57,447 bases of DNA from Pirellulales bacterium (lineage in GTDB: Bacteria; Planctomycetota; Planctomycetia; Pirellulales; UBA1268), in the NCBI GenBank assembly GCA_044336985.1, contig JBIIOK010000004.1, positions 1-57,447 of the forward strand, in the 5' to 3' direction. How positions within the stretch are numbered: position 1 is the stretch's first letter; each line of letters starts with the position of its first letter. Positions 1 to 57,447 of this stretch are shown here, one piece after another. Under the pieces are notes generated by a model. The model saw nothing but the letters and a program-made list of their open reading frames with translations. It was not told the origin of the DNA and searched no databases. The translations under genes were made by a program, and so were the position numbers.

Positions 1-650
1 TGGAAGGCCACGAGCCAGCGGAACGTGACCGGATCGATCGAGGCATCGAGGTGCCGGAGCTGCGCTCCCGCGACGAGCTGCACGTAGGAGGCGATCACGA
101 GGCCGGCGGCCCCGACGCGGGCGGCGAAGGTGCGTGGTCCGGGCGGAGACGACGGCAGCTCAACTGCCTCGGCCTTCCGCGCCGCGCCGCGGGTGAGCGT
201 GGCGACCGCGACCGCCACGGCGAAGAAGAGCGGGCCGGTGCAGGCATGGATCTTGGCGACGGTCTTATCGTCGAGGAGTACGCGGGCGCCACCGAGCAGG
301 CCCTGCACGATCACGAGCACGACGGCCGCCGCGGTAAGGGCACGCACCGCCGGCGAGCGGCTCGTCCGCCAGACCACCGCCGCGAGCACGAGCGAGATCA
401 TCCCCACGAGCGCGCCGAGCAGCCGATGGCCGTGCTCGAGAAACAGGTCCCACGGGCCCCAAAACCACTCGGCCCAGGGAAAGAGAAACATGTTGCGGCC
501 ATACGTCGCCGGCCAATCGGGCACGGCCATCGCGGCTTCGTAGGTCGTGACGAGCGCCCCGAAACAAAGCAGCACCGCCGTCACCGCCACGAGCAGGCAG
601 GAGATGAGATGCGACCAGTTGAAGGAGCGAAGGCTTGAAATCTGAGGCAT
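1..650 (-). CDS. ctaA: Heme A synthase COX15/CtaA family (3' end runs off window)
   Basis: Not in ORF track; manual translation from ATG 650 gives hydrophobic helices with GALVTT..AAMAVPDWP, FLEHGHRLLG, VQGLLGG, KIHACTG; follows oxidase subunit I. Confidence 0.85.
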   Translation of the reverse strand, partial: MPQISSLRSFNWSHLISCLLVAVTAVLLCFGALVTTYEAAMAVPDWPATYGRNMFLFPWAEWFWGPWDLFLEHGHRLLGALVGMISLVLAAVVWRTSRSPAVRALTAAAVVLVIVQGLLGGARVLLDDKTVAKIHACTGPLFFAVAVAVATLTRGAARKAEAVELPSSPPGPRTFAARVGAAGLVIASYVQLVAGAQLRHLDASIDPVTFRWLVAF

Positions 651-712
651 GTTGTTTCTCGACCCATCACCCTCGAGCCCTCACCCTCGCCCCCTCACCC
701 ACGGGGAGACGA

Positions 713-828
713 GGGGATCGGCAGAAGCTCGACGAGCGTTAGGAACTTCCGACCTTCTGAGGAAGGAATCGCCGTAGGTCGTCAGCGGAGGAAGTTTCTC
801 CGCGAGGCGACTTCTGCCGATCCCCGAG
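713..828. repeat. Family E hairpin element, copy 1
   Basis: Perfect 15-bp inverted repeat ggggatcggcagaag (713-727) / cttctgccgatcccc (811-825); related ends at 22546-22624. Confidence 0.6.
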
Positions 829-864
829 TCGGGTTTCCAGTATTTGGGGTGGACCGCCGAAGGT

Positions 865-891
865 CCTTGCTTGCGCTGCGGGCTTCCGTAG
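865..891. repeat. Family D solo arm
   Basis: ccttgcttgcgctgcgggcttccgtag is the reverse complement of the arm at 33180-33206. Confidence 0.8.
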
Positions 892-902
892 AGATCTCCG
901 GT

Positions 903-2717
903 TCAGTGCGCGGCGGCAGCCGCAGCCGCCGCGGCCGCGTTTGGCGGGTCGGTCTGCATCAGATGATCCTTCTCCACGCCCGGCACCGAATACTCGTAGG
1001 GGCCGCGGTAGACCACCGGCTGGAAGTCGAAGTTGCCGTGGCCCGGCGGGCTCGGCGCCGTCCACTCGAGCGTGTTGGCGTTCCACGGATTCCGGCCGGC
1101 GACCGGGCCGAAGAACATGCTCCAGAAGAAGTTGATCGCGAAGATGATCTGCGAGGCGACCATGCCGATGGCGCACCATGTCATGAAGGCGTTCATCGGC
1201 TGCAGGTGATGGAACGTCTCGTAGTGGTAGGCGTCGGCGAGGCGGCGGGGGAAGCCGACGGCGCCGAGGATGTGCATCGTGAAGAAGGTGCCGTTCATGA
1301 AGATGAAGGTGAGGAAGAAGTGGACCTTCCCCCAAAACTCGTTCATCGTGCGGCCGAACATCTTCGGGAACCAGTAATAGATGCCGGCCCAGACGCCCAT
1401 CGCCGTGCCTGCGAAGAGCACGTAGTGGAAGTGGGCGACGATGAAGTAGGTGTCGTGGATGAAGATGTCGACCGGCGTGGCTGCCATGAAGATGCCCGAG
1501 AGCCCGCCGATGATGAACATCGAGACGAAGGCGAGGGCGAAGAGCATCGACGTCGTGAACTGGATCTTGCCGCCCCAGACGGTGCCCAGCCAATTGAACG
1601 TCTTCACGGCGCTCGGCAGGGCGATCATCATCGTCGACACCATGAACGTGATGCCGAGGGCCGGGTTCATGCCCGAGATGAACATGTGGTGGCCCCAGAC
1701 GATGAAGCCGAGGCCGGCGATGCCGGCGATCGAGTAGACCATCGGGCGGTAGCCGAAGAGCGGCTTGCGGGCGAACGTGGTGAGGATGTCGCTCACCATG
1801 CCCATCGCCGGCAGGATCATGATGTAGACGGCCGGGTGGCTGTAGAACCAGAAGAGGTGCTGCCAGAGGAGCGGCTGGCCGCCGCCGGTGGCCTGCATCC
1901 AGTTGTTGACGACGTTGCCTTCCGGCGAGAAGAAGCCAGTGCCGAGCGTGCGGTCGAAGAGCTGCATGAAGCCCGCGGCCGTCAGCACCGGCAGCGCGAA
2001 GGCCTGGAGCACGGCGGTGATGAACATCGCCCAGATCGTCATCGGGAGGCGAAACATCGTCATGCCGGGGGCCCGCATGAGGATGATCGTCGTCATGTAG
2101 TTGACGCTGCCGAGCATGCTCGAGACGCCCACCATCGTGAGGCCGATGAGCCAGAGCGTCTGGCCCCAGCCACTGCCGGGGGATGACGCCACGTTGGTCG
2201 AGAGCGTGGGGTAGCTCGTCCAGCCGCTGGAGGCCGCCCCGCCCTCCACAAAGAAGCTGGCTCCGAACGCGATGAAGGCCGGCCACATGAACCAGTAGGA
2301 GAGCATGTTAAGCGTCGGAAACGCCATGTCGTCGGCGCCGATCATGAGCGGGATCAGGAAGTTACCGAAGGCGCCCGCGAGGATCGGGATGATCACGAGG
2401 AAGATCATCACGGTGGCATGCATCGTGAAGAGCATCGTGTAGAACTCGGGCGCCATCTGGCCGCCCTCCTGGGCGAAGAGCTTGCCGAGCACCGGCACGT
2501 CGGACCACGGCCAGGCGATCTGCCAGCGGACGGCCAGCGCCAGGAGCCCGCCGATCAGGAACCAGACGAGCGTCGAGAAGAGGAACTGCAGGCCGATGAC
2601 CTTGTGGTCCTTCGAGAAGACATAGGTCGAGAGAAACTCGGCGACGGGCCGCGGCTTCCGCGCGGGCGGAAGGTGAGCGGTGCCGTGAGCCACAGGGGAT
2701 GCGGTGGCGGTGCTCAT
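903..2717 (-). CDS. ctaD: Cytochrome c oxidase subunit I, type A2
   Basis: FWFYSHPAVY, VWGHHM, VAHFHY; D-channel DMAFP, K-channel SAVK. Confidence 0.97.
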   Translation of the reverse strand: MSTATASPVAHGTAHLPPARKPRPVAEFLSTYVFSKDHKVIGLQFLFSTLVWFLIGGLLALAVRWQIAWPWSDVPVLGKLFAQEGGQMAPEFYTMLFTMHATVMIFLVIIPILAGAFGNFLIPLMIGADDMAFPTLNMLSYWFMWPAFIAFGASFFVEGGAASSGWTSYPTLSTNVASSPGSGWGQTLWLIGLTMVGVSSMLGSVNYMTTIILMRAPGMTMFRLPMTIWAMFITAVLQAFALPVLTAAGFMQLFDRTLGTGFFSPEGNVVNNWMQATGGGQPLLWQHLFWFYSHPAVYIMILPAMGMVSDILTTFARKPLFGYRPMVYSIAGIAGLGFIVWGHHMFISGMNPALGITFMVSTMMIALPSAVKTFNWLGTVWGGKIQFTTSMLFALAFVSMFIIGGLSGIFMAATPVDIFIHDTYFIVAHFHYVLFAGTAMGVWAGIYYWFPKMFGRTMNEFWGKVHFFLTFIFMNGTFFTMHILGAVGFPRRLADAYHYETFHHLQPMNAFMTWCAIGMVASQIIFAINFFWSMFFGPVAGRNPWNANTLEWTAPSPPGHGNFDFQPVVYRGPYEYSVPGVEKDHLMQTDPPNAAAAAAAAAAH

Positions 2718-2759
2718 GGGGATGGTCTCCTTCGGTTCGTGCCTGTCAGTTGTGTCGGA

Positions 2760-3560
2760 TCAGTTTTGGGCGACCGCTTCGGCCGGATCGGGCTCCGGTT
2801 GCGTCGCCTCTTGTCGTGCGTATTGGGTCTCGAGCCAGCGGTCGAAATCCTCGCGGGATTCCACGGTCACGCGGCCCTTCATCTTGTAGTGGCCCCAGCC
2901 GCAGAGTTCGGCACAGACGATGTCGAACTGCCCGTTTTCTGTGGCCTTGAACCACACCGGGATCTTCATGCCCGGCACGGCGTCCTGCTTGATCCGCAGG
3001 TTGGGGATGAAGAAGCTGTGGAGCACATCCATGCTCTTGAGCTGGACGAGGATGTCCTCGTCGGCCGGCACGTGCATGTCGTTGACCAGAAAGAGGTCGT
3101 CTGCCGTGCCCAGCGTGCCGTCGCGGCCCGGGTAGCGGAGCCGCCACTCGAACTGCCGGGCCACGACCTCGACCGTGGGCGCCATGGCCGGCCGCCGCAT
3201 CTTCACGTCGGCCCAGGTGTTCATCTGGTAGATCGCCAGAAAGAGCAGCGTGGCCGCCGGGATGATCGTCCAAACCACCTCGAGCGTGTGGCTGCCGTGG
3301 ATGTATTTCGCCGGACCGTTGTTCTTGGCGGCGTCGTACTTCCAAAGGAACCAGAAAAGCATCACCTCCGTGGCGATGAAGACCACTCCCGTCAGCCCCA
3401 GGATGAAGTAAAAGAGGCCGTCGATCGCCTTGCCGTGCTCCGAGACGTCCTTTGGCAGCCAGACGTCGATGGCCGGCGCGATGGCGAAGGTCGCCACGCC
3501 GAGCACCGGAACGGCGAGAAACAACAGGCTCCAGAAGATTCCTGAGAAGCGGCTGCCCAC
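2760..3560 (-). CDS. ctaC: Cytochrome c oxidase subunit II (no fused cytochrome c)
   Basis: LEVVWTIIP helix; CuA motifs DVLHSF and CAELCGWGHYKM. Confidence 0.95.
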   Translation of the reverse strand: MGSRFSGIFWSLLFLAVPVLGVATFAIAPAIDVWLPKDVSEHGKAIDGLFYFILGLTGVVFIATEVMLFWFLWKYDAAKNNGPAKYIHGSHTLEVVWTIIPAATLLFLAIYQMNTWADVKMRRPAMAPTVEVVARQFEWRLRYPGRDGTLGTADDLFLVNDMHVPADEDILVQLKSMDVLHSFFIPNLRIKQDAVPGMKIPVWFKATENGQFDIVCAELCGWGHYKMKGRVTVESREDFDRWLETQYARQEATQPEPDPAEAVAQN

Positions 3561-3599
3561 TGGTTTGGTCTCCTGCCGGATGCGTGTCGGGGAATGCGT

Positions 3600-4850
3600 T
3601 CAGAATCGGTCGCGGGCGACCATCGGGCGGTCGGCCCCGAGCTCGCCGTCGAGCTCGTAGGGAAGCGAACGGACGTAGTTGACGATGTGCCAGATGTCTT
3701 CGGGCGAAATCGTGCCCTTCGCCGCGGGCATCGGTGCGCCGTTGATGCCGGCATGGATGCGGTAGTAGAGGTCGAGCGGGCGGCGGCCGCCGCGGTAGAT
3801 GCCCTGCCGCAGGTTGCGGGGCGGGATCGTCCGCGGCGCGAGCGCGTCGCCGTCCAGGACGGCGTGGAACTTGTCGAGCCAGGCGAGCTGGGCCCGGTAT
3901 TCGGCGGCCTCGTCGGGGCTCATGCCCGCCGTGCTTGTTTCCTTCGCCTTGGAAGAGGTGCTCTTCACCTCCTTGTCGATCTCGACGATCGCCTTGTTCC
4001 AGTCGTCGTAGTCGTTGGCCTGGCCGTCACCGAGGCCGGTGACGCCGTGGCACTTCACACAGTTGGCCTTGTCGCCGTAGAAGAGCTCCTTGCCCTTGGC
4101 GATCGAGGCGACGAGGTCGATGTCGGCCGGCATCTCAGGCACGGCGATCCGCGCGTCGGCGGCCGCCTTCCACTTTTCGGCGACGGGCGCGAGCGTCTCG
4201 TCAACGAGAAATTCACGGGTCTCGGGGAGATTGCCCTGGGCATCGTCATCGAGTTCGAAGAATGCCCGCATGAGCGCGAGCTCCGTCTCGCCGCGGATGC
4301 TCAGGTACTTCACGTATTCCGCAAGGGCTTCCACCTGGGCCTCGGGCAGGAGCGCGAACGACGGCATCGACGTGCCTGCGATGCCTTTGTGGAGAATGCG
4401 GACGAGATCGGCGTGGGTCGGCTTGTCGGCCCGCTCCGTGCTCTTGAACTTGAAGACACCGGGGCGGTAATCGCGCGGGTAGGGGTTCAGGAAGGCGGCC
4501 GTCGGCCCGAGCCCATCGCCGGTGATGCCGTGGCAGTGGGCGCAGTGCTCGCGATAGAGGCCGTTCTTGCGGCCGACGATGTCGCTGCGGACGGGGCCGG
4601 CTGCCAGCCGCAGTTTCGCCTCATCGAGGCCCGTTTCGGGCAGGGCGACCGGATCGTCGGGCGTGCCGAACATCGCCAGGAGCACCGTGGCGACCTGCTT
4701 CTCCTGCGCCGGCGTCAGCCGCTGCTTCGTGGCCTCCACCATGTTGGGGCGAAAGGATGCAGCGGGCGTCGTGCCGCAGCCGACGGCAACGACGAGGCAG
4801 CCGAGCGAACAGGCGATCCAAAGCGGGCGGAGGGAGTATGCCATGGTCAT
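3600..4850 (-). CDS. Diheme cytochrome c, probable lipoprotein
   Basis: CAHCH and CVKCH, each followed by a distal MP motif; lipobox-like VAVGC; start moved to ATG 4850 (4844 also possible). Confidence 0.88.
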   Translation of the reverse strand: MTMAYSLRPLWIACSLGCLVVAVGCGTTPAASFRPNMVEATKQRLTPAQEKQVATVLLAMFGTPDDPVALPETGLDEAKLRLAAGPVRSDIVGRKNGLYREHCAHCHGITGDGLGPTAAFLNPYPRDYRPGVFKFKSTERADKPTHADLVRILHKGIAGTSMPSFALLPEAQVEALAEYVKYLSIRGETELALMRAFFELDDDAQGNLPETREFLVDETLAPVAEKWKAAADARIAVPEMPADIDLVASIAKGKELFYGDKANCVKCHGVTGLGDGQANDYDDWNKAIVEIDKEVKSTSSKAKETSTAGMSPDEAAEYRAQLAWLDKFHAVLDGDALAPRTIPPRNLRQGIYRGGRRPLDLYYRIHAGINGAPMPAAKGTISPEDIWHIVNYVRSLPYELDGELGADRPMVARDRF

Positions 4851-4864
4851 GCGCGGGGTTGTTA

Positions 4865-5758
4865 TCAGGTGCCGATGGCGGATGCCGGAACCTCGAGGGT
4901 TCCGAGATCCTTGACTTCGTCTTGTTCGAGCTTGATCTGAAAGCGGCCCTTGGGCGTCCACTTGAGGTCGGGTTTGTCGAGCCCGACGGCGCCGTTGGGA
5001 CCCGTGGACCGTTCGTGCCAGACCTGCAGTTCGATCGTCTCGCCGGCCGGCAGATCGGGGATCGAGAAGGAGCCGTCAGCCGCCGTCACGGCCACGTAGC
5101 CGTCCTTGCGAAAAACAGCGTAGGCCTTCATCCATGGATGGATGTTGCAGGTGACCATCGTCGGCATGCCGGTCTCGCTCTCCGGCTTGTAGATGGTCCC
5201 CTGCCCCGCCGGGACGAGCTGATTGAACGCCGTTCCCGCGATGTTGGTGTTGTGGCCGATCGGGTCGCTATTCCTGACATCGATCGGCTGCCCGACGCGG
5301 GCGGCAAACACGGGGGCGAGAAACTCGCACTGCTTCTGGTCGAAGACCAGCGGCGTTTCCGGAACGGGGTTTTTCACGCGGCTCGCCTTCCGGGCGAAGA
5401 CGACGACGTTTGCCAGGCCCTTCGTCGATGGGTCGACGAGCAGCGACCGGTCGAGCAGCTTCATGCCGGCCTTGGAGCAGACCTCGGTATCTTTGTCGGC
5501 GACGAGCGGCTTGGGGGCGCCGGGATCACCCGCGAAGACGAATCGCCCCTTGAGCGTGCCCCAGCCGGTACCGGTGGAGGCGGCGGCCTCGCCGGTCGCA
5601 GCTGCACCGCCAGTGCTCGCGAGCGTGACTCGCAATTGCTTCGCGGCCTCGGCGTCAGCCGTGGGGGCTGCGACGCGATCGGCCGTGCACCCGGAGGCGA
5701 CGGTGATCGCTGCCGCGAGACAGACGACGGAAAAACTACTTGTTGAACAGGCTTGCAT
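4865..5758 (-). CDS. Exported cupredoxin-like / carboxypeptidase-regulatory-like domain protein, probable lipoprotein (paralogue 2)
   Basis: Lipobox-like VASGC; WGTLKGRF; GHNTN...CNIHPWM; ADGSFSI. Confidence 0.75.
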   Translation of the reverse strand: MQACSTSSFSVVCLAAAITVASGCTADRVAAPTADAEAAKQLRVTLASTGGAAATGEAAASTGTGWGTLKGRFVFAGDPGAPKPLVADKDTEVCSKAGMKLLDRSLLVDPSTKGLANVVVFARKASRVKNPVPETPLVFDQKQCEFLAPVFAARVGQPIDVRNSDPIGHNTNIAGTAFNQLVPAGQGTIYKPESETGMPTMVTCNIHPWMKAYAVFRKDGYVAVTAADGSFSIPDLPAGETIELQVWHERSTGPNGAVGLDKPDLKWTPKGRFQIKLEQDEVKDLGTLEVPASAIGT

Positions 5759-6518
5759 CGAGAACCATCTCTCCCAGATCGTTGTCGCCGGCGGCGACCT
5801 TCACCTTCTTGCGTCCCTTGGCGATCTTCTCGGCCTTGCCGCCGACCGTGACCTCGCCGATGTAGCCGGCCTTTTCGTGCCAGAGTTGCAGTTCGAGCTC
5901 GCCGCCGGCCGGAACATTCTTGATCTCGAACGAGCCGTCGGCCTTGGAGACGGCCGCATATGGATTGGGCCGCACGACGAGCCACGACTTCATCCACGGG
6001 TGGATGTTGCAGGTCACCTGCGCGGGGATCGCCTCGTCGTTCGAGAACGTGATCGTCGTCTCGCCGCCGGCGGGGATCAGGCTGTTGGAAGGCGGGTTCT
6101 TGATCGTGGCGACGTTGCTGTTGTGACCGACGGTGTCGGAATTCTTGAGCACGAGCGTCTGTCCGGTCTGCACGAACGCGACGTGCGGGTTGAACCGGCA
6201 GTCCTTGTTGTCGAGGAGGATCTTCTCGCTCTTCGTGGCAGCGAGGTCGGGGTGAACCTTGACGGCCTTGTCGCGGACGAAGACGACGACGTTGGCCACG
6301 CCCTTGTCGGCGCCGACGACCATCTCCTCGCTGAGCAGTTTGTGCTTGCCACACACCTCGACGTCCTTATCGGCCTTCAGTTCGGAGGCCGTGGGCGCGG
6401 CGCCGCCGAACGTGAAGCGGCCCTTGAGCGTGCCCCACTCTTCCGCCGAAGCGGCGAAAGGACAGGCGGCGAACGCGACGGCAGCCATCGTGGCGACAGC
6501 GGGCAGGCGGAAGATCAT
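5736..6518 (-). CDS. Exported cupredoxin-like / carboxypeptidase-regulatory-like domain protein (paralogue 1)
   Basis: ATG 6518 with GGAG RBS; signal peptide ending ASA; WGTLKGRF; GHNSN...CNIHPWM. Confidence 0.78.
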   Translation of the reverse strand: MIFRLPAVATMAAVAFAACPFAASAEEWGTLKGRFTFGGAAPTASELKADKDVEVCGKHKLLSEEMVVGADKGVANVVVFVRDKAVKVHPDLAATKSEKILLDNKDCRFNPHVAFVQTGQTLVLKNSDTVGHNSNVATIKNPPSNSLIPAGGETTITFSNDEAIPAQVTCNIHPWMKSWLVVRPNPYAAVSKADGSFEIKNVPAGGELELQLWHEKAGYIGEVTVGGKAEKIAKGRKKVKVAAGDNDLGEMVLDASLFNK

Positions 6519-6568
6519 GGCTCTTCTCCGAAGTGGCAAAGGGGCGATCGGCGGAATGAACCGCCACA

Positions 6569-9500
6569 TCAGTTTAGCGCGACGCCCGGCTGGCGGGAGA
6601 CGTTCTGGCGGGGGGCTGGCGGTTGGGACGCATTTGGCGGGGACTCTTGGCCGGCAGGGACGGCCGCCGACGGCCGAGCGGTGGCCGGGGCCGCCGGAGT
6701 CTGCCGGAGATAGGCCTCGAGCGAGAGGCTGCGCTTGGCGAACAGGTCGTAGTGCATGAGCAGGTCGGTGAGCGCGTCGAGCTGCTGCTCGCTCGTGCCC
6801 CGGTAGAGGTCCTGGCTCACCGGCTTGTCGAACGGAATGTTCACGGGCATGCCCGTGTAGGGCAGGAACCGCTTCGGATTGGCGATCCAGTCGTGGACAT
6901 ACCCTGGCCGCAGCCGTTCGTGCACCCGCTCGAGCTGCGGGGCAAGCGCCTTGGGATTGCCCGGCGGGGCATAACTCCCCACGAGGTGGCACTTCACGCA
7001 GTAATTGTTGTTGGTGACGATCTTCATCGCGCCATCGAGATGGCCCGGTGCAGACTGCTCCTTCGCCATGACCGAAGACTCGTCGAGCCGCGGATCGTAG
7101 ACATACGGATATTCGGACCCGTCCACCGCGGCGAAGTAGTTGACGAGCGCCGCCGCCTCCGACGACTGGAAGTTGAACTTCGGCATCCTCATCACGGCGG
7201 GCGGCCGGATCGGATGCGGGTTGAGCAGGAACTTGTGCAGCCAGCCCGACTGCACCTTGCGTCCCTCACCGACGAGCGGCGGAGGCAGCCAGCCCCAGGC
7301 GTCATCCGGCTTCACGTTCGGATTCACCTGCTTCTCGTCGGCAATGACCACCGGGAAAAGCTGGCGGGCGAGGTCGCCACCGCGGGCCGGGTAATGCTTG
7401 CCGGCGTGGATCGCATTCTCCGGCACCATGATGTTTTGTCCGCCCACGATGCGGGCCTCGCCGTCCACGAGCGCGTCGTGCCAGAGCATCACCTGCCGGT
7501 GGGGAACGACTTCGGTGTCGCCTTCTTCGACCGGAACGCCATCCTCATCGACGAGCTGCGGCTTGCCGGTGACAGGGTCGAGTACCGGCATGCCGACGAG
7601 CGTCGTATGGCGGCGGCCCTGGCGGTCGGTGACGAGCGATTTCTCGGCCTGTTGCGGCGTGAAGTGAGGCGACAGGAATGGGTAGTCGGCCACGGCCTGG
7701 GCCGGACCGAGCGATTCGGGCTGGTAGCGGAGATCCCAGCGATCCATCTGCAGAGTATGGCAGCCGCCGCAGTTGTAGCGTTCGGCCACGACGAGCCCGT
7801 TCAGACGGGCCTCCTCGCGGGGCGACGGCTTGTAGATGAACTGTGGAGCCGGTGGCTCGGCCACCAGGCCGAGCACGAACGTCATCACCGCCTCGCGCTG
7901 TTCCGCGTTGAACGGGAACTGCGGCATGCGATACCGCTCGTTGTAGCTCTTGTTCTCCGCCTTCTTGTAGTCGTAACTCCGCGGCTGGCGCAGCTTCTGC
8001 CAGAGGAAGCCCTCGCGCTCGTGGGCGAGGAGCTTTTCGAGGAAGAAGCCCGTGTCGGGATCGACCGATTCCGGCGTCACATGCTTGGCGGCGGGCGCAG
8101 CGTAGGCGAGTTCCGGGGCCAGCGGCTCGTCGGCCGGCGACTTCCCGTCGGCGGCGTGCGGGGCCTCGGAGGCATGCCCGTGATGGCCGGCGGAACCGTG
8201 GTGCCCGCCCGCACCGTGGCCGTGCTCGAGCTGGTGCATCACGAAGTGGGCGGCCTGCTCGAAGGCGATCTTTGAGGGCTCCTTGCGGCCCCAGTCGGCG
8301 AGCGCCGCCCCTGCCGCCTTTCCATCCTCGAAGCCCGGGATGTCGTGGCAGGAGTAGCAGGCGAGCTTGGCGATCGTCTTCTTGCCGATGTAGTTGAGCA
8401 GCGTGGCATCGCGTTGCGGTCCGGCCAGGCCGGCGAGCATCCGCTCGTCGCCCTGGATCGTGGCCTGCTCCGGTCCGAGCCCGTTCTTCAGAACCTGCTC
8501 GGCCTTGGCGGCCGTGAAGCGATCCTTCAGATACATGAGCGCGAGCTCTTCCGTCGCCTTCCGTTCCTCGGCGGTGAGCGAGTTGGCCGCCGGCACGTCG
8601 GCCGGCTTCCAGTTTTCCGTCGAGCCCATGAGGTAGGCCGTGGCGTCGGCGGCGGGATCGCTCACCTTGCCGTCGGCGAGTGTCACCGGCTCGAGCAGGA
8701 CGTTCGGCATGATCGTCTTGGGGTGGTAGCGCGCCGGCTCACGCAGCCAGCTGTAGAGCCAGGCCGGACCGTTGGGATGCGATGCCGTCTTGGCGCCGAT
8801 CCGCGAGAGATTCGGGCCGTGGGTGCTCTTCGACTCGGGGAAGTCGGCGTGCTGGTGGCAGGCAAGGCAGCCGCGGACCTGGAACACCTTTCGGCCGCGC
8901 TCCACGTCCGGAGCCGCGGTGATCCCCTCGTAGGGCTTCACATACTCGAACGGCGCGCTCGCCGCGAGCATGTAGTTGATCATCGAGCGGATCTCGATCG
9001 GCTCATAGCGCTTCGACTCCTCGAGCCCCTTGCCTTCGAGGTGCTCCCAGAGCCCGAAGAACCGCGGCATCTTCGTCGAGGGGCGGAAGTCCTGCGGATT
9101 GCGGAGCCAGGAATAGAGCCAGTCGAAGCCGACCTTGCTCGCCACGTGCCGCAGGCTCGGGCCGACCTTGGGCAGCGTGCCGGGCGTCTCCGGATCCTTC
9201 AGGATCGCCGCCAATTCGTGGGAACGCTTCGAGAGCTTGGCATCGCCGCCGGCGGCCGCGTCGCGTTCGATCGCATCGCGCAGCCGCTCCCGCGAAGCGG
9301 AGCCATCGGGGCTGGAGCGGACGTCCTCCACCCAGCGGGCCACGGTGTCGCCCATGGACGCAAGGCCCGGATCGACCGCGAGGGCCTCGGCCACCTCGTG
9401 GAAGTTGGGCGCCAGACGCATGTCGGGGCCGATTCGCTTCTCGGGGCCGGACCAGCCGTTGATTTCGTGGCAGCCATAGCAGCCATACTGCCGGATCACA

Positions 9501-11092
9501 TGGTAGCCCTCGACGAGCTTCGGCGCCGGCGGCTCGGGGAATTTTTCGCTCGGCTCGAGATCGACCACCTGGTGGTGGCACTTCAGGCAGCTCGACTCCT
9601 CGAACCGCTGCGGCAGCATCGGAAAGATCCAGTGGTGGTTGTTGAACCAGCCATGCTCGTCGTGCCACTCGTGCGCCTGCTTGGGCGTGTTGGGCGTGTG
9701 CGACGACCACTTGAAGCTGGTGGCGCTCCCCTGCCCCTGGTGGCAGACGGTGCAGCCAAAGGTCTGCATCGGGTGCGGGCTCGTCGAGCCGACGAAGAGG
9801 TCGAGCCGCGGATGCGTCGAGTAGGGCTGCGGCACGCCCCGCTGCACGACGAGGTCGAGCGGTTTGCCCCAGGCGGGGGTCTCGAGCAGCGATGCCATCG
9901 CCACCCGGCGGGCCAGCGTCTTGCCGCCGCCGATGTCGGCGATCACGTCGCCCGGCATCAGGCCGGCCGCGGCGGCCGGCGACTCCGGCAGCACCATGCT
10001 CACGGTCGGGGCTTCTTGACGGAAAAGGCCGCGGGGGGCGAGGCGAAATCCGTAGGCAGCCTCCAGCTGGTCGTTTTCGTCACCTTCGGACTTCGGCGCC
10101 GCTGCCGGCGTCGGCAGGGAGACGGCCACCGCCTTTTGATCGTCGTAGGCCGGCTCCGTTGGCGAGCCCGGGAGCGACTTGTCCATTCCCTTGTGGCAGG
10201 TGGTGCAGCGATCGAACCGGGCAACGTCGCGGAAGTTGTTGTTGAGCGTCAGCTGCGGGAGCCAGATCTGGTCGACCCGCAGCGGGCCGTTGAAGGCGTC
10301 GAGCACCGGCAGCTCGAGCACGGTCTTGCCGACGTTCGGAGACCGGTCCTTGAGCGTCTTGGAAAGCGCAAGCAGCTTTTGGCGGTGGTCGGCAAGCGAC
10401 TTCGCGGCAACGTCCTCGCCGGCGGTGAGCTGCCGCAGCAGCCCCTCGAGCGTCTTGCGGTGCGTGTTGGCGGTCTGGTTCTCGAGCGTCGCGGACGCCA
10501 CCTCGGCCCGCTTCGCGTCGGCGACGGCGAGCAGCGCAGCCAGTTTCTCCTCGGAGGCATTGTCGGCGACGGCGAGCTCGTAGTCGGCGCGGTTCTTGTC
10601 GAGCTCGGCCTTGCGGAGCTTGAGCTCGCCGGCCCGCAGGTCCTCGCGAAACTTCGCCCGCTTCGCGATGTCGCGGAGCCGCTCGAGCAGATCGCCCCGT
10701 AGGGCCAGCCGTTCGGCGGGATCGGTCTGATTGCGCAGCGTGTCGACGTCGAGCTGGGCGCGGTCGGCCGCCTCGGCATCGGCCGGCACCGTGCGAACCT
10801 GATCGAGGAAGGTCTTCACGAGGGCCGGATCGAGATCGGCGCGGCGGGCCTCGGCAAGGACCGCGTCGAGTTCCTGCGTCTTCTCGGCGAAACCCCGTGA
10901 ATCCTGCTCATCGACCCGCGCGGCGGCCGACCACGTCTCGAGCGACCGGAACTCCCGCTGGTATTTCTTCCACGGCCGGTTGTGGTCGACGGCCAGCATC
11001 ACGACCGTGGCGAGCAGGAGCAGCAGTGCCGCCACGCCGAAGACGACGTGCAAGATCTTAAGATTACGCCAAGTCTGTTCTGTTGCGGGCAT
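6569..11092 (-). CDS. Membrane-anchored multiheme cytochrome c (8 CxxCH) with PDZ-like segment
   Basis: CTTCH, CTVCH, CLKCH, CYGCH, CLACH, CYSCH, CGGCH, CVKCH; N-terminal TM helix and coiled-coil-like region; VLPESPAAAAGLMPGDVI. Confidence 0.9.
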   Translation of the reverse strand: MPATEQTWRNLKILHVVFGVAALLLLLATVVMLAVDHNRPWKKYQREFRSLETWSAAARVDEQDSRGFAEKTQELDAVLAEARRADLDPALVKTFLDQVRTVPADAEAADRAQLDVDTLRNQTDPAERLALRGDLLERLRDIAKRAKFREDLRAGELKLRKAELDKNRADYELAVADNASEEKLAALLAVADAKRAEVASATLENQTANTHRKTLEGLLRQLTAGEDVAAKSLADHRQKLLALSKTLKDRSPNVGKTVLELPVLDAFNGPLRVDQIWLPQLTLNNNFRDVARFDRCTTCHKGMDKSLPGSPTEPAYDDQKAVAVSLPTPAAAPKSEGDENDQLEAAYGFRLAPRGLFRQEAPTVSMVLPESPAAAAGLMPGDVIADIGGGKTLARRVAMASLLETPAWGKPLDLVVQRGVPQPYSTHPRLDLFVGSTSPHPMQTFGCTVCHQGQGSATSFKWSSHTPNTPKQAHEWHDEHGWFNNHHWIFPMLPQRFEESSCLKCHHQVVDLEPSEKFPEPPAPKLVEGYHVIRQYGCYGCHEINGWSGPEKRIGPDMRLAPNFHEVAEALAVDPGLASMGDTVARWVEDVRSSPDGSASRERLRDAIERDAAAGGDAKLSKRSHELAAILKDPETPGTLPKVGPSLRHVASKVGFDWLYSWLRNPQDFRPSTKMPRFFGLWEHLEGKGLEESKRYEPIEIRSMINYMLAASAPFEYVKPYEGITAAPDVERGRKVFQVRGCLACHQHADFPESKSTHGPNLSRIGAKTASHPNGPAWLYSWLREPARYHPKTIMPNVLLEPVTLADGKVSDPAADATAYLMGSTENWKPADVPAANSLTAEERKATEELALMYLKDRFTAAKAEQVLKNGLGPEQATIQGDERMLAGLAGPQRDATLLNYIGKKTIAKLACYSCHDIPGFEDGKAAGAALADWGRKEPSKIAFEQAAHFVMHQLEHGHGAGGHHGSAGHHGHASEAPHAADGKSPADEPLAPELAYAAPAAKHVTPESVDPDTGFFLEKLLAHEREGFLWQKLRQPRSYDYKKAENKSYNERYRMPQFPFNAEQREAVMTFVLGLVAEPPAPQFIYKPSPREEARLNGLVVAERYNCGGCHTLQMDRWDLRYQPESLGPAQAVADYPFLSPHFTPQQAEKSLVTDRQGRRHTTLVGMPVLDPVTGKPQLVDEDGVPVEEGDTEVVPHRQVMLWHDALVDGEARIVGGQNIMVPENAIHAGKHYPARGGDLARQLFPVVIADEKQVNPNVKPDDAWGWLPPPLVGEGRKVQSGWLHKFLLNPHPIRPPAVMRMPKFNFQSSEAAALVNYFAAVDGSEYPYVYDPRLDESSVMAKEQSAPGHLDGAMKIVTNNNYCVKCHLVGSYAPPGNPKALAPQLERVHERLRPGYVHDWIANPKRFLPYTGMPVNIPFDKPVSQDLYRGTSEQQLDALTDLLMHYDLFAKRSLSLEAYLRQTPAAPATARPSAAVPAGQESPPNASQPPAPRQNVSRQPGVALN

Positions 11093-11095
11093 GGG

Positions 11096-12421
11096 TCAGA
11101 AGTTCAGCGAGAATTCGGGGATGCTCACGATGTATTTCAGGTTCAGCGTCCAGCGCAGGATCATCTTGAGCGGAAGCGAGAGCATGAGCAGCATCAGGTT
11201 CGCCATGATCATGTAGCGGATGAAGCCCATCTTCTGGTAGAAGCCGCGGAAGACGGTCACGGCGAGCAGGGGCGGCAGCAGCAGCAGGTAGGCCCCGAGC
11301 ACCACCAGCCCGGGCGCCTCGCGAAGGAGGATGGTGCCGATCTGCGTCAGTGTGCCGGCGCCCTGCGGGGCCCGCGGCAGCGGCCGATCGAGCAGGTTCA
11401 CCCAGAACATCTGCGGCAGGTCGACGTTGTTGAGCACCTCGACCTTGTAGGGCGTCCAATATTCGAACGGCCCGTAGAAATTCCAGTTGGGGCCGCGGAG
11501 GAACGTGCCGAGGATGATCAGCGTGATCCAGAGTTCGAAGAACCCGAACTGGTAGACGAGATAGCTGAACTTCCGCTCCTCGATCGAGTAGTAGCCGTTG
11601 CCCTTCTTGTTGAAGTCGAGATAGGGCATCGCCATCAGGCCGAAGACCACGAGGCTCGGCAGCACGACGCCCGCATACCAGGGATCGAAGTAGACAAGCA
11701 TCTCCTGGAGGCCGAGGAAGTACCACGGAGCCTTCGAGGGGTTGGGCGTCTTCACGCTGGAGGCCGGCTCCTCGAGCGGGGCCGGGAGGAAGATCGCCCA
11801 GACGAGCAGGAAGGCCGACACGGCCACCATGCAGATGAGCTCCGTGTAGACGAGGTCGGGCCACACGAGCACCTTCTCGTCGTCGAGTTTCTCCATCGGC
11901 GGCAGTCCCTGGGCGATCCGTTCGTCGTTGACGACGGCCTGCTTGGTGGCCACCCAAGTGAAGAACGCCAAGAGGAACACGAGCCCCACGATCGGCACGT
12001 TGTCGGGCTTCATGACGATCGCCGCGAAATTCTCGTCTGCCATCGAGAGGCCCATCAGCACGAGCGCCGCGTTGAACACCGACCAAGCCGCCATCGGCTT
12101 CACGAAGAACTTGCGAAACACGAACAGGATCGTGAACAACGCGGTGGTGCCCAGCGTGTAGAGCACCGGCCCCGAGAGCTTGTTGACGAGATTGCGGACG
12201 CTCAGCGGCAACCCGGGCACGAGGGACTCCGAGCCGGAGAGCGCCAGGCTCGCGAGGATCATCATGGCGCCGGAGAACACGGCCCAGGTGATGGCCCAGC
12301 CCGGTTTGCCGTGCTTCCGCCAAAGGAGCAGCGCGGCGATCGCGTTCATGATCGCCAGGCAGGTGTAATACGAGCCGAGGAAGCCGGAGACGTCCTTGAG
12401 GAACAGGCCGTTGGAATGCAT
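11096..12421 (-). CDS. Rieske/cytochrome b complex subunit IV-like protein with extra TM helices
   Basis: VWPDLV..E and PLEEPA....TPNPSKAPWYF (PEWY-equivalent); directly after cytochrome b6-like gene. Confidence 0.82.
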   Translation of the reverse strand: MHSNGLFLKDVSGFLGSYYTCLAIMNAIAALLLWRKHGKPGWAITWAVFSGAMMILASLALSGSESLVPGLPLSVRNLVNKLSGPVLYTLGTTALFTILFVFRKFFVKPMAAWSVFNAALVLMGLSMADENFAAIVMKPDNVPIVGLVFLLAFFTWVATKQAVVNDERIAQGLPPMEKLDDEKVLVWPDLVYTELICMVAVSAFLLVWAIFLPAPLEEPASSVKTPNPSKAPWYFLGLQEMLVYFDPWYAGVVLPSLVVFGLMAMPYLDFNKKGNGYYSIEERKFSYLVYQFGFFELWITLIILGTFLRGPNWNFYGPFEYWTPYKVEVLNNVDLPQMFWVNLLDRPLPRAPQGAGTLTQIGTILLREAPGLVVLGAYLLLLPPLLAVTVFRGFYQKMGFIRYMIMANLMLLMLSLPLKMILRWTLNLKYIVSIPEFSLNF

Positions 12422-12430
12422 GGGGTGGGT

Positions 12431-13204
12431 TTACAGCGGGCCGCTGATGCCGCCGTCCTTTCGCACGCGCCAGAAGTGGATGGCCAGCAGGAGCGCGACG
12501 GCCAGGGGGATCGCGATGCAGTGGAGCACGTAGAAGCGATTGAGCGTCTCCTCGCCCACGAACCGGGCGCCGAGCAGGCCGAACCGCGCGTCGGAGGCGT
12601 CGGTGATCATGTCGATGCCGCCGATGGTGAGGAGCTGCTGGCCCGGGCCCTCGTAGCCGAGGATCGGCGTGGCACGGGCCATGTTCGAGCCGACCGTGAT
12701 GGCCCAGATCGCCAGCTGATCCCACGGGAGAAGGTAGCCGGTGAACGAGAGCAGCAGCGTGAGCAAAAGCAGGATCACGCCGATCACCCAGTTGAACTCC
12801 CGCGGCGGCTTATAGCTGCCGGTGAGGAACACGCGATACATGTGCAGCCAGGTGGTGATCACCATCGCGTGGGCGCCCCAGCGATGAAGCTCCCGCAGGA
12901 TGCCGAGGCTCGTCACGTCGCGCAGGGCGAGGATGTCGTTGTAGGCCCACTCGAGCGTCGGCCGGTAATAAAACATCAAGAGCACGCCCGTGACCGTCTC
13001 CACCAGGAACAGGAAGAAGGTCACGCCACCCATGCACCAGGTGAAAGACAGGGCGATGCCCTGCTTCTTGATCGACACCGGGTGGAGGTGGAGGAAGAAA
13101 TTGGTGAGCATCACCACGATCCGGTTGCGCCGGTCGAGCGGCATCGGATGGCGGAAGATGCTCTTCCAGATCTGTGAGTTACGGATGGTTTCGCCGATGG
13201 CCAT
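12431..13204 (-). CDS. petB: Cytochrome b6-like (short four-helix cytochrome b)
   Basis: WCMGG; LHRWGAH...WLHMYRVF; TGYLLPWDQ; VLH...IHF; C-terminal GISGPL. Confidence 0.93.
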
Positions 13205-13242
13205 GAATCAGGGCTTCGCTGTCGGAGGATGCGGTATGAGTG

Positions 13243-14334
13243 TCAGACCGTGATGAACGATTCGGGGTCGGCCCACTGGCCGAGCTCTTCCTGGAAGGCG
13301 CGGCTCTTGTCGACCTCCAGCTGGCCGTCGTCGGAGACGCGGATCGCGTAGCGCTCGAGCGGACGAGGAGCCGGCCCCTCGAAGTTGACGCCGTCCTTGT
13401 AGAACCCACTGCCGTGGCAGGGGCACTTGAACTTCTGCTCGGCCTCGAGCCAGTTGGGGGTGCAGCCGAGATGGGTGCAGACGGTCTTCAGGGCGTAGAT
13501 CTGCTGCTGCCCCTGGACCTCGCTGTTGACGACCCAGACGCCGTACTGAGCAACGTACTTCGTCTCGACCTTGCCGGTCGGGAAACCCTCCTTGAACCCC
13601 ACCTTGAAACGGCTCGGGGGCTCGGCAAGGACGTTGGGGAACATGTAGCGGGCGAGGCCCAGCGTGAAGAGGCCGCCGGTGACGGAGAGCGCCGTGAATC
13701 CCATCGCCATGAACGAACCGAGGGCCATCTCGAGGAATCCGCGGCGGTCTTCCTCCCCTTCGGCCGCCTTCTTGGCGACCGGCTTCGCCGGTTTTGGCGG
13801 CACTGCCTTGATCGCCGGCGCTGCCTTGATCGCTGGCGCTGCCTTGATCGCCGGCGCCGCCTTGGCGGCATGCTCCACGGCTGGCTTGGGCCGCGGCTCC
13901 GGCCGCGCCGGCGCCTCGGCCTTGCTGACGGGGCCGGGCTTCGCACCCGCTCGGGCGGCCGCAAGGATGCTGGCCGTGTCGCGGGCAACGGCCGCCTTCG
14001 GGGCCGCGGCTTTGGCAGCGGCCGGCTTGGCGGCGGCGGGCTTCGCGGCCGGTTTCTCGGCCGCCGGTTTCGCCGCCGGCTTTTCGGCGGGGGCAGCGTC
14101 GCCCTTGGCCCGCGCGAGTTTCATGATATCGGCGACGCTCGGGCGACCGCCGGCGGCTGGCTTGGCGGCCGCCGGTTTCGCCGCGGCCTTTGTGGCTTGG
14201 GGCTCTGAAGCTGCCGGCTTATCGGCCGCTGGTTCGGCGGAGACCTCTGCAGTTTCGGGGCCGGAACCGCCACCCTTCTGCGCACGAGCGGCCGCGAGAA
14301 TTTCCGCGACCGACATTTTCTTGTTGTCTGCCAT
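13243..14334 (-). CDS. petC: Rieske 2Fe-2S subunit with long Ala/Lys/Pro-rich N-terminal extension
   Basis: CTHLGC, CPCHGS, GPAPRPL; internal Tat-like DRRGFL plus TM helix; start moved to ATG 14334 because the upstream ORF portion is largely antisense to purD. Confidence 0.92.
   Translation of the reverse strand: MADNKKMSVAEILAAARAQKGGGSGPETAEVSAEPAADKPAASEPQATKAAAKPAAAKPAAGGRPSVADIMKLARAKGDAAPAEKPAAKPAAEKPAAKPAAAKPAAAKAAAPKAAVARDTASILAAARAGAKPGPVSKAEAPARPEPRPKPAVEHAAKAAPAIKAAPAIKAAPAIKAVPPKPAKPVAKKAAEGEEDRRGFLEMALGSFMAMGFTALSVTGGLFTLGLARYMFPNVLAEPPSRFKVGFKEGFPTGKVETKYVAQYGVWVVNSEVQGQQQIYALKTVCTHLGCTPNWLEAEQKFKCPCHGSGFYKDGVNFEGPAPRPLERYAIRVSDDGQLEVDKSRAFQEELGQWADPESFITV
13803..13856. repeat. 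3 x 18-bp in-frame tandem repeat (AAPAIK)
   Basis: ctgccttgatcgc(c/t)ggcg three times. Confidence 0.9.
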
Positions 14335-14444
14335 CGGTTTGCCTCGCGCGATTACCAGCAGAAGGCCGTGTTCTGCGAGTCGTCGGCCTGCCCTGCCGGG
14401 AGCAAAATCAGTCCAAAACCATCGTTTTCGGACGCTTTTCCAGG

Positions 14445-14466
14445 GTTCGTGATTTTTTTCACGAAC
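14445..14466. promoter_or_regulatory. Palindromic operator, Rex/CRP-like spacing
   Basis: gttcgtga-tttttt-tcacgaac in the divergent Rieske/purD intergenic region. Confidence 0.55.
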
Positions 14467-14625
14467 TCTATTTAACTGTATCGACCGCGGCAGAGGTGTC
14501 AACGTCAGCGTACCCCGGAACCCCCCGCAACACCGTCCCTCCTTGCCCAGGCGGCAGTGATACCGCCACAATCCGCGGCCGTCGCCAGTCGCCAGCCCAG
14601 CCCCTCCTTGTGGAAGGATCCGCCC

Positions 14626-15948
14626 GTGCCCGCATCCCGCCGTGTTTTGGTCGTAGGCGGCGGCGGCCGCGAACATGCCCTCGCCTGGAAGCTCGCCCGC
14701 GACGGCGCGGAGGTGCTCGTGGCTCCTGGGAACGCGGGAACGGCGGCGATCGCCGAGAACGTCGCGGTGGCCGCGACGGATATTCCCGGCCTCGTGAAGC
14801 TCGCCCGGGAACGCGGTGTCGATCTCACCGTCGTCGGCCCGGAGGCGCCGCTCGTCGCCGGCATCGTCGATGCCTTCACGGCCGCGGGCCTGCGGGTCTT
14901 CGGTCCCACCGCCAAGGCGGCACAGCTCGAGGGCAGCAAGATCTTCTGCAAGCAGATCCTGCACCGCGGCGACGTGCCGACTGCAATGTTTCAGCAGTTT
15001 CGTTCCGTAGCGGCCGCGCGGGAGTTTCTCGAGGCGCGCGAGGATATGCCGGTGGTGGTGAAGGCCGACGGACTGGCGGCCGGCAAGGGAGTCTTCGTCT
15101 GCGGCGACCGCGCCGCGGCGCTCGAGGCAGTCGCCACGCTCGGCGGCGACCCGCAATTCTCGGCGGCGGCGAAGGGCATCCTGATCGAGGAGAAGCTCGA
15201 CGGCATGGAGGTGAGCGTGATGGCGATCAGCGACGGCCGCACGATCGTGACGCTGCCGCCCCTGCAGGATCACAAGGCGGCCTACGACGGCGACCAAGGG
15301 CCCAACACGGGCGGCATGGGGGCCTACTGTCCGACGCCCTTCGTCGATGCCGAACTGCTCGCCGACATCGAGGCCCGGATTCTGGTTCCCACGGTCCACT
15401 CGCTCCGCCGGTCGAAGGTTCCCTTTCAGGGCGTGCTTTACGCGGGACTCATGCTGACCGCGCAGGGCCCGAAGGTGCTCGAATTCAACGCGCGTTTCGG
15501 AGATCCGGAATGCGAGGCCTTGCTCGTGCGGCTCGACTCGAGCCTGCTCGACCTGCTCGACGCGGCCGCCGACCGGCGTCTCGAGACGGTCGAGCCCCCG
15601 GTCTGGCGTGACGGCGCGGGCGTGACGGTCGTGATGGCTTCGGAGGGCTATCCCGGCCCGGTGGAAAAGGGGCGGCCGATCCGCGGCCTGGAAGCTGCGG
15701 GCAAGATCGAGGGCGTGCAGGTGTTTCATGCGGCGACGAAGCTCGTCGACGGCGCCGTTGTCAGCGACGGCGGCCGGACGCTCGCCGTCACGGCCGTGGC
15801 GGAGTCGCTGGCCAAGGCGAAACTGCAGGCCTACACGGCCGTTCGGGAGATCCGCTGGCAGGGCGCCTGGTGCCGCAAGGATATCTCCGACAAGGCGATG
15901 GCCTACGAGCTCGCGGCGCCCGAGGCCGGGCCGGGGGCCGCCTCATGA
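14626..15948 (+). CDS. purD: Phosphoribosylamine-glycine ligase
   Basis: VLVVGGGGREHALAW, KADGLAAGKGV, QDHK, GPNTGGMGAY, EFNARFGDPE; GTG start after GAAGGA. Confidence 0.97.
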   Translation: MPASRRVLVVGGGGREHALAWKLARDGAEVLVAPGNAGTAAIAENVAVAATDIPGLVKLARERGVDLTVVGPEAPLVAGIVDAFTAAGLRVFGPTAKAAQLEGSKIFCKQILHRGDVPTAMFQQFRSVAAAREFLEAREDMPVVVKADGLAAGKGVFVCGDRAAALEAVATLGGDPQFSAAAKGILIEEKLDGMEVSVMAISDGRTIVTLPPLQDHKAAYDGDQGPNTGGMGAYCPTPFVDAELLADIEARILVPTVHSLRRSKVPFQGVLYAGLMLTAQGPKVLEFNARFGDPECEALLVRLDSSLLDLLDAAADRRLETVEPPVWRDGAGVTVVMASEGYPGPVEKGRPIRGLEAAGKIEGVQVFHAATKLVDGAVVSDGGRTLAVTAVAESLAKAKLQAYTAVREIRWQGAWCRKDISDKAMAYELAAPEAGPGAAS

Positions 15949-16949
15949 AGCTCCGAGTGGGCATCGTGGGGCTCGGCGGCCAATGGGAGTCGCGCTACCT
16001 GCCGGCGCTGCGGAGCCTGGCCGACCGTTTCGAGGTTCGCGGCATCTGCGAGCAGGTGGCCCATCGGGCGCAACGGGCGGCCGCCGAGGTGGGCGCGATG
16101 CCCGTGGACGGTTACCGGGCGCTGGCGTCCCGCGACGACATCGACGCGATCCTCTACCTTTCCGACCAGTGGTACGGCGCTGCGCCGATTCTCGCCGCCT
16201 GCGACTTCGGCAAGGCGGTCTACTCCGCGATCTCGTTTCCCGTCCAAGACGACGAGGTGCAGCTGCTCCGCCGCCGCGTGGAGGAGTCGGGGATCGCCTT
16301 CATGGCCGAATTGCCGCGGCGGCATGCGCCGGCCACGATCCGGCTGAAGGAATTGATCGCCACGCGGCTCGGCCCGCCGCGGATGCTTTTTTGCCACCGC
16401 CGCGTGCCGCTCTCCGTGGCCGCCTCCGCCCCGCCCCGCGACCGCGCCAGCGAGGCCCGCGACCTGATGGAGCTCGTCGACTGGTGCCGTTATGCCGCGG
16501 GCACCGAGCCGACGAGCGTGGTCGCCGTCCGGCATGCCGAGACGCCCGGCGCGGAAATCGACGACTACCAGATGATGAGCCTCGATTTCTCGCAGAGCGG
16601 CCGGCCGGGCGACGGGGCGATCGCGCAGATCAGCTGCGGCTACTACATGCCGCGGCAGTGGGAGGAGGCGGTCGGATTCCGTCCCCCCCCTGCCCTGCAG
16701 GTGGTCTGCGAGAACGGCATCGCCTTCATCGACCTGCCCTCGAGCCTCGTCTGGTTCGACACTGCCGGCCGCCACCAGGAGTCGCTCGAGAGCGAGCGGC
16801 CCGTGGGCGAACACATGCTCGTGCAGTTTCACCGCAAGGTGACGAGCCTCGTCCGCGCCGTGAGCGGACTCGACGACAGCCTGAAGGCGATGCGGATCGT
16901 GCAGGCCGCCGCCACGAGCCAGGCCGAAGGCCGCCGCGTGGGCGTGTGA
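15945..16949 (+). CDS. Gfo/Idh/MocA family oxidoreductase-like protein
   Basis: N-terminal LRVGIVGLG Rossmann motif; ATGA overlap with purD stop. Confidence 0.8.
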   Translation: MKLRVGIVGLGGQWESRYLPALRSLADRFEVRGICEQVAHRAQRAAAEVGAMPVDGYRALASRDDIDAILYLSDQWYGAAPILAACDFGKAVYSAISFPVQDDEVQLLRRRVEESGIAFMAELPRRHAPATIRLKELIATRLGPPRMLFCHRRVPLSVAASAPPRDRASEARDLMELVDWCRYAAGTEPTSVVAVRHAETPGAEIDDYQMMSLDFSQSGRPGDGAIAQISCGYYMPRQWEEAVGFRPPPALQVVCENGIAFIDLPSSLVWFDTAGRHQESLESERPVGEHMLVQFHRKVTSLVRAVSGLDDSLKAMRIVQAAATSQAEGRRVGV

Positions 16950-17069
16950 CGCGACGCGTTCCCCCGCGCCCAAGGCCGGCGAATGCAGCGAGGCATGCGA
17001 GAAGTACGATCCGAGCCTCCCTACTTCTAGGGCCGCGGTCCGCGGCAATGCCATTGCGGCGTACGCCGT

Positions 17070-17097
17070 GGAAGAAAAGCAGTATTCACGCCGGCAT
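17070..17097 (+). promoter_or_regulatory. Shared upstream motif, copy 1
   Basis: ggaag-N7-gtattcac-NN-cggcat, 81 nt before GTG 17151. Confidence 0.45.
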
Positions 17098-17150
17098 CGG
17101 CTTCGGGTTATCAATCGACTGCCCGGCAGCGGGACCACACAGGAGACAAA

Positions 17151-17696
17151 GTGATGATTCAGAGATTCCGGCGACAGACGGCTCAAAGGCTTTCCGCATT
17201 GACGCTCGCATCGTTCGTGGTTGTTGCAACCGTGGCGCAGGCAGGGCCGCCCGCTCTCAGCACCAATCCGGGCAGGCATGCGATCTTTCCCGCGCGGGGG
17301 CAGAGCCCCGAGCAGCAGCGGGTGGACGAAGCCGCCGCCTACGATTGGGCGACCAAGCAAACCGGTTGGGATCCCTACCAGGCAAAGGCCATGCTCGACC
17401 AGCAGAGCCAAGGCGCGGCGCAGCAGGCCGGCGCTGCCGTGGGCGGTGCCGTGAAGGGCGGCGCGGGCGGTGCTCTCATGGGCGTCGCCATCGGTGCCAT
17501 TGCCGGCGATGCGGGCAAGGGCGCGGCCATCGGCGCGACGGCGGGGGGCATGACCGGCGGCATGCGTTCGCGGCGGACCGTGAAGGCGGCGGGAGGATCG
17601 GCCAATGCAGCGGCGGCGGCCTACCAGCAGCAGTTCGCTTTTTGGGACAGAAACTTCATCGCGGCCATGGAAGGCATGGGCTACTCGGTGAAATAG
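17151..17696 (+). CDS. Secreted glycine-zipper protein
   Basis: AGGAGA RBS; signal peptide; GAGGALMGVAIGAIAGDAGKGAAIGA. Confidence 0.8.
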   Translation: MMIQRFRRQTAQRLSALTLASFVVVATVAQAGPPALSTNPGRHAIFPARGQSPEQQRVDEAAAYDWATKQTGWDPYQAKAMLDQQSQGAAQQAGAAVGGAVKGGAGGALMGVAIGAIAGDAGKGAAIGATAGGMTGGMRSRRTVKAAGGSANAAAAAYQQQFAFWDRNFIAAMEGMGYSVK

Positions 17697-17701
17697 CGAT
17701 G

Positions 17702-17729
17702 GGAAGGCGATCGGTATTCACTGCGGCAT
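17702..17729 (+). promoter_or_regulatory. Shared upstream motif, copy 2
   Basis: Same motif, 81 nt before ATG 17783. Confidence 0.45.
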
Positions 17730-17782
17730 GCGGTTTCTCATGCCCGTAAACGAGTGTCGGTATTCAAAGGAGTGGATGAACG

Positions 17783-18307
17783 ATGAATCAATCGATCAAG
17801 ACGGTTTTGGTGGCACTGGTGGCGAATCTCTCCTGGTGCGGCGGCGCATGGGCCGAACAGGCGTGGCTCTGTTCCGTGACCTCGGCCGTTGCGGTGGATG
17901 AGGACGGCACGGTGGGCCCTCCCGATCTGGGCGACCGGGAACGCCCCACGTTTTTTCGAGTGGATGCCGTCAAGAAGGAACTGACCCTGCTGGCGCCGGC
18001 GTCGCGGCGCGGCGAGGTGACGAAGTTCGACACGGTCCGAGAGACCGACGACGCGCACCTTTTCTCCGGAGTGGAGCATGGTCGCGGACTGAACCTGATC
18101 ATCAACGCCGAGGGCCGCATGAGCCTGTCGGTCGTCGGTGATGGCGTGGTCTGGTCGGTCTTCGGCCATGCACTCCGCGAGGGCGAGACGGACGCTATGG
18201 CGAATCAAGAACCGGAATCCGAGTCGAAGGTGGAATCCAACGACGAGCCCGCCGCGGCGCTGAAGGACGATTCGGAAAACGAGCCGGCCACGGCACCGGC
18301 AGGCTGA
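17783..18307 (+). CDS. Hypothetical secreted protein with acidic tail
   Basis: AAGGAG RBS; signal peptide ending AWA; beta-rich-looking body. Confidence 0.7.
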   Translation: MNQSIKTVLVALVANLSWCGGAWAEQAWLCSVTSAVAVDEDGTVGPPDLGDRERPTFFRVDAVKKELTLLAPASRRGEVTKFDTVRETDDAHLFSGVEHGRGLNLIINAEGRMSLSVVGDGVVWSVFGHALREGETDAMANQEPESESKVESNDEPAAALKDDSENEPATAPAG

Positions 18308-18319
18308 AGCCTGCCCTAC
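18298..18319 (-). repeat. Family A GTAG-REP variant containing both convergent stop codons
   Basis: ggcaggctgaagcctgccctac; TGA 18305-07 (+) and TAG 18316-18 (-). Confidence 0.85.
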
Positions 18320-19386
18320 AGTGCCGCCACGACCAGGTCGCCGATCTCGCGGGTGCCATGCCCCATCTTGCCGGCGGCCTGGCTCTTCATCTTCGTGCCG
18401 GTGATGTGGGCCACGGCCTTGTCGATCCGCTTGCCGGCGGCCGGATGGCCACTGTGCTCGAGCAGCATCGCCATGGCGTTGATGGCAGCGATGGGGTTGA
18501 TGACGTTTTGGCCGGTGTATTTGGGCGCGCTGCCCCCCATCGGCTCGAACATGCTCACGCCCCCCTTGTCGGGGTTGAGGTTCGCGCCCGCGGCCACGCC
18601 CATGCCGCCCTGCAGGATGCCGCCGAGATCCGTGATGATGTCGCCGAACATGTTGGTGGTGACGATCACGTCGTAGGCATCGGGGTTCTTCACCATCCAC
18701 ATGCAGCAGGCATCGACGTGGTTGTAGTCGGTCTTCACGTCGGGGTAGTCCTTCGCCACCTCCTGGAACGTCCGCCACCAGAGGTCGTGGCCGAACGTGA
18801 GCACGTTGGTCTTGGCGACGAGCGTGAGCGTCTTCTTCGGGCTGTTGCGCTGCCGCGTGTATTCGAAGGCCCAGCGGATGCATCGCTCGCAGCCCTTGCG
18901 GGTGTAGATGGCCTGCTGCACGGCCACCTCGTCGGGCGTGCCCTTCTTGAGATAGCCGCCGACGCCGCAGTAGAGATCCTCGGTGTTTTCGCGGACGACG
19001 ACGAAGTCGATGTCCTTCGGGCCGCGGCCGGCCAGCGGCGTCTCCACGCCGGGCAGCAGCTTCACCGGCCGGAGGTTGATGTATTGGTCGAGCTTGAACC
19101 GCAGGTCGAGGAGGAGCCCCTTCTCCAGGATGCCGGGAGCGACATCGGGATGGCCGATGGCGCCGAGGAAGATCGCGTCCTTCGTGCGGAGCAGGTCGAG
19201 CCCGCCCTCGGGGATGATCTCGCCGGTCTTCAGGTAGCGGTTGCCGCCCCAGTCGAGCGTCTCCACCTCGTAGGAGATGTTTTCCAGCTTCGAGACCGCG
19301 GCCAGGACCTTCATCGCCTCGGCGGTGACCTCGGGGCCGGTTCCGTCGCCGGGGATTGCTGCGATCTTGAGCGTCTTTGAGGCCAT
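18316..19386 (-). CDS. leuB: 3-isopropylmalate dehydrogenase
   Basis: IPGDGTGPEV, NLRP, VRENTE, KTNV, NMFGDIITD, MFEPMGGSAP. Confidence 0.88.
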   Translation of the reverse strand: MASKTLKIAAIPGDGTGPEVTAEAMKVLAAVSKLENISYEVETLDWGGNRYLKTGEIIPEGGLDLLRTKDAIFLGAIGHPDVAPGILEKGLLLDLRFKLDQYINLRPVKLLPGVETPLAGRGPKDIDFVVVRENTEDLYCGVGGYLKKGTPDEVAVQQAIYTRKGCERCIRWAFEYTRQRNSPKKTLTLVAKTNVLTFGHDLWWRTFQEVAKDYPDVKTDYNHVDACCMWMVKNPDAYDVIVTTNMFGDIITDLGGILQGGMGVAAGANLNPDKGGVSMFEPMGGSAPKYTGQNVINPIAAINAMAMLLEHSGHPAAGKRIDKAVAHITGTKMKSQAAGKMGHGTREIGDLVVAAL

Positions 19387-19506
19387 GGATGGTGGGCTCC
19401 TTGCTGCCAGGAAATGAATGGTGAGCGGAATCTAGCCGACGGCCGCAGCGAGTGGAACCGCCCCGCGTGATTCCCGATGCATCGCCGCTGTGGCCGAGGT
19501 CAACCG

Positions 19507-19655
19507 GCCCAATCCGGCCTGTGGCTGCACATGCCCTCTCGGCGGACGTTCGCTGCGGACATCCTGTCCTTCGCTCACTGCGTGTCCGCTGCGCTTCGCC
19601 ATCCTGGCTTCGCTTGCTCCCACAGCCCGCGAGAGAGCATGTGCAGCCACAGGCC
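19507..19655 (+). repeat. Family C structured element, copy 1
   Basis: Terminal stem ggcctgtggctgcacatgc / gcatgtgcagccacaggcc; core ggacgttcgctgcggacatcctgtccttcgctc. Confidence 0.85.
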
Positions 19656-19665
19656 TCGCGCTCTC

Positions 19666-19742
19666 GTAGGACAGGCGTTTTTGCCTGTGTGAAGTAAGAC
19701 AGGCTTCAGCCTGCCAGGAACAGGCAGAGAGGCCTGTTCCAC
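19666..19742. repeat. Cluster of three degenerate family A REPs
   Basis: gtaggacaggcgtttttgcctgt (19666-88), gtaagacaggcttcagcctgcc (19694-715), inverted aacaggcagagaggcctgttccac (19719-42). Confidence 0.75.
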
Positions 19743-19772
19743 ATGAAGACTAGGGCCGGATGCCCGGGTGAA

Positions 19773-19793
19773 CACCAGCGGGCGGAGCCCGCC
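19773..19793 (+). repeat. 21-bp direct repeat, copy 1
   Basis: caccagcgggcggagcccgcc, identical at 21169-21189. Confidence 0.8.
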
Positions 19794-19831
19794 AAGGAAA
19801 AATGAGCAGGATGCTCATGTTTTCCGTGAAA

Positions 19832-20164
19832 CTAGTTGTTGCTGAAATCGAGCTGCTTGCCCGACTTGATGCCGAGAGGGTTCTTCACGAACCGTTGGCG
19901 GCACGCATCGCAGAGATCGAATCGCATCGACCGCGTGCCGTCGTCGTAGAGCCCGTCATGGTCGGTCGATCGCTCGTCGATGCTCTCGAGCAATTCCTGC
20001 ATCTCCTCGAGATGATCCGCTTCGGTGCCGTCGCAGCAGCCGTTGTCGTTGTGGCCGGCGGCGACGTCTTCCACTGCCGGAAACACCTCGATCTTCACGA
20101 CATGCCGAACATCGGAGTGGAGGTTGATGGGCCGTTTGCAGACATCGCACGAATAGTGGAGCAT
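19832..20164 (-). CDS. Small acidic protein with two CxxC pairs (putative Zn-binding)
   Basis: MLHYSCDVCK...FDLCDACR; start moved to ATG 20164. Confidence 0.75.
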   Translation of the reverse strand: MLHYSCDVCKRPINLHSDVRHVVKIEVFPAVEDVAAGHNDNGCCDGTEADHLEEMQELLESIDERSTDHDGLYDDGTRSMRFDLCDACRQRFVKNPLGIKSGKQLDFSNN

Positions 20165-20386
20165 CGATTTCTCCGGTGAAAGTTGGGCTGAAACGCGGCC
20201 CCGCCCGGCGGTCGCTACTGTATGTCCTGAGTCTGCCTGCAATTTGCGTCGAAGGCAAGTCTTCAGCATGCCTTCTTGTTGGGGAGAGAGTTGGTGAGAG
20301 GCTGGGCGATTTGGCAAGGGAAAGGTTGCGAGGCTAGACTGATGGAATCCTGGTGATCTTCGGTGATCTTCCTCGAGGGGATCTTT

Positions 20387-21055
20387 ATGTCCGGTCTCGC
20401 TGCCGCGGCCCAGATCTCAGCCCCGTCGCGGTCGCTGCCGGGGGCGCTCAGCTTGAGCGTGCTCGTGCTGAACCGGTCGTTCGTGGCCGTGCACATCACC
20501 AACGTGCGGCGGGCCATCACGCTGCTTTTCCGCGAGCTCGCCGAGGTCGTGCATATCGAGGAGGGGCAGTATGCCGCCCACTCGCTCGATTCCTGGCGGG
20601 AACTCTCGTCGCTCCAGGCGGCCTTTCGCACGCCCGACCAAGACTGGGTGCAGGCCGTCGGTTACGAGCTTCAGGCCCCCCGGGTGATCAGGCTCGTGTC
20701 GTGCGACCGCGGCCCCCGCCAGGGACTGCGGTTCAACCGCCGCAACGTGTTCGCCCGCGACGGCAACCTATGCCAGTACTGTGGCCATCACTTTCCCACG
20801 AGCGAGCTGTCGCTCGACCACGTGGTGCCCCGCAGCCGCGGCGGCAACACGAGCTGGGAAAACATCGTCTGTGCATGCGTGGCCTGCAACGTCCGCAAGG
20901 GCGGTCGCACGCCTCAGGAGGCGCGGATGCAGATGATTCGCCAGCCCATGAAGCCGAAACGCAGCCCGCTGCTCACCATCAAGCTCGGCAACCCGAAATA
21001 CCAGAGCTGGAAGAGCTTCGTGGACAACGCCTACTGGCTCGCCGACCTGCGGTAG
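20387..21055 (+). CDS. HNH endonuclease (McrA-like, standalone)
   Basis: [40 protein letters not shown]. Confidence 0.92.
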
Positions 21056-21099
21056 ACTGAATCCTGTTCGGCGGTAGGGTAGCCTCCAGGCTGCCGAAA

Positions 21100-21152
21100 G
21101 TAGGACAGGCTTCAGCCTGTCAGAAGCGGCGACAGGCTGAAGCCTGTCCTAC
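21100..21152. repeat. Family A REP inverted doublet (REPIN-like)
   Basis: gtaggacaggcttcagcctgtc 21100-21121 and its reverse complement 21131-21152; a further GTAG hairpin at 21074-21095. Confidence 0.92.
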
Positions 21153-21168
21153 TTCAGCGCCGAGTGAG

Positions 21169-21189
21169 CACCAGCGGGCGGAGCCCGCC
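21169..21189 (+). repeat. 21-bp direct repeat, copy 2
   Basis: Identical to 19773-19793. Confidence 0.8.
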
Positions 21190-21254
21190 CAGGGACTATC
21201 TACGGACGGGCTTCCGCCCATCGGGGCGGCAGGATGCCGATGTTTCGCGTGTAA

Positions 21255-21527
21255 CTAGCAGAGCGGATCCTTCTTTTCTGTGATCACCGGCAGCTGCGGT
21301 GACATTTCGGCGTTGAGTTCCTTGAAGTCCTTCCACTCGGCCGGAAGGTTGTCCTCGTGGAAGATCGCCTCGACCGGGCACTCCGGGACGCACGCCTCGC
21401 AGTCGATGCACTCGTCAGGGTGGATGTAAACCATCTTGTCACCCTCGTAGAAGCACTCGACCGGGCAGACCACCACGCAGTCGGTGTACTTGCAGGCGAA
21501 ACAGGGCTCGGCAACGACGTGCGTCAT
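21255..21527 (-). CDS. fdxA: 7Fe-type dicluster ferredoxin
   Basis: [18 protein letters not shown] and [12 protein letters not shown]. Confidence 0.93.
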
Positions 21528-21733
21528 GAGCGAAAACTCCTTGGAAAGCTGAAAATCCTCGATGGCCGTTCGATCAAACTGCGCGAATCCTAGGTTGATC
21601 GCGGGAGCCTGTCAACGAATCAGGAATCGGCATTTCGGGCCGATTTCGTGAGTCCGCGGCGAATGACGTTGGTGCCGCGGCGGGGGGGCTCTATGATTTT
21701 TTCCGGAAACGCCGTTCGCCGCGAAGGTGTGCC

Positions 21734-22345
21734 ATGGCCGTCGGTCGCGAGTCTGAATCGAGTGGTCCCCCGAGGCAGGAGGGGGGGGGTGCGTCTCCGC
21801 AGGACCTCGACCTCGTGCAGGGCTGCCTCGCAGCGAGCCCGGGGGCCTGGGAGGCGCTGGTCGGCCGCTACGCCGGCCTGCTGGCCCATGTGGTCGATCG
21901 CACCACGTCGCAGCGACGGTGGCCTCTCGCCTCGGCCGACCGCGATGACTTGATCGCCGAGGTGCTCGTCGAATTGCTCAAGAACGACGCCGCGGCGCTG
22001 CGGGGATTCGCCGGCCGCTCCACGCTTGCCGCCTACCTCACCGTGATCGCCCGCCGCGTGGTGGTGCGTTCGCTGTGCCGCGATGGGCAGGCAGCGCAGC
22101 CGGCCCATCGCGTTGAGCCGGCGGCATCGCGCAGCGAGCAACGAGACATCGCCGACCGCGAGGAGATCGAGGTCCTGCTCGGCAGGCTCGACGATTCGGA
22201 TGCGCAGCTCGTGCGGCTGCACCACCTCGAATCCAGAAGCTACGGCGAGATCAGCCGGATCACCGGCCTGCCGATCGGCTCGATCGGCCCCGCGCTCTCG
22301 CGGGCGAGGCAGAAGATGCGCGAGGGTGCCGCGGCGGCGGGCTAG
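21734..22345 (+). CDS. ECF sigma-70 factor
   Basis: AWEALVGRY, DDLIAEV, YLTVIARR; region 4 SYGEISRITGLPIGSIGPALSRAR. Confidence 0.9.
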   Translation: MAVGRESESSGPPRQEGGGASPQDLDLVQGCLAASPGAWEALVGRYAGLLAHVVDRTTSQRRWPLASADRDDLIAEVLVELLKNDAAALRGFAGRSTLAAYLTVIARRVVVRSLCRDGQAAQPAHRVEPAASRSEQRDIADREEIEVLLGRLDDSDAQLVRLHHLESRSYGEISRITGLPIGSIGPALSRARQKMREGAAAAG

Positions 22346-22350
22346 CAACT

Positions 22351-22527
22351 CGCCCAACCCGGCTTCGGGCGCCCCGTACCCCGTCGCCGGACGTTTGCTA
22401 CGGGCATCCTGCCCTTCGCTCACTCGATGCTGACTGCGCCAGCCAGAGCGCCTCCGCTTGGCCATCCTGGCTGCGCTGGTCAGCAACGCCGGCTCCCGGG
22501 GCACGGGTCACCCGAAGCCTGTCCTAC
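22351..22527 (+). repeat. Family C element, copy 2, fused to half of a family A REP
   Basis: Stem ggcttcggg...cccgaagcc, continuing as gaagcctgtcctac; near-identical to 37883-38051. Confidence 0.88.
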
Positions 22528-22545
22528 TCTGAGGGACGGAGGCGA

Positions 22546-22624
22546 GTGGGTCGGCGGAAGCGTGACGAGCTTGTGGACCGAGTCCGCGAGGGACACCGCG
22601 AGGAACCTTCTGCCGCCCACGAGC
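22546..22624. repeat. Family E hairpin element, copy 2
   Basis: tcggcggaagcgtgacgagc ... ccgcgaggaaccttctgccg resembles the ends of 713-828. Confidence 0.55.
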
Positions 22625-22639
22625 CGGTGCGACACGGAA

Positions 22640-22685
22640 GATCCGCTTGCGGAGCAAGCGGTCTACTTGGGACGAAGCGGTCTAC
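22640..22685 (-). repeat. Family B GTAG-REP (one full and one partial copy)
   Basis: gatccgcttgcggagcaagcggtctac and gggacgaagcggtctac. Confidence 0.8.
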
Positions 22686-22692
22686 TGTTGGT

Positions 22693-23601
22693 TTACTGGG
22701 CCGGCGGTGGGCCGATCACGACCGACGGATCGGCGAGATCGACGGGCTCGTAGCCTTCGTAGGCCGGCATCTGCCAGAGCTGGCCGGGGTCGCTGGTCGG
22801 CGCGTTCGTCGTGATCGCCGCCAGCTCCAGCTGGAACTCGATGCCCGATGCCGGCCACGACACCTCGACGAGCCGCGGCAGAGCGGCGCCGGACTGCGGA
22901 TCGACGCGGTGCTTCGACGTGCGGGCGCTCGCCAGCCGCTCGCCGGCCGGTGTGAACAGGTGCTGCTCGACCACGAGCCCGGTGGTGCCGTCGAGGATCG
23001 TCGACTTGAGCAGTTCGCCGTCGGGGGCGGTGACGCGGCTCTTGATCTCGAGCCTGCCGTCGGGAAGCGGAAACGGCCCCTCGTGGCGGTCCTCGGGACG
23101 GAACGTCACCAGCCCCAAGAGTTCCGGCATCCAGTCGGCCCGCAGCGGCAGGAGCCGCCGTGCAGACGACTGGGCATACTGATCGTGTCGGCAGAAGAGC
23201 ATGACCGGCGGCTGGTGGCGGCGAATCCAGAGCCAGAAGAGGTCGTCGTTGCTGCCGATGTCGAGTTCGCTGCCCGTGACGCTCGTCTGCGCCCGGAGCC
23301 GAAAGCGTCGCGGCGGCTCGCAGGCCACCTGGGCCGAGAGCCGGGGCACGCCCGGCACCACCAGCACCGCCTGCGGCGCCATGTAACTCCGCACCCGCTG
23401 GGTGTTGTCGTGGACGTTCGCGATGATCTGGTCGAGCGAAGCCTGCGGCGGCAGCGCGCGGGGCAGTGGCATCGTGCCCACCTGGTAGCCACGCAGCACC
23501 TGCGGGCAGGTTGCGCCGCTCGACGCGACGGTGATCGCGATGACCGCGAAGAGCGCGGCGGGCGAGATGCGTTGCCGGTGGGACGAGAGCCTTGCCGTCA
23601 T
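22693..23601 (-). CDS. Hypothetical exported protein, possible lipoprotein
   Basis: ATGA overlap at 23598-601; hydrophobic leader ending SSGATC; ELDIGSNDDLFWLW. Confidence 0.75.
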   Translation of the reverse strand: MTARLSSHRQRISPAALFAVIAITVASSGATCPQVLRGYQVGTMPLPRALPPQASLDQIIANVHDNTQRVRSYMAPQAVLVVPGVPRLSAQVACEPPRRFRLRAQTSVTGSELDIGSNDDLFWLWIRRHQPPVMLFCRHDQYAQSSARRLLPLRADWMPELLGLVTFRPEDRHEGPFPLPDGRLEIKSRVTAPDGELLKSTILDGTTGLVVEQHLFTPAGERLASARTSKHRVDPQSGAALPRLVEVSWPASGIEFQLELAAITTNAPTSDPGQLWQMPAYEGYEPVDLADPSVVIGPPPAQ

Positions 23602-24092
23602 GCCGCACCTCCCGACCAGAGCAGCGCGGCGAGCCGCTCCTGCACGCCGTCGGCCGCGGCCGTCCGGGCCGGAACCACCTGCACGCGGTACTCGCTGTCG
23701 CGGCGCCGGCAGGCGAGGTGCATCGTGTCGGGATCGATGGCGGTCGTCGTGCCGTGGCGGTCGACCACCCGCAGCACGCGGCGGCGCACCAATTCCAGCG
23801 CGAGCAGATACCGCAGCGCCGTCTCGTCCGGCCGCCCGTCGAGCTGCTCGAGCACGTCGAGGAGCACCTCGACCGGGGCGAGCGTGGATCCGGCTGCGTC
23901 GGCGGCCGGGTAGGTCGATTTCCACCAGGCGAGGGACTGTTCTGGAGGGCCGTCCCACGCTTCGGCAGAGACGTCGAGTCGATCGAGCGTGCCCTTGCTG
24001 CGCACGAGCGCCGAATAAAACAGCTCACCCGGCACGAAGCCGCGTCCGCTCTTTCCGCAGCAGCCATTCGGTCGGTGGAGTTTCAGGTCCAT
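23598..24092 (-). CDS. Hypothetical protein
   Basis: ATG 24092; FYSALV, LAWWKS, LRYLLALELVRRRVL; coupled to the downstream gene. Confidence 0.7.
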   Translation of the reverse strand: MDLKLHRPNGCCGKSGRGFVPGELFYSALVRSKGTLDRLDVSAEAWDGPPEQSLAWWKSTYPAADAAGSTLAPVEVLLDVLEQLDGRPDETALRYLLALELVRRRVLRVVDRHGTTTAIDPDTMHLACRRRDSEYRVQVVPARTAAADGVQERLAALLWSGGAA

Positions 24093-24162
24093 GGACGTTC
24101 CGCACCGGGGGCCGCCGCGAAGGATCGACGGGGCGAGACAGTAGGGAATGGACTGCCGCCGC

Positions 24163-25089
24163 TCAACCCGCGTTGTCGCCGCGAAGCGGGGCAGGCTGGG
24201 AAAGGCCGGCGAGCAGCATGTCGGCCACCTCGCCGATGCCGTCGTCATCGTGGGCGGCCACGACGCGGTCGGCAGCCTGGAGCACGTCGGGGGTGGCGTT
24301 GCCCATCGCGATGCCGAGACCCGCGCCGCGGATCATCGGCAGGTCGTTGACGTCGTCGCCGACGGCGCAGATCGATTCGGGGGCGATGCCGAACCGCTCC
24401 GCCAAGGAGAGCACCCCCGACCATTTCGTGACGCCCGCCGGCGCGATCTCGCACATCCAGTCGCGATAGCGCGGGCTGCGGATCGTGTGCAGCGAGAGCA
24501 TGCCTGGCCAGGAGGTGTCGAGCGCCCGCTCGAGATCGAGCATCTCGGCGTGCGTGCCCATCGCAAACCCGGCGAACACGCCCTCCGGCGGGGCCAGATG
24601 GAGATCGGGCACCACGTTGGCGAGCGCCCGGTTGCGGTCGAGGTATTCCGCGACACCGCGGCTTCCGGGCACGCCGCCGGCCGCCGCTGAGGCGAGGCTG
24701 CGGCAATGGAAGTCGTAGCCCGCGGCGAAACTGTCGGTGTAAAGGATCGGCTCGTGGCCCCGGTCGACGATCGTCGAAAGCAGCCCCTCGAGCACGCCCG
24801 GGGCGAACGCCGCCCGCTCCAGGGTGGCATGGGTGCGGACATCCTTGATGAGCGCGCCGGACGCCGTTACCAGCGGCGCGTCGATCGCAAGCCGCTCCGC
24901 CACCGGGAGGACGTCGCGGTAGCGCCGCCCCGTGGCGATCATCACCCGCATCCCGGCGGCGCGGATTCGCCCCACGGCCGCGCACGTGGCGTCGGTGATC
25001 TCGTGGCGACTGTTGCTGAGCGTGCCATCGACGTCGAGGACGACGAGCCGGATGGCGGCCGGATGGCGGGCTGCTGGTGTGACGGGCAT
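24163..25089 (-). CDS. Cof-type HAD family hydrolase
   Basis: DVDGTL, IATGR, GVTK, GDDVNDLPM, AMGNA. Confidence 0.92.
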   Translation of the reverse strand: MPVTPAARHPAAIRLVVLDVDGTLSNSRHEITDATCAAVGRIRAAGMRVMIATGRRYRDVLPVAERLAIDAPLVTASGALIKDVRTHATLERAAFAPGVLEGLLSTIVDRGHEPILYTDSFAAGYDFHCRSLASAAAGGVPGSRGVAEYLDRNRALANVVPDLHLAPPEGVFAGFAMGTHAEMLDLERALDTSWPGMLSLHTIRSPRYRDWMCEIAPAGVTKWSGVLSLAERFGIAPESICAVGDDVNDLPMIRGAGLGIAMGNATPDVLQAADRVVAAHDDDGIGEVADMLLAGLSQPAPLRGDNAG

Positions 25090-25114
25090 GCCCCGTATGG
25101 TACTAAGTGGAGCC

Positions 25115-25483
25115 ATGACGCCCTCCCCCGACGACATCCCCTTCACTTCCGTGGCCCGCGTGGGCGACATTCCCGCCGGCGAGGGCCGCACCTACGAGGC
25201 CGGCGGACGGCTCGTGGCCATCTTCTTCGACGGCGAGTCCTACTCGGCGATCGACGACCTCTGCCCGCACATGGGGGCCTCGCTCGGCACCGGGCCGCTT
25301 CGCGACGGCGTCGTCACTTGCCCGTGGCACGCCTGGCGGTTTCGGCTCTGCGACGGGGCCTGGTGCGACAACCCGAAGCTGAAGGTCGATGTCTTCGAGG
25401 TGCGCGTCGTCGGCGATGCGATCGAGGTTCGCGTTCCACCGGTGAAGCCGGTGGAGTTGCCCGCTACTTCGCCGACACGGTGA
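25115..25483 (+). CDS. Rieske-type ferredoxin (NirD-like)
   Basis: CPHMGASL and CPWH; ATG 25115 after GGAG. Confidence 0.88.
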   Translation: MTPSPDDIPFTSVARVGDIPAGEGRTYEAGGRLVAIFFDGESYSAIDDLCPHMGASLGTGPLRDGVVTCPWHAWRFRLCDGAWCDNPKLKVDVFEVRVVGDAIEVRVPPVKPVELPATSPTR

Positions 25484-26168
25484 GCGAGCCACCCGGTGGG
25501 AGCACGTGCGGCTCCGCGAGTCGCTCCGCGGCCACTCGCCGCGCCCATGCGGCCGCATCCTGCTCGATCGGCGGCCAGGTGTCGTAGTGGCTCGCCAGCA
25601 CGATGCGCGGCTTCAGAAGCGCGAGCGCCTCGAGCGAGGCGTCCGGGCCCATCGTGAAGAGGTCGCCGATCGGCAGCACCGCGACGTCGATCCCCTTGCC
25701 GTCGCGCGGCCGGCCGATCCGCTCCATGTCGGAGAAGAGCCCCGTGTCGCCCGCGAGATAGATTCTGACCCCCGCCACGTCGAGCACCCAGCCGGCCGGG
25801 TTGCCGCCGTAGCTGCCGTCGGGAAGGCTCGACGAGTGATGGGCGATCTCCATCCGCGCCGTCCCGCCGGGGATCGCGGCCTGCCCGCCGAGGTTCATCG
25901 GCTGTGCCTGCTCCACCCCGTGTTTCGCCAGCCACTGCGCGATCTCCCAATTGCAATACACCTTCGCGCCGGTCCGCTTCGCGATCGCGACGAGGTCGGC
26001 GACATGATCGAAGTGGCCGTGCGTCACGAGGATCGCGTCGCAGCGGACGTCCTCCGCCTTCATCGACGCCGTCGGGCATTCGTCGAAGAACGGATCGACG
26101 AGCAGCGTGCCGCTGCCGGTGTCGATGAGCCACGTGGCGTGGCCGGTCCAGGTGAGCGTGACAGGCAT
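25464..26168 (-). CDS. Metallo-beta-lactamase-fold metal-dependent hydrolase
   Basis: GHATW, VDPF, THGHFDH, AGDT, LPIG, HYDTW. Confidence 0.92.
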   Translation of the reverse strand: MPVTLTWTGHATWLIDTGSGTLLVDPFFDECPTASMKAEDVRCDAILVTHGHFDHVADLVAIAKRTGAKVYCNWEIAQWLAKHGVEQAQPMNLGGQAAIPGGTARMEIAHHSSSLPDGSYGGNPAGWVLDVAGVRIYLAGDTGLFSDMERIGRPRDGKGIDVAVLPIGDLFTMGPDASLEALALLKPRIVLASHYDTWPPIEQDAAAWARRVAAERLAEPHVLPPGGSLTVSAK

Positions 26169-26196
26169 GGGTGTCTCCGATGAGGGCCGCAGTTGG

Positions 26197-27633
26197 TCAG
26201 GGCCGCAGCCGGCGCATCATGCACTGTTTGTAGGCCTCGACGCCGGGCTGGCCGTAGGGATTGGTACCGACGAGCCGGCCTTCGACCACGGTGGCGAGCA
26301 TGAGCATCTGCAGCACCTGGCCGATCGTGTGCTCGTCGATCCGCGGCAGGAGGATGTCGGCGGTGGGCCGCTTGTCGCTCGCGTAGGCCTCGTTCGTCCC
26401 CGCGGCAGCGGCGGCGAGCATGTCGGGCCAGGCCCTGCCGACGAGATCGTCGAGCTTGTCTTCGTTGGCGGCAAATCCGCTGATCGCGGGGAGCTTGAGC
26501 CGATCGCGCCGCGGCTCGCCCACGAGCAGGTTCGTGATCAACTTGTCGCGCCGCCCCTCCTGGTGCTGCTGGCCGCGGGAGTGGAGGTCGCGGGTCGTGA
26601 CGGTGGTGAGCGGCGTGGCCCCCTGCTCCGCCTTGCCGAGGCTTTCGGAGAGCAGCTGGTCGTACCAGAGGCCGACGGCCTCGAGCCGGTTGCTCCAGGT
26701 GGAGAGCACACGGATCGACGCCCCCATCCGGATCTCGGCGAGATGCGAGACGCCGACATACTGGAGCACGGGATTCTCGGCGACCGGCGCCTCGCGAAAC
26801 CGGCGGTTCATCGCGGCGGCCCCTTCGAGCAATCGCACGACGTCGATCCCCACGATCGAGGCGGGCAGCAGGCCGACGGCCGTGAGCACCGAGAACCGCC
26901 CTCCCACGCCGTCCGGGATGTCGAACACATCCGGGCAGCCGATCGCCCGGGCCAGATCGGCGAGCTTCCCGGACTTGCCGGTGATCGGCACGACCCGTTC
27001 CGCGAGCGCCTTGCGGTCTCCGCCCACGGAGGCGAAGAGCGCGTCGAGGAAGAGCCGCGTGGCGACGGCCGTCTCGAGCGTGCCGCCACTCTTGCTGACG
27101 ATGAGAAGGGCCCAGCGGTGGAGCAGATCGTCGGCGCCTCCGGGGGCGGCGAGCAGATCGAGCATCCCCTGCGCCGAGTCGTTGTCGATGTTGAAGCCCT
27201 CGAACGAGAGCCGCGGCCGGCCCCCCCGCTCGCCCCGGGGCAGTTCGTTGTGAAACGGATGGCAGCAGGCCTCGAACAGCGCACGCGTGCCCATGTAGGA
27301 GCCGCCGATGCCGAGGACCACCACGCGGTCCACGGCATCGCGGATCCGGCGGGCCGTCGTGAGGATCGAGAAGAGTTCGCTCTCGGGCCGCTTCGTCGTG
27401 TAGTCGGCGAGCAGCCGGTCGGGCAGGTCGATGAAGGCGGGGTCGAGCACCTCGCCCGGCTGCACGGCCCCGGAGCGGTAGCGATCGATATCGGCGAGGG
27501 ATTCCCGCCGGGCTTCGTCGAGCCGGCCGGCGAGCGAGTCGAGATCCTTTCGTGCGAGGCCGCCGGTGGCGAAGACGGCGGATGGGTCGTACTGGATCGG
27601 ATCCTCGGGCGGCTTGGGGCGGATGACGCTCAT
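26197..27633 (-). CDS. pgi: Glucose-6-phosphate isomerase
   Basis: LGIGGSYMG, SKSGGTLET, VGGRFSV, QLLSESLGK, DLHS, QPGVEAYK. Confidence 0.95.
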   Translation of the reverse strand: MSVIRPKPPEDPIQYDPSAVFATGGLARKDLDSLAGRLDEARRESLADIDRYRSGAVQPGEVLDPAFIDLPDRLLADYTTKRPESELFSILTTARRIRDAVDRVVVLGIGGSYMGTRALFEACCHPFHNELPRGERGGRPRLSFEGFNIDNDSAQGMLDLLAAPGGADDLLHRWALLIVSKSGGTLETAVATRLFLDALFASVGGDRKALAERVVPITGKSGKLADLARAIGCPDVFDIPDGVGGRFSVLTAVGLLPASIVGIDVVRLLEGAAAMNRRFREAPVAENPVLQYVGVSHLAEIRMGASIRVLSTWSNRLEAVGLWYDQLLSESLGKAEQGATPLTTVTTRDLHSRGQQHQEGRRDKLITNLLVGEPRRDRLKLPAISGFAANEDKLDDLVGRAWPDMLAAAAAGTNEAYASDKRPTADILLPRIDEHTIGQVLQMLMLATVVEGRLVGTNPYGQPGVEAYKQCMMRRLRP

Positions 27634-27702
27634 GGGGATGGCCTCGACTATTGTTGCGGGGGCTGTGCCGGTATTCTTTCCGGCGAAATGTAGCAAACAG
27701 CG

Positions 27703-27768
27703 AAGGAATCAGCGCCACCCAGCCGTCACCCAAGCGTCACCCAAGCGCCACCCAAGGAATCAGCGCCA
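27703..27768 (+). repeat. 4 x 11-bp tandem repeat between two 15-bp direct repeats
   Basis: cgccacccagc, cgtcacccaag, cgtcacccaag, cgccacccaag at 27713-27756; aaggaatcagcgcca at 27703 and 27754. Confidence 0.8.
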
Positions 27769-28973
27769 TGAAAGAGCACGAACTCGTCCGCGAACTCGCC
27801 GAGAAGAATTCCTCCAAGATCGTCATGCTCGTGGCCGACGGGCTGGGCGGGTTGCCTATGGAGCCGGGCGGCAGGACCGAACTCGAGACCGCCTCCACCC
27901 CCAACCTCGACCGGCTCGCCGCCCGTGGCACGAGCGGGTCGAGCGTGCCCGTGCTTCCGGGCATCACGCCGGGGTCGGGGCCCGGCCACCTGGGTCTCTT
28001 TGGCTACGACCCGCTCGAATTCAAGATCGGCCGCGGCGCCCTGGAGGCCACCGGGATCGGCTTCGAGCTCGGCCCGGACGACGTGGCCGCCCGCGGCAAT
28101 TTCTGCACGCTCGACGCCGGCGGGCTGATCGCCGACCGCCGCGCCGGGCGGATTCCCTCGGAGGAGAGCTTCAAGGTCATCGAGCGGCTCCAGGGGGTGA
28201 AGATCGATGGGGTCGAGACGTTCGTGAAGCCCGTGAAGGAGCACCGATTCGTCGTCGTCTTCCGCGGAAAAGGTCTCGATGGCGGCGTCGCCGACACCGA
28301 TCCGCAGGCTCTGGGCGTGGCCCCGCTCGATCCCCAGCCGCTCACGCCGGCCGCCCGGCGGACGGCCGAGGTGGCCGCAGAATTCGTCCGGCAGGCGCGG
28401 GCGATTCTCAAGAGCGAGCCCAAGGCAAACGGCCTCGTCCTCCGTGGATTCGCGGCCAAGCCGGCCCTGCCGACCTACGAGCAGCTCTACGGACTCCGGG
28501 CTGCGGCGATTGCCGTCTACCCGATGTACAAGGGGCTGGCTCGGCTCGTTGGGATGACGCTCGTGGGCAAGGCCCAGTCGCTCGACGAGCAGATCGACGA
28601 GCTCGCGAAGTGCTGGAACGACTACGACTTCTTCTTCCTGCACTTCAAATACACCGATTCCACCGGTGAGGACGGGGCGTTCGAGCAGAAGGTGAAGCGG
28701 GTCGAGGAGCTCGATCGCATCATCCCGCGGATCGAGAAATTGCGGCCGGACGTGCTGATCGTCACGGGCGACCACTCGACGCCGAGCCTGCTCAAGAGCC
28801 ACAGCTGGCACCCCGTGCCGACGCTGCTCTCGGCCAACACCTGTCGCCCCGATGGACTGACGAAATTCTCCGAGCGAGAGTGCCTCCGCGGCGGCTTCGG
28901 CATCTTCCCGGCCAAGCACTTGATGCTTTTGGCCATGGCCCACGCGCAGCGGTTTGGCAAGTACGGGGCCTAG
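27768..28973 (+). CDS. apgM: 2,3-bisphosphoglycerate-independent phosphoglycerate mutase (ApgM type)
   Basis: DGLGG, TPNLD, PGSGPGHLGLFGYDP, GRGALEA, DRRAGRI, TGDHSTP. Confidence 0.93.
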   Translation: MKEHELVRELAEKNSSKIVMLVADGLGGLPMEPGGRTELETASTPNLDRLAARGTSGSSVPVLPGITPGSGPGHLGLFGYDPLEFKIGRGALEATGIGFELGPDDVAARGNFCTLDAGGLIADRRAGRIPSEESFKVIERLQGVKIDGVETFVKPVKEHRFVVVFRGKGLDGGVADTDPQALGVAPLDPQPLTPAARRTAEVAAEFVRQARAILKSEPKANGLVLRGFAAKPALPTYEQLYGLRAAAIAVYPMYKGLARLVGMTLVGKAQSLDEQIDELAKCWNDYDFFFLHFKYTDSTGEDGAFEQKVKRVEELDRIIPRIEKLRPDVLIVTGDHSTPSLLKSHSWHPVPTLLSANTCRPDGLTKFSERECLRGGFGIFPAKHLMLLAMAHAQRFGKYGA

Positions 28974-28994
28974 TAGGACAGGCTTCAGCCTGTC
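28973..28994 (+). repeat. Family A REP overlapping the last base of the apgM stop
   Basis: gtaggacaggcttcagcctgtc. Confidence 0.9.
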
Positions 28995-29008
28995 GACGGC
29001 AAGCCTAC

Positions 29009-29103
29009 TGGGGCGAATCGCTCCACCCTTGGTCGCCGGCGCTGGGGCGATTCGCTCCAGCGCCGGTCGCCAGCGACCAGCCCGGCTGGAGCGAATCGCC
29101 TCG
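29009..29103. repeat. Three copies of a 17-bp palindrome
   Basis: tggggcgaatcgctcca (29009), tggggcgattcgctcca (29043), tggagcgaatcgcctcg (29087). Confidence 0.7.
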
Positions 29104-29232
29104 TCGACATTTTTGTGCGTCTTCCCCCGGCGTGGCTTTAGAAAAAAATCGACGACGACAAACGGATTTTTCTCGGCCTGCATCCGCTTTCTTCGCCTTC
29201 CGGGCGGCGATGTTGCAGGGCCTCAGGCGGAA

Positions 29233-29250
29233 TTGGCACGCCATGTGCAT
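29233..29250 (+). promoter_or_regulatory. Sigma54 -24/-12 promoter
   Basis: tTGGCACGccatgTGCAt; GG-N10-GC spacing exact, one mismatch to TGGCACG-N4-TTGCW. Confidence 0.75.
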
Positions 29251-29347
29251 TTCTTGAACGCGGCGAGGGGCAACACGACCTCGCTCGCCGGTGGTTTGAA
29301 CACCGCGGCGCGGCTGGTTTTGGAACGCCTGTTTCAGGAGAACGCTC

Positions 29348-29461
29348 ATGAAGTCCTCTGTCTCGGTGCCATCGACGAACCGTTGGTCGCTCACGCGGGC
29401 CGACGTCGTGCTTTGCGCGCTGCCGATTGCCCTGTTTCTGTCGATCGTTTCGCTCGTCTGA
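29348..29461 (+). CDS. 37-aa small membrane peptide
   Basis: Below ORF-track cutoff; AGGAG 7 nt upstream; MKSSVSVPSTNRWSLTRADVVLCALPIALFLSIVSLV. Confidence 0.55.
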   Translation: MKSSVSVPSTNRWSLTRADVVLCALPIALFLSIVSLV

Positions 29462-29525
29462 TGTCGTGACTGCTGTTCGTGGTTCTGGTGGTCCTGCTGG
29501 AATGACAGAAGTGAAAGGATGCCCA

Positions 29526-29942
29526 ATGCCTCGTTGCCGTAGTTCGTTCCTGTCCCGCGCCTCCCGCGCATTTTCGTCGCTGGCGGTCAGTTGCGTGTTG
29601 ACGCTCCTGACGCTCCTGTTTTTGACGCTGGGATTGCTGCAAGACACGCACGCTGACGGAGTTAACGTCGGGGTGGTGAATGCCGCGATCCCCGCTGTCA
29701 CGGTGCCGGATATCGATCGGGCGGTAAGGCCTGTCGTCTGGCAGTCAACGCAGTCTCGCGAGGCGATCACGCTACCCTGGATTTCCCGCCGGGGAGTGTC
29801 GCCCCGCAGCAAGGAGAGTCCGGCAAGGGAGCTGTTCGGCCTTTCAAAAGTCGCTTTTCCCCTGCTGGTGAGTGACGTGGTGCCGGCCGATGCATCGGCC
29901 AGATCCGAGGTGATGTCGGGCCGCACCGTTGGGGTGCGATAG
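29526..29942 (+). CDS. Hypothetical protein with signal peptide or TM helix
   Basis: AAAGGA RBS; basic N-terminus followed by VLTLLTLLFLTLGLL. Confidence 0.5.
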   Translation: MPRCRSSFLSRASRAFSSLAVSCVLTLLTLLFLTLGLLQDTHADGVNVGVVNAAIPAVTVPDIDRAVRPVVWQSTQSREAITLPWISRRGVSPRSKESPARELFGLSKVAFPLLVSDVVPADASARSEVMSGRTVGVR

Positions 29943-30003
29943 CGGTCCCGTTCGTTCAATCCATCGAAATCTCTTCATTGAAATCGCAACTTGGAGCATG
30001 CTC

Positions 30004-30528
30004 ATGAATACGGTCAACCCAAACAATAACAATGCGACAGGTAATCGCAGTTCGCTGAGGGCGCTGGGGATCAACGAGATCGTCATCGTCGATCCCTCCT
30101 GCGACCGCTATAGCGACTTCGTGCAGGCCGCGCAGGCCGGCGACGTGGGGCTCCACTTCTGCTGCGACGGCCGTTCGGCAGTGCGGATGGCTCGGCGCTT
30201 CCGCGCCGACGTCTGGCTCGTGAGTTCCGAGCTGCAAGACATGTCCGGCTTCGATCTGCTCGAGATGCTTTCTCCGCATGTCGTACAAGGAAATGTCGAC
30301 CCGATGCTGGCCGGATCGCGGATTTCGCTTGGTCGGATTGGCGAGGCGGCCCGTTCGGCTGTCTTCATCGTCGGCGATGAATATCGCCTCGAGGAGGAGC
30401 AGCGGGCATTGGCCTCCGGCATCGCCGGCTATCTCGTTCGCCCCGTCACGCTCGACGTGATCAGGGCCACGCGGTCGCCGGCCGATTCCTCGTTGCTGCC
30501 GATCTCGATGCCCGTGACACAATCGTAA
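30004..30528 (+). CDS. Atypical (pseudo-)receiver domain protein 1
   Basis: IVIVDP, DGRSAV, ADVWLVS, DMSGFDLL, GIAGYLVRP; phospho-Asp position is Ser, Lys is Arg. Confidence 0.78.
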   Translation: MNTVNPNNNNATGNRSSLRALGINEIVIVDPSCDRYSDFVQAAQAGDVGLHFCCDGRSAVRMARRFRADVWLVSSELQDMSGFDLLEMLSPHVVQGNVDPMLAGSRISLGRIGEAARSAVFIVGDEYRLEEEQRALASGIAGYLVRPVTLDVIRATRSPADSSLLPISMPVTQS

Positions 30529-30642
30529 GCCAAGGTTCGTTCCTGTCCGGCTCGTCTGGTTCTTGTCCGTCTTTTCTCTTCTTTGATCTGCAGCCCGTTT
30601 GACTTGTCTTTTTGGGGATAGGGTTTTTTGGGGGATTTTCCC

Positions 30643-31176
30643 ATGAGCAGTGCCGCGCACACGCGGAACGATGCCGTTTCCGGCATGTCCAGTTCCATGG
30701 TCCCGAATGTGGTCGTCGTGGACCCGCACTTTGAGTCCTATAAGCCTCTGGCCGCCAGCGCCCGGCTTGGGAAGTTGAACCTGCATCTCCGCTCCAGTGG
30801 CGTCGATGCCCTGAAACTCGCTCAACACCGTCGAGTGGATGCCTGGCTCGTCGCGCTCGAGCTCGACGACATGTCCGGGCACGACTTTCTCGAACTTCTG
30901 CAGTCGCGGCTGGAGGGCTCGAAGGCCGCGATCGTCCAGACTGTGGAAAGTCGTGGCCGCGATAGGGACATCGCCGTTCGCGAGGCGGCCGAGGTGGGAG
31001 CGGATTCGCTCCTGTCGGCGCCGATCACGTTCCGCGACCTGGAGCGGCTGCTCGGTTTGGTCGGTGCTGGCCAGAGGCCCCTTGCAGACGATTCTGATAC
31101 CATTCGGGCATTCGTGACGTTGCCCGTCGGCGTTGGCGCCGCGGTCGTTGCCATCGCCGTTTTGATGATGGGCTAA
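30643..31176 (+). CDS. Atypical (pseudo-)receiver domain protein 2 with C-terminal TM anchor
   Basis: VVVVDP, SGVDAL, VDAWLVA, DMSGHDFL, GADSLLSAP; hydrophobic tail VGVGAAVVAIAVLMMG. Confidence 0.78.
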   Translation: MSSAAHTRNDAVSGMSSSMVPNVVVVDPHFESYKPLAASARLGKLNLHLRSSGVDALKLAQHRRVDAWLVALELDDMSGHDFLELLQSRLEGSKAAIVQTVESRGRDRDIAVREAAEVGADSLLSAPITFRDLERLLGLVGAGQRPLADDSDTIRAFVTLPVGVGAAVVAIAVLMMG

Positions 31177-31220
31177 TTGCCAGTCAAGGAGTCTCGGTCC
31201 TGAGTCGTTGCACAGGAATC

Positions 31221-31454
31221 ATGTGTGCCATTGCAGCGCTCGCCCTGCTCACGCCTGGCGGGCGTGTGCATGCGCAGAATGACTGGCAATACCCCGACCC
31301 GTATTTCGGGATCCTCGAGATCGAAAAGTCGCGGCGTCCGGCGGCCGTTCGACGGTATGACGCCGAGGCCAGGCCCGGCCCGAAGCCGCAGGCCCAAGCC
31401 CGGCCGCCCCGTTTGTTTCGTCCGCGTCCCGTCAAGCGATCCGCGGGCCGCTGA
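31221..31454 (+). CDS. Small secreted basic hypothetical protein
   Basis: AGGA upstream; signal-like VHA-Q; NDWQYPDPYFG then Arg/Pro-rich tail. Confidence 0.5.
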   Translation: MCAIAALALLTPGGRVHAQNDWQYPDPYFGILEIEKSRRPAAVRRYDAEARPGPKPQAQARPPRLFRPRPVKRSAGR

Positions 31455-31465
31455 AGAGCCAGGGC

Positions 31466-32815
31466 TTACCAACGGGTCTCGACGCCGAGGCCGCCCAGGT
31501 CGGCCATCGGCAGCGGCACGACGCTCACCTCCATCCCGCCGAAATGGAGCTCCGTATTGCTGACTGCCCGCGAGCTGGCCCACGCGAGGTACCAGCCGAG
31601 GAAGACCTGCGACGGGAAGTGTGAATCGGTCGTCATGCGCGAGAATCCGACGAACGTCGAGCAGACGTAGAGCGCTCCCTTTGCCAGCGGGCTCTCCACC
31701 ATGTCGGCCGCCGCAAGGAATGGGATCGCTCCGACGAAGGCATGGCCGCTCACGCCGTTGTCATCCTGGAAGAACTTCCACTGGCTTCCGGCCGAGCTGT
31801 TTTCGAGGGGACGCGACGCACCGGTGGCCAGCTGCATGACATAGACCGGCGGCGCGCCGACGATGAACATGCGCAGTGAACGCGAGCCCCATTCGCCCAG
31901 CACGTCGCCGCCAGGCTGGCCCTCGAAGACGAGCCCGGTGAGGCCCGCCACGCCGAAGATGGCCAATGCATACCGCCCCTCGCCGATATCCTTGCAGCCC
32001 CGGAAGAACGTGCCGACATCGGTGGGTTCCACGCTTTGTTGCCAGGCATCCTGCATCGTCATGTCGAAGCCGGTGTTGGCCATCAAGGCGCCGGCGCCGA
32101 AGGCACCGGTGATGCAGACGAGGCTTTCGCAGGAATAGAAGTTGCGGTAATCCTCCAGCACCTTGTAGCCGAACCGCGCCGCCCGCGGATGCTTGCTATG
32201 GGCCCACGGGGGCTCGTTGCGAGCGGCGAGCATGCTCTCCCCGGTGAGCGGCGGCAGTGAGTAGACCGGCTCCGTCGTCGGGGCCATTCGCGCGGCGAAT
32301 TGGGTGGTGATGTTCCTCCTGTCGCCGTTCCATGAGGCGGCGGGCCAGCCGCCGGTGAGTTCCACTCGGCCGGGGACGTCGGCCTCTTGGGCCGCGGCGA
32401 TCGCCTGTGTCTCGACGATCACATCGATCCAGGCTCCGTGTGCGGTGGGGACGACACGCACGACCACCCGCTGCCGTCGCGGTGGCCAGGCCGCCGCGGC
32501 GATCGGCAGCGATCCCGGCGCAGGGGGTTCACCGGGTGGCTCGACCCAGGCCGATTCGATGACGCCCTCGCGGGGCGGCGTCGACGTGAAGTCGGGCTCG
32601 ACCGCCCGCACGATCGGCCAGTCGGTGGCAACCGTGGCCAAAGTCTGCCGCCAGAGGAGCCTGCCGTTCTCGCTCGGCAGGAACATGCCCCCGGCATCTT
32701 CCGCGGCGGGGGTCGCCGGCGGCTCGTCGGCCCAGGCGAGCGACGCGGAGATTGCGATCACGAGCGCCGATAGCGCCGCGCGCGCGAACGCCGATCGCTT
32801 CACCGCGTCGAACAT
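31466..32815 (-). CDS. PAP2-family phosphatase with long exported N-terminal region
   Basis: SRP, SGHAF, SRMTTDSHFPSQV; signal peptide ending AWA; ATG 32836 also possible. Confidence 0.82.
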   Translation of the reverse strand: MFDAVKRSAFARAALSALVIAISASLAWADEPPATPAAEDAGGMFLPSENGRLLWRQTLATVATDWPIVRAVEPDFTSTPPREGVIESAWVEPPGEPPAPGSLPIAAAAWPPRRQRVVVRVVPTAHGAWIDVIVETQAIAAAQEADVPGRVELTGGWPAASWNGDRRNITTQFAARMAPTTEPVYSLPPLTGESMLAARNEPPWAHSKHPRAARFGYKVLEDYRNFYSCESLVCITGAFGAGALMANTGFDMTMQDAWQQSVEPTDVGTFFRGCKDIGEGRYALAIFGVAGLTGLVFEGQPGGDVLGEWGSRSLRMFIVGAPPVYVMQLATGASRPLENSSAGSQWKFFQDDNGVSGHAFVGAIPFLAAADMVESPLAKGALYVCSTFVGFSRMTTDSHFPSQVFLGWYLAWASSRAVSNTELHFGGMEVSVVPLPMADLGGLGVETRW

Positions 32816-32901
32816 GTGGAACGGATTGGGGGGCATCGGTGGGGGGGGGAATGTCCCAGCCGACGCCCCGCGGGGCAAGGCGTTTTTGGGGCCTGAAAAC
32901 A

Positions 32902-33073
32902 CGCCCAATCCGGCCCGAGGCTGCCTGTACCCTCTCGGCGGACGTTCGCTGCGGACATCCTGTCCTCCGCCAGCATGCCCGCTCGCCAGCCAGAGCGCCT
33001 CCGCTTGGGCATCCTGCCTACGCTCGCGAGCAATAGCCCGCGAGAAGGTACAGGCAGCCCCGGGCCTACCCGC
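32902..33073 (+). repeat. Family C element, copy 3
   Basis: Stem ggcccgaggctgcctgtacc / ggtacaggcagccccgggcc with conserved core. Confidence 0.88.
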
Positions 33074-33080
33074 GTCTGAA

Positions 33081-33127
33081 GTAGGACAGGCTTCAGCCTG
33101 TCTCAGACAGGCTGAAGCCTGTCCTAC
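33081..33127. repeat. Family A REP inverted doublet
   Basis: 33081-33102 and 33106-33127. Confidence 0.92.
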
Positions 33128-33135
33128 ATCGGGGA

Positions 33136-33348
33136 GGCTTCGGGTGACCCGTGCCCCGGGAGCCGGCGGTGCTGACAAGCTACGGAAGCCCGCAGCGCAA
33201 GCAAGGTCCATCCGCTCTCCACTTCGACCAGTTACGCTCCCACCTGCCCCGCGAGAAACGCCCCCAACTCTCCTCGCTCGCGCGTCGGGCTTCCGTACCG
33301 TCCGTAGCGAGCGTCCGGCGACGGGTCACCCGAAGCCGGTTTTTGGCG
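33136..33348 (-). repeat. Family C element, copy 4, centre replaced by a family D element
   Basis: Arms 33136-33180 and 33298-33348 match the reverse complement of copy 2. Confidence 0.82.
33181..33297. mobile_element. Family D MITE-like element (117 bp)
   Basis: Terminal inverted repeats tacggaagcccg / cgggcttccgta extending imperfectly to 26 bp; interior similar to 49011-49126; mobility is inferred. Confidence 0.65.
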
Positions 33349-33359
33349 CGTGAGCGTGC

Positions 33360-33381
33360 GACAGGCTGAAGCCTGTCCTAC
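33360..33381 (-). repeat. Family A REP containing the TAG stop of the HlyD gene
   Basis: gacaggctgaagcctgtcctac; stop at 33378-80. Confidence 0.9.
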
Positions 33382-34508
33382 TGATTCGGCGGGGCTTCGA
33401 TGAAGACTTCCATCTGCTGGCCGACGAAGAGCGGCGGCCGGTCGGCGGGGTCGCACTCGTAGATGACCTGCAGCACCCGCGTGTCCACCCGCTCCGTGTT
33501 GTCGCCGGTGAGCGATTTCTTCGGCACGACGAACGGCTCGACCCGGACGAACTCGAGCGGATACCGCTCCTGGAGGCTGCCGCGCGGCACGGCGGAGGCC
33601 TTGGCGTTGCTTGCGAATCGGGAGATGTCAAACTCGTCGATGTCGACCCGCACGTGGAGCCGCTCGATGTTGCCGAGGATCACGAGCGGCTGGCCCGGCG
33701 GGGCGCCGACGAACTCTCCCGGATGCACGTTCACCTGAAGGACCCGCCCGGCCACGAGCGACCGAACGATCAGCCGATCGAGATCCGTCTCGATCTTGGC
33801 CACCTCCGCCTCCGACTTCGAGACACCAGCGCGGGTGACGTCGCGGTCGTATTCCCAGGAGCCGGCCTTGAGCAGCGCAAGATCGGCCTGCGACCGCTCG
33901 AGATTGGCCTGCGCAGCCGCGAGCGCCTCGCGCCGCGCGATCAGTTCCTGTTCGGTCGTGACCTTGCGGGCGAACGTGTCCTCGGTGCGACGCAAGGCGT
34001 CGGTCTCGCGGGCCACGTTTGCCTGCGCCTCGTTGACTTGAGCCACGAGCACCGGGATTTTTTCCTTGCGGGGCTCCGCCTCGAGCCGCACCAGTTCGCT
34101 CTTTGACTGCGCCACCGCGGCCCGCTTCACGGCGAGTTCCCCCTGCAGCTGCCGGTCGTCGAGGCGGAAGAGCGGCTTGCCCGGCTGCACTTCGTCTCCG
34201 ACCTTGACGAGCACCTCCGTCACGACGCCCGGCGTCGCCGACCCGACGGCGATGTTCTCCGTCTGGGCCTCCACCACGCCGGCTGCCGCGAGCGTCGCGG
34301 CGAACGGGCTGCGGGCCGGCTCGATCGGCGGTGGCGGCGTCTGCACGATCACGCGGTTTCGCCAGACATACCAGCCCGCAAAGCCCAAGAGCGAGAGGGC
34401 GACGAGCGGCAGGACGAACTGCGTCACGAAGTCTCCGTCGCTGCGGCGACGGTTCAGCCGCGGCTTTCCGCGGGCGGGCGGCGCAATGTCGTCGGGAGCG
34501 ACCGCCAT
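33378..34508 (-). CDS. HlyD/DevB-type membrane fusion protein
   Basis: TM anchor, lipoyl half-motifs (VKVGDEVQPGKPLF, GRVLQVNVHPGEFV), coiled coil, ERVDTRVLQV. Confidence 0.9.
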   Translation of the reverse strand: MAVAPDDIAPPARGKPRLNRRRSDGDFVTQFVLPLVALSLLGFAGWYVWRNRVIVQTPPPPIEPARSPFAATLAAAGVVEAQTENIAVGSATPGVVTEVLVKVGDEVQPGKPLFRLDDRQLQGELAVKRAAVAQSKSELVRLEAEPRKEKIPVLVAQVNEAQANVARETDALRRTEDTFARKVTTEQELIARREALAAAQANLERSQADLALLKAGSWEYDRDVTRAGVSKSEAEVAKIETDLDRLIVRSLVAGRVLQVNVHPGEFVGAPPGQPLVILGNIERLHVRVDIDEFDISRFASNAKASAVPRGSLQERYPLEFVRVEPFVVPKKSLTGDNTERVDTRVLQVIYECDPADRPPLFVGQQMEVFIEAPPNQ

Positions 34509-34512
34509 GCTG

Positions 34513-35772
34513 TCAGCCTCCGTGGGCCGGGGAAGCCGCCAACTCGGCGTGGGATCTCGCCCAAGCGTCGAGCATCGCCACCTGCTTCGAAAAATCCTGC
34601 TCGGCGACATTGAGCGGGCTCTTGAAGAAGCAGGCGAGCCACTCGATCGCACCGTATTCCCCCGCGCGGCTGGCCCGTTCGATCAGCCGCACGAGGTCGA
34701 GCACCAGCGGCGCCGCGAGGATCGAATCGCAGCCCTGCCAGGTGAATTGGAGCGTCATCGGCGTGCCGAGAAAACCGCGGAAATGGATGTGGTCCCAGGC
34801 CGTCTTCCAGTCGCCCAGGCTCTTGATGTATTCGATCGAGACGTGGGTCTGCGGCGGGTAGCCGAGGATGGCAGCGAGCAGGTGGTCCTTGCTCCGCACC
34901 TTCGCCGCCTTGTTGCGCGGATCGTCGAGCACCTTGCCATCCATGTTGCCGAAGATGTTGTGGCCCACCCAGCTCATCACTTCGAGGTTGCGGGCGGCGA
35001 ACATTGGCGCGAGCACGCTCTTGAGGAGCGTTTCCCCCGTCTTGCCATCGCAGCCCGCGTGGGCGATCCGTAGGTCGCGGGCCACCTGTTGCAGGCAGGC
35101 AGGCGTCGAGCCGGTGGATGGGGTGAAATTGACGTAGGAGGCCCCTGCTTCCGCGGCCGCGAGGAAGTAGAGACTGCTGGCCGGCAGCGGGCACTTCTCC
35201 GCGCTGCCGAGCAGCGGCTCCACGGCGGAGAAATCGTCCGGGATCGGCAGGGCCGGCGGCGGCTCCGTGGACGCGACGTTGACGACGACGACGTGGCCGA
35301 GCCCCTCGGCCTTCTGGAAGGCCTCGATGTCGCCGCGTACGCGGTCGATCGCCGCCCGCGGAGTCTCAACCACGGCCGCCGTGCGCGGGTCGGCGAGGCT
35401 GCGGATGCGGTCTCCAGAGGCGACGAGCGTGCCGGGACGCAGCCTCGACTCGACTTCAGCGAAGAACCCGGCGGCGTCGGCGAGCAATTGCGGGGTGATC
35501 GCCCGGCTCTCCGCCCACATTCGCTGGGCCTCGTCACCGAGCCGCCCGGCGCGGATGTCGTGGCCGCCGACGACGATGTCTTGGAAGTCGACGAGCGCGA
35601 GCCGCGTGAAGGGGTCGAGCGCGGTGACGACGCCCACGGGGTCGATCGCCCCGCGGCGAAGTGCCGCCAGCCCAGTCATCAGCGTCGTGGCGACGCCCCC
35701 CTTCGCCCCGATGAGCCAGAGACCTATTCGCGGGGGAGGGAGCGGGCGCGAGGGAAGGGGCGAAGGCTGCAT
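34513..35772 (-). CDS. ino1: Inositol-3-phosphate (myo-inositol-1-phosphate) synthase
   Basis: LIGAKGGVA, NVASTE, VNFTPS, GCDGKTGET, NIFGNMDG, GDWK, DSILAAPLVLDL. Confidence 0.93.
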   Translation of the reverse strand: MQPSPLPSRPLPPPRIGLWLIGAKGGVATTLMTGLAALRRGAIDPVGVVTALDPFTRLALVDFQDIVVGGHDIRAGRLGDEAQRMWAESRAITPQLLADAAGFFAEVESRLRPGTLVASGDRIRSLADPRTAAVVETPRAAIDRVRGDIEAFQKAEGLGHVVVVNVASTEPPPALPIPDDFSAVEPLLGSAEKCPLPASSLYFLAAAEAGASYVNFTPSTGSTPACLQQVARDLRIAHAGCDGKTGETLLKSVLAPMFAARNLEVMSWVGHNIFGNMDGKVLDDPRNKAAKVRSKDHLLAAILGYPPQTHVSIEYIKSLGDWKTAWDHIHFRGFLGTPMTLQFTWQGCDSILAAPLVLDLVRLIERASRAGEYGAIEWLACFFKSPLNVAEQDFSKQVAMLDAWARSHAELAASPAHGG

Positions 35773-35802
35773 GCAGTCATTCTTTGCCGGATGTGCCCGG
35801 CG

Positions 35803-36582
35803 TCAAGGACGCTCGGGCGAACGCGGGGCCGGCGCGGCGACGTGGTGAGGACCCGACGCCACCGACTCGATCCGACCGTCCTCCATCGATGCGATGCGGT
35901 CGGCGAATGAATAAGCCCGCGAGTCGTGCGTGACGACGATCACGGCCCGGTCAGGCTGGACGGCGATGTCTTGAATCAGTTCCATCGTGATCCGGCCATT
36001 CTCGGCGTCGAGCGCGCTTGTCGGCTCGTCGCAGACCAGAAGCCGCGGCTCGTGGACGAGCGCCCGCGCGATCGCCACCCGCTGCTGCTGCCCCCCCGAG
36101 AGCTCGCTCGGCAGATTCGTGAGCCGATCGCCGAGGCCGAGCCGGTCGAGCACGTCGGCGGCAGCGGCGACGGCGTCGGACCGCCGCCAGCCGGCGATGA
36201 GCAGCGGCACGGCGGCGTTCTCGACGGCCGTGAGCGAGGGCAGCAGGTTGTAGGACTGAAAGATGAAGCCGACGTTTTCGCGGCGGAATCGCACCTTACG
36301 GCCGTTCGTCATGGTGACCAGATTCCTGCCCAAGACCATACAAGCGCCGGCCGACGGCTCGAGCGTGCCGGCGATGATCGAGACGAGCGTCGTCTTGCCG
36401 CAGCCGCTCGGGCCCACGAGCATGAGCAGTTCGCCGTAGGGCACGTCGAGATCCACGCCGCGCAGCGCCCGCGTCATCGAGTCGCCGCTGCCGAATTCCT
36501 TCGTCACGCCCCTCACGCGGATGGCCATCTCCTCCGTGCCGATGTCGTCGAACGTGTGCGGGGTGGTCATGGCAGGCTTCAT
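35803..36582 (-). CDS. ABC transporter ATPase (DevA/LolD/MacB-like)
   Basis: GPSGCGKT, LSGGQQQRV, CDEPT, VTHD; ATGA overlap with permease stop. Confidence 0.95.
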   Translation of the reverse strand: MKPAMTTPHTFDDIGTEEMAIRVRGVTKEFGSGDSMTRALRGVDLDVPYGELLMLVGPSGCGKTTLVSIIAGTLEPSAGACMVLGRNLVTMTNGRKVRFRRENVGFIFQSYNLLPSLTAVENAAVPLLIAGWRRSDAVAAAADVLDRLGLGDRLTNLPSELSGGQQQRVAIARALVHEPRLLVCDEPTSALDAENGRITMELIQDIAVQPDRAVIVVTHDSRAYSFADRIASMEDGRIESVASGPHHVAAPAPRSPERP

Positions 36583-37715
36583 CCGCGAAAGACGACGGCC
36601 GGGTCGAGCACGAGCACCTTGCGGATCGAGAGCACGCTCGCCACGAGCACGATCACGAACACCGCCGCCGCCGTGATCGCCAGCACCTGCCAGGGCATGA
36701 AGAAGGAGAGCCGCGTCATGCTGCGTGACCACCAGCCGAAGAGGGCCGCCAGCCCCACGCCCACGCCATAGCCCACGAGCCCCACGTGGAGGGCCTGCGA
36801 GAGCACCATGAGCAGGATCATCCAGTTGCTCGTGCCCATCGCCTTGAGGGCGCCGAACTGGCGGATGTTTTCCACGGTGAAGAGATAGAAGGTCTGCCCC
36901 GCGATCGCCGTGCCGACGAAGAACCCAAGCAACACGGTGATGCCGAAGTTGATCGGGATGCCGGTCTTCCGCAGGTAGTAGACGATCGTCTTGCGGAGGA
37001 ACTGGTCGCGGGTGACCGCCTGCAGGCCCGTCTGTTCCTCGATCCGGCGGCAGACATCCTCCGCCGCGAGCCCCGGCTTGGGGCTGGCCAGAACGAACGA
37101 CAGCACCTTCCGCTCCGGCGGCGCGAACGTCACCGCCTGGCTGTACCGCGTGTAGAGAATGGGAAAACTCTGGAACGTGCGACTGGCCTTCGTGATCCCC
37201 ACAATCACGGCCCGGTGATCGTTCATCTCGAAAACGCGGCCCAACCGGAAGGGTTCGCCCGGCCAGATCCGCTTGTAGCCGGCGTCGTCGATGATCACCG
37301 CATCGGGCTTGCGCAGGTCGGCGATCGAGCCCATGAAGACCCCCCCCGGCGCGCCGACGAGCGTGGCATCGTCGAGGCCCAGCAGGATCACCTGCTCGTA
37401 GGAGCCCTCTTCGAGACGGGCCCGTGCGATCCCCTTGTAGAACCGCACCGCCCAGTCGACCCCTGGCACGCCCTTCACGCGAAAGAGCTCGGTGTCGGAG
37501 AGCGGCTTGATGTCGTCGACGAACTGGACGTTTTCGTCCATCACCCAGATGCTCGGCCCCTGCACGTCGCGAATCTGGCTGACGGTGAGCGACATGAGGC
37601 CGCAGAAGATCGAGGCCTGCTGCGCGATGAGGAGCGCAGCGAACACGACCCCGAAGACGATGCCGAGGTACTTCGCCCGGTTGCCGATCAGCATCTTCCA
37701 CGCGATCCAAAACAT
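36579..37715 (-). CDS. ABC transporter permease (DevC/FtsX-like)
   Basis: One N-terminal TM, large periplasmic domain, three C-terminal TMs; FGALKAMG; DPAVVF. Confidence 0.92.
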   Translation of the reverse strand: MFWIAWKMLIGNRAKYLGIVFGVVFAALLIAQQASIFCGLMSLTVSQIRDVQGPSIWVMDENVQFVDDIKPLSDTELFRVKGVPGVDWAVRFYKGIARARLEEGSYEQVILLGLDDATLVGAPGGVFMGSIADLRKPDAVIIDDAGYKRIWPGEPFRLGRVFEMNDHRAVIVGITKASRTFQSFPILYTRYSQAVTFAPPERKVLSFVLASPKPGLAAEDVCRRIEEQTGLQAVTRDQFLRKTIVYYLRKTGIPINFGITVLLGFFVGTAIAGQTFYLFTVENIRQFGALKAMGTSNWMILLMVLSQALHVGLVGYGVGVGLAALFGWWSRSMTRLSFFMPWQVLAITAAAVFVIVLVASVLSIRKVLVLDPAVVFRG

Positions 37716-37763
37716 GCCGCGAGTCTACCGCTCCGCGGAAACCCGCGTCGACCGCTTCGTAAA

Positions 37764-37790
37764 GTAGGCCGCTTCGTCCCGAAGCGGATC
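37764..37790 (+). repeat. Family B GTAG-REP
   Basis: gtaggccgcttcgtcccgaagcggatc; partial copy at 37747-37760. Confidence 0.8.
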
Positions 37791-37882
37791 TGTCTTCACG
37801 CAAAACATCGCCATCCGGGCGATTTTTTCTTGGCAACCTCCGGTTGCTGGTTCTCGCCCGGCCCTCCAGGCCTAGTGCTATG

Positions 37883-38051
37883 CGCCCAACCCGGCTTCGG
37901 GCGACCCGTACCCCGTCGCCGGACGCTCGCTGCGGACATCCTGTCCTTCGCTCGCTCGATGCTGACTGCGCCAGCCAGAGCGCCTCCGCTTGGGCATCCT
38001 GCCTGCGCTTGTCAGCAACGCCGGCGAGCGGGGTACGGGTCGCCCGAAGCC
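37883..38051 (+). repeat. Family C element, copy 5
   Basis: Stem ggcttcgggcgacccgtaccc / gggtacgggtcgcccgaagcc. Confidence 0.9.
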
Positions 38052-38059
38052 TCCGTCTC

Positions 38060-38112
38060 GTAGGACAGGCTTCAGCCTGTCATCAATCAAGACAGGCTGA
38101 AGCCTGTCCTAC
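38060..38112. repeat. Family A REP inverted doublet
   Basis: 38060-38081 and 38091-38112. Confidence 0.92.
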
Positions 38113-38123
38113 TAATCAATAAA

Positions 38124-38280
38124 GCGGGTAGGCACGGGGCTGCCTGTGCCCTCTCGCGGGCTATGGAAGCGAGCGCAGGCAGGATGCCGAAGCGAAGCGG
38201 ACATGCAGTGAGCGAAGGACAGGATGTCCGTAGCGAACGTCCGCCGAGAGGGTACAGGCAGCCTCGTGCCGGGTTAGGCG
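38124..38280 (-). repeat. Family C element, copy 6
   Basis: Reverse-orientation copy; stem ggcacggggctgcctgtgccctctcg / cgagagggtacaggcagcctcgtgcc; family B fragment follows at 38292-38306. Confidence 0.88.
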
Positions 38281-38313
38281 AGTTGAGGCATGACGAAGCG
38301 GTCTACCCGTCGG

Positions 38314-39468
38314 TTATTCGAGCAGGATGATGCGTGGGTCGATCCAGACCGTCGCGATGTTCGCCTCATCGCCGTCGGCCGGCTCGACCACGAGCTCGAT
38401 CTGCCGCGCGCCGTCGAGGTTTGCACGGATGAAGAGAGGCTCGTCACCCCGCTGCAGCACCGGAGAGGCGAACTTTTCCACTCGCGTGCCATCGGCAGGC
38501 ATCGCGAAGACCCGCACGATCGCTCGGCTCCCCTGCCCCGCCGTGTCGTCGATGGCGACGGTCGATTCCAGCCGCTGGGCGGGCCGGCTCAAGTCGTAGC
38601 GGATCCGTGCGGGGGATCCGACTGCTCCGATCGACATTCCCTGGAAGCCTGTGATGCCGCGGGCCGTCGGCCAATCGCCGGCGAGCGTGCGGCCACGCGC
38701 GAAGCGGTGGCCTGCGGTCGATTCCTCGGGAACGATGGCGCTCGGGATGGTGCGAGCGAGGCTCGTCGCGGCCTGCCCCTCCATCGCCACGACGAGGCTG
38801 GGATCGGCGGCGATCGCCGCCGCGGCTTTTTGGGCGATCGAAAGCGGAAAACGTGAGCCATCGTCGAGGGCCACGCGGAGTGCGGCCGCGGGCTGCGGGG
38901 CGTCAGACGCGCTCGTCGTGATGCTTTGCACGCGTTCGATCGGCACCGCCAAGGAGCGGCCCTGCCAATCGATCTCGAGGCGGCCGTCGTGGAGGCGAAG
39001 CGATCGGGCCGACAAGCGGTCGCCGTTGCGGAGTTCGATGAACCAGCGGGCTTGCGAATCGGCGCCGGCCGCCCTCCCCTCCTCGATCTCGGCGTCGGCC
39101 GGGCGGCTCGCGGCCGTTGCGCGAAAGCCTGCGAAGTCGGCAGCCGGCAGCGGGATGGTGCCAAGTGCCGCCGACTTCACCGTGGCCGTCGTGCCGTCGA
39201 AGGCTGCGAGCGTGCCGGCGATCATGCCGCCGTCAGCGAGCACGACGTGCGGCCCGAGCGGCAGAGGCGGGCAGCGACCCCAGGCTACAAGGCTTGCCGC
39301 CGGCATCTCGATCGCGGCGCCATCGCGGCCGCGAAAGACGGCGCTGTCGGCTGTAATGCTTTCGAGCGCGGCGTTCTCGTGCTGCGCGGGGGCGATCGCG
39401 TGCGCGACGGTCGTGACCAACGCGATGGCGGCGCAGAGCATGGCGCGGTGGCGACACGATCGTGTCAT
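38314..39468 (-). CDS. Exported protein with C-terminal NPCBM/NEW2-like domain
   Basis: Signal peptide; LRNGDRL; IRYDL...VAIDD...IELVVE...WIDPRI. Confidence 0.72.
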   Translation of the reverse strand: MTRSCRHRAMLCAAIALVTTVAHAIAPAQHENAALESITADSAVFRGRDGAAIEMPAASLVAWGRCPPLPLGPHVVLADGGMIAGTLAAFDGTTATVKSAALGTIPLPAADFAGFRATAASRPADAEIEEGRAAGADSQARWFIELRNGDRLSARSLRLHDGRLEIDWQGRSLAVPIERVQSITTSASDAPQPAAALRVALDDGSRFPLSIAQKAAAAIAADPSLVVAMEGQAATSLARTIPSAIVPEESTAGHRFARGRTLAGDWPTARGITGFQGMSIGAVGSPARIRYDLSRPAQRLESTVAIDDTAGQGSRAIVRVFAMPADGTRVEKFASPVLQRGDEPLFIRANLDGARQIELVVEPADGDEANIATVWIDPRIILLE

Positions 39469-40505
39469 GGGGATGGCCGATCCCGTTGGTAGAGGGGCGT
39501 GAGGTCGTTTGGCATCTGCAGGACGGTCAGCGCCGCGCTCGTGCCATATTCGGGGCAGGATGGATCCTGCCAGGAGCCGTCGTCGCGCTGGGCGGCGATG
39601 AGCGTCGCCGCCGTGGCGGGATACCAGGCCTCCCAGTCGGCATCTCCCCGCTGCCAGAGCGCGGCCGCCGTGGCAGCGAGACCGTAAAGCGCATATCCGT
39701 CGCCCGACTCGAGCTTGATCGTCGTGCCCAGCTTGACTGGATGGGCATTGAGCCAATCAAAGCCGCGCCGCACCGGCTCCTCCTTGCCGCCGCCGGCCGC
39801 CACGAGCGCGAAGAGCGCCGCGGCCGTCCGCGGGGCGGCGCTCGGCCCGGCCGACGACTGGTAGCGGAAGCCGCCGTCGGCATTTTGCAGCCGCCCGAGG
39901 TACGCGACGGCCCGATCGACCGCCTCCGCGGAGACGTCGAAGCCGGCGTTGCGGAGTGCCCGCAGGGCGTTGAGCATCGCGGCCGTCACGGAGATGTCGG
40001 CGTCGCGCGGGACGGGCTGGTATCGCCAGCCACCCTCTTTGTTCTGCGTGCGCTCGATGAGGCGCCGTGCGCCATCAAGCGCCTCGGCCACCGCCGCGTC
40101 GTCGTCCGTCTCGCCGTAGAGTTCCGCCAGCGCGATCGTCGCGAACGCATGGCCATACATGGGGCCGTGCGCCGCCTGCTCGCGGCCGGCGATGAGGCCG
40201 CTGCCCCCGGCCGAGGCCAGCAGGAAGGCGACGGCCCGCGCGACGGCTCGCGCCCGCGGCCCTTCCGTGGGCGTGCTGCCCGAGCCGACCATCGCCATCG
40301 TGCAGGTGGCCGTCACGGCGGCACTGCCACGAAACGCGGCCGAACCCCAGGAGCCGTCGGGCTGCTGCGCGGTCTCGAGCCAGTCGAGCCCGCGGGCGGT
40401 CGAGGCCTCGATCTCGGAGTCGTTCGCTGCGGCCACGCCGGCGAGCATGAGCCAGATGCTTGCGCAGGCAAGAGTCAGGTGGCATGGATGGAGGCGGTTG
40501 TTCAT
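39465..40505 (-). CDS. Prenyltransferase/squalene-oxidase repeat protein, exported
   Basis: QW-like repeats QQPDGSW, QNKEGGWRY, QNADGGF, QRDDGSW; MYGHAFAT. Confidence 0.88.
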   Translation of the reverse strand: MNNRLHPCHLTLACASIWLMLAGVAAANDSEIEASTARGLDWLETAQQPDGSWGSAAFRGSAAVTATCTMAMVGSGSTPTEGPRARAVARAVAFLLASAGGSGLIAGREQAAHGPMYGHAFATIALAELYGETDDDAAVAEALDGARRLIERTQNKEGGWRYQPVPRDADISVTAAMLNALRALRNAGFDVSAEAVDRAVAYLGRLQNADGGFRYQSSAGPSAAPRTAAALFALVAAGGGKEEPVRRGFDWLNAHPVKLGTTIKLESGDGYALYGLAATAAALWQRGDADWEAWYPATAATLIAAQRDDGSWQDPSCPEYGTSAALTVLQMPNDLTPLYQRDRPSP

Positions 40506-41923
40506 GGCTTCGATCGCTCCTGCTCGAGCAAGAGACGATAGTAGGCGTCGATGGCCCGCTGGTGCGAGGGAAATGTCGCGGCGTCTGAAGCCTGGGGCCG
40601 CAGTGTCTGCGACTGCTCGGGCACGAGCGACCAGACTCGCTCGATGCCGTCGCCGCCCGGCGCGAGGCCGGCAGATTGCGGCGTCTCGGCTGGGGCGCCG
40701 CCATCTCCGGAGCCTGTCGCCGTGCCGGCGGAGGCATTTGTTTCAGGTGGCATTCCCGGCACCGTCACGGCCAAGCCCTCGGCCACCGACGCCGACGCCA
40801 CGGCTCGGTCGAGCCGATCGAGCCTGTCGAGCAGCGCACGGGGATCGCGGTCGAGCGACAGTGGCTCGTTGCCACCCAGAGGCCGCTGCGCTTCGAGCGA
40901 TCCGTTGCCGGTGGCCGCCACGGGGATTCCAAGAAGCGCGGCCGCCTCCGTCAACCGATCCGCGAGATGGCCCGCGGCCTCAGCCGCCGCCGCGAGCCGA
41001 TGGTCGCGAATCGCGGCCGAAACGGCTGCCTTCGCGGAATCAACGTCCGCAGCCAGATCCGCCAGGGCGATGCTCAGCGCGGCTTCATCGGCCGCCTTGG
41101 CCGCGGCCGCGAGCATGTCGGCGTCCGCAGACACGCTCACCAGGCAGTCGTCGTGCAGCGCTGCCGCTTCAGCGATGAGCAGGCGACGGCGAGGTGGAAC
41201 ATCGACGGCGGCAAATCCGGGGGCCTCGGCAAACCAGCCGGCGAGGGAATGGGCGAGCCGGCGCTCGAATCCGGCCAGTGCGGCGATCCGCGCGGCTGCC
41301 TGCCCCGGTGCCGACTGCGGGTCGAATGTCGGCCGAACCGCGGCGCGCGACGAATCGTCTGCGGGAGCCGCCGTCGTGGTCGTCGCGTGCGTGGTGACCG
41401 TATCGCGGCGCGTGCCAGCGATCACGAGCAGTGAGAGCGCCACGGCGGCGACCGCCGCGAAGCCGACGTGCCGCGCGGTGTCCTCGATCGGCGCCGCGCC
41501 GATCCGGTCGGCGGCATCACCCGCCTGCTCGATCGCGAGTGCCTTGAGCGTCGGCGAGCCGTCGCCCGCGGCAGTGGTCTCCTCGAGGAAGTCGATCGCC
41601 CGCGAGATTCGCTCGCCGAGTTCCGGCTGCGTTCGCTCGGCTGCCAGCGCGATCGCCAGACGCGTGGGCCACGAGGCAATCGCGCGGCGGGCGAAAAACC
41701 AGGCGGCGATCGCGGTCGCCGTCAGCACGGTGGCCGCGACGAGACGTGCATCCACGCCGGCGCCGGTGACGCGGCCGGCGATGATCGCGATTGCCCAGAC
41801 GCATGCCGCCACGCAGCCGATCCGGCCGATGACGCCAAGCCCATGCACGACACGGGCCCTTGCGACCCGGCCGTCGATCGCCGTGCGCAGTCGTTCGGCA
41901 GAAGTGGGGGCGATGCTCCTCAT
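40502..41923 (-). CDS. Ala-rich membrane protein with helical C-terminal region
   Basis: About three TM segments; AERTQPELGERISRAIDF; terminal IDAYYRLL; ATGA overlaps at both ends. Confidence 0.7.
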   Translation of the reverse strand: MRSIAPTSAERLRTAIDGRVARARVVHGLGVIGRIGCVAACVWAIAIIAGRVTGAGVDARLVAATVLTATAIAAWFFARRAIASWPTRLAIALAAERTQPELGERISRAIDFLEETTAAGDGSPTLKALAIEQAGDAADRIGAAPIEDTARHVGFAAVAAVALSLLVIAGTRRDTVTTHATTTTAAPADDSSRAAVRPTFDPQSAPGQAAARIAALAGFERRLAHSLAGWFAEAPGFAAVDVPPRRRLLIAEAAALHDDCLVSVSADADMLAAAAKAADEAALSIALADLAADVDSAKAAVSAAIRDHRLAAAAEAAGHLADRLTEAAALLGIPVAATGNGSLEAQRPLGGNEPLSLDRDPRALLDRLDRLDRAVASASVAEGLAVTVPGMPPETNASAGTATGSGDGGAPAETPQSAGLAPGGDGIERVWSLVPEQSQTLRPQASDAATFPSHQRAIDAYYRLLLEQERSKP

Positions 41924-44900
41924 GGCAGCCCCCGCCGGGCACGGGCAGACCACTCGATGGCGCAGGCGGCCACGAACGCGAGCATGAGCAGGCTCGTCGC
42001 CGTCGGTCCGTGGAGCCACGCCCGGCTCGTCGCCCGTGCCGCCGCCACCCGGGGGATCCGCTCGGGCAGTGAGCCGATCGACTCGAGCGAGATACGATCG
42101 CCGCCGCTCGCGACCGCGGCCGCCTCGAAGGCCGCAGTCATGGCGGGCGGCCCCGGCTGCTCGGGCTTCGCCGGCAGCACGAGGAAATCCCGCGAGATGG
42201 TCGGCCGGGTGTGGATCGCGACGCTGTGCCAGCCCGCGTCGAGATGATCGAGCCAGACCGTTCCCGACGAGGCATCGGCAGGCTCCTGCCGACCGTCGGG
42301 CCCCGTGTGCTCGAGCTGCCAGCCGGCGAGATCGGTGGTCGGCCGCGTCGGCTCGATGTCGATCCGCATCGTATCGCCGGCGGCCGGCCGCGATGGCTCG
42401 AGGCTGAGCATGGCGGGGGTGTATCGCGCGAGGATGCGGCCTTCGGCGAGCCTCGATAGCGAGTGTCGCCAAAACGCGGCGTGGTCCATCGAGCCTGCTT
42501 TGGAGCCAGTCGGCCCGCGCAGCCGCCAGGTGGTGAACAGGCTGCCGAGGATGGTGCCCGCCCCGCGTTGATCGAGGATGACCGCGGCCGCCGGTGCGGC
42601 GTCTTCAAAGGTGGTGATCGCCAGAACACGGGCCGTCGGCTTGAGGCTGACGCCTTCGGCGATCGTCCACACATCGGCATGCTTCGCCCCCGCTGGTGTC
42701 GGCATCGCGCCAACCTTCCAGCCCGCCTGCAATGCGGCCGGCAGCCAATCGAGTCGGCCGCCATTGGAGGCCTGCGTCGCCACGCCGACGCGGCGAGACG
42801 CGGGCAGCAAGTCGTCAAGCGGTGAAGCCGCTGAAACGCCCTCGTGCCAGCGGCGGCCGGGACACCACGCCACGCCGACGCCGTCGTTCTGCACCGCGTC
42901 GAGCAGACCGGCCGCGGAGTCGCTCGGGATGTCGTCGCCGTGGATGTCGCCGAGCACGACCACGTCGAACCTGCTCCAGTCGGATGCAGTCTTCGGCAAC
43001 GGCGCCGCGAGCCGCGCCGGTCTCCCATCGCCCTCTGCTCGGCTGCGGCCGTCGAGCAGGCACGCCTCGACGCGAAACCGTCGGTCGGACGCGAGCAGGT
43101 GCTCGAGAAACCGAAACTCGAACCGTGGCACGGCATCGACGATGAGCACCGACACCGGTTCATCGACGACGAGCGTCGCACCCGCCATTCCTCCGGCGGC
43201 GTCATCCGCGGCCTGCTCGCCATCGGGCCGGACGACGAGTGTCTGCATGCCAGCCTCACCTGGCTTCCATCCCACGGTGCCCGAATATCTGTTGGGCAAG
43301 ATCCCGCCGCCAACGCGGTCCGCGCGATCCGGTTGGAGGCTTGCCCGCGCCAGTGGTTGGCCATCGCGAGCCGCGAAAATGATCGGCAGCTGCTTGGCCC
43401 CCGATCGCTCCTCCACCTCGACGGTCACTCGAACCTCTTCGTCGCGCCATGCCACCCGCGGCAGGTCGGCGGCGACGAGCGTGAACGGTGAATCCTTCGA
43501 CTCGGCAGCTGCGCCCGGTCCGCCCACCGGGATGGCAAACAGCGGGACGCCGCGGGCGGCGGCGATCCGGGCCGCATGCTCCCATGTGGCGCCCGATGTG
43601 ATCATCCCGTCGCTCGCGATCGCGATCGCGGAATACCGTGATGGAGCGCCGATCAGCAGTTCCTCGACCGCGTCGCCGATCCGACTGGCATCCGGACCGA
43701 CGGCAACGGACGCGATTGGCTCAGCCCCACGACCGTGCGGTTCGAGCGGTGCGAGGTCGCCTGCGGCCTTGAAGAGCGAGATCGGCGCCGTGGCAAAGCC
43801 CCGATTCGTTTTGCGGGCGCGATCGATTGCCGCGCTGATGGCCGCCAGCCGCGTCAGCCGTCCGCCCGGGACGGACGGTGCCTCCACGTCGGCTGTCGCC
43901 ATGCTCGGCGAGACATCGACCACCAGCGCGATCTCTTGGCGATCTCGATCGTCGTCGGCTCGCGGTGTCTCGCCCGCGCCCAAAAACATCGCGGCAAGCG
44001 CTGCCACGATTGTTGCGCGGGCCGGCCATCCGATCCAGGCAAACGACCGATCCGGCGCCGCGCGGAGCCGCCGGCGGAAGAGCAGCCATGAGAGCAGCGG
44101 ATCGAGGATGGCGAGCGCGATTGCGGCCCCGAGGAGCAGCCGCGTCGGCGGCAGCCGTCGTCGCAGGGCATCGACCGCGGCCACGCCGCGAACCGCACCA
44201 GGCGTGGGCCTCATGCCGGCTGAAGCCGTCGTGGCGCCCGGTTCGATGAGTCGCGAAACGAGCCGGTCCACCAGCGGCACGAACACCGGCCAGGCCGCGA
44301 GGTCGCTCCAGGCATTCGCCGCGCTGCCGGGCGAGCCGGCCCCAAGCGAAAGCGGCAGGCCCGACACGCAGAGGCGGCCCGCACCCACGCGGGCTTCGAC
44401 GATAAGCGGCCTCCCCTCCGGCACAGTCCGGGCGAGCACCGTCACCGGGGCGACGTCGCGCGGCTTGACCACGAGATCCGCGAACGACGAGACGCTCGGC
44501 CCGGGCAGCGTGACGAATGCGTCGCCAGTCGAGGCCGCGCCCGGGAAGTCGGCAAGCGACGGAGCGACGGCGATGCGTTGGCCGGCGCCGGCGACGCCGC
44601 CTGCGATCCTCGTGCCGGCGAGCCCTTCAAGCCAGTCCGAGAGCCACTTTCGCGCCGGCCCGCCGACGGTGTCGGGGCCCACGAGGAAGAGCACCGCCGC
44701 ACCGCGGTGCAGCGCCTGTGCAAGCCCCTCGGCCATAGCGCCCGTTGGCGGAATCCCATCGGCGAGGATCACGATCGCGCCGGCCGTGGCGGAAGAAGCG
44801 GCGGCGAGCTGCGACGCCGGGAGCACTTCGACCGTCGCTGTCGGCAAGCCGCCCGCGGTGCGGATGGCCTCGATCGCCAGCCGCATGGCCGCGACGCTCG

Positions 44901-45267
44901 ATTCCTTGGCCGCATCGCCTGGCTCGACGAAGACGATCCGCCGCGTGCCCGCGCTCAAGACGGCGTCATCGGCCGATGGTGGAACGGCTGCGGGGGCAGC
45001 CAGGAACGGCCGCGCCGCGGCGGCGACGGCGAACAGCAGCATCGTCGCCCGCAGCAGCAAGAGCGGCGTCGAAAAACCCTCCCGCGAAAGTCCGGCCCGC
45101 CTGGCCGCGCTCGCCACGATGTCGATCGGCGCCCAGCGCACCGGCCGCGCTCGGGCGACGGCGAGGTGGGCGATGATGAAGGGCAACGCGACCGCCGGCA
45201 GCCACCCGAGCATCCACGGCCAATCCAAGCCCAGGGCCAGCACGATGCCCGAGGTCGTCATGATCAT
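41920..45267 (-). CDS. BatA-like / vWA / GATase1-like multidomain membrane protein
   Basis: N-terminal LPFIIAHL...LLLLRA...ARP; MIDAS DVSPS and SDG; PRFEFRFL, FDVVVLGD; terminal EWSARARRGL. Confidence 0.78.
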   Translation of the reverse strand: MIMTTSGIVLALGLDWPWMLGWLPAVALPFIIAHLAVARARPVRWAPIDIVASAARRAGLSREGFSTPLLLLRATMLLFAVAAAARPFLAAPAAVPPSADDAVLSAGTRRIVFVEPGDAAKESSVAAMRLAIEAIRTAGGLPTATVEVLPASQLAAASSATAGAIVILADGIPPTGAMAEGLAQALHRGAAVLFLVGPDTVGGPARKWLSDWLEGLAGTRIAGGVAGAGQRIAVAPSLADFPGAASTGDAFVTLPGPSVSSFADLVVKPRDVAPVTVLARTVPEGRPLIVEARVGAGRLCVSGLPLSLGAGSPGSAANAWSDLAAWPVFVPLVDRLVSRLIEPGATTASAGMRPTPGAVRGVAAVDALRRRLPPTRLLLGAAIALAILDPLLSWLLFRRRLRAAPDRSFAWIGWPARATIVAALAAMFLGAGETPRADDDRDRQEIALVVDVSPSMATADVEAPSVPGGRLTRLAAISAAIDRARKTNRGFATAPISLFKAAGDLAPLEPHGRGAEPIASVAVGPDASRIGDAVEELLIGAPSRYSAIAIASDGMITSGATWEHAARIAAARGVPLFAIPVGGPGAAAESKDSPFTLVAADLPRVAWRDEEVRVTVEVEERSGAKQLPIIFAARDGQPLARASLQPDRADRVGGGILPNRYSGTVGWKPGEAGMQTLVVRPDGEQAADDAAGGMAGATLVVDEPVSVLIVDAVPRFEFRFLEHLLASDRRFRVEACLLDGRSRAEGDGRPARLAAPLPKTASDWSRFDVVVLGDIHGDDIPSDSAAGLLDAVQNDGVGVAWCPGRRWHEGVSAASPLDDLLPASRRVGVATQASNGGRLDWLPAALQAGWKVGAMPTPAGAKHADVWTIAEGVSLKPTARVLAITTFEDAAPAAAVILDQRGAGTILGSLFTTWRLRGPTGSKAGSMDHAAFWRHSLSRLAEGRILARYTPAMLSLEPSRPAAGDTMRIDIEPTRPTTDLAGWQLEHTGPDGRQEPADASSGTVWLDHLDAGWHSVAIHTRPTISRDFLVLPAKPEQPGPPAMTAAFEAAAVASGGDRISLESIGSLPERIPRVAAARATSRAWLHGPTATSLLMLAFVAACAIEWSARARRGLP

Positions 45268-46289
45268 CCGCTCCGCGGCGTTGCTTGGAGCAGCCGCGCG
45301 ATGATCGCATCGGGCGTGATCCCGTCACTGTCGGCCTCGAACGTCGTCACCAGCCGGTGCCGCAGCACGGCGGGGGCCGCGCGTTCGACGTCGCGCATCT
45401 CGGCGCAGGGGCGGCCGTCGAGCGCGGCATGCGCCTTTGCCGCCAGCACGAGAAACTGGCTGGCCCGCGGGCCAGCGCCATAGCGCACGAGCGAAGAAAG
45501 CCAGTCGGGCGCCTCCGGCGCGCGAGGCCGCGTGGACCGCGCGAGGCCCACGGCCCGCCGCATCACGTGCTCGGCGACGGGCATGCTCCGCACGAGCCGC
45601 GAGGCATCGGCGAGCGCTGCGCGGTCGATCACCGGCGCGACCGGCGCGGCCGCGGGGCCGGTCGTGCGGCGGACGATCTCGAGCTCGTCCTCACCGTCGG
45701 GGTAGTCGACTTGGATCAGGAACATGAACCGGTCGAGCTGCCCCTCCGGCAACGGATAGGTGCCTTCCTGCTCGATCGGGTTGCGTGTGGCGAGCACGAA
45801 AAAGGGGTCAGGCAGCGGATGGCCGACGCCGCCGACCGTCACCTGCCCCTCCTGCATCGCCTCGAGCACCGCCGACTGCGTCTTCGGCGGCGCCCGGTTG
45901 ATCTCGTCGGCCAAGAGCACGTTCCTGAAGATCGGTCCGGGAAGAAACCGCGGCCGCCGGCCGCCGGCCCGGTCTTCTTCGAGCACGTCCGTGCCGATGA
46001 TGTCGGCCGGCATGAGGTCGGGCGTGAACTGGATCCGGCCGAAGTCGAGCGCGAGCGACTGCGCGAGCGACTTCACGATCAGCGTCTTGGCGAGGCCCGG
46101 CACGCCCTCGAGGAGGCAGTGCCCGCCGCAGAGGATCGCGGCGAGCAGGTCGCCGAGCACGTCGCGCTGGCCCACGATCACCGGCTCGAGCGCCGCCAAG
46201 AATCGTTCCTTGAGCCTTCCGGTGGCCGCGAGGGCCGCGGCGTCGTCGGTCCGTCCCGGCGGTGCGGAGCGATGGATCGAGGTGCTCAC
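45264..46289 (-). CDS. moxR: MoxR family AAA+ ATPase
   Basis: LEGVPGLAKT, RIQFTPDLMPAD, DEINRAPPKTQSA, NPIEQEGTYPLPEGQLDRF; GTG start after GGAG. Confidence 0.95.
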   Translation of the reverse strand: MSTSIHRSAPPGRTDDAAALAATGRLKERFLAALEPVIVGQRDVLGDLLAAILCGGHCLLEGVPGLAKTLIVKSLAQSLALDFGRIQFTPDLMPADIIGTDVLEEDRAGGRRPRFLPGPIFRNVLLADEINRAPPKTQSAVLEAMQEGQVTVGGVGHPLPDPFFVLATRNPIEQEGTYPLPEGQLDRFMFLIQVDYPDGEDELEIVRRTTGPAAAPVAPVIDRAALADASRLVRSMPVAEHVMRRAVGLARSTRPRAPEAPDWLSSLVRYGAGPRASQFLVLAAKAHAALDGRPCAEMRDVERAAPAVLRHRLVTTFEADSDGITPDAIIARLLQATPRSG

Positions 46290-47113
46290 GGTCGTGCTCC
46301 CGTTGGCGTGGCATTGATCTGGCTTGGCATGGCATTGAGCTGGCGACCATCGCGGCTGAAGACCGCCACGTTGCCGGCGCGGGTGTCGATGGTGACGAGC
46401 CCGTCGTCGAGCCGTGCGCTGCGTTTGCGCGGTGCATGGTCGATGCCGTCGGCCGCGATGGCCGATCCCAGCGGCCTGGTCCAGATCACATGCCCGTCGC
46501 GCAGGTCGTAGGCCGCGAGGTGGAGCCAGTCGGCCGGCTCGCGGCTGCGCACGACGCAATAGACCCGCGCGGCATCGGCCGCGGGCGCTCCGTCGAACAC
46601 GGTCGGCCGGGGCGGGCCGCCGTCGTGGGTGACGGCCGGAGGCGGGGCGATCCATGCGAGCCGCCCCTCGGCGGCGGCCGAGAGATCGAGGCAGACAAGC
46701 GCCGCCGCATCGTCGTCATCGTCGGTGGCGGAGATTCCGTCGAGGATGGCGATCGCGCGGGCGGCACTCGAGCAGGCTGTCAGGGGCGGCAGATTTTTTG
46801 TCGCCCCGGTGCGGAGGCGGGCCGCGGCCACGCCCCTTGGAAAAAGCAGGCTGTCGGTCACAGGCGACGGGTCTTTCCCGTCTCTCGAGTCTTTCCACGG
46901 CTGGCTGCCATCGGCGAAGCGCACCGCATGGACGTCGCGGCCCGTATTCCACACGATGAGATCACCGCAGCGAATCGGCTCGAAGTTGTTGTCCACGGCT
47001 GGGCCCGCGCCCAGCGAGGCTGCCAAGGTCACGCATGCCGCCACGATGGCTCCCCGGGGCCGGCATGGTCCGATTGGAGGATTTGTGCGGGAGCGGTGGG
47101 CCGATCGCGGCAT
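46286..47113 (-). CDS. PQQ-type beta-propeller repeat protein (short)
   Basis: LVCLDL...EGRLAW, YDLRDGHVIW, AGNVAVFSRDG; start uncertain. Confidence 0.6.
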   Translation of the reverse strand: MPRSAHRSRTNPPIGPCRPRGAIVAACVTLAASLGAGPAVDNNFEPIRCGDLIVWNTGRDVHAVRFADGSQPWKDSRDGKDPSPVTDSLLFPRGVAAARLRTGATKNLPPLTACSSAARAIAILDGISATDDDDDAAALVCLDLSAAAEGRLAWIAPPPAVTHDGGPPRPTVFDGAPAADAARVYCVVRSREPADWLHLAAYDLRDGHVIWTRPLGSAIAADGIDHAPRKRSARLDDGLVTIDTRAGNVAVFSRDGRQLNAMPSQINATPTGARP

Positions 47114-47209
47114 GAATGAACCCGCCAAGGAGAACGGATTTCCGGCAGGAAGAACACTTTTGAAGTATAAGTCGGGGAGGAATTTCGCGGAAACCGCCCG
47201 AGCATTTCC

Positions 47210-48274
47210 ATGGCCCGACCGCAGGACGAAGACCTCTTCCAAAGCTCGACGATGACGTTCGGCGAGCACCTCGAGGAGTTGCGCGTCTGCCTGATCCGCG
47301 GCGCTTTGGGCCTTGCCTTGGGCGTGCTGGCGGGCTTCTTCGTGGCGCAGCCCTTTGTTCACCTGATCGAGCAGCCGCTCCGTCGGGCGCTGGGGGACTA
47401 CTACACGAAGCGGTCGATCGAGACGTTCGACGCCTGGCAGCCGCGCACCGCCGGAGGCGCCCCCCTGCCCTACTCCCGCGAGGAGGTGATCGACGCCGTC
47501 GAGCGGCACGGCCTCTCGTTCGAACTCCGCGAGGTGCATCCCGACCGGTTGGCCCGCGCCTTGTCACCGTCGGCGGCGCCCGAGGCTGGCGATGCCGCCG
47601 CCACGGGCAAGCCAGCCCTGTTCGATCCCGCCGCCCTCGCCCCCGTCCTCCTCTGGCAGCCGCTCGCGAAGGACGCGCGGGTGAGCATCACCACGCTCTC
47701 GGCCCAGGAGGCCTTTGGCATCTACGTGAAGGCGGCGCTCCTCGTGGGCGTCGTCCTCGCGAGCCCCTGGATCTTCTACCAGCTCTGGACGTTCGTGGCG
47801 GCGGGCCTCTATCCGCACGAGAAGCGGTGGGTGCGGCTCTTCCTGCCGGTCAGCATCGGCCTCTTCCTCGCCGGCGTGTCGCTCGCGTTCTTCTTCGTCT
47901 TCGACTTCGTGCTCGACTACCTGCTGCAGTTCAACCAGTGGCTGGGGCTCGATCCTGATCCCCGCATCAGCGAGTGGCTCTCCTTCGTGCTGATCCTGCC
48001 GATCGGCTTCGGCCTCGGATTCCAGCTGCCGCTGGTGATGCTCTTCCTCGAGCGGATCGGCATCTTCGACGTCGCGACGTATATCGCGCAGTGGCGGATC
48101 GCGGTGCTCGTGATCTTCGTCGTGTCGGCCGTGCTCACGCCGGCCGATCCTTACAGCCTGCTCTTTTTGGCGATCCCCCTCTGCCTGCTCTATTTCGGCG
48201 GCCTGGCCATCTGCCGCTGGCTGCCCCCCGCCGGCAGCTCACCGCGCCACGAACGCGAGCCAGTAAAACACTGA
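47210..48274 (+). CDS. tatC: Twin-arginine translocase TatC
   Basis: MTFGEHLEELR, YQLWTFVAAGLYPHEK, GFQLP, AVLTPADP. Confidence 0.95.
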   Translation: MARPQDEDLFQSSTMTFGEHLEELRVCLIRGALGLALGVLAGFFVAQPFVHLIEQPLRRALGDYYTKRSIETFDAWQPRTAGGAPLPYSREEVIDAVERHGLSFELREVHPDRLARALSPSAAPEAGDAAATGKPALFDPAALAPVLLWQPLAKDARVSITTLSAQEAFGIYVKAALLVGVVLASPWIFYQLWTFVAAGLYPHEKRWVRLFLPVSIGLFLAGVSLAFFFVFDFVLDYLLQFNQWLGLDPDPRISEWLSFVLILPIGFGLGFQLPLVMLFLERIGIFDVATYIAQWRIAVLVIFVVSAVLTPADPYSLLFLAIPLCLLYFGGLAICRWLPPAGSSPRHEREPVKH

Positions 48275-48754
48275 CCCGGTGATCGCGGTGAGCACGAGGT
48301 CGATGCCGGCGAGCCGCGCCATCGTCATGTGACGCCGGCTGTGGGCGGAGGGCTCTGGTGGCGAGGGGAAACGCACCGCGGCCTCCCAGAGCACCCAGAT
48401 CAGGAGCACGAGCGACGACACGGCGAAGATGAGATGAATGCCGAGCGCCGTGAGCACGCCGGCCGGCCACCACGGGCTCGCCGCCGCCCGAAGCTTCCAG
48501 TCGCTCACGAGCCGCACGTCGATCTCGAAGATGACGATCGCCGTCAGGAGCGCCGCGGCGATGATCCACTGCAGCCGCTTGTGGGCCGCGAAGTTCCGCC
48601 GGTTGCGGACGAGGTGCACGCTCCAGGCGAGGAGCGGCAGCACTGCGAACAGGCCGACGAGGACCACGTCCATGCCGAGCGACGCGCGGGTGCCAAGAAA
48701 CCCGTCGATGCCGCCCGGTGCCGGGGCGGCCGTGGAAGCGGCTTCAGAATTCAA
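48239..48754 (-). CDS. DUF420-like four-TM membrane protein
   Basis: GFLGTRAS..MD, AHKRLQ, FEIDVR, GIHLIFA; TTG start; convergent overlap with tatC. Confidence 0.75.
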   Translation of the reverse strand: MNSEAASTAAPAPGGIDGFLGTRASLGMDVVLVGLFAVLPLLAWSVHLVRNRRNFAAHKRLQWIIAAALLTAIVIFEIDVRLVSDWKLRAAASPWWPAGVLTALGIHLIFAVSSLVLLIWVLWEAAVRFPSPPEPSAHSRRHMTMARLAGIDLVLTAITGSVFYWLAFVAR

Positions 48755-48880
48755 CGCAGTCCTTTCGATTCCGTGCGGAGTCGGCAGTGTAACGTGCGGT
48801 CGGCCCAGGCTTCGTCCTCATCTTGGGTGGTGGCCGATTTGCAGCCGCCTTGGCCGCACTGATACGATCGCGCGAACGAC

Positions 48881-48966
48881 GGCCGAGTGGCGAAACTGGC
48901 AGACGCACGGGACTTAAAATCCCGGGGAGAGAAATCTCCGTGCGGGTTCAAGTCCCGCCTCGGCCA
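48881..48966 (+). tRNA. tRNA-Leu, anticodon UAA (CCA not encoded)
   Basis: Acceptor GGCCGAG/CTCGGCC plus A; anticodon arm cggga-ctTAAaa-tcccg; long variable arm; GTTCAAG T-loop. Confidence 0.96.
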
Positions 48967-49010
48967 CTGCCTCGAGGTTGCCGCCGGCTCGCCCTTTTGG
49001 GGTTCCCCCG

Positions 49011-49126
49011 ACGGAAGCCCGCAGCGCAAGCAAGGTCCATCCGCCCTCCACTCCGACCTGCGCCGCCCGCACCCGCCCTGCGAGAAGCCGCCCCAACGCT
49101 CCTCGCTCGCGCGTCGGGCTTTCGTA
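49011..49126. mobile_element. Family D MITE-like element
   Basis: acggaagcccgcagcgcaagcaagg...cctcgctcgcgcgtcgggctttcgta, about 45 bp after the tRNA; mobility is inferred. Confidence 0.65.
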
Positions 49127-49278
49127 GTAGCCCCGCGTTTCCCCGGTCTTACTCCAATCCCAGCGGGTTTTTTGCAGGCCAGCCATTTCGGGTTGATTCG
49201 CGGCCAGCCGCGTCTGTATCTGTCTGCTCGCTGTCCGGGTATGCCGGCGTCGGAAGTTTTGCTTGGAGGCGATCGAGC

Positions 49279-49518
49279 ATGGCGGTGGAATGCAGGCAGA
49301 AGGCCGTTGAAGAGGCACGGGGCCGCCGAACGGCGGCGCGGCGGCAGGCAGGCGGCGCGGCGGTCTGGATTCCGTGGCTCGCCGCTCCGCTCTTTGCCCT
49401 CACGCCGATCGGTGGCTGTGCCCTGGCCGACAACTACCGCAAGGCGACGATCCAGGCGGCCGCGGCGCCGGTGGTGCCGGTGGAAGCGGTTGTGACGCGC
49501 GGGTTTCCCGCCCGCTGA
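49279..49518 (+). CDS. Possible small hypothetical protein
   Basis: GGAGG upstream; hydrophobic stretch ending IGGC; no other support. Confidence 0.3.
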   Translation: MAVECRQKAVEEARGRRTAARRQAGGAAVWIPWLAAPLFALTPIGGCALADNYRKATIQAAAAPVVPVEAVVTRGFPAR

Positions 49519-49593
49519 CGGGCGATTGGCGTCGGCCGCGATGGCGCACTAGTTTTGCCGAGGAAGCCCCAACTGCCTCCTCGGAGCCATCGC

Positions 49594-51567
49594 ATGTCGC
49601 TGCGGTCCAGAATTGCTCTCATCGCCACGCTGCTCGTGCTCGCCGCCATCGTGGTGAACACGCTCCTGCAGACCTTCGCCGCACGGCGGGCCGTGCTGCA
49701 GCAGGCGCAGGCCGGTGGTGACGGCGTCGCCGAGTCGCTCGCCCGCGCCGTGGCGTTTGCGCAGGAGGTGCCGCTGCAGGTCGAAGACGAGATCGGCCGG
49801 CAGATGCAGGCGCAGGCCGCGCTCGTCGCGCAGCTCGTGGCGGTGGCCGAGAAGGCCGGCGTGACGGCGGCCGACCTCAAGGATCGCTTCCGCCAGGTCG
49901 TCGACCGGACGGTGCTCGACGAGATTTTAGCGACCGACTCCACGGGCCGCATCACGCTGCAGGCCGGCGACATCGACTTTACGTTTTCTCCCGACCCGGC
50001 CAAGCAGCCGCAGGCGCACGTCTTCCACAAGCTGCTCGGCGGCGACGTGCCGGTGGTGGTTCAGGAATCCCGCAAGCGGGAGATCGACAGCCGCGTCTTC
50101 AAATACGCGGGTGTCGGCGGCGTCGACAAGGCACGGATCGTGCAGGTGGGGATGGAGGCGACGTTTCTCGACAGGCTGTACCGGAACCTCGGCCTGCGAC
50201 GGCTGGTCAACGAGCTGGTGGCGGGGGAGGTTCGCGAGGTGCGCATCCTCGATTCGCAGCTGACGCCGATCGTCACGCGGCGGGTCGACGAGCGCGGCAG
50301 CGCGTCCGACGCCGATCTGCCGCTCGTGCCGCGCGACGCGGCGATCGTCCGCGACTGCATCGCCGGCAACCGGCCCGTCGGACGGTTCGAGAGCGGGTTC
50401 TACCGGGTCGCCACTCCGGTCAAGCAGGCGGACGGCCGCCCGGCCGGCGCCGTCCTCGTCACGATCTCCACCAAGTCGAGCCGCGACGTGCTCTGGTGGC
50501 AGGCGGCCGGCGCCCTCGCCTCGTCGCTCGTCGTCGGCCTGCCCGGCGTGCTCGCGGCGCTCTGGCTGGCGCGGTCGATCGCCGATCCGGTGCGACAGTC
50601 GCTCGAGGTCGCGGAGGCGATCGCGGAGGGGGATCTCACCGGCGATGTGCCCGCGGGGGGCGACGACGAGGTCGGCCGGCTCCTCGGGGCCTTCGGCCGG
50701 ATGAGCCACTCGCTCGGCGGCCTGATCGGTCGCATCCAGGCCGCCGGCGAGCGGCTCTCGACCGTGGAGGAGGAGGCGGCCGGAGCCCTGGCTCGTCAGG
50801 ACCGCGCCGTGCGCGACTTCAGCGGCTCCGCCACGGAGATCTCCTCGGCCGTCTCCGAGATCTCCGCCACCAGCGAAGAATTGCTCGGGGCCACGAGCGA
50901 GGTGACCGCGGCGGCGCGTGAAGCCGCGCGGGTGGCCGACGAGGGCCGCGGCGGGCTCGAGAGCATGACGGCCTCGATGCAGCACCTCGACGAGGCCATG
51001 AATGCGTTCACCCGCAAGCTCTCCACGATCAGCCAACGGGCCAGCGGCATCACGTCGGTGGTCACGACGATCGCCAAGGTGGCCGACCAGACCAACCTGC
51101 TCTCCGTGAACGCCACGATCGAGGCGGAGAAGGCGGGCGAATCGGGGCGGGGCTTCCGGATCGTGGCCCAGGAAATCCGGCGGCTGGCCGATCAGACGGC
51201 ACTCGCCACGCAGGACATCGAACGCATGGTTCGCGACATGCAGGCGGCCGTGTCGAGCGGCACTATGGAGATGGACCGGTTTCGCAACGAGGTGAGCCAG
51301 CGGATCGCGGAGGTGGCCGGAGTCAGCGAGCGGCTCGGCCGGATCATCGAGCCCGTGCAATCGGTGACCAGGTCGCTCGAGCATGTCCACGAGGGGATGC
51401 AATCGCAGTCGCAGGGCGCCCGGCAGATCCGCGACGCCATGGAATCGCTGCGGTCGGGCGCCGGCGAATCGGCCGCGTCGATGGCGGTCTTCACGGCGAC
51501 GCTCGACGAACTGCGTCGCTCGATTTCGGAACTCAACGCCGAAGCCTCGCGATTCCGCACCGGGTAG
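49594..51567 (+). CDS. Methyl-accepting chemotaxis protein (WspA-like tip)
   Basis: Two TMs, periplasmic sensor, HAMP (IAEGDL..DEVGRL), KVADQTNLLSVNATIEAEKAGESGRGF. Confidence 0.93.
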   Translation: MSLRSRIALIATLLVLAAIVVNTLLQTFAARRAVLQQAQAGGDGVAESLARAVAFAQEVPLQVEDEIGRQMQAQAALVAQLVAVAEKAGVTAADLKDRFRQVVDRTVLDEILATDSTGRITLQAGDIDFTFSPDPAKQPQAHVFHKLLGGDVPVVVQESRKREIDSRVFKYAGVGGVDKARIVQVGMEATFLDRLYRNLGLRRLVNELVAGEVREVRILDSQLTPIVTRRVDERGSASDADLPLVPRDAAIVRDCIAGNRPVGRFESGFYRVATPVKQADGRPAGAVLVTISTKSSRDVLWWQAAGALASSLVVGLPGVLAALWLARSIADPVRQSLEVAEAIAEGDLTGDVPAGGDDEVGRLLGAFGRMSHSLGGLIGRIQAAGERLSTVEEEAAGALARQDRAVRDFSGSATEISSAVSEISATSEELLGATSEVTAAAREAARVADEGRGGLESMTASMQHLDEAMNAFTRKLSTISQRASGITSVVTTIAKVADQTNLLSVNATIEAEKAGESGRGFRIVAQEIRRLADQTALATQDIERMVRDMQAAVSSGTMEMDRFRNEVSQRIAEVAGVSERLGRIIEPVQSVTRSLEHVHEGMQSQSQGARQIRDAMESLRSGAGESAASMAVFTATLDELRRSISELNAEASRFRTG

Positions 51568-51575
51568 GACGAAAA

Positions 51576-51631
51576 GTAGACCGCTTCCTCCGGAAGCGGT
51601 TTTGGATCCGCTTCGGGACGAAGCGGTCTAC
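51576..51631. repeat. Family B REP inverted doublet
   Basis: gtagaccgcttcctccggaagcggt (51576-600) and gatccgcttcgggacgaagcggtctac (51605-31). Confidence 0.85.
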
Positions 51632-51634
51632 TTT

Positions 51635-51656
51635 GACAGGCTGAAGCCTGTCCTAC
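51635..51656 (-). repeat. Family A REP containing the TAG stop of the thioredoxin gene
   Basis: gacaggctgaagcctgtcctac; stop at 51653-55. Confidence 0.9.
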
Positions 51657-52627
51657 CTTCTTGCGGAGTCGCCGATGCGGGCGGCCTGGCGGGCGGCCAG
51701 GAAGCGGCGGAGGCCGTTGACGATCCGCGACGGGGGCTGGGCGCCCGACTGGCTGAAGAGCGGCGTCTGGCCGTCATCGGTCACGATCAATTCGACCGAT
51801 TCCGGCGGGAGTTCCACGCCACCGAGCAGGTTGTCGAGCGACTGGGCCGTCGGCGAGCCGCTCGGGGCGGTCGGGGCCACGTGGGCCACGACGAAGTTTT
51901 CCCTGGCAAACGACTCGAATTCCGGGTCGTTGATGAGCGAATCGGTATGGGTTTTGGCCGCATCGTCGCCCGGACGGGCCACGACGAGCAGGATCGGCCG
52001 CTTGACGCCCCGGGCGGTTTCCACGGCCTTGTCGAGGGATTCGTGGACCTTGCCCGCCGCCTTGACCGCATTCGGGATGGACTGCTGGGTGTGGACTGCC
52101 GCCACCCTCGGGGACGGCATGTGCCCCGTCATCTGGGCCAGCCAGACCTCGGCCGACTGGCCGGTATAGCCGGACTGGCCGGCCAGTTTCTCGCCATCGG
52201 CGGCCAGGAGCAGGACGCTCGGAAACGTCCGGACGCCGTACTTGATGCAGACCTGCGACCTTTCGCTGCGGACGGCCTGGGAAATGCCGTTTTGAGGCAG
52301 GTCGATCATCAGCAGAACGACGTTCGAATCGGCCCACTCACGGAAGACGTCGGTGGAAAACACATTGTTTTCAAGGGTTTTGCAGTGGGGGCACCAGTCG
52401 CTGCCGGTGAACAGGGCCACCACCGGGCGACCGGTCCGGTCGGCCGCGGCCATGGCCTCGTCATAGCTGGTGAGCCAGTTCTCGAGGGCCGAAGCCGTCT
52501 GGCAGGCCGAAACAAGGCCGACGACGAGCGCGAAAATCGCCCCCAGCCGCAGGAAACGTCGGCGTGAAAAGCCCGCATGAACGGGCCGGCTGCCATGAAT
52601 CGAGACCAGGGCCTGCGTTAAACGCAT
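51653..52627 (-). CDS. Exported thioredoxin-family protein with two Trx-like domains
   Basis: AAGGAGG RBS; SRRRFL leader; FTGSDWCPHC; cis-Pro TFP. Confidence 0.88.
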   Translation of the reverse strand: MRLTQALVSIHGSRPVHAGFSRRRFLRLGAIFALVVGLVSACQTASALENWLTSYDEAMAAADRTGRPVVALFTGSDWCPHCKTLENNVFSTDVFREWADSNVVLLMIDLPQNGISQAVRSERSQVCIKYGVRTFPSVLLLAADGEKLAGQSGYTGQSAEVWLAQMTGHMPSPRVAAVHTQQSIPNAVKAAGKVHESLDKAVETARGVKRPILLVVARPGDDAAKTHTDSLINDPEFESFARENFVVAHVAPTAPSGSPTAQSLDNLLGGVELPPESVELIVTDDGQTPLFSQSGAQPPSRIVNGLRRFLAARQAARIGDSARR

Positions 52628-52883
52628 CGTCGTTTGCCTCCTTGCTCACCACCCTCACCTTTCATCGGGCGAGGACGGCAGTCTCCAAGAGAGTTCTGTC
52701 CGTGAATCAACGAGGAAAAGGCTAGCTGCACCGGAAGAATCTGTAAATCTAGGCAGCCTACGTAGGTTGTGCGTCTTTCCTATTTGCCCCAATCCGGCTG
52801 TTGCGTAAGGACTTAGGTCCCGTTTCAATCCCCCTCCTTTGGGAAAAACGCAGGCTGAAACGGCTGCTCGTCGGTTTACGGGC

Positions 52884-52905
52884 GACAGGCTGAAGCCTGT
52901 CCTAC
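52884..52905 (-). repeat. Family A REP
   Basis: gacaggctgaagcctgtcctac. Confidence 0.9.
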
Positions 52906-52942
52906 TTTCAGCGGCCTGGATGTCGCCGGGTTCGCGCCTGGC

Positions 52943-52984
52943 AAAAAACGGCGGGGCCCACCGTTTCCGGTGGGCCCCGCTTTT
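52943..52984 (-). terminator. Intrinsic terminator of the porin gene (possibly bidirectional)
   Basis: 13-bp perfect stem gcggggcccaccg / cggtgggccccgc, GAAA loop on minus strand, A-run and T-run flanks. Confidence 0.88.
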
Positions 52985-53004
52985 CGCTTTTGATCGACGT
53001 CGAA

Positions 53005-54465
53005 CTAGAACTGCCAGATCGCGTCGCAGCCGCCGTAGAGCTGGCCGTACTCGGTGCCGCCGTTGGAGATCCGGCCGAAGTTCGGGCCGAAGGGCAGCGG
53101 CGCGGTACCGGCACGGGCACCGGCCATGTTGTCCGGCGAGTACCAGTCATACCGCAGTTCCGGACGGATGATCCAGTTGCGGGTGGGCTTCCAGTTCAGG
53201 CCCCACGTGGCCTGAAAGAAGTTGCCCTGGAAACCCGACTGGTTCGGACCGCCGACCCAGTAGTTGCGAATCGGGGCGAACACGCGATAGCCGTTGTTGT
53301 CGCGGAACCACTCGAACCTCATGCCCGCCACCAGCGTGTCGCTGACGGTGTAGAAGAGGTACTGATTGATGCCGTACCACTGCGCCAGGCCAGCCTGCTG
53401 GCCCTGGTTCTGCAGACCGGTGTTGGCATTGAACTGCCAGCCGTTGTCGTTCTGAAACACGTACGTGACCTTGTCGCTGAGCTCGTTGGTGTAGACGTTG
53501 CTCCAGATCGACCGGTTGCCAATGTTCTGCGGCGCGTTGGCGAAGAACACCGGCTCGTTGCCGCTCGACACGGTCGAGGTGAGTGCCTGCGTCTGGTCGC
53601 TGTTTTTGAACGACACACCGCCCAAGAACGCCGCGTTGCTGTTGGCATTGATGGAGCCGGGATTCAGGATGCCCTGGCTGTTGATGGGATCGCTGAAGTT
53701 GTCCCAGCCATTGGTGATACCGGCATACACGGTCAACTGGTCGTTGGGCGTCCAGGTGTCGAGAATGCCGGTGTGGGTGAACGGCTCGCCGTACTGCATC
53801 GTGTAGGCGTGCGTGTAGAAGAAGTTGCCGATCGCCGGCACCACTTCATACCCGATGATCGTGTAGAAGTGGCCGAACTTCACCACGTGGTCGCTGTATC
53901 CTACTTCACCGTACAGCTGCGGCATCGCGAGGCCGTAATCCTTCGTCGACGCCCACGACGGCGCGCCGGAGACACCCGCACCGTTGGTCTGGTTCCCGAG
54001 AAACCCGTCGAGTCCGCGGGCCGTCGTGTAGATGTAGTCGGTACCGTAGAGGAGGTCGACGCGACCACCCCAGTCGAGCCCGTTCGTCGTGTCGACCAGC
54101 TTCTCGTTGACGAGGTAGAGCTGGTTCATCTGGCCCTGCCAGTTGCGATCGTTGAACGTGATCGGGCCGTTGAACGGGCTCGCCCAGTTGTTGGCACCGA
54201 TGCCGGCACCGATCCAGCCGTAGGTCTTGATGCCGCGATTGGTGAGGAACTCCGTCTCGAGGTAGCGATTGGGGCCTTCCTCGGCCGAGGCTTCCTGGGC
54301 GGCCTCCTGCGGCGGCAGGCCACGCAGTTCGTAGGCCTCCTCCTGCGGCACGTTCGGCACGACGGGCACGGTGCCCGTCTGGGCGGCAGCCTGGTCGGCC
54401 GCGATGGCGGTCATGAGCAGTGCCGCGGTCAGCGACAGCGGCAGGCGGACGTTGATTCTCTTCAT
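53005..54465 (-). CDS. Outer-membrane beta-barrel porin, BBP2/OmpL-like
   Basis: Signal peptide; MNQLYL, WGGRVDLLYGTD, GHFYTIIGYEVV, PFTHTG, IRPELRYDW; terminal Phe. Confidence 0.88.
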   Translation of the reverse strand: MKRINVRLPLSLTAALLMTAIAADQAAAQTGTVPVVPNVPQEEAYELRGLPPQEAAQEASAEEGPNRYLETEFLTNRGIKTYGWIGAGIGANNWASPFNGPITFNDRNWQGQMNQLYLVNEKLVDTTNGLDWGGRVDLLYGTDYIYTTARGLDGFLGNQTNGAGVSGAPSWASTKDYGLAMPQLYGEVGYSDHVVKFGHFYTIIGYEVVPAIGNFFYTHAYTMQYGEPFTHTGILDTWTPNDQLTVYAGITNGWDNFSDPINSQGILNPGSINANSNAAFLGGVSFKNSDQTQALTSTVSSGNEPVFFANAPQNIGNRSIWSNVYTNELSDKVTYVFQNDNGWQFNANTGLQNQGQQAGLAQWYGINQYLFYTVSDTLVAGMRFEWFRDNNGYRVFAPIRNYWVGGPNQSGFQGNFFQATWGLNWKPTRNWIIRPELRYDWYSPDNMAGARAGTAPLPFGPNFGRISNGGTEYGQLYGGCDAIWQF

Positions 54466-54682
54466 GTTCCCCAATCCTCTGGTGTTGGCGACCCGCTTTC
54501 CCCGCAGGCCGCGTGGCGTTTTGGGAGGGGCATTGGTCGCGAGCCGTTCCGCCAGGGCGTGCTCAGCGACATTTCCCCCCCGCCATCGAATATCGGGCCG
54601 AGCGGTAGCGAAAATGCCGCCGTCGGAGCGGCGGCGTCAGGGTTTCGCTGACCGGACCAGAAAGCCTGGCAGACTCTGCCGG

Positions 54683-55687
54683 TCAGGCAGCCAGTGCGCC
54701 CTCGAGCAGGGCGGCGACGAACCGCGCGGGGTCAAAAGGCTCCAGATCGTCGGCCGCCTCGCCGAGCCCCACGAACTTCACCGGCAGGCCGAACTGCTCC
54801 GCGACCGGCACGATCACTCCGCCACGGGCCGAACCATCGAGCTTGGCCAGCACGATGCCGGTGCACCCCGCGGCCTCCTTGAAGCCCTTCGCCTGCGAGA
54901 GGGCGTTTTGGCCCGCCGTGGCGTCGATCACGAGCAACGTCTCGTGGGGCGCGTCCGGTATTTGCTTGGCGATGACGCGGCGGATCTTGGCGAGTTCCTG
55001 CATGAGATTGGCCTGTGTCTGCAGCCGGCCGGCCGTGTCGATGATGCAGACGTCGAATTTGCCTTCGAGGGCACGCGCGACGGCGCGGTGGGCGACGCTC
55101 GCCGGATCGCTGCCGGCTTCGCCACGGATGATCTCGGCCCCGATGCGGCCGGCCCACATGGCGAGCTGCTCGACGGCCGCGGCGCGGAATGTGTCGCCGG
55201 CGCCGAGCACGACCCGCTTCCCTTCGTTTACGAATCGGTTGGCGAGCTTGGCGATCGACGTCGTCTTGCCCGAGCCGTTGACGCCCGTGACGAGGATCAC
55301 GGTCGGGCCGTCGGCTGCGGCCGCAATCGCGGCCGACTTCTCGGCGAGCCGCGAGAGCAATTGCGTGCGGATCGAGTCGACCACGATCTCCGGCTCGACC
55401 ACGCGGGAACGCAGGCGATTTTTCACATCGACGACGATCGCCTCCGCCGCGGACGGCCCCATGTCGGTGCGGATGAGCGCCGCGCGGAGCTCCTCGAGGA
55501 AGGTATCGTCGACGAGACGGCCCTCCCGCCTGAAGAGATCGCGGACGTCGGTCGAGAGCACCTGCGCGGTCTTGGCGAGACCGGACTTGAGCCGGTCCAG
55601 CAGGCCCTTCTTCGGCGCGGCCTCGCCGGCCGGCGAGGCCGCCGGTTCCGGCTGGGGATCCTTGCGACCGAAAGAAAAGATGGCCAT
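54683..55687 (-). CDS. ftsY: SRP receptor FtsY
   Basis: GVNGSGKTT, DTFRAAA, DTAGR, AKLDGSARGG. Confidence 0.97.
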   Translation of the reverse strand: MAIFSFGRKDPQPEPAASPAGEAAPKKGLLDRLKSGLAKTAQVLSTDVRDLFRREGRLVDDTFLEELRAALIRTDMGPSAAEAIVVDVKNRLRSRVVEPEIVVDSIRTQLLSRLAEKSAAIAAAADGPTVILVTGVNGSGKTTSIAKLANRFVNEGKRVVLGAGDTFRAAAVEQLAMWAGRIGAEIIRGEAGSDPASVAHRAVARALEGKFDVCIIDTAGRLQTQANLMQELAKIRRVIAKQIPDAPHETLLVIDATAGQNALSQAKGFKEAAGCTGIVLAKLDGSARGGVIVPVAEQFGLPVKFVGLGEAADDLEPFDPARFVAALLEGALAA

Positions 55688-55705
55688 GACGCTCGAAGCT
55701 CCGGG

Positions 55706-56128
55706 TCAGCCGGTCGTGGGCGCGGCGCGATCGGCAAGCAGCCCGCCGAGCACGCCGGCGACGAACGTCGCCGAGCCCTCGGTACCATATCGTTTGGCCA
55801 GTTCGATCGCCTCGTTGACGGCGACCGGGCCGGGCGTGCTCGTGTGCAGGATCTCGAAGACGGCGATCCGCAGGATGGCCCGGTCGGTCGCCGGCATCCG
55901 CGCCACCCGCCAATTGGTGGCGCGGGAATCGAGGAGGGCATCGAGTTCGACGCGGTGGTCGCGCACGCCCCGCACGAGCGACTCGGCAAACGGGACGAGC
56001 GGGCCGCCGTGCAGCCGGCCGGCGATGAAGGGGGCGATCTCGTCGTCGGCGGTGGCCGGGTTCATGTCGAGCCGGTAGAGCGCCTGGAGGGCGATTTCGC
56101 GGGCCCGGCTGCGGCGTGGGGCGGTCAT
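55706..56128 (-). CDS. nusB: Transcription antitermination factor NusB
   Basis: RSRAREIALQALY, DRAILR, NEAIELAKRYG, FVAGVLG; ATGA overlap with ribH. Confidence 0.95.
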   Translation of the reverse strand: MTAPRRSRAREIALQALYRLDMNPATADDEIAPFIAGRLHGGPLVPFAESLVRGVRDHRVELDALLDSRATNWRVARMPATDRAILRIAVFEILHTSTPGPVAVNEAIELAKRYGTEGSATFVAGVLGGLLADRAAPTTG

Positions 56129-56643
56129 GTCGCGGTTCTCCGCGGTGGCAATTGGCCGAGCAGGGAGATCATTTCGATCGCGGCCGTCGCGCACTCCTCC
56201 CCCTTGTTGCCGGCGGAGCCGCCGGCACGGGCGAGCGCCTGGGCGAGCGTATCGCAGGTGAGCACGCCGAAGACCACCGGGATGCCGTGCGCCCGTGCCG
56301 ACTGCTCGATCCCGTGGCCGACGGCGCTGGCGATGTGCTGGTCGTGCGACGTCTCCCCCTTGATGATCGCCCCGAGGCAGAGCACCGCCGCATAGTGGCC
56401 GCTCGACGCCATGCGGTCTGCCGCGAGCGGAATCTCGAACGATCCCGGCACCCAGGCGACGTCGATCTGCGCGGGCGGCAGACCGGCTGCGACGAACCTC
56501 GCGACTGCCGCCTCGAGCAGTCGCCGCGTGATCGAGTCGTTGTATCGCGAGACGACGATCGCCACGCGCGGCGGCTGCCTCGCGCCGGCGCCGCCGAAGT
56601 CGCCGCGTCCTTGGTATGTGGTTCCCGCCGTGCTGTTGCTCAT
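56125..56643 (-). CDS. ribH: 6,7-dimethyl-8-ribityllumazine synthase
   Basis: [33 protein letters not shown]. Confidence 0.96.
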
Positions 56644-56650
56644 GCCCCGC

Positions 56651-57447
56651 CTACGACTTGAGGCTCATGAGGAACTCGCTGTTCGACTTGGTCTTCGCCA
56701 GCCGGTTGAGCAGGAGTTCCATCGCGTCGGTGGGGTTCATCTCGCCGAGCACGCGCCTGAGCGTGCAGGTCCGGCGGTATTCATCCGGCTCGAGCAGCAT
56801 CTCCTCGCGCCGGGTGCCGGAGCGGTTGATGTCGATGGCCGGATAGATCCGCTTGTCGACGAGCCGGCGGTCGAGCACGATCTCGAGGTTGCCGGTGCCC
56901 TTGAACTCCTCGAAGATCACGTCGTCCATCTTGCTGCCGGTGTCGACCAGCGCCGTGGCGATGATCGTCAGCGACCCTCCCTGCTCCACCTTGCGAGCGC
57001 TGCCGAAGAGCCGCTTCGGCCGCTGGAGGGCGTTGGAATCGACGCCGCCGGAGAGGATCTTGCCGGAGTTCGGCACCTCCGAGTTCCAGGCGCGGGCGAG
57101 CCTGGTGATCGAATCCAGAAAGATGACCACGTCGCGGCCGTATTCGACGAGCCGCTTCGCCTTCTCGATCACCATGTCGGCCACCTGCACGTGCCGGCTG
57201 GCGTTTTCGTCGAACGTGGAGCTGATCACTTCGCAGCTCGGCCCCTTCACCTGACGCTCCATGTCGGTGACCTCCTCCGGCCGCTCGTCGATGAGCAGCA
57301 TGAAGACGTAGGCCTCGGGATAGTTGGCGATGACGGCGCGGGCCATCTTCTGCATGAGGATCGTCTTGCCGGCCCGGGGCGGGCTCACGATCAGGCCGCG
57401 CTGGCCGAAGCCGATCGGCACGACGAGGTCGATCACGCGGGTGGAGA
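56651..57447 (-). CDS. rho: Transcription termination factor Rho (5' part outside window)
   Basis: [51 protein letters not shown]. Confidence 0.97.

Follow-up and report, generated by a model that had tools for sequence, protein, structure and literature searches.

Multi-domain class-I cytochromes replace cytochrome c1 in some respiratory chains, as with QcrC of the actinobacterial bcc-aa3 supercomplex and the epsilon-proteobacterial diheme cytochrome c, and in actinobacteria the QcrC-type cytochrome wires complex III directly to the aa3 oxidase. In the Rieske/cytochrome b complexes of Kuenenia stuttgartiensis, as described in PMC12954380, a cytochrome with six or eight hemes takes the place of cytochrome f, and in the AlphaFold3 models presented there the long helices of the large multiheme subunit, Kustd1485, wrap the complex. 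Here we describe an octaheme cytochrome, P0001, encoded in a 57,447-nucleotide stretch of a Pirellulales genome (the window). The family of this protein is large and conserved and has received almost no experimental study. P0001 is a real cytochrome, anchored in the membrane, with eight heme sites and a PDZ domain within its chain, and it probably serves as cytochrome c subunit in a b6f-like Rieske/cytochrome b complex that oxidises menaquinol, in which it would replace cytochrome c1 or f and feed an aa3-type oxidase. Its cluster contains the following genes.

13243..14262, minus strand: Rieske protein, 339 aa from MADNKK (PF00355, E 3.9e-11)
12431..13204, minus strand: cytochrome b6-like subunit, 257 aa, WCMGG (PF00033, E 8.4e-40)
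11096..12421, minus strand: enlarged subunit IV-like protein, 441 aa (PF00032 at aa 219-291)
6569..11092, minus strand: octaheme cytochrome c (P0001), 1507 aa, stop at 6569-6571 included
5736..6518, minus strand: cupredoxin-like protein 1, GHN ... C-x2-H-x2-M (weak Cupredoxin_1 and Copper-bind matches, below cut-off)
4865..5758, minus strand: cupredoxin-like protein 2, a paralogue (motif reading and synteny)
3600..4847, minus strand: diheme class-I cytochrome c, two CxxCH (PF00034, E 9.9e-21)
2760-3560, minus strand: cytochrome c oxidase subunit II (PF00116/PF02790)
903-2717, minus strand: cytochrome c oxidase subunit I (PF00115, E 1.5e-146)

The octaheme gene begins with an ATG at 11092, 3 nt beyond the subunit IV-like stop codon, and this start is backed by homologues, whose consensus (51-sequence alignment) shares the N-terminus MPATEQTW. 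The coordinates and length given in the earlier note are correct, with the gene on the minus strand, and the cytochrome c1 position that it had proposed is borne out by the order Rieske, b6, subunit IV, P0001. Box II of the Rieske protein reads CPCHGSGF and its tail ...DPESFITV; CMGG of the b6-like subunit lies at aa 57; and the subunit IV-like protein has about nine hydrophobic segments and the Qo motif APWY, within SKAPWYFLG. The sole Pfam match of cupredoxin-like protein 2 is CarboxypepD_reg (E 0.16), the diheme cytochrome is probably a lipoprotein, and the two oxidase genes together span 903..3560. The COX1 of this cluster is the single match in the 85%-complete genome, and a second cytochrome b gene lies elsewhere, on contig C4. 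A Pfam survey of the cluster revealed neither a donor-oxidising enzyme nor another c1/f-type candidate gene.

Wherever the contig reaches, 78 close loci have the order Rieske-b6-subunit IV-octaheme-cupredoxin 1-cupredoxin 2-diheme c-cox2-cox1. With the octaheme gene present in all 78, the counts are 73 for subunit IV, 65 for b6, and 62 for Rieske on the upstream side and 61 for each syntenic cupredoxin, 55 for diheme c, 53 for cox2, and 47 for cox1 on the downstream side. Among 20 loci from other families of the order, 19 have Rieske-b6-subunit IV upstream and one has no such match. An ORF with eight CxxCH motifs is found in all of 20 distant loci of the phylum, directly preceded by Rieske-b6-subunit IV in 16. 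Linkage to the oxidase, cupredoxins, and diheme c extends through the whole order and to most of the sampled phylum loci.

Architecture and conservation of the octaheme cytochrome

The features of P0001, from the N-terminus, are as follows.

10988..11056, minus strand: N-terminal signal-anchor helix, aa 13-35 (sole strong hydrophobic segment)
10307..10972, minus strand: helix-prone region, aa 41-262 (by composition)
10193..10207, minus strand: heme 1 motif CTTCH, aa 296-300 (invariant in 51 aligned sequences)
9830..10147, minus strand: PDZ domain, aa 316-421 (pLDDT 92-97, structural matches)
9467..9814, minus strand: compact multiheme core, aa 427-542 (His427, His440, and His465 with the CxxCH of hemes 2, 3, and 4)
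6845..9481, minus strand: five class-I-like His/Met heme modules (CxxCH 538, 742, 912, 1108, and 1365)
8090..8236, minus strand: His/Gly-rich disordered loop, aa 953-1001 (pLDDT about 35 over aa 959-1001)
7391..7756, minus strand: beta-rich inserted domain, aa 1113-1234 (DSSP strands in a confident model)
6713..7276, minus strand: last heme module (heme 8), aa 1273-1460 (cytochromes c1 among its best structural matches)
6572..6700, minus strand: Pro/Ala-rich disordered C-terminal tail, aa 1465-1507 (pLDDT <50)

The membrane anchor noted earlier corresponds to a single strong hydrophobic segment (aa 16-34, Kyte-Doolittle 2.87), and residues 1-50 are 80-83% identical across 121 close sequences. 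Because heme attachment requires the periplasmic side, the N-terminus would be inside and the remainder periplasmic. At the other end, the C-terminal tail is the least conserved block (identity 0.27), with variable final residues.

There are exactly eight CxxCH motifs (aa 296, 447, 502, 538, 742, 912, 1108, and 1365), and all 16 Cys of the protein lie within them; 2000 shuffles gave a mean of 0.0065 motifs and a maximum of 1, which places the octaheme count far above chance. The earlier note named loss of most motifs in homologues as grounds for rejecting its reading, and the eight are kept in 121/121 close sequences and in 95 of 97 long representatives; the eight-heme core occurs phylum-wide. 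In the 51-sequence alignment, the sole invariant His residues outside the motifs are His427, His440, and His465, and five invariant Met-Pro pairs (M675, M795, M1056, M1303, and M1415) pair in order with CxxCH 538, 742, 912, 1108, and 1365. These together supply eight distal ligands, and from this bookkeeping three hemes are predicted to be bis-His and five His/Met.

The spacing of hemes 2 and 3 is 54-59 residues, nearly always 55, and that of hemes 3 and 4 is mostly 34-36 (44-86 in 5 of 96 rows). This core has weak Cytochrome_C7 and Paired_CXXCH matches and low confidence in the first (AlphaFold) model, since that model was built without heme. A model covering the heme modules has a mean pLDDT of 84.7 and a pTM of 0.79. 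The repeated GPxL...W[LI]..P...MP modules reported earlier number five by alignment, each closed by an invariant Met-Pro, and two have the exact GPxL (aa 644 and 759). PF00034 matches aa 730-807 (E 2.5e-13). The heme 8 module is among the parts of P0001 most often matched in distant genomes, and its VIA-align scores against the c1 chains of seven complexes III (Z 7.0-8.4) and a Kuenenia diheme cytochrome (Z 8.4) are near the tool's stated background. The beta-rich domain follows the CxxCH of heme 7 and has no fold match of its own among the matches listed, which other domains fill.

Between hemes 1 and 2, where the earlier note saw a PDZ-like segment and made its case depend on a predicted fold, the AlphaFold model of aa 316-421 has a pLDDT of 92-97 and a PDZ fold. 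Foldseek returned at least 98 matches at E<=1e-3, the best 50 of which are all PDZ domains, and the best VIA-align match is Scribble PDZ1 (Z 12.2, rmsd 1.9 A, 87/94 residues). Sequence matches are weaker: Pfam PDZ models fall under the cut-off (E 6e-4), NCBIfam PDZ models match weakly, and so does NCBIfam MamE at aa 364-444 (E 1.7e-4). A Tyr347-Gly348-Phe349 loop stands immediately ahead of strand B, in the position of a carboxylate-binding loop, and its Tyr-Gly reaches the majority consensus (n=51). In the sample here, the PDZ was confined to the window's own order: it appeared in 21 of 22 long inserts, whereas 0 of 19 octaheme loci from elsewhere had it.

The region that had been described as a coiled-coil stalk is helix prone over about 220 residues (aa 41-262: 73% A/E/L/K/R/D/Q, 5% P+G), but its heptad a/d occupancy is not above that of shuffles, 45 of 500 of which reach the observed value, so the helical part of the description holds and a coiled coil is not supported. 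Together with the N-terminal helix, it contains blocks of 0.80-0.86 identity and a conserved motif at aa 143-175 (51-sequence consensus). The His-rich linker is present as described: the tract HQLEHGHGAGGHHGSAGHHGH begins at aa 953 in a predicted disordered loop between the CxxCH and the Met of heme 6. In 121/121 close sequences this loop has 6-16 His within 52-101 residues, its composition being conserved and its sequence not.

Proposed role and competing explanations

Most likely, P0001 carries electrons from the quinol-oxidising complex to the neighbouring oxygen reductase. The complex would have a split cytochrome b, WCMGG lying in the b6 part and the Qo motif APWY in the subunit IV part, and P0001 would be held in the cytoplasmic membrane by its one N-terminal helix, with the rest in the periplasm. 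An electron would enter from the Rieske [2Fe-2S] cluster, pass along eight six-coordinate hemes (three bis-His in the compact N-terminal core and five His/Met in class-I-like modules), and leave to CuA of the co-encoded aa3-type oxidase, directly or via the cupredoxins and diheme cytochrome c. The helix-prone 220 residues are more likely packed on the complex than free-standing, and the His/Gly loop may be a flexible accessory, possibly one that binds a metal such as the Cu or Ni suggested in the earlier note. Of the long periplasmic wire proposed earlier, an eight-heme periplasmic electron carrier encoded at the c1/f position stands; membership in the complex, the direction of flow, and the entry heme are assigned here as the probable arrangement, with gene neighbourhood the sole link suggesting a stable subunit.

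Box II of the Rieske protein reads GS.F, a type tied to 200-230 mV in PMC3509893, which is compatible with His/Met acceptors. Several observations count against the role. The anchor is N-terminal, unlike those of c1 and f, and Pfam and NCBIfam gave no match of P0001 to the cytochrome c1 or f families. The potentials of three bis-His hemes would normally be too low to allow a simple downhill route from a Rieske cluster at about +200 mV. The low confidence of the heme core in the first model limits any reading of heme-heme distances. The APWY-type complexes may run in reverse, according to the proposal of Kao and Hunte for the APWY clade (PMC4122944), and the subunit IV of the window has APWY and its b6 WCMGG. 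The octaheme protein might then gather electrons from periplasmic donors and deliver them to the quinone pool, or directly to the oxidase, rather than serve as an outlet for quinol oxidation, with the putative bis-His hemes suggesting a low-potential branch and the second cytochrome b gene a candidate for the forward reaction. We consider this unlikely, as P0001 stays linked, throughout the order and in most sampled loci of the phylum, to two cupredoxins, a diheme cytochrome c, and the one heme-copper oxidase detected in the genome, and the Pfam survey of the cluster gave no donor-oxidising enzyme. It is similarly improbable that P0001 is a separate anchored shuttle like cytochrome cy or c552, merely cotranscribed, that moves electrons from the complex to the oxidase. 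An anchor at the N-terminus, with a long helical stretch of flexible appearance behind it, would suit such a protein, and transient docking of one of its modules would make another c-type subunit unnecessary; yet the Pfam survey of the cluster gave no other c1/f-type candidate, conservation is strong in the anchor and in stretches of the helical region, and the transmembrane helices of the Kuenenia multiheme subunits hold a fixed place in the AlphaFold3 models of PMC12954380. Least probable by far is a catalytic multiheme enzyme acting on, e.g., nitrogen oxides, peroxide, or metals. Its eight hemes recall octaheme enzymes, and there is a weak PDB sequence match to an eight-heme nitrite reductase (E 0.53), but the conserved sixth ligand at all eight hemes predicts no open coordination site, Pfam and NCBIfam gave no HAO, NrfA, or peroxidase family match, and the fold matches are electron-transfer cytochromes.

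The PDZ domain would add a protein:protein contact to the proposed subunit, perhaps with the Rieske tail ([F/Y][V/I]xV) or between the PDZ domains of a dimer. In 55 of 62 close loci, and in 14 of 19 from the order, the Rieske chain stops precisely two residues past [F/Y][V/I] and its last residue is Val; its end varies in length and residue in lineages lacking the PDZ, a correlation that is confounded by phylogeny. This constancy and the Tyr-Gly-Phe loop speak for a possible receptor for a partner C-terminus, as suggested in the earlier note. There is a substantial possibility, somewhat short of an even chance, that the domain is instead a structural or dimerisation element, joining two octaheme copies over a dimeric b complex or packing against the heme domains of its own chain. 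Rieske/cytochrome b complexes are dimeric. Among tails compared across the order, the Rieske one alone fits a PDZ ligand, and S[F/Y]V in the Rieske protein also occurs in lineages without the PDZ. The weak MamE match points the same way, as does the MamP crystal dimer, which is reported in PMC3971196 to be formed mainly by PDZ-PDZ contacts, with the first heme domain packed on its own PDZ.

Comparison with known systems

Like cytochromes c1 and f, P0001 is a periplasmic, membrane-anchored c-type heme carrier encoded after Rieske and cytochrome b, and its last module aligns to c1 chains, with the near-background scores given above; c1 and f have one heme and a C-terminal anchor, whereas P0001 has eight hemes and an N-terminal one. 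QcrC and the epsilon-proteobacterial diheme cytochrome differ in having two hemes and in lacking a PDZ, a helical region, and a bis-His core, and the weak Foldseek matches to QcrC chains (E 1.1-2.4) fall short of demonstrating kinship.

The GPxL...W..P...MP pattern of the single modules recurs in SoxX and CcoO/FixO. SoxX is the best structural match of the modules (aa 714-826; Z 10.7, rmsd 2.0 A, 97 residues), FixO matches aa 642-683, and P0001 reaches 72.2 bits with the TIGR04485 SoxX model (cut-off 61), a score summed from three stretches that would mislead automatic naming. SoxX and CcoO/FixO each have a single heme and partners of their own (SoxA and CcoN), whereas these are modules of a 1507-aa chain in a bc-oxidase cluster. 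The magnetosome proteins MamP and MamE, as described in PMC3971196, likewise fuse a PDZ with c-type heme domains in an exported protein. Magnetochrome had no match in P0001 at E<=1 (Pfam) and weak, sub-threshold matches in 6 of 22 segments from homologues; the hemes of P0001 are class-I-like or c7-like, and its context is respiration, not biomineralisation.

The Kuenenia complexes described in PMC12954380 share with the window a multiheme c-type cytochrome in the place of cytochrome f, a b6-type split complex, and the phylum, and their multiheme subunits, especially Kustd1485, share the single membrane helix and long helices. In genomes of the phylum, a distant homologue of 949-956 aa with eight CxxCH is 25-35% identical to the C-terminal part of P0001. 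At one locus (L121) it follows Rieske, b6, a Pyr_redox_2/4Fe-4S gene, and subunit IV, and the place of that gene between b6 and subunit IV is the Kuenenia layout of PMC12954380; at another (L120), the proteins of the window as queries gave no Rieske, b6, or subunit IV match. This homologue is no more than a candidate for Kustd1485 itself. P0001 is about 550 residues longer than the Kuenenia-type homologue, the PDZ insert, His-rich loop, and beta-rich insert being extra, and its cluster, which lacks an NAD(P) oxidoreductase gene, is joined instead to cupredoxins and an aa3-type oxidase.

Gene cluster and the octaheme protein

The octaheme cytochrome (P0001) is encoded within a nine-gene cluster in the order Rieske, cytochrome b6, subunit IV-like protein (SUIV), octaheme, two cupredoxin-like proteins, diheme cytochrome c, cox2, and cox1. 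The features of this region are as follows.

13243-15729, minus strand: 828-codon open frame with the Rieske protein at its end, probably translated as 339 residues from MADNKK at 14262
Between the Rieske and subunit IV-like genes, same strand: cytochrome b6 with WCMGG, the motif being read from the sequence
11096-12421, minus strand: subunit IV-like protein of 441 residues, with about nine hydrophobic segments and the APWY Qo motif (SKAPWYFLG)
6569-11092, minus strand: octaheme, 1,507 residues by translation of the open reading frame
4865-6518, minus strand: two paralogous exported cupredoxin-like proteins with GHN ... C-x2-H-x2-M; Pfam cupredoxin matches are below cut-off
Downstream of the cupredoxin-like pair, same strand: diheme cytochrome c, then cox2 and cox1
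After cox2 and cox1, same strand: probable heme A synthase gene, seen as a translated fragment only

The octaheme gene starts 3 nt past the stop of the upstream gene, and its encoded N terminus (MPATEQTW) is the consensus N terminus of the homologues. Its eight CxxCH motifs (aa 296, 447, 502, 538, 742, 912, 1108, and 1365) use up all 16 cysteines of the protein, compared with a mean of 0.0065 and a maximum of 1 such motif in 2,000 shuffles of the sequence. All eight are retained in 121/121 close sequences and in 95 of the 97 listed representatives of at least 1,250 residues, with seven motifs in one and six in another, as counted in a MAFFT alignment of 98 sequences. Judged by these motifs, P0001 is a multiheme c-type cytochrome. 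The earlier note had described an octaheme cytochrome c with a PDZ-like domain at the cytochrome c1 position; the eight motifs with their retention in homologues, the PDZ fold, and the bc-type gene position are all borne out, the strand being minus.

The sole membrane helix of the protein is a strong hydrophobic segment at the N terminus (aa 16 to 34), and the rest is presumably periplasmic, since heme attachment occurs on that side of the membrane. The region from aa 41 to 262, which had been read as a coiled-coil stalk, is helix-prone in composition (73% A/E/L/K/R/D/Q and 5% Pro plus Gly). In a crude heptad test of the sequence, its mean best a/d occupancy was 3.48 of 8, compared with 3.20 ± 0.19 for shuffles, and 45 of 500 shuffles reached the same value. 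The test thus lends no support to a canonical coiled coil, and because it does not set the segment apart from shuffles, we refer to it as a helical region.

A word-indexed search with the octaheme returned 1,291 proteins at E ≤ 0.001 among 8,000 scored, the best 120 of which are 71 to 94% identical and 1,488 to 1,603 residues long. An exhaustive search with aa 270 to 1469 matched 4,535 representatives at E ≤ 0.001 and 1,029 at E ≤ 1e-30. Heme spacing is tightly kept across the alignment, at 54 to 59 (nearly always 55) between hemes 2 and 3 and at 34 to 36 between hemes 3 and 4 except in 5 of 96 rows.

In 78/78 close loci, the nine-gene order is conserved up to the contig ends, and 20 further loci, drawn from other families of the order Pirellulales, have it as well. 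Among 20 distant loci from the phylum Planctomycetota, an open reading frame with eight CxxCH motifs is present in 20/20, the Rieske, b6, and SUIV genes lie directly upstream of it in 16/20, and cupredoxin, diheme c, and cox genes follow downstream in most. The octaheme is in this way co-encoded with a Rieske protein and a cytochrome b, as expected of a subunit of a Rieske/cytochrome b complex. Only one COX1 match was found in the 85%-complete genome, and it lies within this cluster.

Records of the close loci are mostly titled Pirellulales or Planctomycetia. Among the contigs with 74 to 82% identical copies of this aerobic cluster (L008, L021, L043, L070, L079, L012, L024, L039, and L055), several have “Candidatus Kuenenia” as their title and one has “Chitinophaga”, labels that look unreliable; most other cluster contigs are titled Pirellulales, Planctomycetia, or Planctomycetaceae. 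Two loci depart from the common arrangement. At L111 (G517, a relative's genome, contig C3), two open frames together make up the octaheme, one of 1,335 residues with six CxxCH motifs and the other of 437 residues with two; the break reflects either a frameshift or an assembly error, the cluster being otherwise intact. At L093 (relative's genome G104, contig C19), the octaheme and a cupredoxin stand ahead of Rieske, b6, and subunit IV.

Other members of the cluster also have unusual traits. The N-terminal ~190 residues of the Rieske protein are rich in Ala, Pro, and Lys, with repeats such as AKPAAAKPAA, and are followed by a Tat-like motif (RRGFLE) and a membrane helix. The subunit IV-like protein is far larger than a three-helix subunit IV, and its C terminus reads ...PE.SLNF here and ...PE.F[LF]N[FIL] in other loci, a tail shared by the majority of the phylum loci sampled. 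The GHN ... C-x2-H-x2-M pattern of the cupredoxin-like pair presumably corresponds to a blue-copper site with an amicyanin-like loop; the C-terminal part of each has a faint CarboxypepD_reg match, and related loci have one to three copies. A second cytochrome b homologue, which may be a fused form, occurs elsewhere in the window's own genome (G000 contig C4, 18383-18922, plus strand) in a 791-codon open frame.

Heme modules, ligands, and the histidine-rich loop

A confident model of aa 560 to 1507 (948 residues; mean pLDDT 84.7, pTM 0.79) predicts disorder at aa 959 to 1001, the His/Gly tract, and in the tail (aa 1465 to 1507), and contains a beta-rich insert at aa 1113 to 1234. Foldseek returned no match of the whole model to solved structures at E ≤ 1e-3, and a wide VIA-align comparison gave single-module matches only. 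Of these, aa 714 to 826 aligned with SoxX (Z 10.7, rmsd 2.0 Å), and the last module (aa 1273 to 1460) aligned with the c1 chains of seven complexes III at Z 7.0 to 8.4, against a background of 7 to 8 stated for the aligner. The folds matched by the modules are those of SoxX, c551, and mitochondrial cytochrome c. PF00034 matches aa 730 to 807 (E 2.5e-13; 51.6 bits versus 21.3), which, together with five His/Met pairs in which the Met lies C-terminal of CxxCH, identifies class I cytochrome c modules. Pfam and NCBIfam scans of the octaheme gave no match to the cytochrome c1 or cytochrome f families at E ≤ 1.

Two 51-sequence alignments were built, both of them including 12 close sequences together with 31 representatives that have the PDZ domain and 7 that lack it. 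Outside the heme motifs, the invariant residues include exactly three His (427, 440, and 465) and five Met-Pro pairs (675, 795, 1056, 1303, and 1415). Read in order along the chain, these give predicted bis-His ligation for hemes 1 to 3 and His/Met ligation for hemes 4 to 8. Inserted sequence interrupts three His/Met modules: one insert is helical, and the other two are the beta domain and the His loop. Because no open coordination site is predicted, the octaheme looks like a wire rather than an enzyme.

The SoxX equivalog model of NCBIfam (TIGR04485) scores 72.2 bits on P0001, over its cut-off of 61, by adding up three stretches, one of which is aa 742 to 801. We reject a SoxX identity, that is, a single-heme partner of SoxA in thiosulfate oxidation, since the score is assembled from three stretches of a 1,507-residue eight-heme chain and sox genes are missing from the cluster, where bc and oxidase genes are found instead. 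The match is an annotation trap and a likely source of wrong automatic names.

The His/Gly loop has 6 to 16 His within 52 to 101 residues in the 121 close sequences, with no conserved sequence, and at least four His in a 30-residue window were found in 24 of 39 more distant loci. The tract is defined by its composition and is common without being universal, and metal binding by this predicted disordered loop is plausible.

The PDZ domain and its candidate partners

The PDZ-like segment that had been noticed between hemes 1 and 2 is predicted to adopt a PDZ fold. Profile scores on P0001 are under their cut-offs, both for PF00595 (20.5 bits versus a gathering score of 23.2) and PF17820 (19.0 versus 27) and for the NCBIfam PDZ models. 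In an AlphaFold model of aa 262 to 565, built from a 51-sequence alignment and folded without heme, the segment from aa 316 to 421 has a pLDDT of 92 to 97, and the heme-binding parts are of low confidence. Foldseek matched the PDZ model to at least 98 solved chains at E ≤ 1e-3, with ranks 1 to 50 all PDZ domains, and VIA-align gave Z ≥ 8 in 743 of 990 chains, the top partner being PDZ1 of Scribble (Z 12.2, rmsd 1.9 Å, 87 of 94 residues). The order of strands and helices is that of a canonical PDZ domain plus an extra helix (aa 339 to 347). Immediately before the modeled strand B (aa 349 to 351) stands Tyr347-Gly348-Phe349, the Tyr-Gly of which is present in the 51-sequence consensus and which we take to be the place of the carboxylate-binding loop (hydrophobic-Gly-hydrophobic).

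Among homologues, Pfam PDZ models match 21 of 22 long inserts at E ≤ 0.01, several of them over cut-off, and, of 151 genomes sampled from the order, 129 have a match to aa 262 to 470 at E ≤ 1e-10. The spacing between hemes 1 and 2 is bimodal, being 102 or less in 27/95 representatives and 130 or more in 68/95; it is 146 to 176 in 20/20 fetched loci of the order. One of the 20 phylum loci, L087, is itself a member of the order and has the PDZ domain. Among the other 19, the spacing is 42 to 92 in 18, and a search of L091, with a spacing of 162, gave no match to the PDZ models. Across the loci sampled, the distribution of these sequences places the PDZ insert in the order only and the eight-heme core throughout the phylum.

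C termini were compared for all cluster proteins in the close family, the order, and the lineages without PDZ. Several tails were set aside as ligands: that of the diheme cytochrome c ([R/K]DRF) holds within the close family and not across the order, that of subunit IV is conserved just as well in PDZ-less lineages, that of b6 should be cytoplasmic given its four helices, those of the cupredoxins vary in length, and those of the octaheme itself and of cox2 are unconserved. In the PDZ-carrying lineages, the one tail that fits as a hydrophobic C-terminal ligand is that of the Rieske protein. Its form in the close family is S[F/Y][V/I]xV, with a terminal Val in 55/62, Ala in 6/62, and Ser in 1/62 sequences; across the order the terminal residue is Val in 14/19, Ala in 2/19, and another residue in 3/19. 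In lineages without PDZ, the S[F/Y]V core persists, and the end is variable in length and residue. Phylogeny confounds the match between the Rieske tail and the PDZ domain, which is therefore no more than suggestive. A complex prediction for the PDZ domain (A1 residues 48 to 172) and the Rieske soluble domain with its tail (A3 residues 27 to 150) gave two scores of 0.00, the mark being 0.32; this result speaks neither for nor against the pairing.

By analogy, a dimer interface would be an equally good model for the role of the PDZ domain here, as the available text on MamP describes an interface of that kind made by its PDZ domain (PMC3971196). The magnetochrome PDZ proteins MamP and MamE differ from the octaheme in their magnetochrome (MCR) heme domain, which had no match in P0001 at E ≤ 1 and matched 6 of 22 homologue segments only under cut-off (16 to 21 bits versus 30.4).

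A more speculative arrangement, to which we give little credence, is that the nine genes would form one hard-wired quinol-to-oxygen supercomplex, in which the octaheme PDZ would clamp the C-terminal [F/Y][V/I]xV tail of the Rieske protein and tether or gate its mobile head beside the entry heme and the His/Gly loop would store or relay copper in the periplasm for the co-encoded CuA, CuB, and blue-copper sites. If the clamp proved true, the octaheme would be the first respiratory cytochrome with a PDZ-peptide lock on a Rieske subunit. That a respiratory cytochrome contains a PDZ domain suggests that the complex is assembled, or its Rieske protein controlled, in a way that has no counterpart in the textbook bc1 and b6f complexes.

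Probable electron flow and relation to known complexes

In the available text of Kao and Hunte (2014; PMC4122944), the APWY clade is defined by a split cytochrome b, the Qo motif APWY, and WCMGG in b6, and by its motifs the cytochrome b of the window belongs to this clade. Those authors suspect reverse operation of the clade; the forward direction is favored here because the linkage to the oxidase is conserved. Box II of the Rieske protein is of the GS.F type, which a figure legend in PMC3509893 ties to 200 to 230 mV. Sequence, fold, and synteny together give good support to the octaheme as an eight-heme wire that probably replaces cytochrome c1/f and feeds an aa3-type oxidase, whereas the roles proposed for the PDZ domain and the His loop are hypotheses.

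Lakes, soils, and seas harbor abundant planctomycetes of this order, which live as aerobic heterotrophs and whose link from the quinone pool to oxygen seems to pass through a 160-kDa eight-heme subunit. With its bookkeeping of three bis-His and five His/Met hemes and its fixed nine-gene cluster, the system is ready for cryo-EM and redox work. In the open literature covered, a PDZ-bearing octaheme bc subunit is not described and no biochemical study was found; the available portions of related papers mention only planctomycete split cytochrome b, anammox subunits, or MamP. The octaheme is typical of its family, which is large and conserved and has hardly been studied.

A comparison can be made with two Rieske/cytochrome b complexes of Kuenenia, in which, according to the available text of PMC12954380, a hexa- or octaheme cytochrome c replaces cytochrome f, the transmembrane helices of the multiheme subunits occupy a fixed place in AlphaFold3 models, and long helices of the large Kustd1485 wrap around the complex. 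Two loci from genomes of the phylum encode compact homologues. At L120, the homologue is 949 residues long, and queries with the Rieske, b6, and SUIV proteins of the window found no match there. At L121, a 956-residue homologue with eight CxxCH motifs, 25 to 35% identical to the octaheme, follows genes for Rieske, b6, a Pyr_redox_2/4Fe-4S protein, and SUIV. The Pyr_redox_2/4Fe-4S gene (4538-6238, plus strand), between b6 and subunit IV and upstream of the octaheme homologue, encodes 567 residues with Pyr_redox_2, Fer4_20, and 4Fe-4S features. The layout at L121 agrees with the description of the Kuenenia complexes in the available text of PMC12954380, a likeness by gene layout rather than an established identity, and the occurrence of the same eight-heme core in anammox-type clusters ties the octaheme to the question of why those complexes hold so many hemes.

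Follow-up and report, generated by a model that had tools for sequence, protein, structure and literature searches.

A hairpin-forming DNA repeat family of about 160 bases in one family of uncultured planctomycete bacteria

Plasmids and phages use hairpins of 100-300 bases as single-strand origins or initiation signals, which function in only one orientation on the lagging-strand template. Their loop motifs are conserved and their stems variable, each replicon has one of them, and their role in priming is known. GTAG REPs are described in PMC3733652, together with RAYT-like genes that have other flanking inverted repeats and with REPs attached to unrelated stem-loops; the same paper presents the long-hairpin bacterial MITEs (Correia/NEMIS, ERIC and RUP) as modifiers of mRNA structure. 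We analyzed a stretch of 57,447 nucleotides from a Pirellulales bacterium (hereafter the window) that contains six copies of a repeat termed family C. Family C is a hairpin-forming DNA repeat family of ~160 bases, and our literature search found no publication describing such an element. The sequence-only reading of this DNA had recognized no named family and suggested an Rfam search as a check; the Rfam search of the whole window returned tRNA alone at the gathering thresholds and, at relaxed thresholds, only sub-threshold microRNA-precursor hairpin models (e.g., 50 bits vs. 268 needed), so no family was matched. On balance, we regard family C as an interspersed repeat, 145-185 bases long, that is lineage-specific, non-coding and non-autonomous. 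Gene calls, element types and GC skew were obtained with our own simple scripts rather than a standard annotator.

All six copies claimed from the sequence alone proved to be real in a profile search (nhmmer; profile built from five window copies) and with a covariance model, R1 (Table 1). The five intact copies were matched by the profile with E-values of 1e-41 to 1e-50. R1 found exactly the same six loci in the window, the remaining matches being much weaker and corresponding to the opposite strand of three of these loci and one REP doublet. In the interrupted copy, the apical part has been swapped for an unrelated palindromic insert of ~110 bases.

Table 1. Family C copies and associated REP units in the window.
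Feature	Position	Strand	Evidence and remarks
Family C copy, type 2b stem (CTGCACATGCCC)	19497..19662	+	nhmmer E 2e-41; R1 152.9 bits on reverse strand; fold; stand-alone, then REP-A variants
Family C copy, type 1 stem, 18-base internal insert	22342..22527	+	nhmmer E 1.5e-48; R1 148.5 bits; begins immediately 3' of the upstream gene's stop codon
Family C copy, type 2 stem, left of first tail-to-tail pair	32894..33072	+	nhmmer E 3.9e-49; R1 118.9 bits
Inverted REP-A (GTAG-type REP) doublet, centre of first pair	33081..33127	.	exact matches 33081-33102 (+), 33106-33127 (-)
Interrupted family C copy, type 1 stem, right of first pair	33131..33351	-	R1 39.8 bits, full model; nhmmer matches 3' arm alone, 33182-33129 (-)
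REP-B (second GTAG-type REP family), upstream of second pair	37764..37790	+	1 mismatch to GTAGACCGCTTCGTCCCGAAGCGGATC
Family C copy, type 1 stem, 18-base insert, left of second pair	37874..38056	+	nhmmer E 1.1e-50; R1 152.8 bits
Inverted REP-A doublet, centre of second pair	38060..38112	.	exact matches 38060-38081 (+), 38091-38112 (-)
Family C copy, type 2 stem, right of second pair	38124..38286	-	nhmmer E 4.6e-45; R1 161 bits; folds

The closing stem of family C comprises 23-30 base pairs, of which the sequence may change if the arms remain complementary, and the near-invariant apical part is made of two tandem ~32-base units, each a mini-hairpin with the constant loop CATCCTG. As had been read from the sequence, the closing stems differ among the copies, each arm being complementary to its own partner, and both mini-hairpins occur in the five intact copies and are absent from the interrupted one. 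The common leader noticed earlier is present in five of the six copies and degenerate in the interrupted copy, but is longer than written at that time (about TCAACTCGCCCAAYCC); this 16-base leader is confined to the window's genus. Integron attC core sites have the form RYYYAAC ... GTTRRRY, and the GCCCAAC of the leader fits RYYYAAC. Nevertheless, we rejected an attC identity: the leader does not pair, the opposite end of a monomer offers it no partner, and the copies do not stand in cassette arrays. A separate family of short terminator-like hairpins shares the CATCCTG loop.

The earlier proposal of selection on structure was sustained by a larger alignment of 63 sequences, in which covariation was strong and the stem structure was retained through compensatory changes. 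Double changes were found in 26 of the 42 pairs, and 95.9% of the alignment cells were paired (84.7% in shuffles; 31-42% in slid controls). On none of five covariation measures was the observed value reached by any of 500 shuffles. The RNA minimum free energies of the window copies ranged from -78 to -117 kcal/mol, with a fold z-score of -7.9 for one copy against 200 shuffles. Because at least four stem types (read from the alignment) were found in one genome while the apical part is near-invariant across genera, the recognition of family C would not be via its ends.

In the 2.84-Mb draft genome from which the window was taken, the profile yielded 113 hits, including 63 near-full copies. Family C was also present in all 15 other genomes of the genus and in six of the nine other genera of the family. 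Across the order, the covariance model found it in six of the seven genomes of one family and in none of the 113 genomes of 29 other families. Thus, family C is restricted to one family of uncultured planctomycete bacteria within the order. None of the 63 copies overlapped with a called gene. Divergent intergenic regions contained none of 48 copies, though they account for 338 of the 2036 intergenic regions, and convergent ones contained 23 of the 48 (296 of the 2036 regions). Family C is therefore intergenic, avoids divergent promoter regions and prefers gene 3' ends. Clustering of 103 flanking proteins revealed no recurrent family, with just two clusters of two proteins apiece.

A presence/absence comparison, also proposed earlier, showed family C to be polymorphic among congeners: all seven orthologous loci compared differed in presence, absence, orientation or type. 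At these seven loci, neither a clean empty site nor a target duplication was found, the flanks being too diverged for exact borders, and the pair ends showed no target duplication either. No transposition event was captured in this comparison. One window copy had best matches of 91-94% identity, so that near-identical copies within a genome, as a recent burst would leave, were not seen. Split profile hits represent internal deletions and orphan leaders represent truncated remnants; nested insertions and truncations occur in persisting copies, and no longer copy with a coding interior was present among the profile hits.

In the sequence-only reading, every copy was said to have a family A REP (REP-A; GTAGGACAGGCTTCAGCCTGTC in the window) close to its 3' end. 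This is correct for four copies, which are followed by an exact or near-exact REP-A starting 8-18 bases past the stem, and approximately so for the copy placed at 19507, which has a variant REP 10 bases past the stem, but not for that placed at 22351, where all that is present is half a REP (11 bases, inverted), overlapping the end of the stem. In the genome as a whole, a family A REP lies within ~60 bases of the 3' end in just 28 of the 63 near-full copies, and neither REP nor leader was seen in the flanks of nine copies examined in the sister genus. The intrinsic link to REP biology suggested at that time is not supported in that form: REP adjacency is limited to the window's genus, family C flanked none of the 16 Y1-transposase loci that we scanned there (two more Y1 loci were found in the sister genus), and no Y1 gene was seen in 8 of 21 element-rich genomes, although draft assemblies may miss genes. 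The genomes lacking a Y1_Tnp match, all of which hold many family C copies, are three of the five of the sister genus (95-98% complete) and five of the 16 of the window's genus. The flanks of the 16 Y1_Tnp loci contained REP-A once, REP-B once, X repeat three times and none of these at 11 loci. RAYT-like Y1 transposases are obvious candidate movers, yet not tied to family C, and the REP link is genus-specific mosaicism. In the window's genus, family C has fused with two GTAG-type REP families and the leader into BIME-like mosaics, mostly tail-to-tail dimers joining two different stem types. All 29 dimers were tail-to-tail, and the 18 with both members typed invariably joined type 1 to type 2 or 3. 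A dimer of a single type would be a perfect palindrome of ~350 bases, which is probably non-viable.

Family C resembles GTAG REPs, REPINs and BIMEs in being a high-copy, extragenic palindrome at gene 3' ends, in forming a hairpin significant as a single strand and in occurring as inverted dimers and mosaic arrays with other motifs; in the window's genus, it is physically fused to two GTAG REP families. On the other hand, it is 4-8 times longer (145-185 bases vs. a REP palindrome of 20-40), its apical part is branched with constant loops, and its hairpin feet, CC-GGC...GCC-TCC, carry no GTAG, which sits in separate REP-A/REP-B units 8-18 bases off. Besides flanking none of the 16 scanned Y1 loci, it occurs REP-free in the sister genus and is abundant in genomes without a Y1_Tnp match. 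We consequently rejected an identity with GTAG-tagged REPs on the grounds of size, hairpin foot and the lack of RAYT-gene flanking. The relatives do hold RAYT-like genes flanked by REP-A arrays and by REP-B. With IS200/IS605 elements, family C shares putative recognition by structure rather than by end sequence, no visible target duplication, and orientation coupled to replication direction (52 of 60 in the sister genus, though 5 vs. 3 in the window's own genome). Unlike these elements, which have distinct subterminal hairpins at the left and right ends, it displays only one evident large hairpin, has no transposase or TnpB gene in or next to any copy, occurs without a Y1_Tnp match in the 8 of 21 genomes above, and shows a wobble-favored strand opposite to that expected on the lagging-strand template. 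Correia/NEMIS, ERIC and RUP are likewise imperfect intergenic palindromes of 100-200 bases co-transcribed with their neighbors; in contrast to them, family C has termini that vary and covary around a constant centre, and neither a target duplication nor a parent insertion sequence was found. Family C may also be likened to single-strand origins, with the difference that it has dozens of chromosomal copies.

The orientation of family C was analyzed in 1.07 Mb from three sister-genus genomes, which contained 77 stand-alone copies, 60 of them in skew windows (segments with callable GC skew). The forward strand lay on the G-rich strand in 52 of the 60 (52 vs. 8; p = 5e-9), the bias being seen in each genome (20:5, 16:2 and 16:1) and across the skew windows (34 vs. 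2, with 6 mixed). In tandem intergenic regions of the same genus, 18 copies were sense and 23 antisense to the genes. Thus, the orientation of stand-alone copies follows the replication-type GC skew, not transcription. No such bias was seen in the window's own genome, where the counts are small (stand-alone copies, 5 vs. 3; dimer polarity, 7 vs. 5).

The two strands also differ in folding. Wobble pairs in the outer stem were compatible with the reverse strand in 117 cases and with the forward strand in 25, and copy-private wobble changes were distributed 173 vs. 41 in the same direction (p = 2e-20; 41:10, 72:18 and 60:13 in the three sequence groups), i.e., a preference of ~4:1 for one strand. 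The reverse strand gave the better fold in all five intact window copies and the lower DNA folding energy (-42.1 vs. -35.1 kcal/mol; copy at 38124..38286), and the stem substitutions read on the forward strand showed an excess of G>A (74 vs. 25 C>T). Both wobble tolerance and the G>A excess point to the reverse strand as that which is folded or exposed. The usual skew rule, by contrast, puts the forward strand as the lagging-strand template; the rule was checked by the ribosomal-protein operon only, which agreed in three of three cases, one rpoB locus being ambiguous, and the closed genome has two DnaA-like genes, which renders the origin ambiguous. On a simple model, these two strand signals clash with each other.

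The sequence-only reading had left the choice between a structured ncRNA and an element mobilized as single-stranded DNA. The evidence leans to the latter half of this claim, in a replication-linked form (skew, 52 vs. 8; genes, 18 vs. 23), because no promoter-like flank is shared (by eye) and no neighboring gene recurs. A structured RNA, made by read-through or from its own promoter and acting as a stabilizer, terminator or RNase target at mRNA 3' ends, or on the reverse strand as a CsrA decoy, is unlikely in our assessment. The covariation is at an RNA-like level, one G.U pair is retained in 62 of the 63 sequences, the wobbles favor one strand, the copies favor gene 3' ends, and family C sequences occur in contigs of all four metatranscriptome runs (three studies), although these contigs, whose depth is pooled over ~100 copies plus relatives, tell neither the strand nor the transcript ends and may derive from DNA carry-over. 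The orientation, however, ignores the neighboring genes and is tied to replication skew, dimers show no preferred polarity with respect to transcription (6 vs. 4), and stand-alone copies share nothing beyond the hairpin (by eye), which argues against a common promoter or terminator. For the decoy version, CAGGAUG is the repeat of CsrB, and on the wobble-favored strand the loop of each mini-hairpin is CAGGATG, whose GGA lies at the tip; these two loops per copy resemble those of CsrB/RsmZ-type RNAs and stay constant while the stems covary. CsrA is described as recognizing GGA in hairpin loops. The window's genome encodes three csrA paralogs (two to five in relatives), and family C lies within 1.5 kb of one paralog at 7 of 18 loci. 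Nevertheless, this association reflects one orthologous, co-inherited locus (0 of 11 at the other close paralog), and family C differs from CsrB/RsmZ in having no promoter or terminator of its own seen, an orientation unrelated to transcription and only two candidate sites per unit.

Two DNA-level alternatives fare no better. Family C might be a structure used by the host on the single-stranded lagging-strand template and kept by host selection rather than by its own spread, akin to the plasmid and phage hairpins for single-strand initiation or primosome assembly, or a binding site of a fork or nucleoid protein. The replication-bound orientation, the constancy of the apical loops across genera on variable stems, the persistence of copies in genomes without a Y1 transposase and the CATCCTG loop in the short terminator-like family, which hints at a common binding factor, would all accord with such a role. 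We nonetheless hold it to be quite unlikely, as the polymorphism of all seven loci among congeners is unexpected for sites needed at fixed places, the range is one family of the order, and copies with nested insertions and truncations still persist; we know of no chromosomal precedent for it. In a classical MITE, the closing stem would serve as a pair of terminal inverted repeats, recognized in double-stranded form by the DDE transposase of a related insertion sequence. Length (145-185 bases), inverted ends (23-30 bases), high copy number and position between genes all agree with a MITE. This reading is nonetheless highly improbable: sequence varies most in the supposed terminal repeats, of which a single genome has at least four types, around a constant interior, no target duplication is visible at pair ends or compared sites, no longer copy has a coding interior, and neither the wobble asymmetry nor the replication-linked orientation would be expected from a DDE mechanism.

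Returning to the single-stranded DNA reading, we propose that family C would come and go, and change orientation, at intergenic sites over times comparable to those of species divergence. It would pass through, or be exposed in, a fork-coupled single-stranded state in which it folds as a hairpin and may be recognized via the conserved apical part rather than the ends. Such a state would account for the covariation of the stems, for the accumulation of wobble-compatible changes on one strand and for the uniform direction of stand-alone copies relative to replication. Compensation between the arms may be hastened by templated correction of one arm by the other (quasi-palindrome template switching). 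A further version is doubtful, namely that family C is the substrate of a fork-coupled single-stranded DNA mobilization or maintenance system independent of RAYT/IS200-type Y1 transposases, recognized through the constant CATCCTG-loop mini-hairpins by a putative factor, with the gain or loss of copies depending on which of the parental strands bears the strand that folds better. In general terms, family C seems to act like a small mobile element tied to DNA replication and less like an RNA gene. The reading we somewhat favor is thus a non-autonomous hairpin repeat that would lead its life at the DNA level, via a single-stranded, replication-coupled stage.

The six copies of family C, a hairpin repeat of 145-185 bases, which the sequence-only reading had listed in the window proved to be real. 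All six were recovered by a profile derived from the intact five, the intact copies with E-values of 1e-41 to 1e-50 and the interrupted copy by its 3' arm only. A covariance model found the same six loci, its other, much weaker matches being the opposite strand of three such loci and one REP doublet. Reading, alignment and folding of the six places confirmed the leader, the two mini-hairpins, and closing stems that differ between copies yet remain self-complementary; one window copy folded as RNA gave -82.8 kcal/mol with z = -7.9 (200 shuffles). The claim that a family A REP lies within about 11 bp of the 3' end of every copy was roughly right: four copies have such a REP 8-18 bases downstream, one has a variant REP, and one an inverted half only. 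In the interrupted copy, the apical part is swapped for a ~110-base palindromic repeat, which also occurs in pieces beside family C on contigs C240 and C122 of the same genome. A homopolymer-type run stands at the predicted start of the minus-strand gene 31466-32836; such homopolymers are prone to length errors or phase variation.

The source genome is a 2.84-Mb draft (243 contigs, 85% complete, 67.8% G+C) and has 113 profile matches to family C, 63 of them near full length. In an alignment of 57 copies, the element comprises a ~16-base leader, a closing stem that exists in several types and measures 23-30 pairs, and a near-constant interior, which folds as two tandem homologous units of ~32 bases, each a short interrupted helix plus a mini-hairpin with the loop CATCCTG. 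A partner in the opposite orientation lies within 130 bases of 47 of the 63 near-full-length copies. All 29 pairs were tail-to-tail with the leaders outward and none was head-to-head, and the pairs in which both members could be typed invariably combined type 1 with type 2 or 3 (18/18). Where the pair centre holds no REP doublet, the members are connected through a ~30-base linker that is conserved and oriented. The dimer itself is thus a repeated unit. A dimer of a single type would be a near-perfect palindrome of ~350 bases, which presumably would not survive.

Genes were called with our own simple codon-bias caller (2279 genes, 87% of the genome), and none of the 63 near-full-length copies overlapped a gene. 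Among the 48 copies with both flanks known, 23 lay between convergent genes and none between divergent genes, such regions amounting to 296 and 338, respectively, of 2036. No recurrent gene family was found among 103 proteins flanking family C. An autonomous parent was rejected, as the split matches were internal deletions. Of 23 unattached leader-like matches, the intergenic ones were truncated remnants and the others, within genes, seem to have arisen by chance; a small ORF inside family C was rejected by eye on the one-base indels and non-synonymous covarying changes within it. Copies of family C were observed within 1 kb after two of the three csrA paralogs of the source genome. A ~28-base hairpin was present inside the loop region of the first mini-hairpin in three copies of the source genome and in one relative's copy at L127 (the site of window 32837-33377), and two copies from other genomes have similar inserts elsewhere in the element. 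Finally, a small repeat family of ~45 bases, resembling a two-way intrinsic terminator, carries the loop CATCCTG as the family C mini-hairpins do and has 8 clear members among 12 listed intergenic CATCCTG hairpins.

Locations and motifs of family C and of the repeats and genes discussed with it. C numbers are contigs of the source genome, and L numbers are loci.
Feature	Sequence or motif	Location (strand)	Source
Family C copy		window 19497-19662 (+)	
Family C copy		window 22342-22527 (+)	
Family C copy		window 32894-33072 (+)	
Family C copy, interrupted		window 33131-33351 (-)	
Family C copy		window 37874-38056 (+)	
Family C copy		window 38124-38286 (-)	
~110-base palindromic repeat	ACGGAAGCCCG ... 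CGGGCTTCCGT	window 33165-33320	
Homopolymer-type run	GGTGGGGGGGGGAATG	window 32833-32846	
REP-A (family A)	GTAGGACAGGCTTCAGCCTGTC		
REP-B	GTAGACCGCTTCGTCCCGAAGCGGATC	window 37764-37790 (+), 51605-51631 (-)	
Terminator-like ~45-base repeat	TTCACG..AAAACATCGGCATCCTGCCGATTTTT..CTTGGCG	window ~19785-19835 (-), ~21208-21258 (-); variant 37790-37835	
Closing stem type 1	TTCGGGYGACCCGTACCCCG		57-copy alignment
Closing stem type 2	mid-arm CTGCCTG		57-copy alignment
Closing stem type 2b	mid-arm CTGCACA		57-copy alignment
Closing stem type 3	mid-arm CTGCCCA		57-copy alignment
~28-base hairpin insert	CGACCAATCCGCTAACGCGGATCGGTG	C93:3925-4113, C100:437-629, C216:51077-50888	
X inverted repeat	AAAGGTGTCAGGACTCTTTT		
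RAYT-like Y1 gene between inverted X copies		C37 ~2230-2940 (L011 1439-2146)	
csrA paralogs		C56:5827-5982, C163:707-856, C240:12266-12436	

The covariation that the sequence-only reading had noticed among the copies in the window is genuine and was significant in a larger alignment of 63 sequences on the reverse strand, of which the window supplied 5 and other genomes 58. RNAalifold predicted 42 pairs, 26 of which showed compensatory double changes. Paired cells amounted to 95.9% against 84.7% after shuffling, the covariation score was 0.338 against 0.130, and none of 500 shuffles reached the observed value on any of five measures. Pairing fell to 31-42% when the partner was slid by 1-3 columns. 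Double changes were found in 18 of the 21 pairs of the main helix, and the stems of the mini-hairpins covary as well (GGAC/GTCC with GGGC/GCCC, and GGC/GCC with GCC/GGC) while their loops are fixed.

The sequence-only reading had recognised no named family, and the searches agreed: at gathering thresholds Rfam matched a single tRNA only, and the relaxed search returned sub-threshold microRNA-precursor models, which are generic long hairpins. A full-text literature search found no published description of family C or REP-A, the 9 matches to the REP-A sequence being unrelated, and a word search on planctomycete repeats and on CsrA retrieved general papers only. The nearest literature is Di Nocera et al. 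(2013; PMC3733652), whose relevant passages report the presence of GTAG REPs in Planctomycetes, of RAYT-like genes with other inverted repeats on their flanks and, in Pseudomonas, of REPs linked to stem-loops to which they are unrelated. Altogether, family C is real and unnamed, and fell outside REP, MITE and every Rfam family when its membership was tested.

With one copy as the query, BLAST detected family C in every one of the 15 other genomes of the genus and in 6 of the family's 9 other genera, with one weak match among 16 other families. Of the genomes searched with the covariance model, 6 of the 7 sampled from the family had a match and none of 113 from 29 other families of the order. 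A scan of public genomes for an exact pattern returned at least 110 stretches; among the matches listed, most titles were those of Planctomycetota, Planctomycetia, Planctomycetaceae or Pirellulales metagenome-assembled genomes, and roughly a fifth were labelled otherwise, chiefly as Candidatus Kuenenia. Viral contigs had no match to a conserved 33-base pattern. Family C is abundant; the density of ~1 copy per 11 kb in the sampled regions of the sister genus (another genus of the same family, with stand-alone copies) is inflated, as these regions were centred on known copies.

All seven orthologous loci compared were polymorphic. The mosaic of ~600 bases at window 37716-38313, in which REP-B and a terminator-like hairpin are combined with a family C dimer, is missing in one relative. 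There, only 9 bases separate the flanking genes, both on one strand, so that the mosaic splits an operon-like junction. The same site is filled by a different, gene-less palindrome (the X repeat) in two other relatives and holds only a leader-to-leader remnant in a fourth. The site of window 32837-33377 is empty in one relative and occupied by a different type in the other orientation in a second. At five further loci in the sister genus, species differed by presence, absence, truncated remnant, inversion or duplication. Despite this polymorphism, the interior remains nearly identical from genus to genus. At the seven loci the flanks are too diverged to define the exact borders of an insertion or a target duplication; one locus shows an indel of ~330 bases, larger than the family C element, with a 4-base direct repeat at its bounds.

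REP-A (family A) and a second family, REP-B, are both headed by GTAG. REP-A is a classical REP whose core occurs 339 times in the source genome, with 490 sites at no more than 3 mismatches; REP-B has 236-397 genome copies, depending on stringency. REP-A lies within ~60 bases downstream of 28 of the 63 near-full-length copies, REP-B upstream of 16 and REP-A upstream of 7, and REP-B often stands just upstream of family C with a conserved linker between them. The link to REP biology put forward from the sequence alone was not borne out as an intrinsic one. The copies of the sister genus are stand-alone hairpins in unique sequence, with no leader, partner or REP seen in their flanks, and family C flanked the gene for a Y1 transposase at none of the 16 loci scanned in the window's genus (two Y1 loci of the sister genus lie outside this count). 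The flanks of these 16 loci instead held the unrelated X repeat at three, REP-A arrays at one (L147) and REP-B at one (L150), the latter two in relatives. Between the inverted X copies on contig C37 lies a RAYT-like gene for a Y1 transposase of 224 residues, and such genes are bracketed by X also at L142 and L143. Against the NCBIfam model of the REP-associated tyrosine transposase, the two Y1 proteins of the source genome scored 65 and 71 bits, under the cut-off of 80. No Y1_Tnp match was obtained in 3 of the 5 genomes of the sister genus (95-98% complete) or in 5 of 16 genomes of the window's genus, all of which are rich in family C.

The two strands of family C differ in their substitutions. 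Outer-stem non-Watson-Crick transitions fitting G.U numbered 117 on the reverse strand versus 25 on the forward strand, or 104 versus 24 in unique sequence contexts (p = 5e-13), and the bias was present in type 1 as well as in types 2 and 3. When each copy was compared with its nearest neighbour, the changes private to it gave 173 versus 41 (p = 2e-20), divided into 41:10 for the source genome, 72:18 for the sister genus and 60:13 for the remaining copies. The underlying forward-strand substitutions in the stems were 74 G>A versus 25 C>T, and at unpaired sites G>A per G was about twice C>T per C. As both members of a dimer are biased relative to their own polarity, the wobble bias is a property of the element and not of its chromosomal position. 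Private double changes (283) versus single ones (227) are compatible with rapid compensation, which may run through template switching between the arms.

Orientation was examined in 58 regions (1.07 Mb) of three sister-genus genomes, containing 98 matches, 85 near full length and 77 stand-alone; after GC skew was corrected for the coding-strand effect, 60 stand-alone copies lay in regions with callable skew. The forward strand coincided with the G-rich strand in 52 of these 60 copies (p = 5e-9), with 20:5, 16:2 and 16:1 in the individual genomes and 34 versus 2 regions, 6 being mixed. Relative to neighbouring genes in tandem regions, stand-alone copies of the sister genus were sense in 18 cases and antisense in 23. 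In the closed relative G042 (4.81 Mb), two DnaA-like genes are located at both turning points of GC skew (~0 and ~2.05 Mb), and the stronger Pfam match is the gene at 2.05 Mb rather than that at the record start. As dnaA thus left the sign of the skew undecided, we turned to the ribosomal-protein operon, whose direction agreed with the G-rich strand in all 3 cases; rpoB was weakly consistent in one case and ambiguous in another. Combined with the usual skew rule, this places the forward strand as the lagging-strand template. The source genome gave 5 versus 3 stand-alone copies and 7 versus 5 dimer polarities, counts too small for any bias to show.

A minority reading takes family C as an RNA, of which the reverse-strand loops would be CsrA-type sites. 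Both mini-hairpin loops read CAGGAUG, the repeat of CsrB, on that strand, with GGA at the tip. GGA-tipped loops are described in published abstracts as the kind of site that CsrA binds, and each genome has 2-5 csrA paralogs. For one paralog, 7 of 18 loci have family C within 1.5 kb, but this proximity is that of a single inherited orthologous locus, the other close paralog having none in 11; being confined to one locus, the enrichment is not independent evidence. Contigs from four metatranscriptome runs contained family C repeat regions at a summed depth far above the flanking genes. However, this depth sums many copies and related organisms, the contigs carry neither strand nor end information, and DNA carry-over is possible, so that these data show only the presence of family C in the libraries. 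Coupling to replication but not to transcription, nothing conserved outside the hairpin, no associated gene, and fast turnover together point to family C being a DNA element rather than an RNA gene.

The mechanism of this DNA element is only partly pinned down, whereas its anatomy, distribution, turnover and both strand biases are established. Ends that vary around a constant apex speak against a DDE-type MITE and in favour of a folded single strand being what is recognised, and we infer that family C passes through a single-stranded stage linked to the replication fork. The two strand signals depart from the simplest IS608-like picture: there, the active, well-folding strand is on the lagging-strand template, whereas in family C the better-folding strand is the other one. 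The signals could be reconciled if copies with the better-folding strand on the lagging-strand template were lost preferentially, through excision or slippage across the hairpin, in which case the survivors would show the opposite orientation. Alternatively, the orientation bias may reflect selection against stable hairpins on the exposed template. We regard family C as best filed as a new variant among bacterial interspersed palindromic repeats, with a behaviour close to REP/BIME and single-strand-transposon biology.

To our knowledge, short interspersed repeats have been well studied in Proteobacteria and hardly in Planctomycetota. Many copies of family C lie at contig ends, and the element thus breaks the assemblies of these genomes; it could also serve as a strain marker. 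Family C is structured at the level usual for functional RNAs, yet behaves as a replication-oriented DNA element. If this is true, its heterotypic dimers, strand-specific wobble and orientation bias would provide a clean natural data set on the survival of long hairpins in bacterial chromosomes, the element would point to a mobilising factor, and covariation alone would be insufficient to call a repeat an RNA gene.

Follow-up and report, generated by a model that had tools for sequence, protein, structure and literature searches.

A conserved sigma-54-type operon of freshwater planctomycetes encoding two receiver-fold proteins without the phospho-acceptor aspartate

The window, by which we mean the whole 57,447-nt stretch of DNA that was analysed, almost certainly contains at 28977–31454 a real and conserved sigma-54 transcription unit, in which five co-oriented genes on the plus strand (p1, p2, REC1, REC2 and p5; Table 1) stand behind a −24/−12 promoter, itself preceded by an A/T-tract spacer and by three phased, palindromic enhancer sites of 15 bp, and in which neither receiver-fold protein has the phospho-acceptor Asp. 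The cluster occurs in one family of uncultured freshwater planctomycetes, and its products are without described function. The REC proteins are most likely phosphorylation-independent, membrane-tethered adaptors, a function that we infer, and they are possibly feeding back on their activator. The overall explanation that we tentatively prefer is a conserved sigma-54 unit with an unlinked activator, on which the pseudo-receivers feed back.

Much work has been done on sigma-54 regulons and receiver domains elsewhere but, to our knowledge, almost nothing is known of either in Planctomycetota. The locus offers an entry to planctomycete regulation: its promoter, the 15-bp enhancer with a candidate activator, and the five small products could all be rebuilt in a heterologous host, although the organisms are uncultured. 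If the pseudo-receivers do act on an activator that lacks regulatory domains, this would be a new mode of control for enhancer-binding proteins and would show the re-use of two-component parts after the loss of phosphotransfer. In addition, p1 is a clean case of a microprotein, with 37 residues and 55 copies. The cluster is transcribed in lakes and probably bears on cell-surface management in freshwater lineages.

Table 1. Positions of the regulatory elements and genes in the window
Feature	Position	Strand	Description
REP-like palindrome GACAGGCTTCAGCCTGTC	28977..28994	.	4 nt past the stop codon of the preceding iPGM gene; upstream limit of the regulatory region
Enhancer (UAS) copy 1 GGGGCGAATCGCTCC	29010..29024	.	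At −224 from the −24 element
Enhancer copy 2 GGGGCGATTCGCTCC	29044..29058	.	At −190; 34 nt from copy 1
Enhancer copy 3 GGAGCGAATCGCCTC	29088..29102	.	At −146; 44 nt from copy 2
A/T tracts GAAAAAAATC ... GATTTTTCTC	29141..29174	.	Enhancer–promoter spacer; candidate bend or IHF-type site
Sigma-54 −24/−12 promoter TGGCACGCCATGTGCA	29234..29249	+	GG 29235-36, GC 29247-48; start expected near 29260
p1	29348-29461	+	37-aa predicted tail-anchored microprotein; GGAG 8 nt upstream
p2	29526-29942	+	138 aa; N-terminal hydrophobic segment, signal peptide or anchor
REC1	30004-30528	+	174 aa; soluble pseudo-receiver, S74 at the acceptor position; conserved unmodelled insert 93-117
REC2	30643-31176	+	177 aa; pseudo-receiver, A71 at the acceptor position; predicted C-terminal membrane anchor 157-175
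p5	31200..31454	+	Predicted secreted basic peptide; ATG 31221 (31221-31454, 77 aa); possible earlier CTG start 31200

Gene order and distribution

The window operon was compared with 59 related loci. The order p1…REC1–REC2 was found in 42 of the 59, while 10 carried a variant with a single REC gene (p1–REC2). Conservation was wide for p1, REC1, REC2 and p5, with REC1 the most conserved product of the operon; p2, its variable member, was kept in close relatives only. The five co-oriented ORFs of the original prediction are thus all conserved genes whose order is kept across relatives. No internal sigma-70-type promoter was found in the operon. Terminator-like sites numbered 4 against 2.9 expected, none of them at a gene end, and an Rfam search returned two microRNA matches only, at chance level.

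The operon is patchily distributed within genera. The host lineages are abundant, small-genome, freshwater bacteria; the window's own genome has 67% G+C and is 85% complete. Across 29200–30800 the GC fraction was 0.60–0.61, compared with 0.67–0.72 in the flanks, GC3 was 0.74–0.75 in the operon against 0.85–0.95 in neighbouring genes, and AT skew dropped to −0.35 at the operon region, in agreement with the earlier impression that this DNA is more T-rich than its surroundings.

A kinase or activator gene had been reported as missing next to the operon. This holds for the neighbourhood, where neither was found within ~15 kb, but not genome-wide, since a co-varying, unlinked activator gene was found (see below). 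No linked kinase gene was seen in the window or, as far as flanking genes were compared, in the 59 loci.

The sigma-54 promoter and its enhancer

The −24/−12 element at 29234–29249 is the sole match without mismatch to TGGCAC-N6-TGCW in the 57,447 nt, and it is one base off the TGGCACG-N4-TTGCW consensus. With up to two mismatches allowed and GG and GC kept, such an element lay within 260 nt upstream of 44 of the 55 p1 copies, whereas the background rate is 0.036 per 270 nt (139 matches in 1,035,460 nt). Once the more distant promoters of variant loci were counted, 51 of the 59 loci had a promoter upstream, and 7 of the 8 loci without one are truncated by a contig end.

All 51 promoters tested were preceded, 100–235 nt upstream, by phased copies of a family-wide palindrome, GGRGCGAWTCGCYCC. 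Two copies were present in 32 promoters, three in 13 (as in the window) and one in 6, and their spacings clustered at 22–23, 31–34 and 42–45 nt. The palindrome was matched 108 times in 14,988 nt of upstream windows, compared with 4 times in the remaining ~502,700 nt and once in unrelated loci of the family (141,283 nt); the operon is the one place in the window's genome with a cluster of it. The A/T tracts between enhancer and promoter reach 67% A+T in the best 30-nt window, in a genome of 67% G+C, and most of the 51 promoters had comparable tracts, with a median of 0.60 A+T for the best window. The REP-like palindrome at the upstream edge is a repeated element: it occurs at 12 sites in the window, or 24 matches when both strands are counted, where 0.21 would be expected, and those sites that were checked adjoin gene ends.

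Sigma-54 control, originally proposed from a near-consensus −24/−12 promoter, is borne out by the conservation of that promoter, by the enhancer upstream of it, and by the gene content of the genome, which holds rpoN (PF04552 match, 207.9 bits, contig C126) and at least 12 sigma-54 activator genes (12 strong PF00158 matches).

Contigs from three lake metatranscriptome RNA runs covered 29269–29764 and 30301–30750, one of them bridging the spacer between REC1 and REC2. Contig starts at 29269 and 29274 fall 9–14 nt past the expected start, and no contig reached upstream of 29269; being assemblies from close relatives (90–99% identical) with a depth of 2–4, these contigs cannot fix the 5′ end or the strand. 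Cover was absent at 29765–30300 and 30751–31454, and these gaps are uninformative. The 5′ leader (29261–29360) gave no structure signal (z = −0.04). On the points that could have told against the original prediction, the contigs began just after the expected start, gene order was conserved and alignment restored no acceptor Asp.

Receiver folds without an acceptor aspartate

Both REC proteins were modelled by AlphaFold2 as (βα)5 receiver folds with a core pLDDT of ~90. The REC2 model matched receiver domains in Foldseek with TM scores of 0.76–0.81, and VIA-align gave a Z of 14.9 for REC1, with an rmsd of 2.2–2.8 Å over 114–123 residues. At the level of sequence profiles, REC2 scored 30.2 bits against Pfam Response_reg (PF00072), equal to the gathering cut-off of 30.2, and REC1 scored 23.4 bits, below it. 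The receiver fold predicted for both proteins is therefore upheld by the models and their structural matches. The REC1 insert (residues 93–117, pLDDT <50) lies outside the modelled fold, and the REC2 tail had a pLDDT of <40. REC1 and REC2 form separate clades, with support of 99/96 and 100/99.

At the acceptor position, where β3 ends, REC1 has S74 and REC2 has A71. Among relatives this column held Ser in 24, Ala in 19, Asn in 2 and Gly in 1 of the 46 REC1 sequences, and Ala in 60 of 60 REC2 sequences. Asp was found in none of the 106 family members and none of 6 distant ones, so that the claimed absence of the phospho-acceptor stands. The conserved Lys after β5 had also been described as missing; this is correct for the window's REC1 and REC2, which have Arg and Ala there, and for the REC1 family (Arg in 45 and His in 1 of 46), but the column is variable among REC2 relatives and 6 of 60 do have Lys. 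A V-D-P motif thought to be shared by the two proteins was likewise right in part. Its Asp, the first acidic residue (the D of 'VVD'), is invariant (113/113), and the second acidic position is Pro in 57 of 60 REC2 sequences; the same position is Pro in just 11 of 46 REC1 sequences (Ala, Ser and other residues occur elsewhere), and therefore 'V-D-P' is no family rule for REC1.

Small products and membrane segments

Hydrophobic 19-mers were found at residues 19–37 of p1 (Kyte–Doolittle 2.47), 20–38 of p2 (2.44) and 157–175 of REC2 (2.43), and REC1 had none of membrane type (best 1.33). These segments accord with the earlier description of a 37-aa transmembrane peptide, a 138-aa exported or transmembrane protein and a tail anchor on one receiver; for p1 and REC2 hydrophobicity is the sole basis of the predicted topology.

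The C-terminal motif of p1 is LTxxDxxxCxxPxxxFLSIVSLV-stop. Over its last 23 codons, variation by codon position was 0.175/0.068/0.304, that is, mostly at third positions, and codon differences were synonymous in 10,980 cases and non-synonymous in 7,834. The protein sequence of p1 is conserved across 55 copies, and both its end residue and its partner gene are constant. In p5, the possible CTG start stands 8 nt after AAGGAG. The peptide has a conserved cleavage-type site between A-x-A and QNDWQ[YF]PDPYFG, followed by an Arg/Pro-rich tail; it was undetected in 10 of the 42 two-REC loci and in all 10 single-REC variant loci. Neither p2 nor p5 belongs to a Pfam or NCBIfam family, and the ESM Atlas gave no usable lead for either.

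A candidate unlinked activator

The candidate activator gene (G000:C183:6552-7769) encodes a protein made up of an AAA+ domain for sigma-54 interaction, a lid and a Fis-type HTH; sensory and receiver domains are both absent. In Pfam terms the protein (P0121) consists of Sigma54_activat from residue 19 and HTH_8 at 342–383, with no N-terminal domain. Across 61 genomes of the family, which are related and not independent, the activator orthologue and the REC family were both present in 30 (one orthologue being partial) and both absent from 27. Only the activator was found in 3 (G537, G702 and G704), and only REC in 1 (G716, a 74%-complete genome). The same contrast was seen within genera g293 and g295, in each of which one genome had both and five had neither. 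None of the 59 operon loci has the activator gene within 6 kb.

Distant pseudo-receiver loci of other Pirellulales families had a domain-less activator directly upstream, on the same strand, in 7 of 9 cases. When six of these upstream activators were used as queries, all had the C183 protein as best match, with 48–61% identity compared with 37–50% for its paralogues. L094, one of ten weak matches in other families, was dropped as an ordinary NtrC-type regulator with its Asp, and L070, of another class, had no related gene context. From the co-occurrence and the distant gene order, we consider it probable that this unlinked activator binds the palindromes.

No enhancer cluster or sigma-54 promoter indicative of autoregulation was found at 21 activator loci. 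A weak search among longer proteins for fused pseudo-receiver–AAA+ proteins found none, only 2 generic hybrid kinases (E ~1e-9). A complex predicted from activator residues 1–270 and REC1 residues 18–160, each with its own alignments, scored 0.14 against a mark of 0.32, which speaks neither for nor against binding. In the family loci examined, a gene pair encoding Peripla_BP_5 and dCache-HAMP-MCP proteins is oriented divergently from the gene for the activator, with the binding protein in 16 of 20 loci where the contig permitted. A reading of this pair as the sensor was dropped because genus g290 also has binding-protein orthologues, without the activator or the operon.

Proposed mechanism and alternative explanations

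In the mechanism that we propose, REC1 and REC2 would signal through partner binding instead of phosphotransfer. REC2 and p1 would sit side by side in the cytoplasmic membrane via their C-terminal helices, REC1 would be the soluble partner, and the three would jointly feed back on the domain-less activator. The pseudo-receivers would in this way supply in trans the receiver module that NtrC1/DctD-type activators have in cis, a logic that may be likened to PspA acting on PspF. The last step, feedback on the activator, is itself doubtful, though a serious possibility; it would tie sigma-54 output to the state of the envelope or to the co-expressed exported proteins. In its fullest form the scheme becomes a split, phosphorylation-independent NtrC-type switch, with a receiver-less activator controlled in trans by the receiver folds of its own targets, REC2 tethered beside p1, and REC1 soluble with a conserved flexible insert. 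Sigma-54 output would then be governed by the state of the membrane or envelope instead of by a kinase, and a simpler form (domain-less activator, pseudo-receiver and PEP-CTERM proteins) would exist in several Pirellulales families. So complete a version is rather unlikely.

That the pseudo-receivers assemble a membrane complex is also something we infer, and as an alternative to this complex being their only role they may act on the C183 activator. Essentially as in the original prediction, however, the pseudo-receivers and p1 could serve as a scaffold at the membrane for the sorting, anchoring or surface display of exported proteins, namely p2 and p5 in the window and proteins of PEP-CTERM type in the variant and distant loci, and leave the activator unaffected. 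An argument against such a role is that receiver folds are familiar from signalling rather than from sorting machinery; moreover REC1, the most conserved product, is without a membrane segment. Against this, exported proteins always occur alongside the pseudo-receivers, and REC2 and p1 are membrane-anchored as judged by hydrophobicity. Inspection by eye identified a PEP-CTERM-like protein upstream of p1 in L054 and in 8 of 9 variant loci, although those of the variant loci owe the label to reading of the sequence and had no NCBIfam match at E ≤ 0.01. In 7 of 9 distant loci a regular expression picked out PEP-CTERM tails no more than 4 kb downstream, and NCBIfam confirmed two of these. In the window's genome (85% complete) there was no exosortase match, and neither p2 nor p5 carries a PEP-CTERM domain. 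The adjacency of activator and pseudo-receiver genes in distant families is evidence that the pseudo-receiver is a target gene, not that it regulates the activator. PEP-CTERM genes of Proteobacteria are known sigma-54 targets (PMC1569441). A scaffold without feedback is unlikely on this evidence, though not by a wide margin.

An autocrine or quorum-type loop, in which exported p5, cut at A-x-A before QNDW, is an extracellular signal that is sensed by p1/REC2 or p2 and relayed by REC1 to the activator for positive feedback, would explain the strict conservation of the mature N-terminus after a signal-peptide-like segment, next to a fast-evolving basic tail. It would also suit the co-transcription of p5 with membrane and signalling-type proteins from a tight, activator-dependent promoter. 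Such a loop is nevertheless improbable: the single-REC loci and nearly a quarter of the two-REC loci lack a detectable p5, searches of Pfam, NCBIfam and the ESM Atlas turned up no relative of known pheromone systems, and p1 and REC2 end with a helix that exposes almost nothing outside the membrane and would therefore be poor receptors for an external peptide. Phosphorylation by an unlinked kinase at a non-canonical residue (the invariant Asp of the L-x-D-M-S-G loop, D99 of the REC1 insert, or Ser74) is very improbable. Invariant acidic residues (D79 and D99 in REC1, D76 in REC2) do lie near the active-site region, the first Asp of the acidic pocket is invariant, and the REC1 insert aligns with the active-site segment β3–α3 in the receiver of RcsC. 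Yet all 106 family members and the 6 distant proteins are without Asp in the acceptor column, the second Asp for metal binding is gone, REC1 and most REC2 proteins have lost or replaced the Lys, and no kinase gene is linked in the window or the compared flanks of the 59 loci. Moreover, the REC1 insert lies outside the modelled fold at low pLDDT, and only 25 of 46 sequences have the insert Asp that aligns with an acceptor. The lowered G+C and GC3, the patchy within-genus distribution and the sub-threshold Pfam score of REC1 could be taken as signs of a chance promoter match with small ORFs, or of a decaying accessory island. This is hardly credible given that conservation over 59 loci, with protein-level constraint, extends to the order of the genes, the promoter and its enhancer, the 37-aa ORF and the p5 motif, and that RNA contigs cover the region.

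Comparison with known systems

The Psp system of Enterobacteria consists of the PspF activator and the pspABCDE operon. The present system resembles it in an activator with AAA+ and HTH domains only, in a sigma-54 promoter of its own, equipped with upstream sites and a candidate bend region, in a target operon of small membrane proteins and, by analogy, in the proposed trans control of the activator by an operon product. It differs in that no PspA/IM30, PspB or PspC homologue was found among the five products (Pfam/NCBIfam, E ≤ 1), the candidate regulators have a receiver fold and the activator gene is unlinked. The PspF model TIGR02974 matched activator residues 25–383 with 230.8 bits, below the equivalog cut-off of 443.55, so the activator is not PspF itself.

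NtrC1/DctD-type activators carry receiver, AAA+ and HTH domains in one chain. The same three modules (receiver fold, AAA+ sigma-54 domain and Fis-type HTH) are present here, and NtrC1 receiver entries (1zy2, 1ny5) are among the structural matches to the REC2 model. Here, by contrast, the receiver is a separate polypeptide in two paralogues, one predicted to be membrane-anchored; these receivers have no acceptor Asp and no evident partner kinase, and no fused form was found.

As described by Haft et al. (2006; PMC1569441), the PrsK/PrsR/PrsT PEP-CTERM system of Proteobacteria has short exported-protein genes after long intergenic regions with an activator motif and a −24/−12 sigma-54 motif, and its activator PrsR was identified by phylogenetic profile. 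The likeness lies in the long upstream regions with both motifs and in an activator found by its profile, and the difference in that PrsR has a canonical receiver and the kinase PrsK, whereas the activator here is without a receiver. PEP-CTERM proteins also follow the pseudo-receiver in distant Pirellulales loci, but the window operon has none. Against the PrsR model the activator scored 285 bits (cut-off 502.6), and the genome's best match to this equivalog (TIGR02915) reached 378 bits. TIGR02595 had 11 matches elsewhere in the genome and none on p2 or p5. Exosortase (EpsH, PF09721) had 0 matches, an absence that is not proven since the genome is 85% complete. With no PF09721 match and TIGR02915 below cut-off, an exosortase/PrsR link for the window's genome was discarded as unsupported.

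A literature search, with subscription journals and supplements outside its scope, found no paper on such a module, and for tail-anchored pseudo-receivers it returned only an unrelated yeast review. No pseudo-receiver known to us forms a stand-alone pair that combines a membrane anchor at the C-terminus with a partner microprotein and a dedicated sigma-54 enhancer. AmiR, the KaiA N-domain, FrzS and RitR-type redox sensors are examples of pseudo-receivers and atypical response regulators, and these are known to have output domains or to serve other circuits. The REC proteins share with them a receiver fold that has no acceptor Asp and, by analogy, may likewise work by protein contact, not phosphotransfer. 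A RitR-type entry (5u8m) is among the structural matches to the REC2 model.

Promoter, enhancer and transcripts of the operon

The operon is a dedicated sigma-54 unit with an enhancer and five conserved small products, p1, p2, REC1, REC2 and p5 (Table). The original prediction described the locus accurately: TGGCACGCCATGTGCA is the only exact match to TGGCAC-N6-TGCW in the window, the five ORFs are co-oriented, the stretch is T-rich (AT skew down to −0.35), and no kinase or activator gene lies within about 15 kb, where the neighbours are of housekeeping types. The G+C content of the operon stretch is 0.60–0.61 against 0.67–0.72 in its flanks, and its GC3 is 0.74–0.75 against 0.85–0.95 in neighbouring genes; the source bin is 2.84 Mb, 67% G+C and 85% complete. 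All five proteins are present in public collections as called ORFs, under generic, automatic names only.

Related loci were collected by a pattern scan with one genome per species, giving 59 loci, all in Planctomycetota or Pirellulales bins. With at most two mismatches allowed and the GG and GC retained, a −24/−12 match was found within 260 nt upstream of p1 in 44 of 55 copies, the background rate being 0.036 per 270 nt (all loci, both strands). In a variant with a single REC gene, the promoter lies about 500–600 nt upstream of p1, ahead of an extra gene. A promoter was found in 51 of the 59 loci; seven of the other eight are cut by a contig end, and one (L050) has none at the stringency used.

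Upstream of the promoter lie three copies of a 15-bp palindrome, a feature missing from the original prediction. This palindrome, GGRGCGAWTCGCYCC, occurs in one to three copies at about −100 to −235 in 51 of 51 promoters tested, with the exception in position of locus L009 (−81 and −38), where the weak promoter pick may be wrong. With spacings clustered near 22, 33 and 44 nt, the copies share one face of the helix, and A/T tracts lie between enhancer and promoter. With one mismatch allowed, matches number 108 in 14,988 nt of upstream windows versus 4 in the other ~502,700 nt, and these four also adjoin operons; unrelated loci of the same family gave one match in 141,283 nt. The cluster at the operon is the sole one in the window's genome, which encodes RpoN and at least 12 activators.

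Lake metatranscriptome contigs 90–99% identical to the operon region were found in three runs from three studies. They cover 29269–29527, 29274–29424, 29488–29764, 30301–30568, and 30545–30610 joined to 30700–30750, and none in these runs lies upstream of 29269. This cover is consistent with transcription that starts near 29260 and continues from REC1 into REC2; the contigs, at a depth of 2–4, prove neither. A fourth run, X18, was excluded from the count, as its contigs are the same as those of X19. Although the two runs carry different study and library-type entries, their contigs (222- and 234-nt records) are identical and lie in identical places; probably a single data set was deposited twice.

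A REP-like perfect palindrome of 18 nt, GACAGGCT[TC/GA]AGCCTGTC, has 12 sites in the window, with 0.21 strand matches expected. The sites are frequently paired, about 20–27 nt apart, and several are no more than a few bases from a gene end (18316, 28973, 33378, 51653). The element might act as a terminator, or it might be a repeat spread across the genome. One pair (21104, 21131) lies between an HNH endonuclease gene and an ECF-type sigma factor fragment.

Table. Positions of the operon and of other features (window coordinates unless a contig or locus is named)
Feature	Position	Strand	Remark
Phosphoglycerate mutase gene	27651–28973	+	upstream flank of operon
Enhancer palindromes	29010, 29044, 29088		15 bp each
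−24/−12 promoter	29234–29249		TGGCACGCCATGTGCA
p1	29348–29461	+	37 aa
p2	29526–29942	+	138 aa
REC1	30004–30528	+	174 aa
REC1 insert	30280–30354		residues 93–117
REC2	30643–31176	+	177 aa
p5	31221–31454	+	77 aa
PAP2-domain membrane protein gene	31466–32830	−	convergent downstream flank of operon
REP-like palindrome sites	18298, 19698, 21104, 21131, 28977, 33085, 33106, 33360, 38064, 38091, 51635, 52884		18 nt each
HNH endonuclease gene	20363–21052		
ECF-type sigma factor fragment	21734–22342		
Candidate activator	G000:C183:6552–7769		405 aa
Divergent Peripla_BP_5/dCache-HAMP-MCP pair	G000:C183:2894–6290 (locus L071) and L072–L091		seen in examined family genomes where contig allows
Other short activators	G000:C225:16305–18169 and G000:C61:13961–18557		near PEP-CTERM-domain matches
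Activator–promoter–pseudo-receiver triads	L064–L069, L092, e.g. L067:2174–5315		other Pirellulales families
Single-REC variant loci	L030, L040, L044, L046, L049, L051, L052, L054, L058, L059, e.g. L054:5317–6471		

REC1 and REC2 are receiver folds without the canonical phosphate acceptor

The Pfam Response_reg profile scores REC2 at 30.2 bits, exactly its cut-off, and REC1 at 23.4 bits, below it. AlphaFold2 models built from family alignments gave (βα)5 folds for both proteins, with cores at a pLDDT near 90. The REC2 model matched solved receiver domains with TM scores of 0.76–0.81, and the REC1 model matched receiver domains with a Z score of 14.9 and an rmsd of 2.2–2.8 Å over 114–123 residues. 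The residue at the end of β3 is S74 in REC1 and A71 in REC2. In the joint alignment, this acceptor column holds S in 24, A in 19, N in 2 and G in 1 of the REC1 sequences (n = 46) and A in 60 of 60 REC2 sequences, with N or S in six distant relatives. Of the two pocket Asp residues the first never varies and the second is lost, and the Lys position is Arg in REC1 and variable in REC2. Both folds lack the acceptor Asp and are unable to take phosphate at the canonical site.

REC1 also carries a family-specific insert of 25 residues (VVQGDVDPMLAGSRISL), in which G96, V98, D99, P100, G104, S108 and L109 are invariant. Its counterpart in an alignment with the RcsC receiver is the β3-α3 active-site stretch, and, judged from the sequence, the insert looks as if it were a partial duplication of that stretch. 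Its pLDDT is below 50, and such high conservation without a modelled fold is typically seen in segments whose folding takes place on a partner. The C-terminus of REC2 is a conserved hydrophobic helix (Kyte-Doolittle 2.43). In the tree, REC1 (99/96) and REC2 (100/99) are sister clades, REC1 branches being much shorter than REC2 branches; the single-REC variant forms a subclade within REC2 (100/99), and the distant relatives fall outside both.

Conservation of gene order and of the small proteins

Gene order in the 59 loci was read by tblastn with the window's proteins. The order p1…REC1-REC2 was present in 42, with p2 and p5 detectable or not, and p1 followed by a single REC2-type gene in 10. 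Of the remaining seven, five are cut by the contig start, L040 has no detected p1, and L048 has p1 after REC2. REC2 relatives numbered 573 at E ≤ 0.001 among 2,449 candidates.

All 54 retrieved copies of p1 end in …FLSIVS[LF]V-stop, a few having I or L as the last residue. In a 27-sequence alignment L15, T16, D19, C23, P26, F30 and S35 are invariant and the N-terminal half is freely variable. Variability across the last 23 codons is 0.175/0.068/0.304 for the three codon positions, and synonymous codon differences outnumber non-synonymous ones (10,980 versus 7,834), figures that reflect protein-level constraint and not an unbiased rate, since the copies were selected by a protein motif. Among 1.84 billion proteins, 79 cluster representatives match the p1 profile (E ≤ 0.001); nearly all are of 33–118 aa, with the matched part at the extreme C-terminus. 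In p5 relatives the leader is hydrophobic, the junction A-x-A|QNDWQ[YF]PDPYFG is strictly conserved and the Arg/Pro-rich tail varies; the mature N-terminus is expected to be QNDWQYPDPYFG, possibly as pyroglutamate. p2 is recognisable in closer relatives only (16 of the 42 two-REC loci).

A candidate activator encoded elsewhere in the genome

None of the 59 loci has an activator gene within 6 kb. Weak matches occurred in ten genomes of other families in a 300-genome sample of the order; all ten were examined and nine kept, the tenth being an ordinary NtrC-type regulator. In the nine distant loci the acceptor position of the pseudo-receiver is N or S. The pseudo-receiver lies directly downstream of an activator with AAA+ and HTH domains only in seven of the nine, and a sigma-54-type promoter precedes it in six of the seven loci that were read first. 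Proteins with PEP-CTERM-type tails are encoded within 4 kb downstream in seven of nine (two confirmed by NCBIfam). The upstream palindromes of these loci differ in sequence, L067 for example having three copies of TGTCCG-N4-CGGACA. The triads run from a domain-less sigma-54 activator through a sigma-54 promoter with its own palindromes to a soluble pseudo-receiver, in which the Lys is kept, and then to PEP-CTERM proteins; they may be an ancestral, simpler form of the window's system.

When six distant activators were used as queries, the best match of each in the window's genome was the same gene on contig C183, with 48–61% identity versus 37–50% for paralogues. In its product, Sigma54_activat begins at residue 19 and is accompanied by a lid and HTH_8; there is no regulatory domain. 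Its orthologues (E ≤ 1e-140) separate cleanly from paralogues (about 1e-70) in 61 family genomes: 30 have both activator and REC (one orthologue being partial), 27 have neither, three have the activator only, and one, a 74%-complete bin, has REC only. In each of two genera, one genome has both and five have neither. From this co-occurrence we infer that the C183 protein probably activates the operon; the support is strong but not conclusive, as related genomes are not independent.

Divergent from the activator gene lies a gene for a Peripla_BP_5 protein with a membrane anchor (UrtA/AmiC-type, E 1e-150), and after it comes one for a dCache-HAMP-MCP-signalling protein. A functional link between this pair and the activator is unsupported, the binding protein being present also in a genus without the activator. 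Two more short activators in the window's genome (379- and 360-aa frames) lie 1–4 kb from PEP-CTERM-domain matches; in this organism, then, domain-less activators may generally place PEP-CTERM proteins under sigma-54 control.

Proposed mechanism and known systems

Each component is of a known kind, namely sigma-54 promoters with enhancers, PspF-like activators, pseudo-receivers and membrane microproteins. In placing small exported-protein genes under sigma-54 control, the system recalls the proteobacterial PEP-CTERM regulon (PMC1569441). In defining features it differs from Psp, in that PspA, PspB and PspC are absent from the operon, and from PrsK/PrsR, in that the activator has no receiver and falls below the equivalog score, with no exosortase match in the 85%-complete genome. 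In the main texts of the mostly open-access articles searched, no description was found of two tail-anchored pseudo-receivers that stand alone as a pair, have a microprotein as partner and are controlled by an enhancer of their own. The operon and its candidate activator offer a precise, testable regulon in an uncultured lineage.

p1 and REC2 are predicted to be tail-anchored with their bulk in the cytoplasm, and p2 and p5 to be exported. Most likely the pseudo-receivers would signal by binding and form a membrane-tethered module with p1. This module might feed back on the domain-less activator, to which we give about one chance in three; it would then be comparable to PspA acting on PspF, or to an NtrC1/DctD-type receiver provided in trans. 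Alternatively the module itself would be the output and handle the exported proteins, a reading of about the same probability as feedback.

Distribution and operon variants

An even sample of 400 phylum genomes contained one other genome matching at E ≤ 1e-10. In the order sample, matches came from 21 of the 33 genomes in the window's own family, among them all 7 of its genus and all 11 of a sister genus; genomes in this family are small (2–5 Mb).

The single-REC variant loci have the window-type enhancer and sigma-54 promoter, a p1-type peptide (undetected in L040) and one tail-anchored REC2-type protein, and are without REC1 and p5. Most (not L044 or L046) encode a 120–160-aa exported protein between the promoter and the p1-type gene; this protein has a 'FAWAGEDET' motif, and its tail (PAPEPPALVLAG…RRR) is PEP-CTERM-like but has no NCBIfam match. 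Six loci (L008, L016, L027, L035, L036, L040) are in bins labelled Candidatus Kuenenia, and L025 and L031 in bins labelled Planctomicrobium piriforme; the labels look unreliable, since the REC proteins from those bins nest among Pirellulales bins in the tree. Several genomes have at least two loci; G637, for instance, has five REC matches. In L011:968–6468 the whole enhancer-promoter-p1-REC1-REC2 unit is present twice in tandem, and two REC2-type genes stand in tandem in L030:5956–7247.

Follow-up and report, generated by a model that had tools for sequence, protein, structure and literature searches.

Tn5 and Tn10 are composite transposons, in which related repeats that are near 100% alike and encode transposase flank a gene block. 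Among MITEs, Correia/NEMIS is an example with long terminal inverted repeats (TIRs), and Rhodopirellula baltica, which is relevant below, belongs to Pirellulales. MITEs are defined as 70-300 bp in length with TIRs of 15-30 bp (PMC3733652). In REPINs, two inverted REPs separated by a short spacer form a hairpin (Bertels & Rainey 2011, PMC3116915), while BIMEs are defined as intergenic mosaics of alternating REPs and other conserved, non-REP motifs (PMC2817692, PMC3333891). The GTAG-REP superfamily is defined by a short stem-loop with a GTAG tag at one end (PMC3733652). Di Nocera et al. (2013, PMC3733652) describe GTAG-tagged REP dimers that lie within longer palindromes, and several REP families that coexist with several Y1 transposases in R. 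baltica.

The window (the whole 57,447 nt stretch of DNA that was analysed) is from a freshwater (lake) Pirellulales MAG, 85% complete and 2.84 Mb in size. Within it, two composite repeats bracket an ABC-exporter operon, and the first-pass annotation had likened the pair to a transposase-less composite transposon or an invertible segment. The two flanks are very probably independent copies of a mosaic repeat, and the operon between them ancestral and fixed, neither mobilised nor inverted by the pair.

Anatomy of the two composites and the operon

The features of the region are listed in Table 1. Both flanks, read from the sequence, have the order originally proposed: a C1 arm, an 8-nt spacer, a REP doublet and a C2 arm. 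The spacer begins with tcc on both sides, being tccgtctc in the right composite (38052-38059) and tccccgat in the left (minus strand). The claim that the flanks have the same subtypes is half true: about 50 nt are common at each C1 end, but the interior of the left C1-type arm is a different, nested hairpin repeat ('D'). Nine near-full copies of this left arm, at 85% or more, were taken as seeds, and its interior by itself has matches at some 90 or more further loci.

Table 1. Repeats and genes of the bracketed region (window positions).
Feature	Position	Strand	Remarks
Left composite, C2 arm	32898-33073	-	nhmmer C2 model positions 4-163, E 6.5e-36; self-complementary ends 32912-32937 / 33041-33066
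Left composite, central REP doublet	33078-33103 / 33105-33130	.	two GTAG-type hairpins, 1-nt gap, 96% complementary
Left composite, C1-type arm	33132-33348	-	ends match C1; interior is nested hairpin repeat 'D' (33181-33297, 26-nt stems)
Third REP, outside left composite	33356-33382	.	CTA 33378-33380 is read as the HlyD TAG stop on the minus strand
HlyD-family membrane-fusion (adaptor) gene	33378-34508	-	HlyD_3 8.4e-12, Biotin_lipoyl_2, HlyD_D23
ino1 (myo-inositol-1-phosphate synthase)	34513-35772	-	PF07994 5e-42, PF01658 2e-34
ABC ATPase	35803-36582	-	ABC_tran 2.3e-34; candidate starts ATG 36582 or 36528
FtsX/MacB-type permease	36579-37715	-	FtsX 8.6e-15, MacB_PCD 2.4e-05
Second GTAG-tagged REP family ('H' hairpin), right spacer	37761-37792	.	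about 90 genome copies; half copy at 38291-38306
Low-copy 80-nt repeat, right spacer	37795-37875	.	6-7 copies; contains two-way terminator-like hairpin, 37807-37823
Right composite, C1 arm	37883-38055	+	C1 model positions 2-170, E 1.2e-53; 23-nt TIRs 37893-37915 / 38029-38051
Right composite, central REP doublet	38060-38081 / 38091-38112	.	9-nt gap, 100% complementary
Right composite, C2 arm	38120-38284	+	C2 model E 6.9e-51; 26-nt inverted repeats 38131-38156 / 38245-38270

The predicted fold of the right composite is a single long hairpin (-157.5 kcal/mol, z -17.3) with its apex in the REP doublet, and that of the left composite a multi-branched structure (z -11.4) in which the doublet is a separate hairpin of its own. 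By complementarity and predicted folds, both doublets are inverted REP pairs forming a hairpin, as in REPINs. The inverted match between the two composites is 80.3% over 294 nt (32898-33180 vs 38284-38007), within which the longest exact run is 35 nt. The direct match, 79.0% over 238 nt, is almost equal to it because each composite is itself palindromic, so that the earlier description of the pair as inverted holds by arm subtype only and not by overall similarity.

Between the composites there is one four-gene operon, as had been annotated, with all four genes on the minus strand and the HlyD start (ATG) 3 nt past the ino1 stop. A domain search of the segment and its neighbours found no transposase or recombinase gene, and ORFs crossing the composites gave no Pfam matches. 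An Rfam scan of the whole window at gathering thresholds had no match on the repeats, the sole match being a tRNA at 48881-48966.

The REP of the composites reads GTAGGACAGGC-TTCA-GCCTGTC(CTAC). Both it and the 'H' hairpin are short stem-loops with a GTAG tag at one end, as in the GTAG-REP superfamily. The third REP, outside the left composite, supplies the stop codon of the HlyD gene, and the orthologous REP in the related genome G012 also holds the HlyD stop (TAA), with its 4-nt loop flipped.

Abundance, nesting and spread of the repeat family

There are 239 C-like loci, 490 REP units and 31 C1+C2 composites in the 2.84 Mb genome, counts that are lower bounds for a MAG in 243 contigs. Many contigs of these MAGs terminate in these repeats, which explain their fragmentation. 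Composite or C matches were found in 15/15 genomes of the same genus and in five of nine other genera of the family, full-length composites being present in other species and genera also, and in none of 16 other families of the order. The C arms are non-coding, 143-210 nt long and carry TIRs of 23 nt (C1) or 26 nt (C2), all within the MITE ranges. The C1 arms come in three length classes, their TIR starts being 117-122, 136-147 or 165-203 nt apart. A target-site duplication and a parent element with transposase, which also characterise MITEs, were not found for the C arms: in this incomplete assembly no gene or parent element is flanked by C-type ends, and no pair of C ends lies more than 260 nt apart.

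The repeats form 452 clusters in the genome, of which 69 are isolated '> <' REP doublets, with more doublets inside larger clusters. By these cluster counts, extragenic REP doublets are frequent across the genome. Of the 31 composites, 14 have a REP doublet at the centre. The REPs just outside composites are all (16/16) oriented as expected if the composite sits within a doublet, and at one locus (C216:42425-42921) a composite is bounded by two REPs which in the related genomes G012 and G010 make up an intact doublet. All outer and central REPs are symmetric about the composite centre, giving the BIME-like pattern of alternating REPs interleaved with conserved motifs. Twenty composites have called genes on either side; their placement was convergent in eight, tandem in 12 and divergent in none, as judged by a crude ORF caller that miscalled the flanks in the window itself.

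Genome G010 encodes a Y1 transposase of 175 aa that contains an HVH motif and has arrays of this REP on both flanks. An ortholog of this REP-flanked RAYT is absent from the present assembly (85% complete, with contigs breaking at repeats), where tblastn retrieved just two other Y1 genes, at 30-33%. Neither of the two Y1_Tnp genes that the genome encodes has the REP within 1.5 kb; both are bordered by other repeats.

The first-pass annotation took the composite to be a unit of spread, and it does recur as a unit: C1-type and C2-type arms are joined in 31 genome clusters, in constant relative order and orientation, and C1 adjoins 28 of 33 C2 loci (loci of at least 100 nt). Simple copying of the whole unit fits poorly, as C1-arm and C2-arm distances are uncorrelated across 16 composites (Mantel r = -0.02, p = 0.54). 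Nor are the two composites of the window each other's closest copies. Their C2 arms are 80.8% alike, vs 93.7% (left arm, to C148) and 96.9% (right arm, to C56) to copies on other contigs, and the closest copy of the right C1 arm is also elsewhere (C75, 94%).

Seven neighbouring pairs of composites lie within 10 kb of each other, two inverted and five direct. When 31 composites were placed uniformly at random, one or more inverted pairs within 5 kb arose in 48% of simulations. The repeats themselves are far beyond chance, given their fold z-scores and the 31 composites, but the bracketing of the operon is not. The composites are also clustered, with the seven pairs within 10 kb against 2.0 expected (P 0.002); placement is therefore non-uniform, and a local process or a preference for certain regions is at work.

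Synteny in relatives and the rival explanations

In 14 of the 30 relatives searched, the PAP2, HlyD, ATPase and permease genes share a contig, a strand and a collinear order; in the remainder they are on separate contigs or unmatched. In G002 (81% identical) neither composite is present, the NPCBM stop being about 12 nt from the permease ATG, and HlyD and PAP2 separated only by a small hairpin. The right composite is absent from all seven related genomes or contigs examined at the site. Without it the right spacer measures 70 nt in G012, 97 nt in G009 and 115 nt in G010, and in metagenome contigs 129 nt (L194 and L203) and 52 nt (L132), the contigs giving no C match. The left spacer carries C-type repeats in G012, G009, G010, L194/L203 and L132. 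The metagenome-collection contigs, none closer than 93% protein identity, were used solely for synteny. In G012, a 26-nt hairpin in the right spacer resembles the joined outer ends of a C-type element, and from this resemblance the site may once have been occupied there and then lost, rather than newly filled in the present genome; no further 'joined-ends' hairpins of this kind occur in the window (up to 3 mismatches) or in the genome. No target-site duplication is readable in the empty-versus-filled comparisons, the spacers being too diverged or carrying other repeats or partial deletions. Logan contigs from four lake/freshwater runs, aligned to 32400-38800, end about 50 nt or less from the repeat borders without bridging any composite, and the candidate joints in them have sides of 21-27 nt, located in repeats.

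One alternative is that the composites are the ends of a 5.4-kb element that includes the operon and is moved in trans by a transposase encoded elsewhere. The arms are indeed inverted by subtype, the outer ends have a common 13-nt inverted motif (CGCCCAAyCCGGC / GCCGGGTTAGGCG) and Y1 transposases are present in the genome. The operon, however, has the same place and direction in the 14 relatives, including G002 with its two empty sites, so that the cargo is neither missing nor elsewhere when the flanks are missing. The two composites are 80% alike, nearer to copies elsewhere, and non-coding, in place of near-identical insertion sequences of which at least one encodes transposase; the two sites differ in occupancy history, no second operon copy was seen (among the own-genome matches listed, those outside the window fall on repeats) and no flanking duplication is visible. 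Such an element is extremely improbable. The gene that moved is ino1, not the operon: ino1 was relocated into the operon in this sub-clade. Occasional flipping of the operon by homologous recombination between the inverted composites is also very unlikely. The minimal length for RecA-type exchange is about 25-30 nt, and the 294-nt inverted match, with its exact run, may suffice for rare events, but none of the 14 linked relatives, and none of six further contigs with ino1 in the operon (0/6), has the flipped arrangement. All genes across the region run in one direction, so inversion would set the operon head-on to its neighbours, and each composite is predicted to pair better with itself than with its partner. 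An invertible segment would have a recombinase beside it and occur in both orientations; here no site-specific recombinase is nearby and relatives have one orientation. The first-pass annotation had itself named what would speak against mobility or inversion, an operon syntenic and in the same direction in relatives lacking the repeats together with composites common enough for chance flanking, and both were found, the relatives lacking one or both repeats.

The repeats could instead be selected as boundary elements, their hairpins ending or stabilising transcripts or insulating units, a proposal compatible with independent insertion and in our view possible but rather unlikely. It would account for the lack of composites between divergent genes (0/20 callable cases), for the many that abut stop codons, and for the right insertion, which parts NPCBM from the permease and adds the terminator-like hairpin; REPs are also reported to lie mainly downstream of genes, many being plausibly transcribed (PMC3733652). 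On the other side, presence varies strongly between close species at orthologous sites, and the same spacer is filled by different, unrelated hairpin repeats in G009 and G010.

In the preferred reading, that of independent copies, each flank is one copy of a mosaic repeat made of nested palindromes, non-coding and non-autonomous, of which this freshwater Pirellulales lineage has many; its layout is (REP>) C1 arm (REP> REP<) C2 arm (REP<). The REP module is a GTAG-tagged REP of the RAYT/REPIN kind and the C arms are hairpin elements. Copies would settle in spacers downstream of genes and turn over fast, species coming to differ through insertions, deletions and nesting at hairpin tips. The two copies here would have inserted independently and at different times, each into one of two neighbouring intergenic spacers; the left spacer has C-type repeats in most close relatives, and the right composite was seen in the present genome alone. 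We infer that a Y1 (RAYT-type) transposase would mobilise the copies by way of single-stranded hairpin intermediates, and the composites might have some effect on transcript ends.

For the question asked, this outcome is deflationary: the apparent repeat-bracketed operon is two unrelated insertions of a common repeat, and the operon should therefore not be annotated as mobile or invertible. More speculatively, and on balance doubtfully, C1-(REP doublet)-C2 could be a mobile long palindrome not described before and present across the family, in which layers nest reciprocally at hairpin tips, doublets landing in the middle of composites and composites landing within doublets. In the literature outside subscription journals, the titles and abstract openings of the papers listed on Planctomycetes and REPIN mention no such composites, and nothing was found on Pirellulales and miniature inverted-repeat elements. 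If the composite is such a palindrome, a Y1/RAYT-type single-strand mechanism would target hairpin loops and build palindromes of at least 400 nt layer by layer, and the excess of neighbour pairs 4-8 kb apart would represent short-range hopping. Being gained and lost rapidly between species that are about 90% identical, the repeats could act as a strain marker, and the family could be a natural system for the study of hairpin-repeat nesting and decay.

Comparison with described repeat systems

As in Tn5 and Tn10, two related inverted repeats flank a gene block, but here they are without transposase, 80% rather than near 100% alike and with different histories, and the enclosed genes are ancestral at the locus. 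The C arms are MITE-like in length, in being non-coding, in their 23-26-nt TIRs and in their dozens of copies; they differ in that no parent transposase element was found between the same ends, no target duplication is readable, and the arms occur mostly in fixed pairs.

The REP component has hundreds of extragenic copies, as doublets plus many singlets, like the REPINs described by Bertels and Rainey (PMC3116915), and a Y1/HUH transposase flanked by REP arrays, here in the relative G010, is a further likeness to the REPIN/RAYT system of that report. Unlike those REPINs, the doublet here is only one layer, innermost or outermost, of a 330-480-nt palindrome with two further 143-210-nt hairpin arms, and this assembly yielded no cognate RAYT. 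The composites are BIME-like in consisting of alternating REPs interleaved with conserved motifs in intergenic spacers, although membership of the E. coli BIME families is not claimed. The motifs here are long self-folding elements with TIRs of their own rather than short linkers, and the host is a planctomycete (Planctomycetota) rather than an enterobacterium. REP/REPIN/BIME-type biology is thus extended to uncultured freshwater Pirellulales.

The GTAG-REP dimers of Di Nocera et al. (PMC3733652) are alike in that the REP begins with GTAG, dimers are central in a longer palindromic repeat, and several REP families and several Y1 transposases occur together in one genome. The layered palindromes here are unusually large. 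The host palindromes described in that report are about 40-55 nt, whereas those here are about 330 nt with two distinguishable arms, and the reverse nesting, of a palindrome within a REP doublet, is also found here.

Layout and anatomy of the composites

The window is the whole of contig C239, part of a MAG (2.84 Mb, 243 contigs, 85% complete, 67.8% G+C) placed among the uncultured freshwater Pirellulales. All genes of the region are on the minus strand, in the order NPCBM gene, R composite, permease, ABC ATPase, ino1, HlyD, L composite, PAP2 gene, and no transposase or recombinase was found within the segment or nearby.

Coordinates of genes and repeats at the ino1 operon (window positions, except the last row)
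Feature	Position	Strand	Remarks
PAP2-domain gene	31466 to about 32813	-	
Third REP, at L	33356-33382		source of HlyD stop codon
HlyD adaptor	33378-34508	-	
ino1	34513-35772	-	
ABC ATPase	35803 to about 36528 or 36582	-	
FtsX/MacB permease	36579-37715	-	
Second GTAG-tagged REP family, R spacer	37761-37792		about 90 copies
R composite, C1 arm	37883-38055		23-nt inverted ends
R composite, spacer			8 nt, tccgtctc
R composite, REP doublet	38060-38081 / 38091-38112		
R composite, C2 arm	38120-38284		26-nt inverted ends
NPCBM-domain gene	38314-39756	-	
C171 repeat copies (L002)	1125-1170, 1978-2059, 2534-2605		

Read on the minus strand, the L composite (C1-type arm, tccccgat, REP doublet, C2 arm) has the order of the R composite. 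The order of parts reported by the first-pass annotation therefore stands for both copies, but the L C1 interior, the orientation and the additional repeats need correction. The C1 arms of L and R have only their two ends in common (about 50 nt each); the L C1 interior is a different hairpin repeat (33181-33297), which occurs solo at ~90 or more loci. Since the composite is palindromic in itself, the two copies align in inverted orientation (80.3% over 294 nt; longest exact run, 35 nt) and also in direct orientation (79.0% over 238 nt). An 80-nt repeat (6-7 copies) with a terminator-like hairpin lies in the R spacer as well.

The HlyD stop codon comes from the GTAG tag of the adjoining REP, and reads TAG in the host genome (G000) and TAA in the relative G012 (L004, about 5859-5885); the 4-nt loop of this REP is flipped between the two (TGAA vs TTCA), with the stem retained. 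The second GTAG-tagged REP family recurs in the window as a half copy at 38291-38306, and on other contigs often lies 25-60 nt from composites (e.g., C216:50651-50681, C170:5078-5109 and C62:14969-14999). In copies of the hairpin repeat of the L C1 interior (33181-33297, 49010-49128, 839-891) the 26-nt stems are conserved and the stretch they enclose, of about 55-65 nt, varies by copy; contigs of four metagenomes carry many alternative interiors between the same stems (joints 33206 to 33262-33272). The contig has six full C arms in all, since besides the two composites it carries a solo C2 arm (accompanied by one REP) and a solo C1 arm at 19502-19658 and 22352-22520, 13-16 kb to the left of the pair.

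As ssDNA, the R composite is predicted to fold into a single long hairpin (-157.5 kcal/mol, z -17.3), with C1 paired to C2 and the REP doublet at the tip. The predicted L fold is branched (z -11.4): the outer ends close it, and within it the C1-type arm (including the hairpin nested in it), the REP doublet and the C2 arm each form a hairpin of their own. No Rfam family matched the repeats at gathering thresholds.

Genome-wide census of the repeat family

Home-made profiles, seeded with 5, 9 and 13 near-full copies, detected 239 C-like loci without overlap, and 490 REP units were counted with a 22-mer search that allowed up to 3 mismatches; both counts rest on an incomplete, repeat-fragmented MAG. 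A C1-type and a C2-type arm are combined in 31 clusters, and in every one the two arms keep the same order and orientation relative to each other. Of the 33 C2 loci that reach 100 nt, 28 have a C1 alongside; a C2 lies beside only 26 of 50 full-length C1 loci. A central REP doublet is present in 14 of the 31 composites and absent from 17. REPs just outside composites are oriented as expected for a composite within a '> <' doublet in 16 of 16 cases, and C216:42425-42921 shows this directly, since the composite there lies between two REPs and the orthologous site in G012 and G010 is an intact doublet. Gene context was callable on both sides for 20 of 31 composites (8 convergent, 12 tandem, none divergent), and is only indicative, as the crude GC3-based ORF caller missed PAP2 and NPCBM in the window. 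The family is present in all 15 same-genus genomes, in 5 of 9 other genera of the family, and in none of 16 other families of the order.

This recurrence agrees with the proposal that the composite is itself a unit of spread; the arm distances fit poorly with simple copying of the whole unit. Across 16 composites, C1-arm and C2-arm distances were uncorrelated (Mantel r -0.02, p 0.54; a crude test, using gap-free p-distances). Either copies exchange arms by recombination, or the arms come together repeatedly.

The operon and its flanks in related genomes

The inverted pair had been likened to a transposase-less composite transposon or an invertible segment. PAP2, HlyD, ATPase and permease are collinear on one strand of one contig in 14 of 30 relatives searched, which are not independent of one another, and none of the 14 has an inverted arrangement; in the others the genes are split between contigs or gave no match. 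Both composites are missing from G002 (81% identical), where about 12 nt separate the NPCBM stop and the permease ATG, and HlyD is parted from PAP2 by no more than a small hairpin. At the R site, the spacer is 70 nt in G012 (93% identical), 97-115 nt in G009 and G010, with an unrelated 80-nt hairpin repeat, and, without a C match, 129 nt in L194 and L203 (metagenome contigs at 93-96% protein identity, which may represent a single organism sampled twice) and 52 nt in L132. The R composite was seen in G000 only. At the L site, C-type repeats occur in G012 (one C and one REP), G009, G010, L194/L203 and L132; repeats have thus landed or turned over in the L spacer for a long time. In G010 the assembled part, at a contig end, has the orientation of the R composite and the reverse of that of L in G000.

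There are seven pairs of neighbouring composites no more than 10 kb apart on a contig, five direct (C128, C216 twice, C41, C87) and two inverted (C122 at 6.9 kb, the window pair at 4.5 kb). Uniform random placement of 31 composites, which takes no account of gene structure, gives 2.0 expected pairs (P of at least 7 = 0.002) and, in 48% of runs, one or more inverted pairs within 5 kb. Composites are therefore clustered, inverted pairs are not favoured, and one inverted pair per genome is unremarkable. The C2 arms of L and R are 80.8% alike and each matches a copy on another contig at 93.7-96.9%; the two composites are not sisters. Synteny and unchanged orientation in relatives lacking the repeats, together with composites common enough for chance flanking, are what the first-pass annotation had itself named as counting against a mobile or invertible operon, and both were found. 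Rare recombination between the L and R copies could have gone unseen, since short-read contigs end at the repeats.

Other composites turn over between genomes in the same way: C216:59178-59510 is absent from G012 and G002, most of C87:15641-16026 has been deleted in G012, and C87:10899-11269 is present in G012 and absent from G002. In the R spacer of G012 (L004, about 1431-1501), a 26-nt hairpin looks as if the two outer ends of a C-type element, left and right, had been joined through a TCGCCC common to both. This is a possible deletion footprint, and the element may have been lost from this site in G012; no other such joined-ends hairpin was found in the G000 genome.

The gene that has changed place is ino1. 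It lies within the operon in G012, G009, G010, G002, G008 and G000, and is missing between HlyD and ATPase in G004, G007, G011, G013, G014, G015, G006, G003, G005, G018 and G016 (read from match coordinates, with an alignment check in G004, G015, G007, G006 and G018). In G004 the operon runs PAP2-HlyD-ATPase-permease, HlyD and ATPase being 159 nt apart, and ino1 (L100, G004:C1, 5394-6543) sits between two genes whose orthologs are adjacent, without ino1, on G000 C191 (about 14313-14582). This other, conserved context is shared by G004 and about ten further relatives and is empty in G000. In six sub-clade genomes ino1 is 30 nt from the ABC ATPase and 3 nt from HlyD, and neither junction showed a repeat scar.

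In G004 (L101, G004:C94, 1954-2059) about 100 nt separate the permease from the orthologous counterpart of the region around 47208-48715 (genes for TatC and DUF420), and their relative orientation is unchanged. Because of this, the intervening block of about 9.5 kb (37710-47207: NPCBM, a prenyltransferase-like gene, a 1133-aa ORF and a MoxR-type ATPase) would have been either inserted in the sub-clade or deleted in G004. The breakpoint falls at the R spacer.

REP class and Y1 transposases

The REP starts with GTAG and has an 11-bp stem and 4-nt loop, features that place it in the GTAG-REP class as described by Di Nocera et al. (PMC3733652), where R. baltica is credited with a 'plethora' of tyrosine transposases with flanking repeats. 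G010 encodes a 175-aa Y1 transposase (HVH motif) with arrays of this REP on both flanks, an arrangement described as the RAYT hallmark (PMC3116915). No ortholog of it was found in the 85% complete G000 assembly, whose two Y1 genes are flanked by other repeats, and no gene bounded by C-type ends was found there. The C37 Y1 gene (L001) is bounded by perfect 22-nt inverted repeats (1439-1460 and 2125-2146) identical to the stems of the R-site hairpin in G009 and G010. In these two genomes (L005, L006) that hairpin is a gene-less miniature with the ends of the Y1 gene (about 80 nt) and fills the NPCBM-permease spacer; gene and miniature look like a 'TIRtron' with its derivative. The C171 Y1 gene is flanked by a third family, of roughly 30-nt palindromic repeats with stem core GGTGCCAGCCACC.

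From the GTAG-REP class and the REP-flanked gene of G010, it is reasonable to infer that a RAYT would mobilise the REP doublets. REP dimers inside longer palindromes are on record (PMC3733652), and the composite is a real, recurring, family-wide nested palindrome, a new variant within the REP/BIME/MITE kind.
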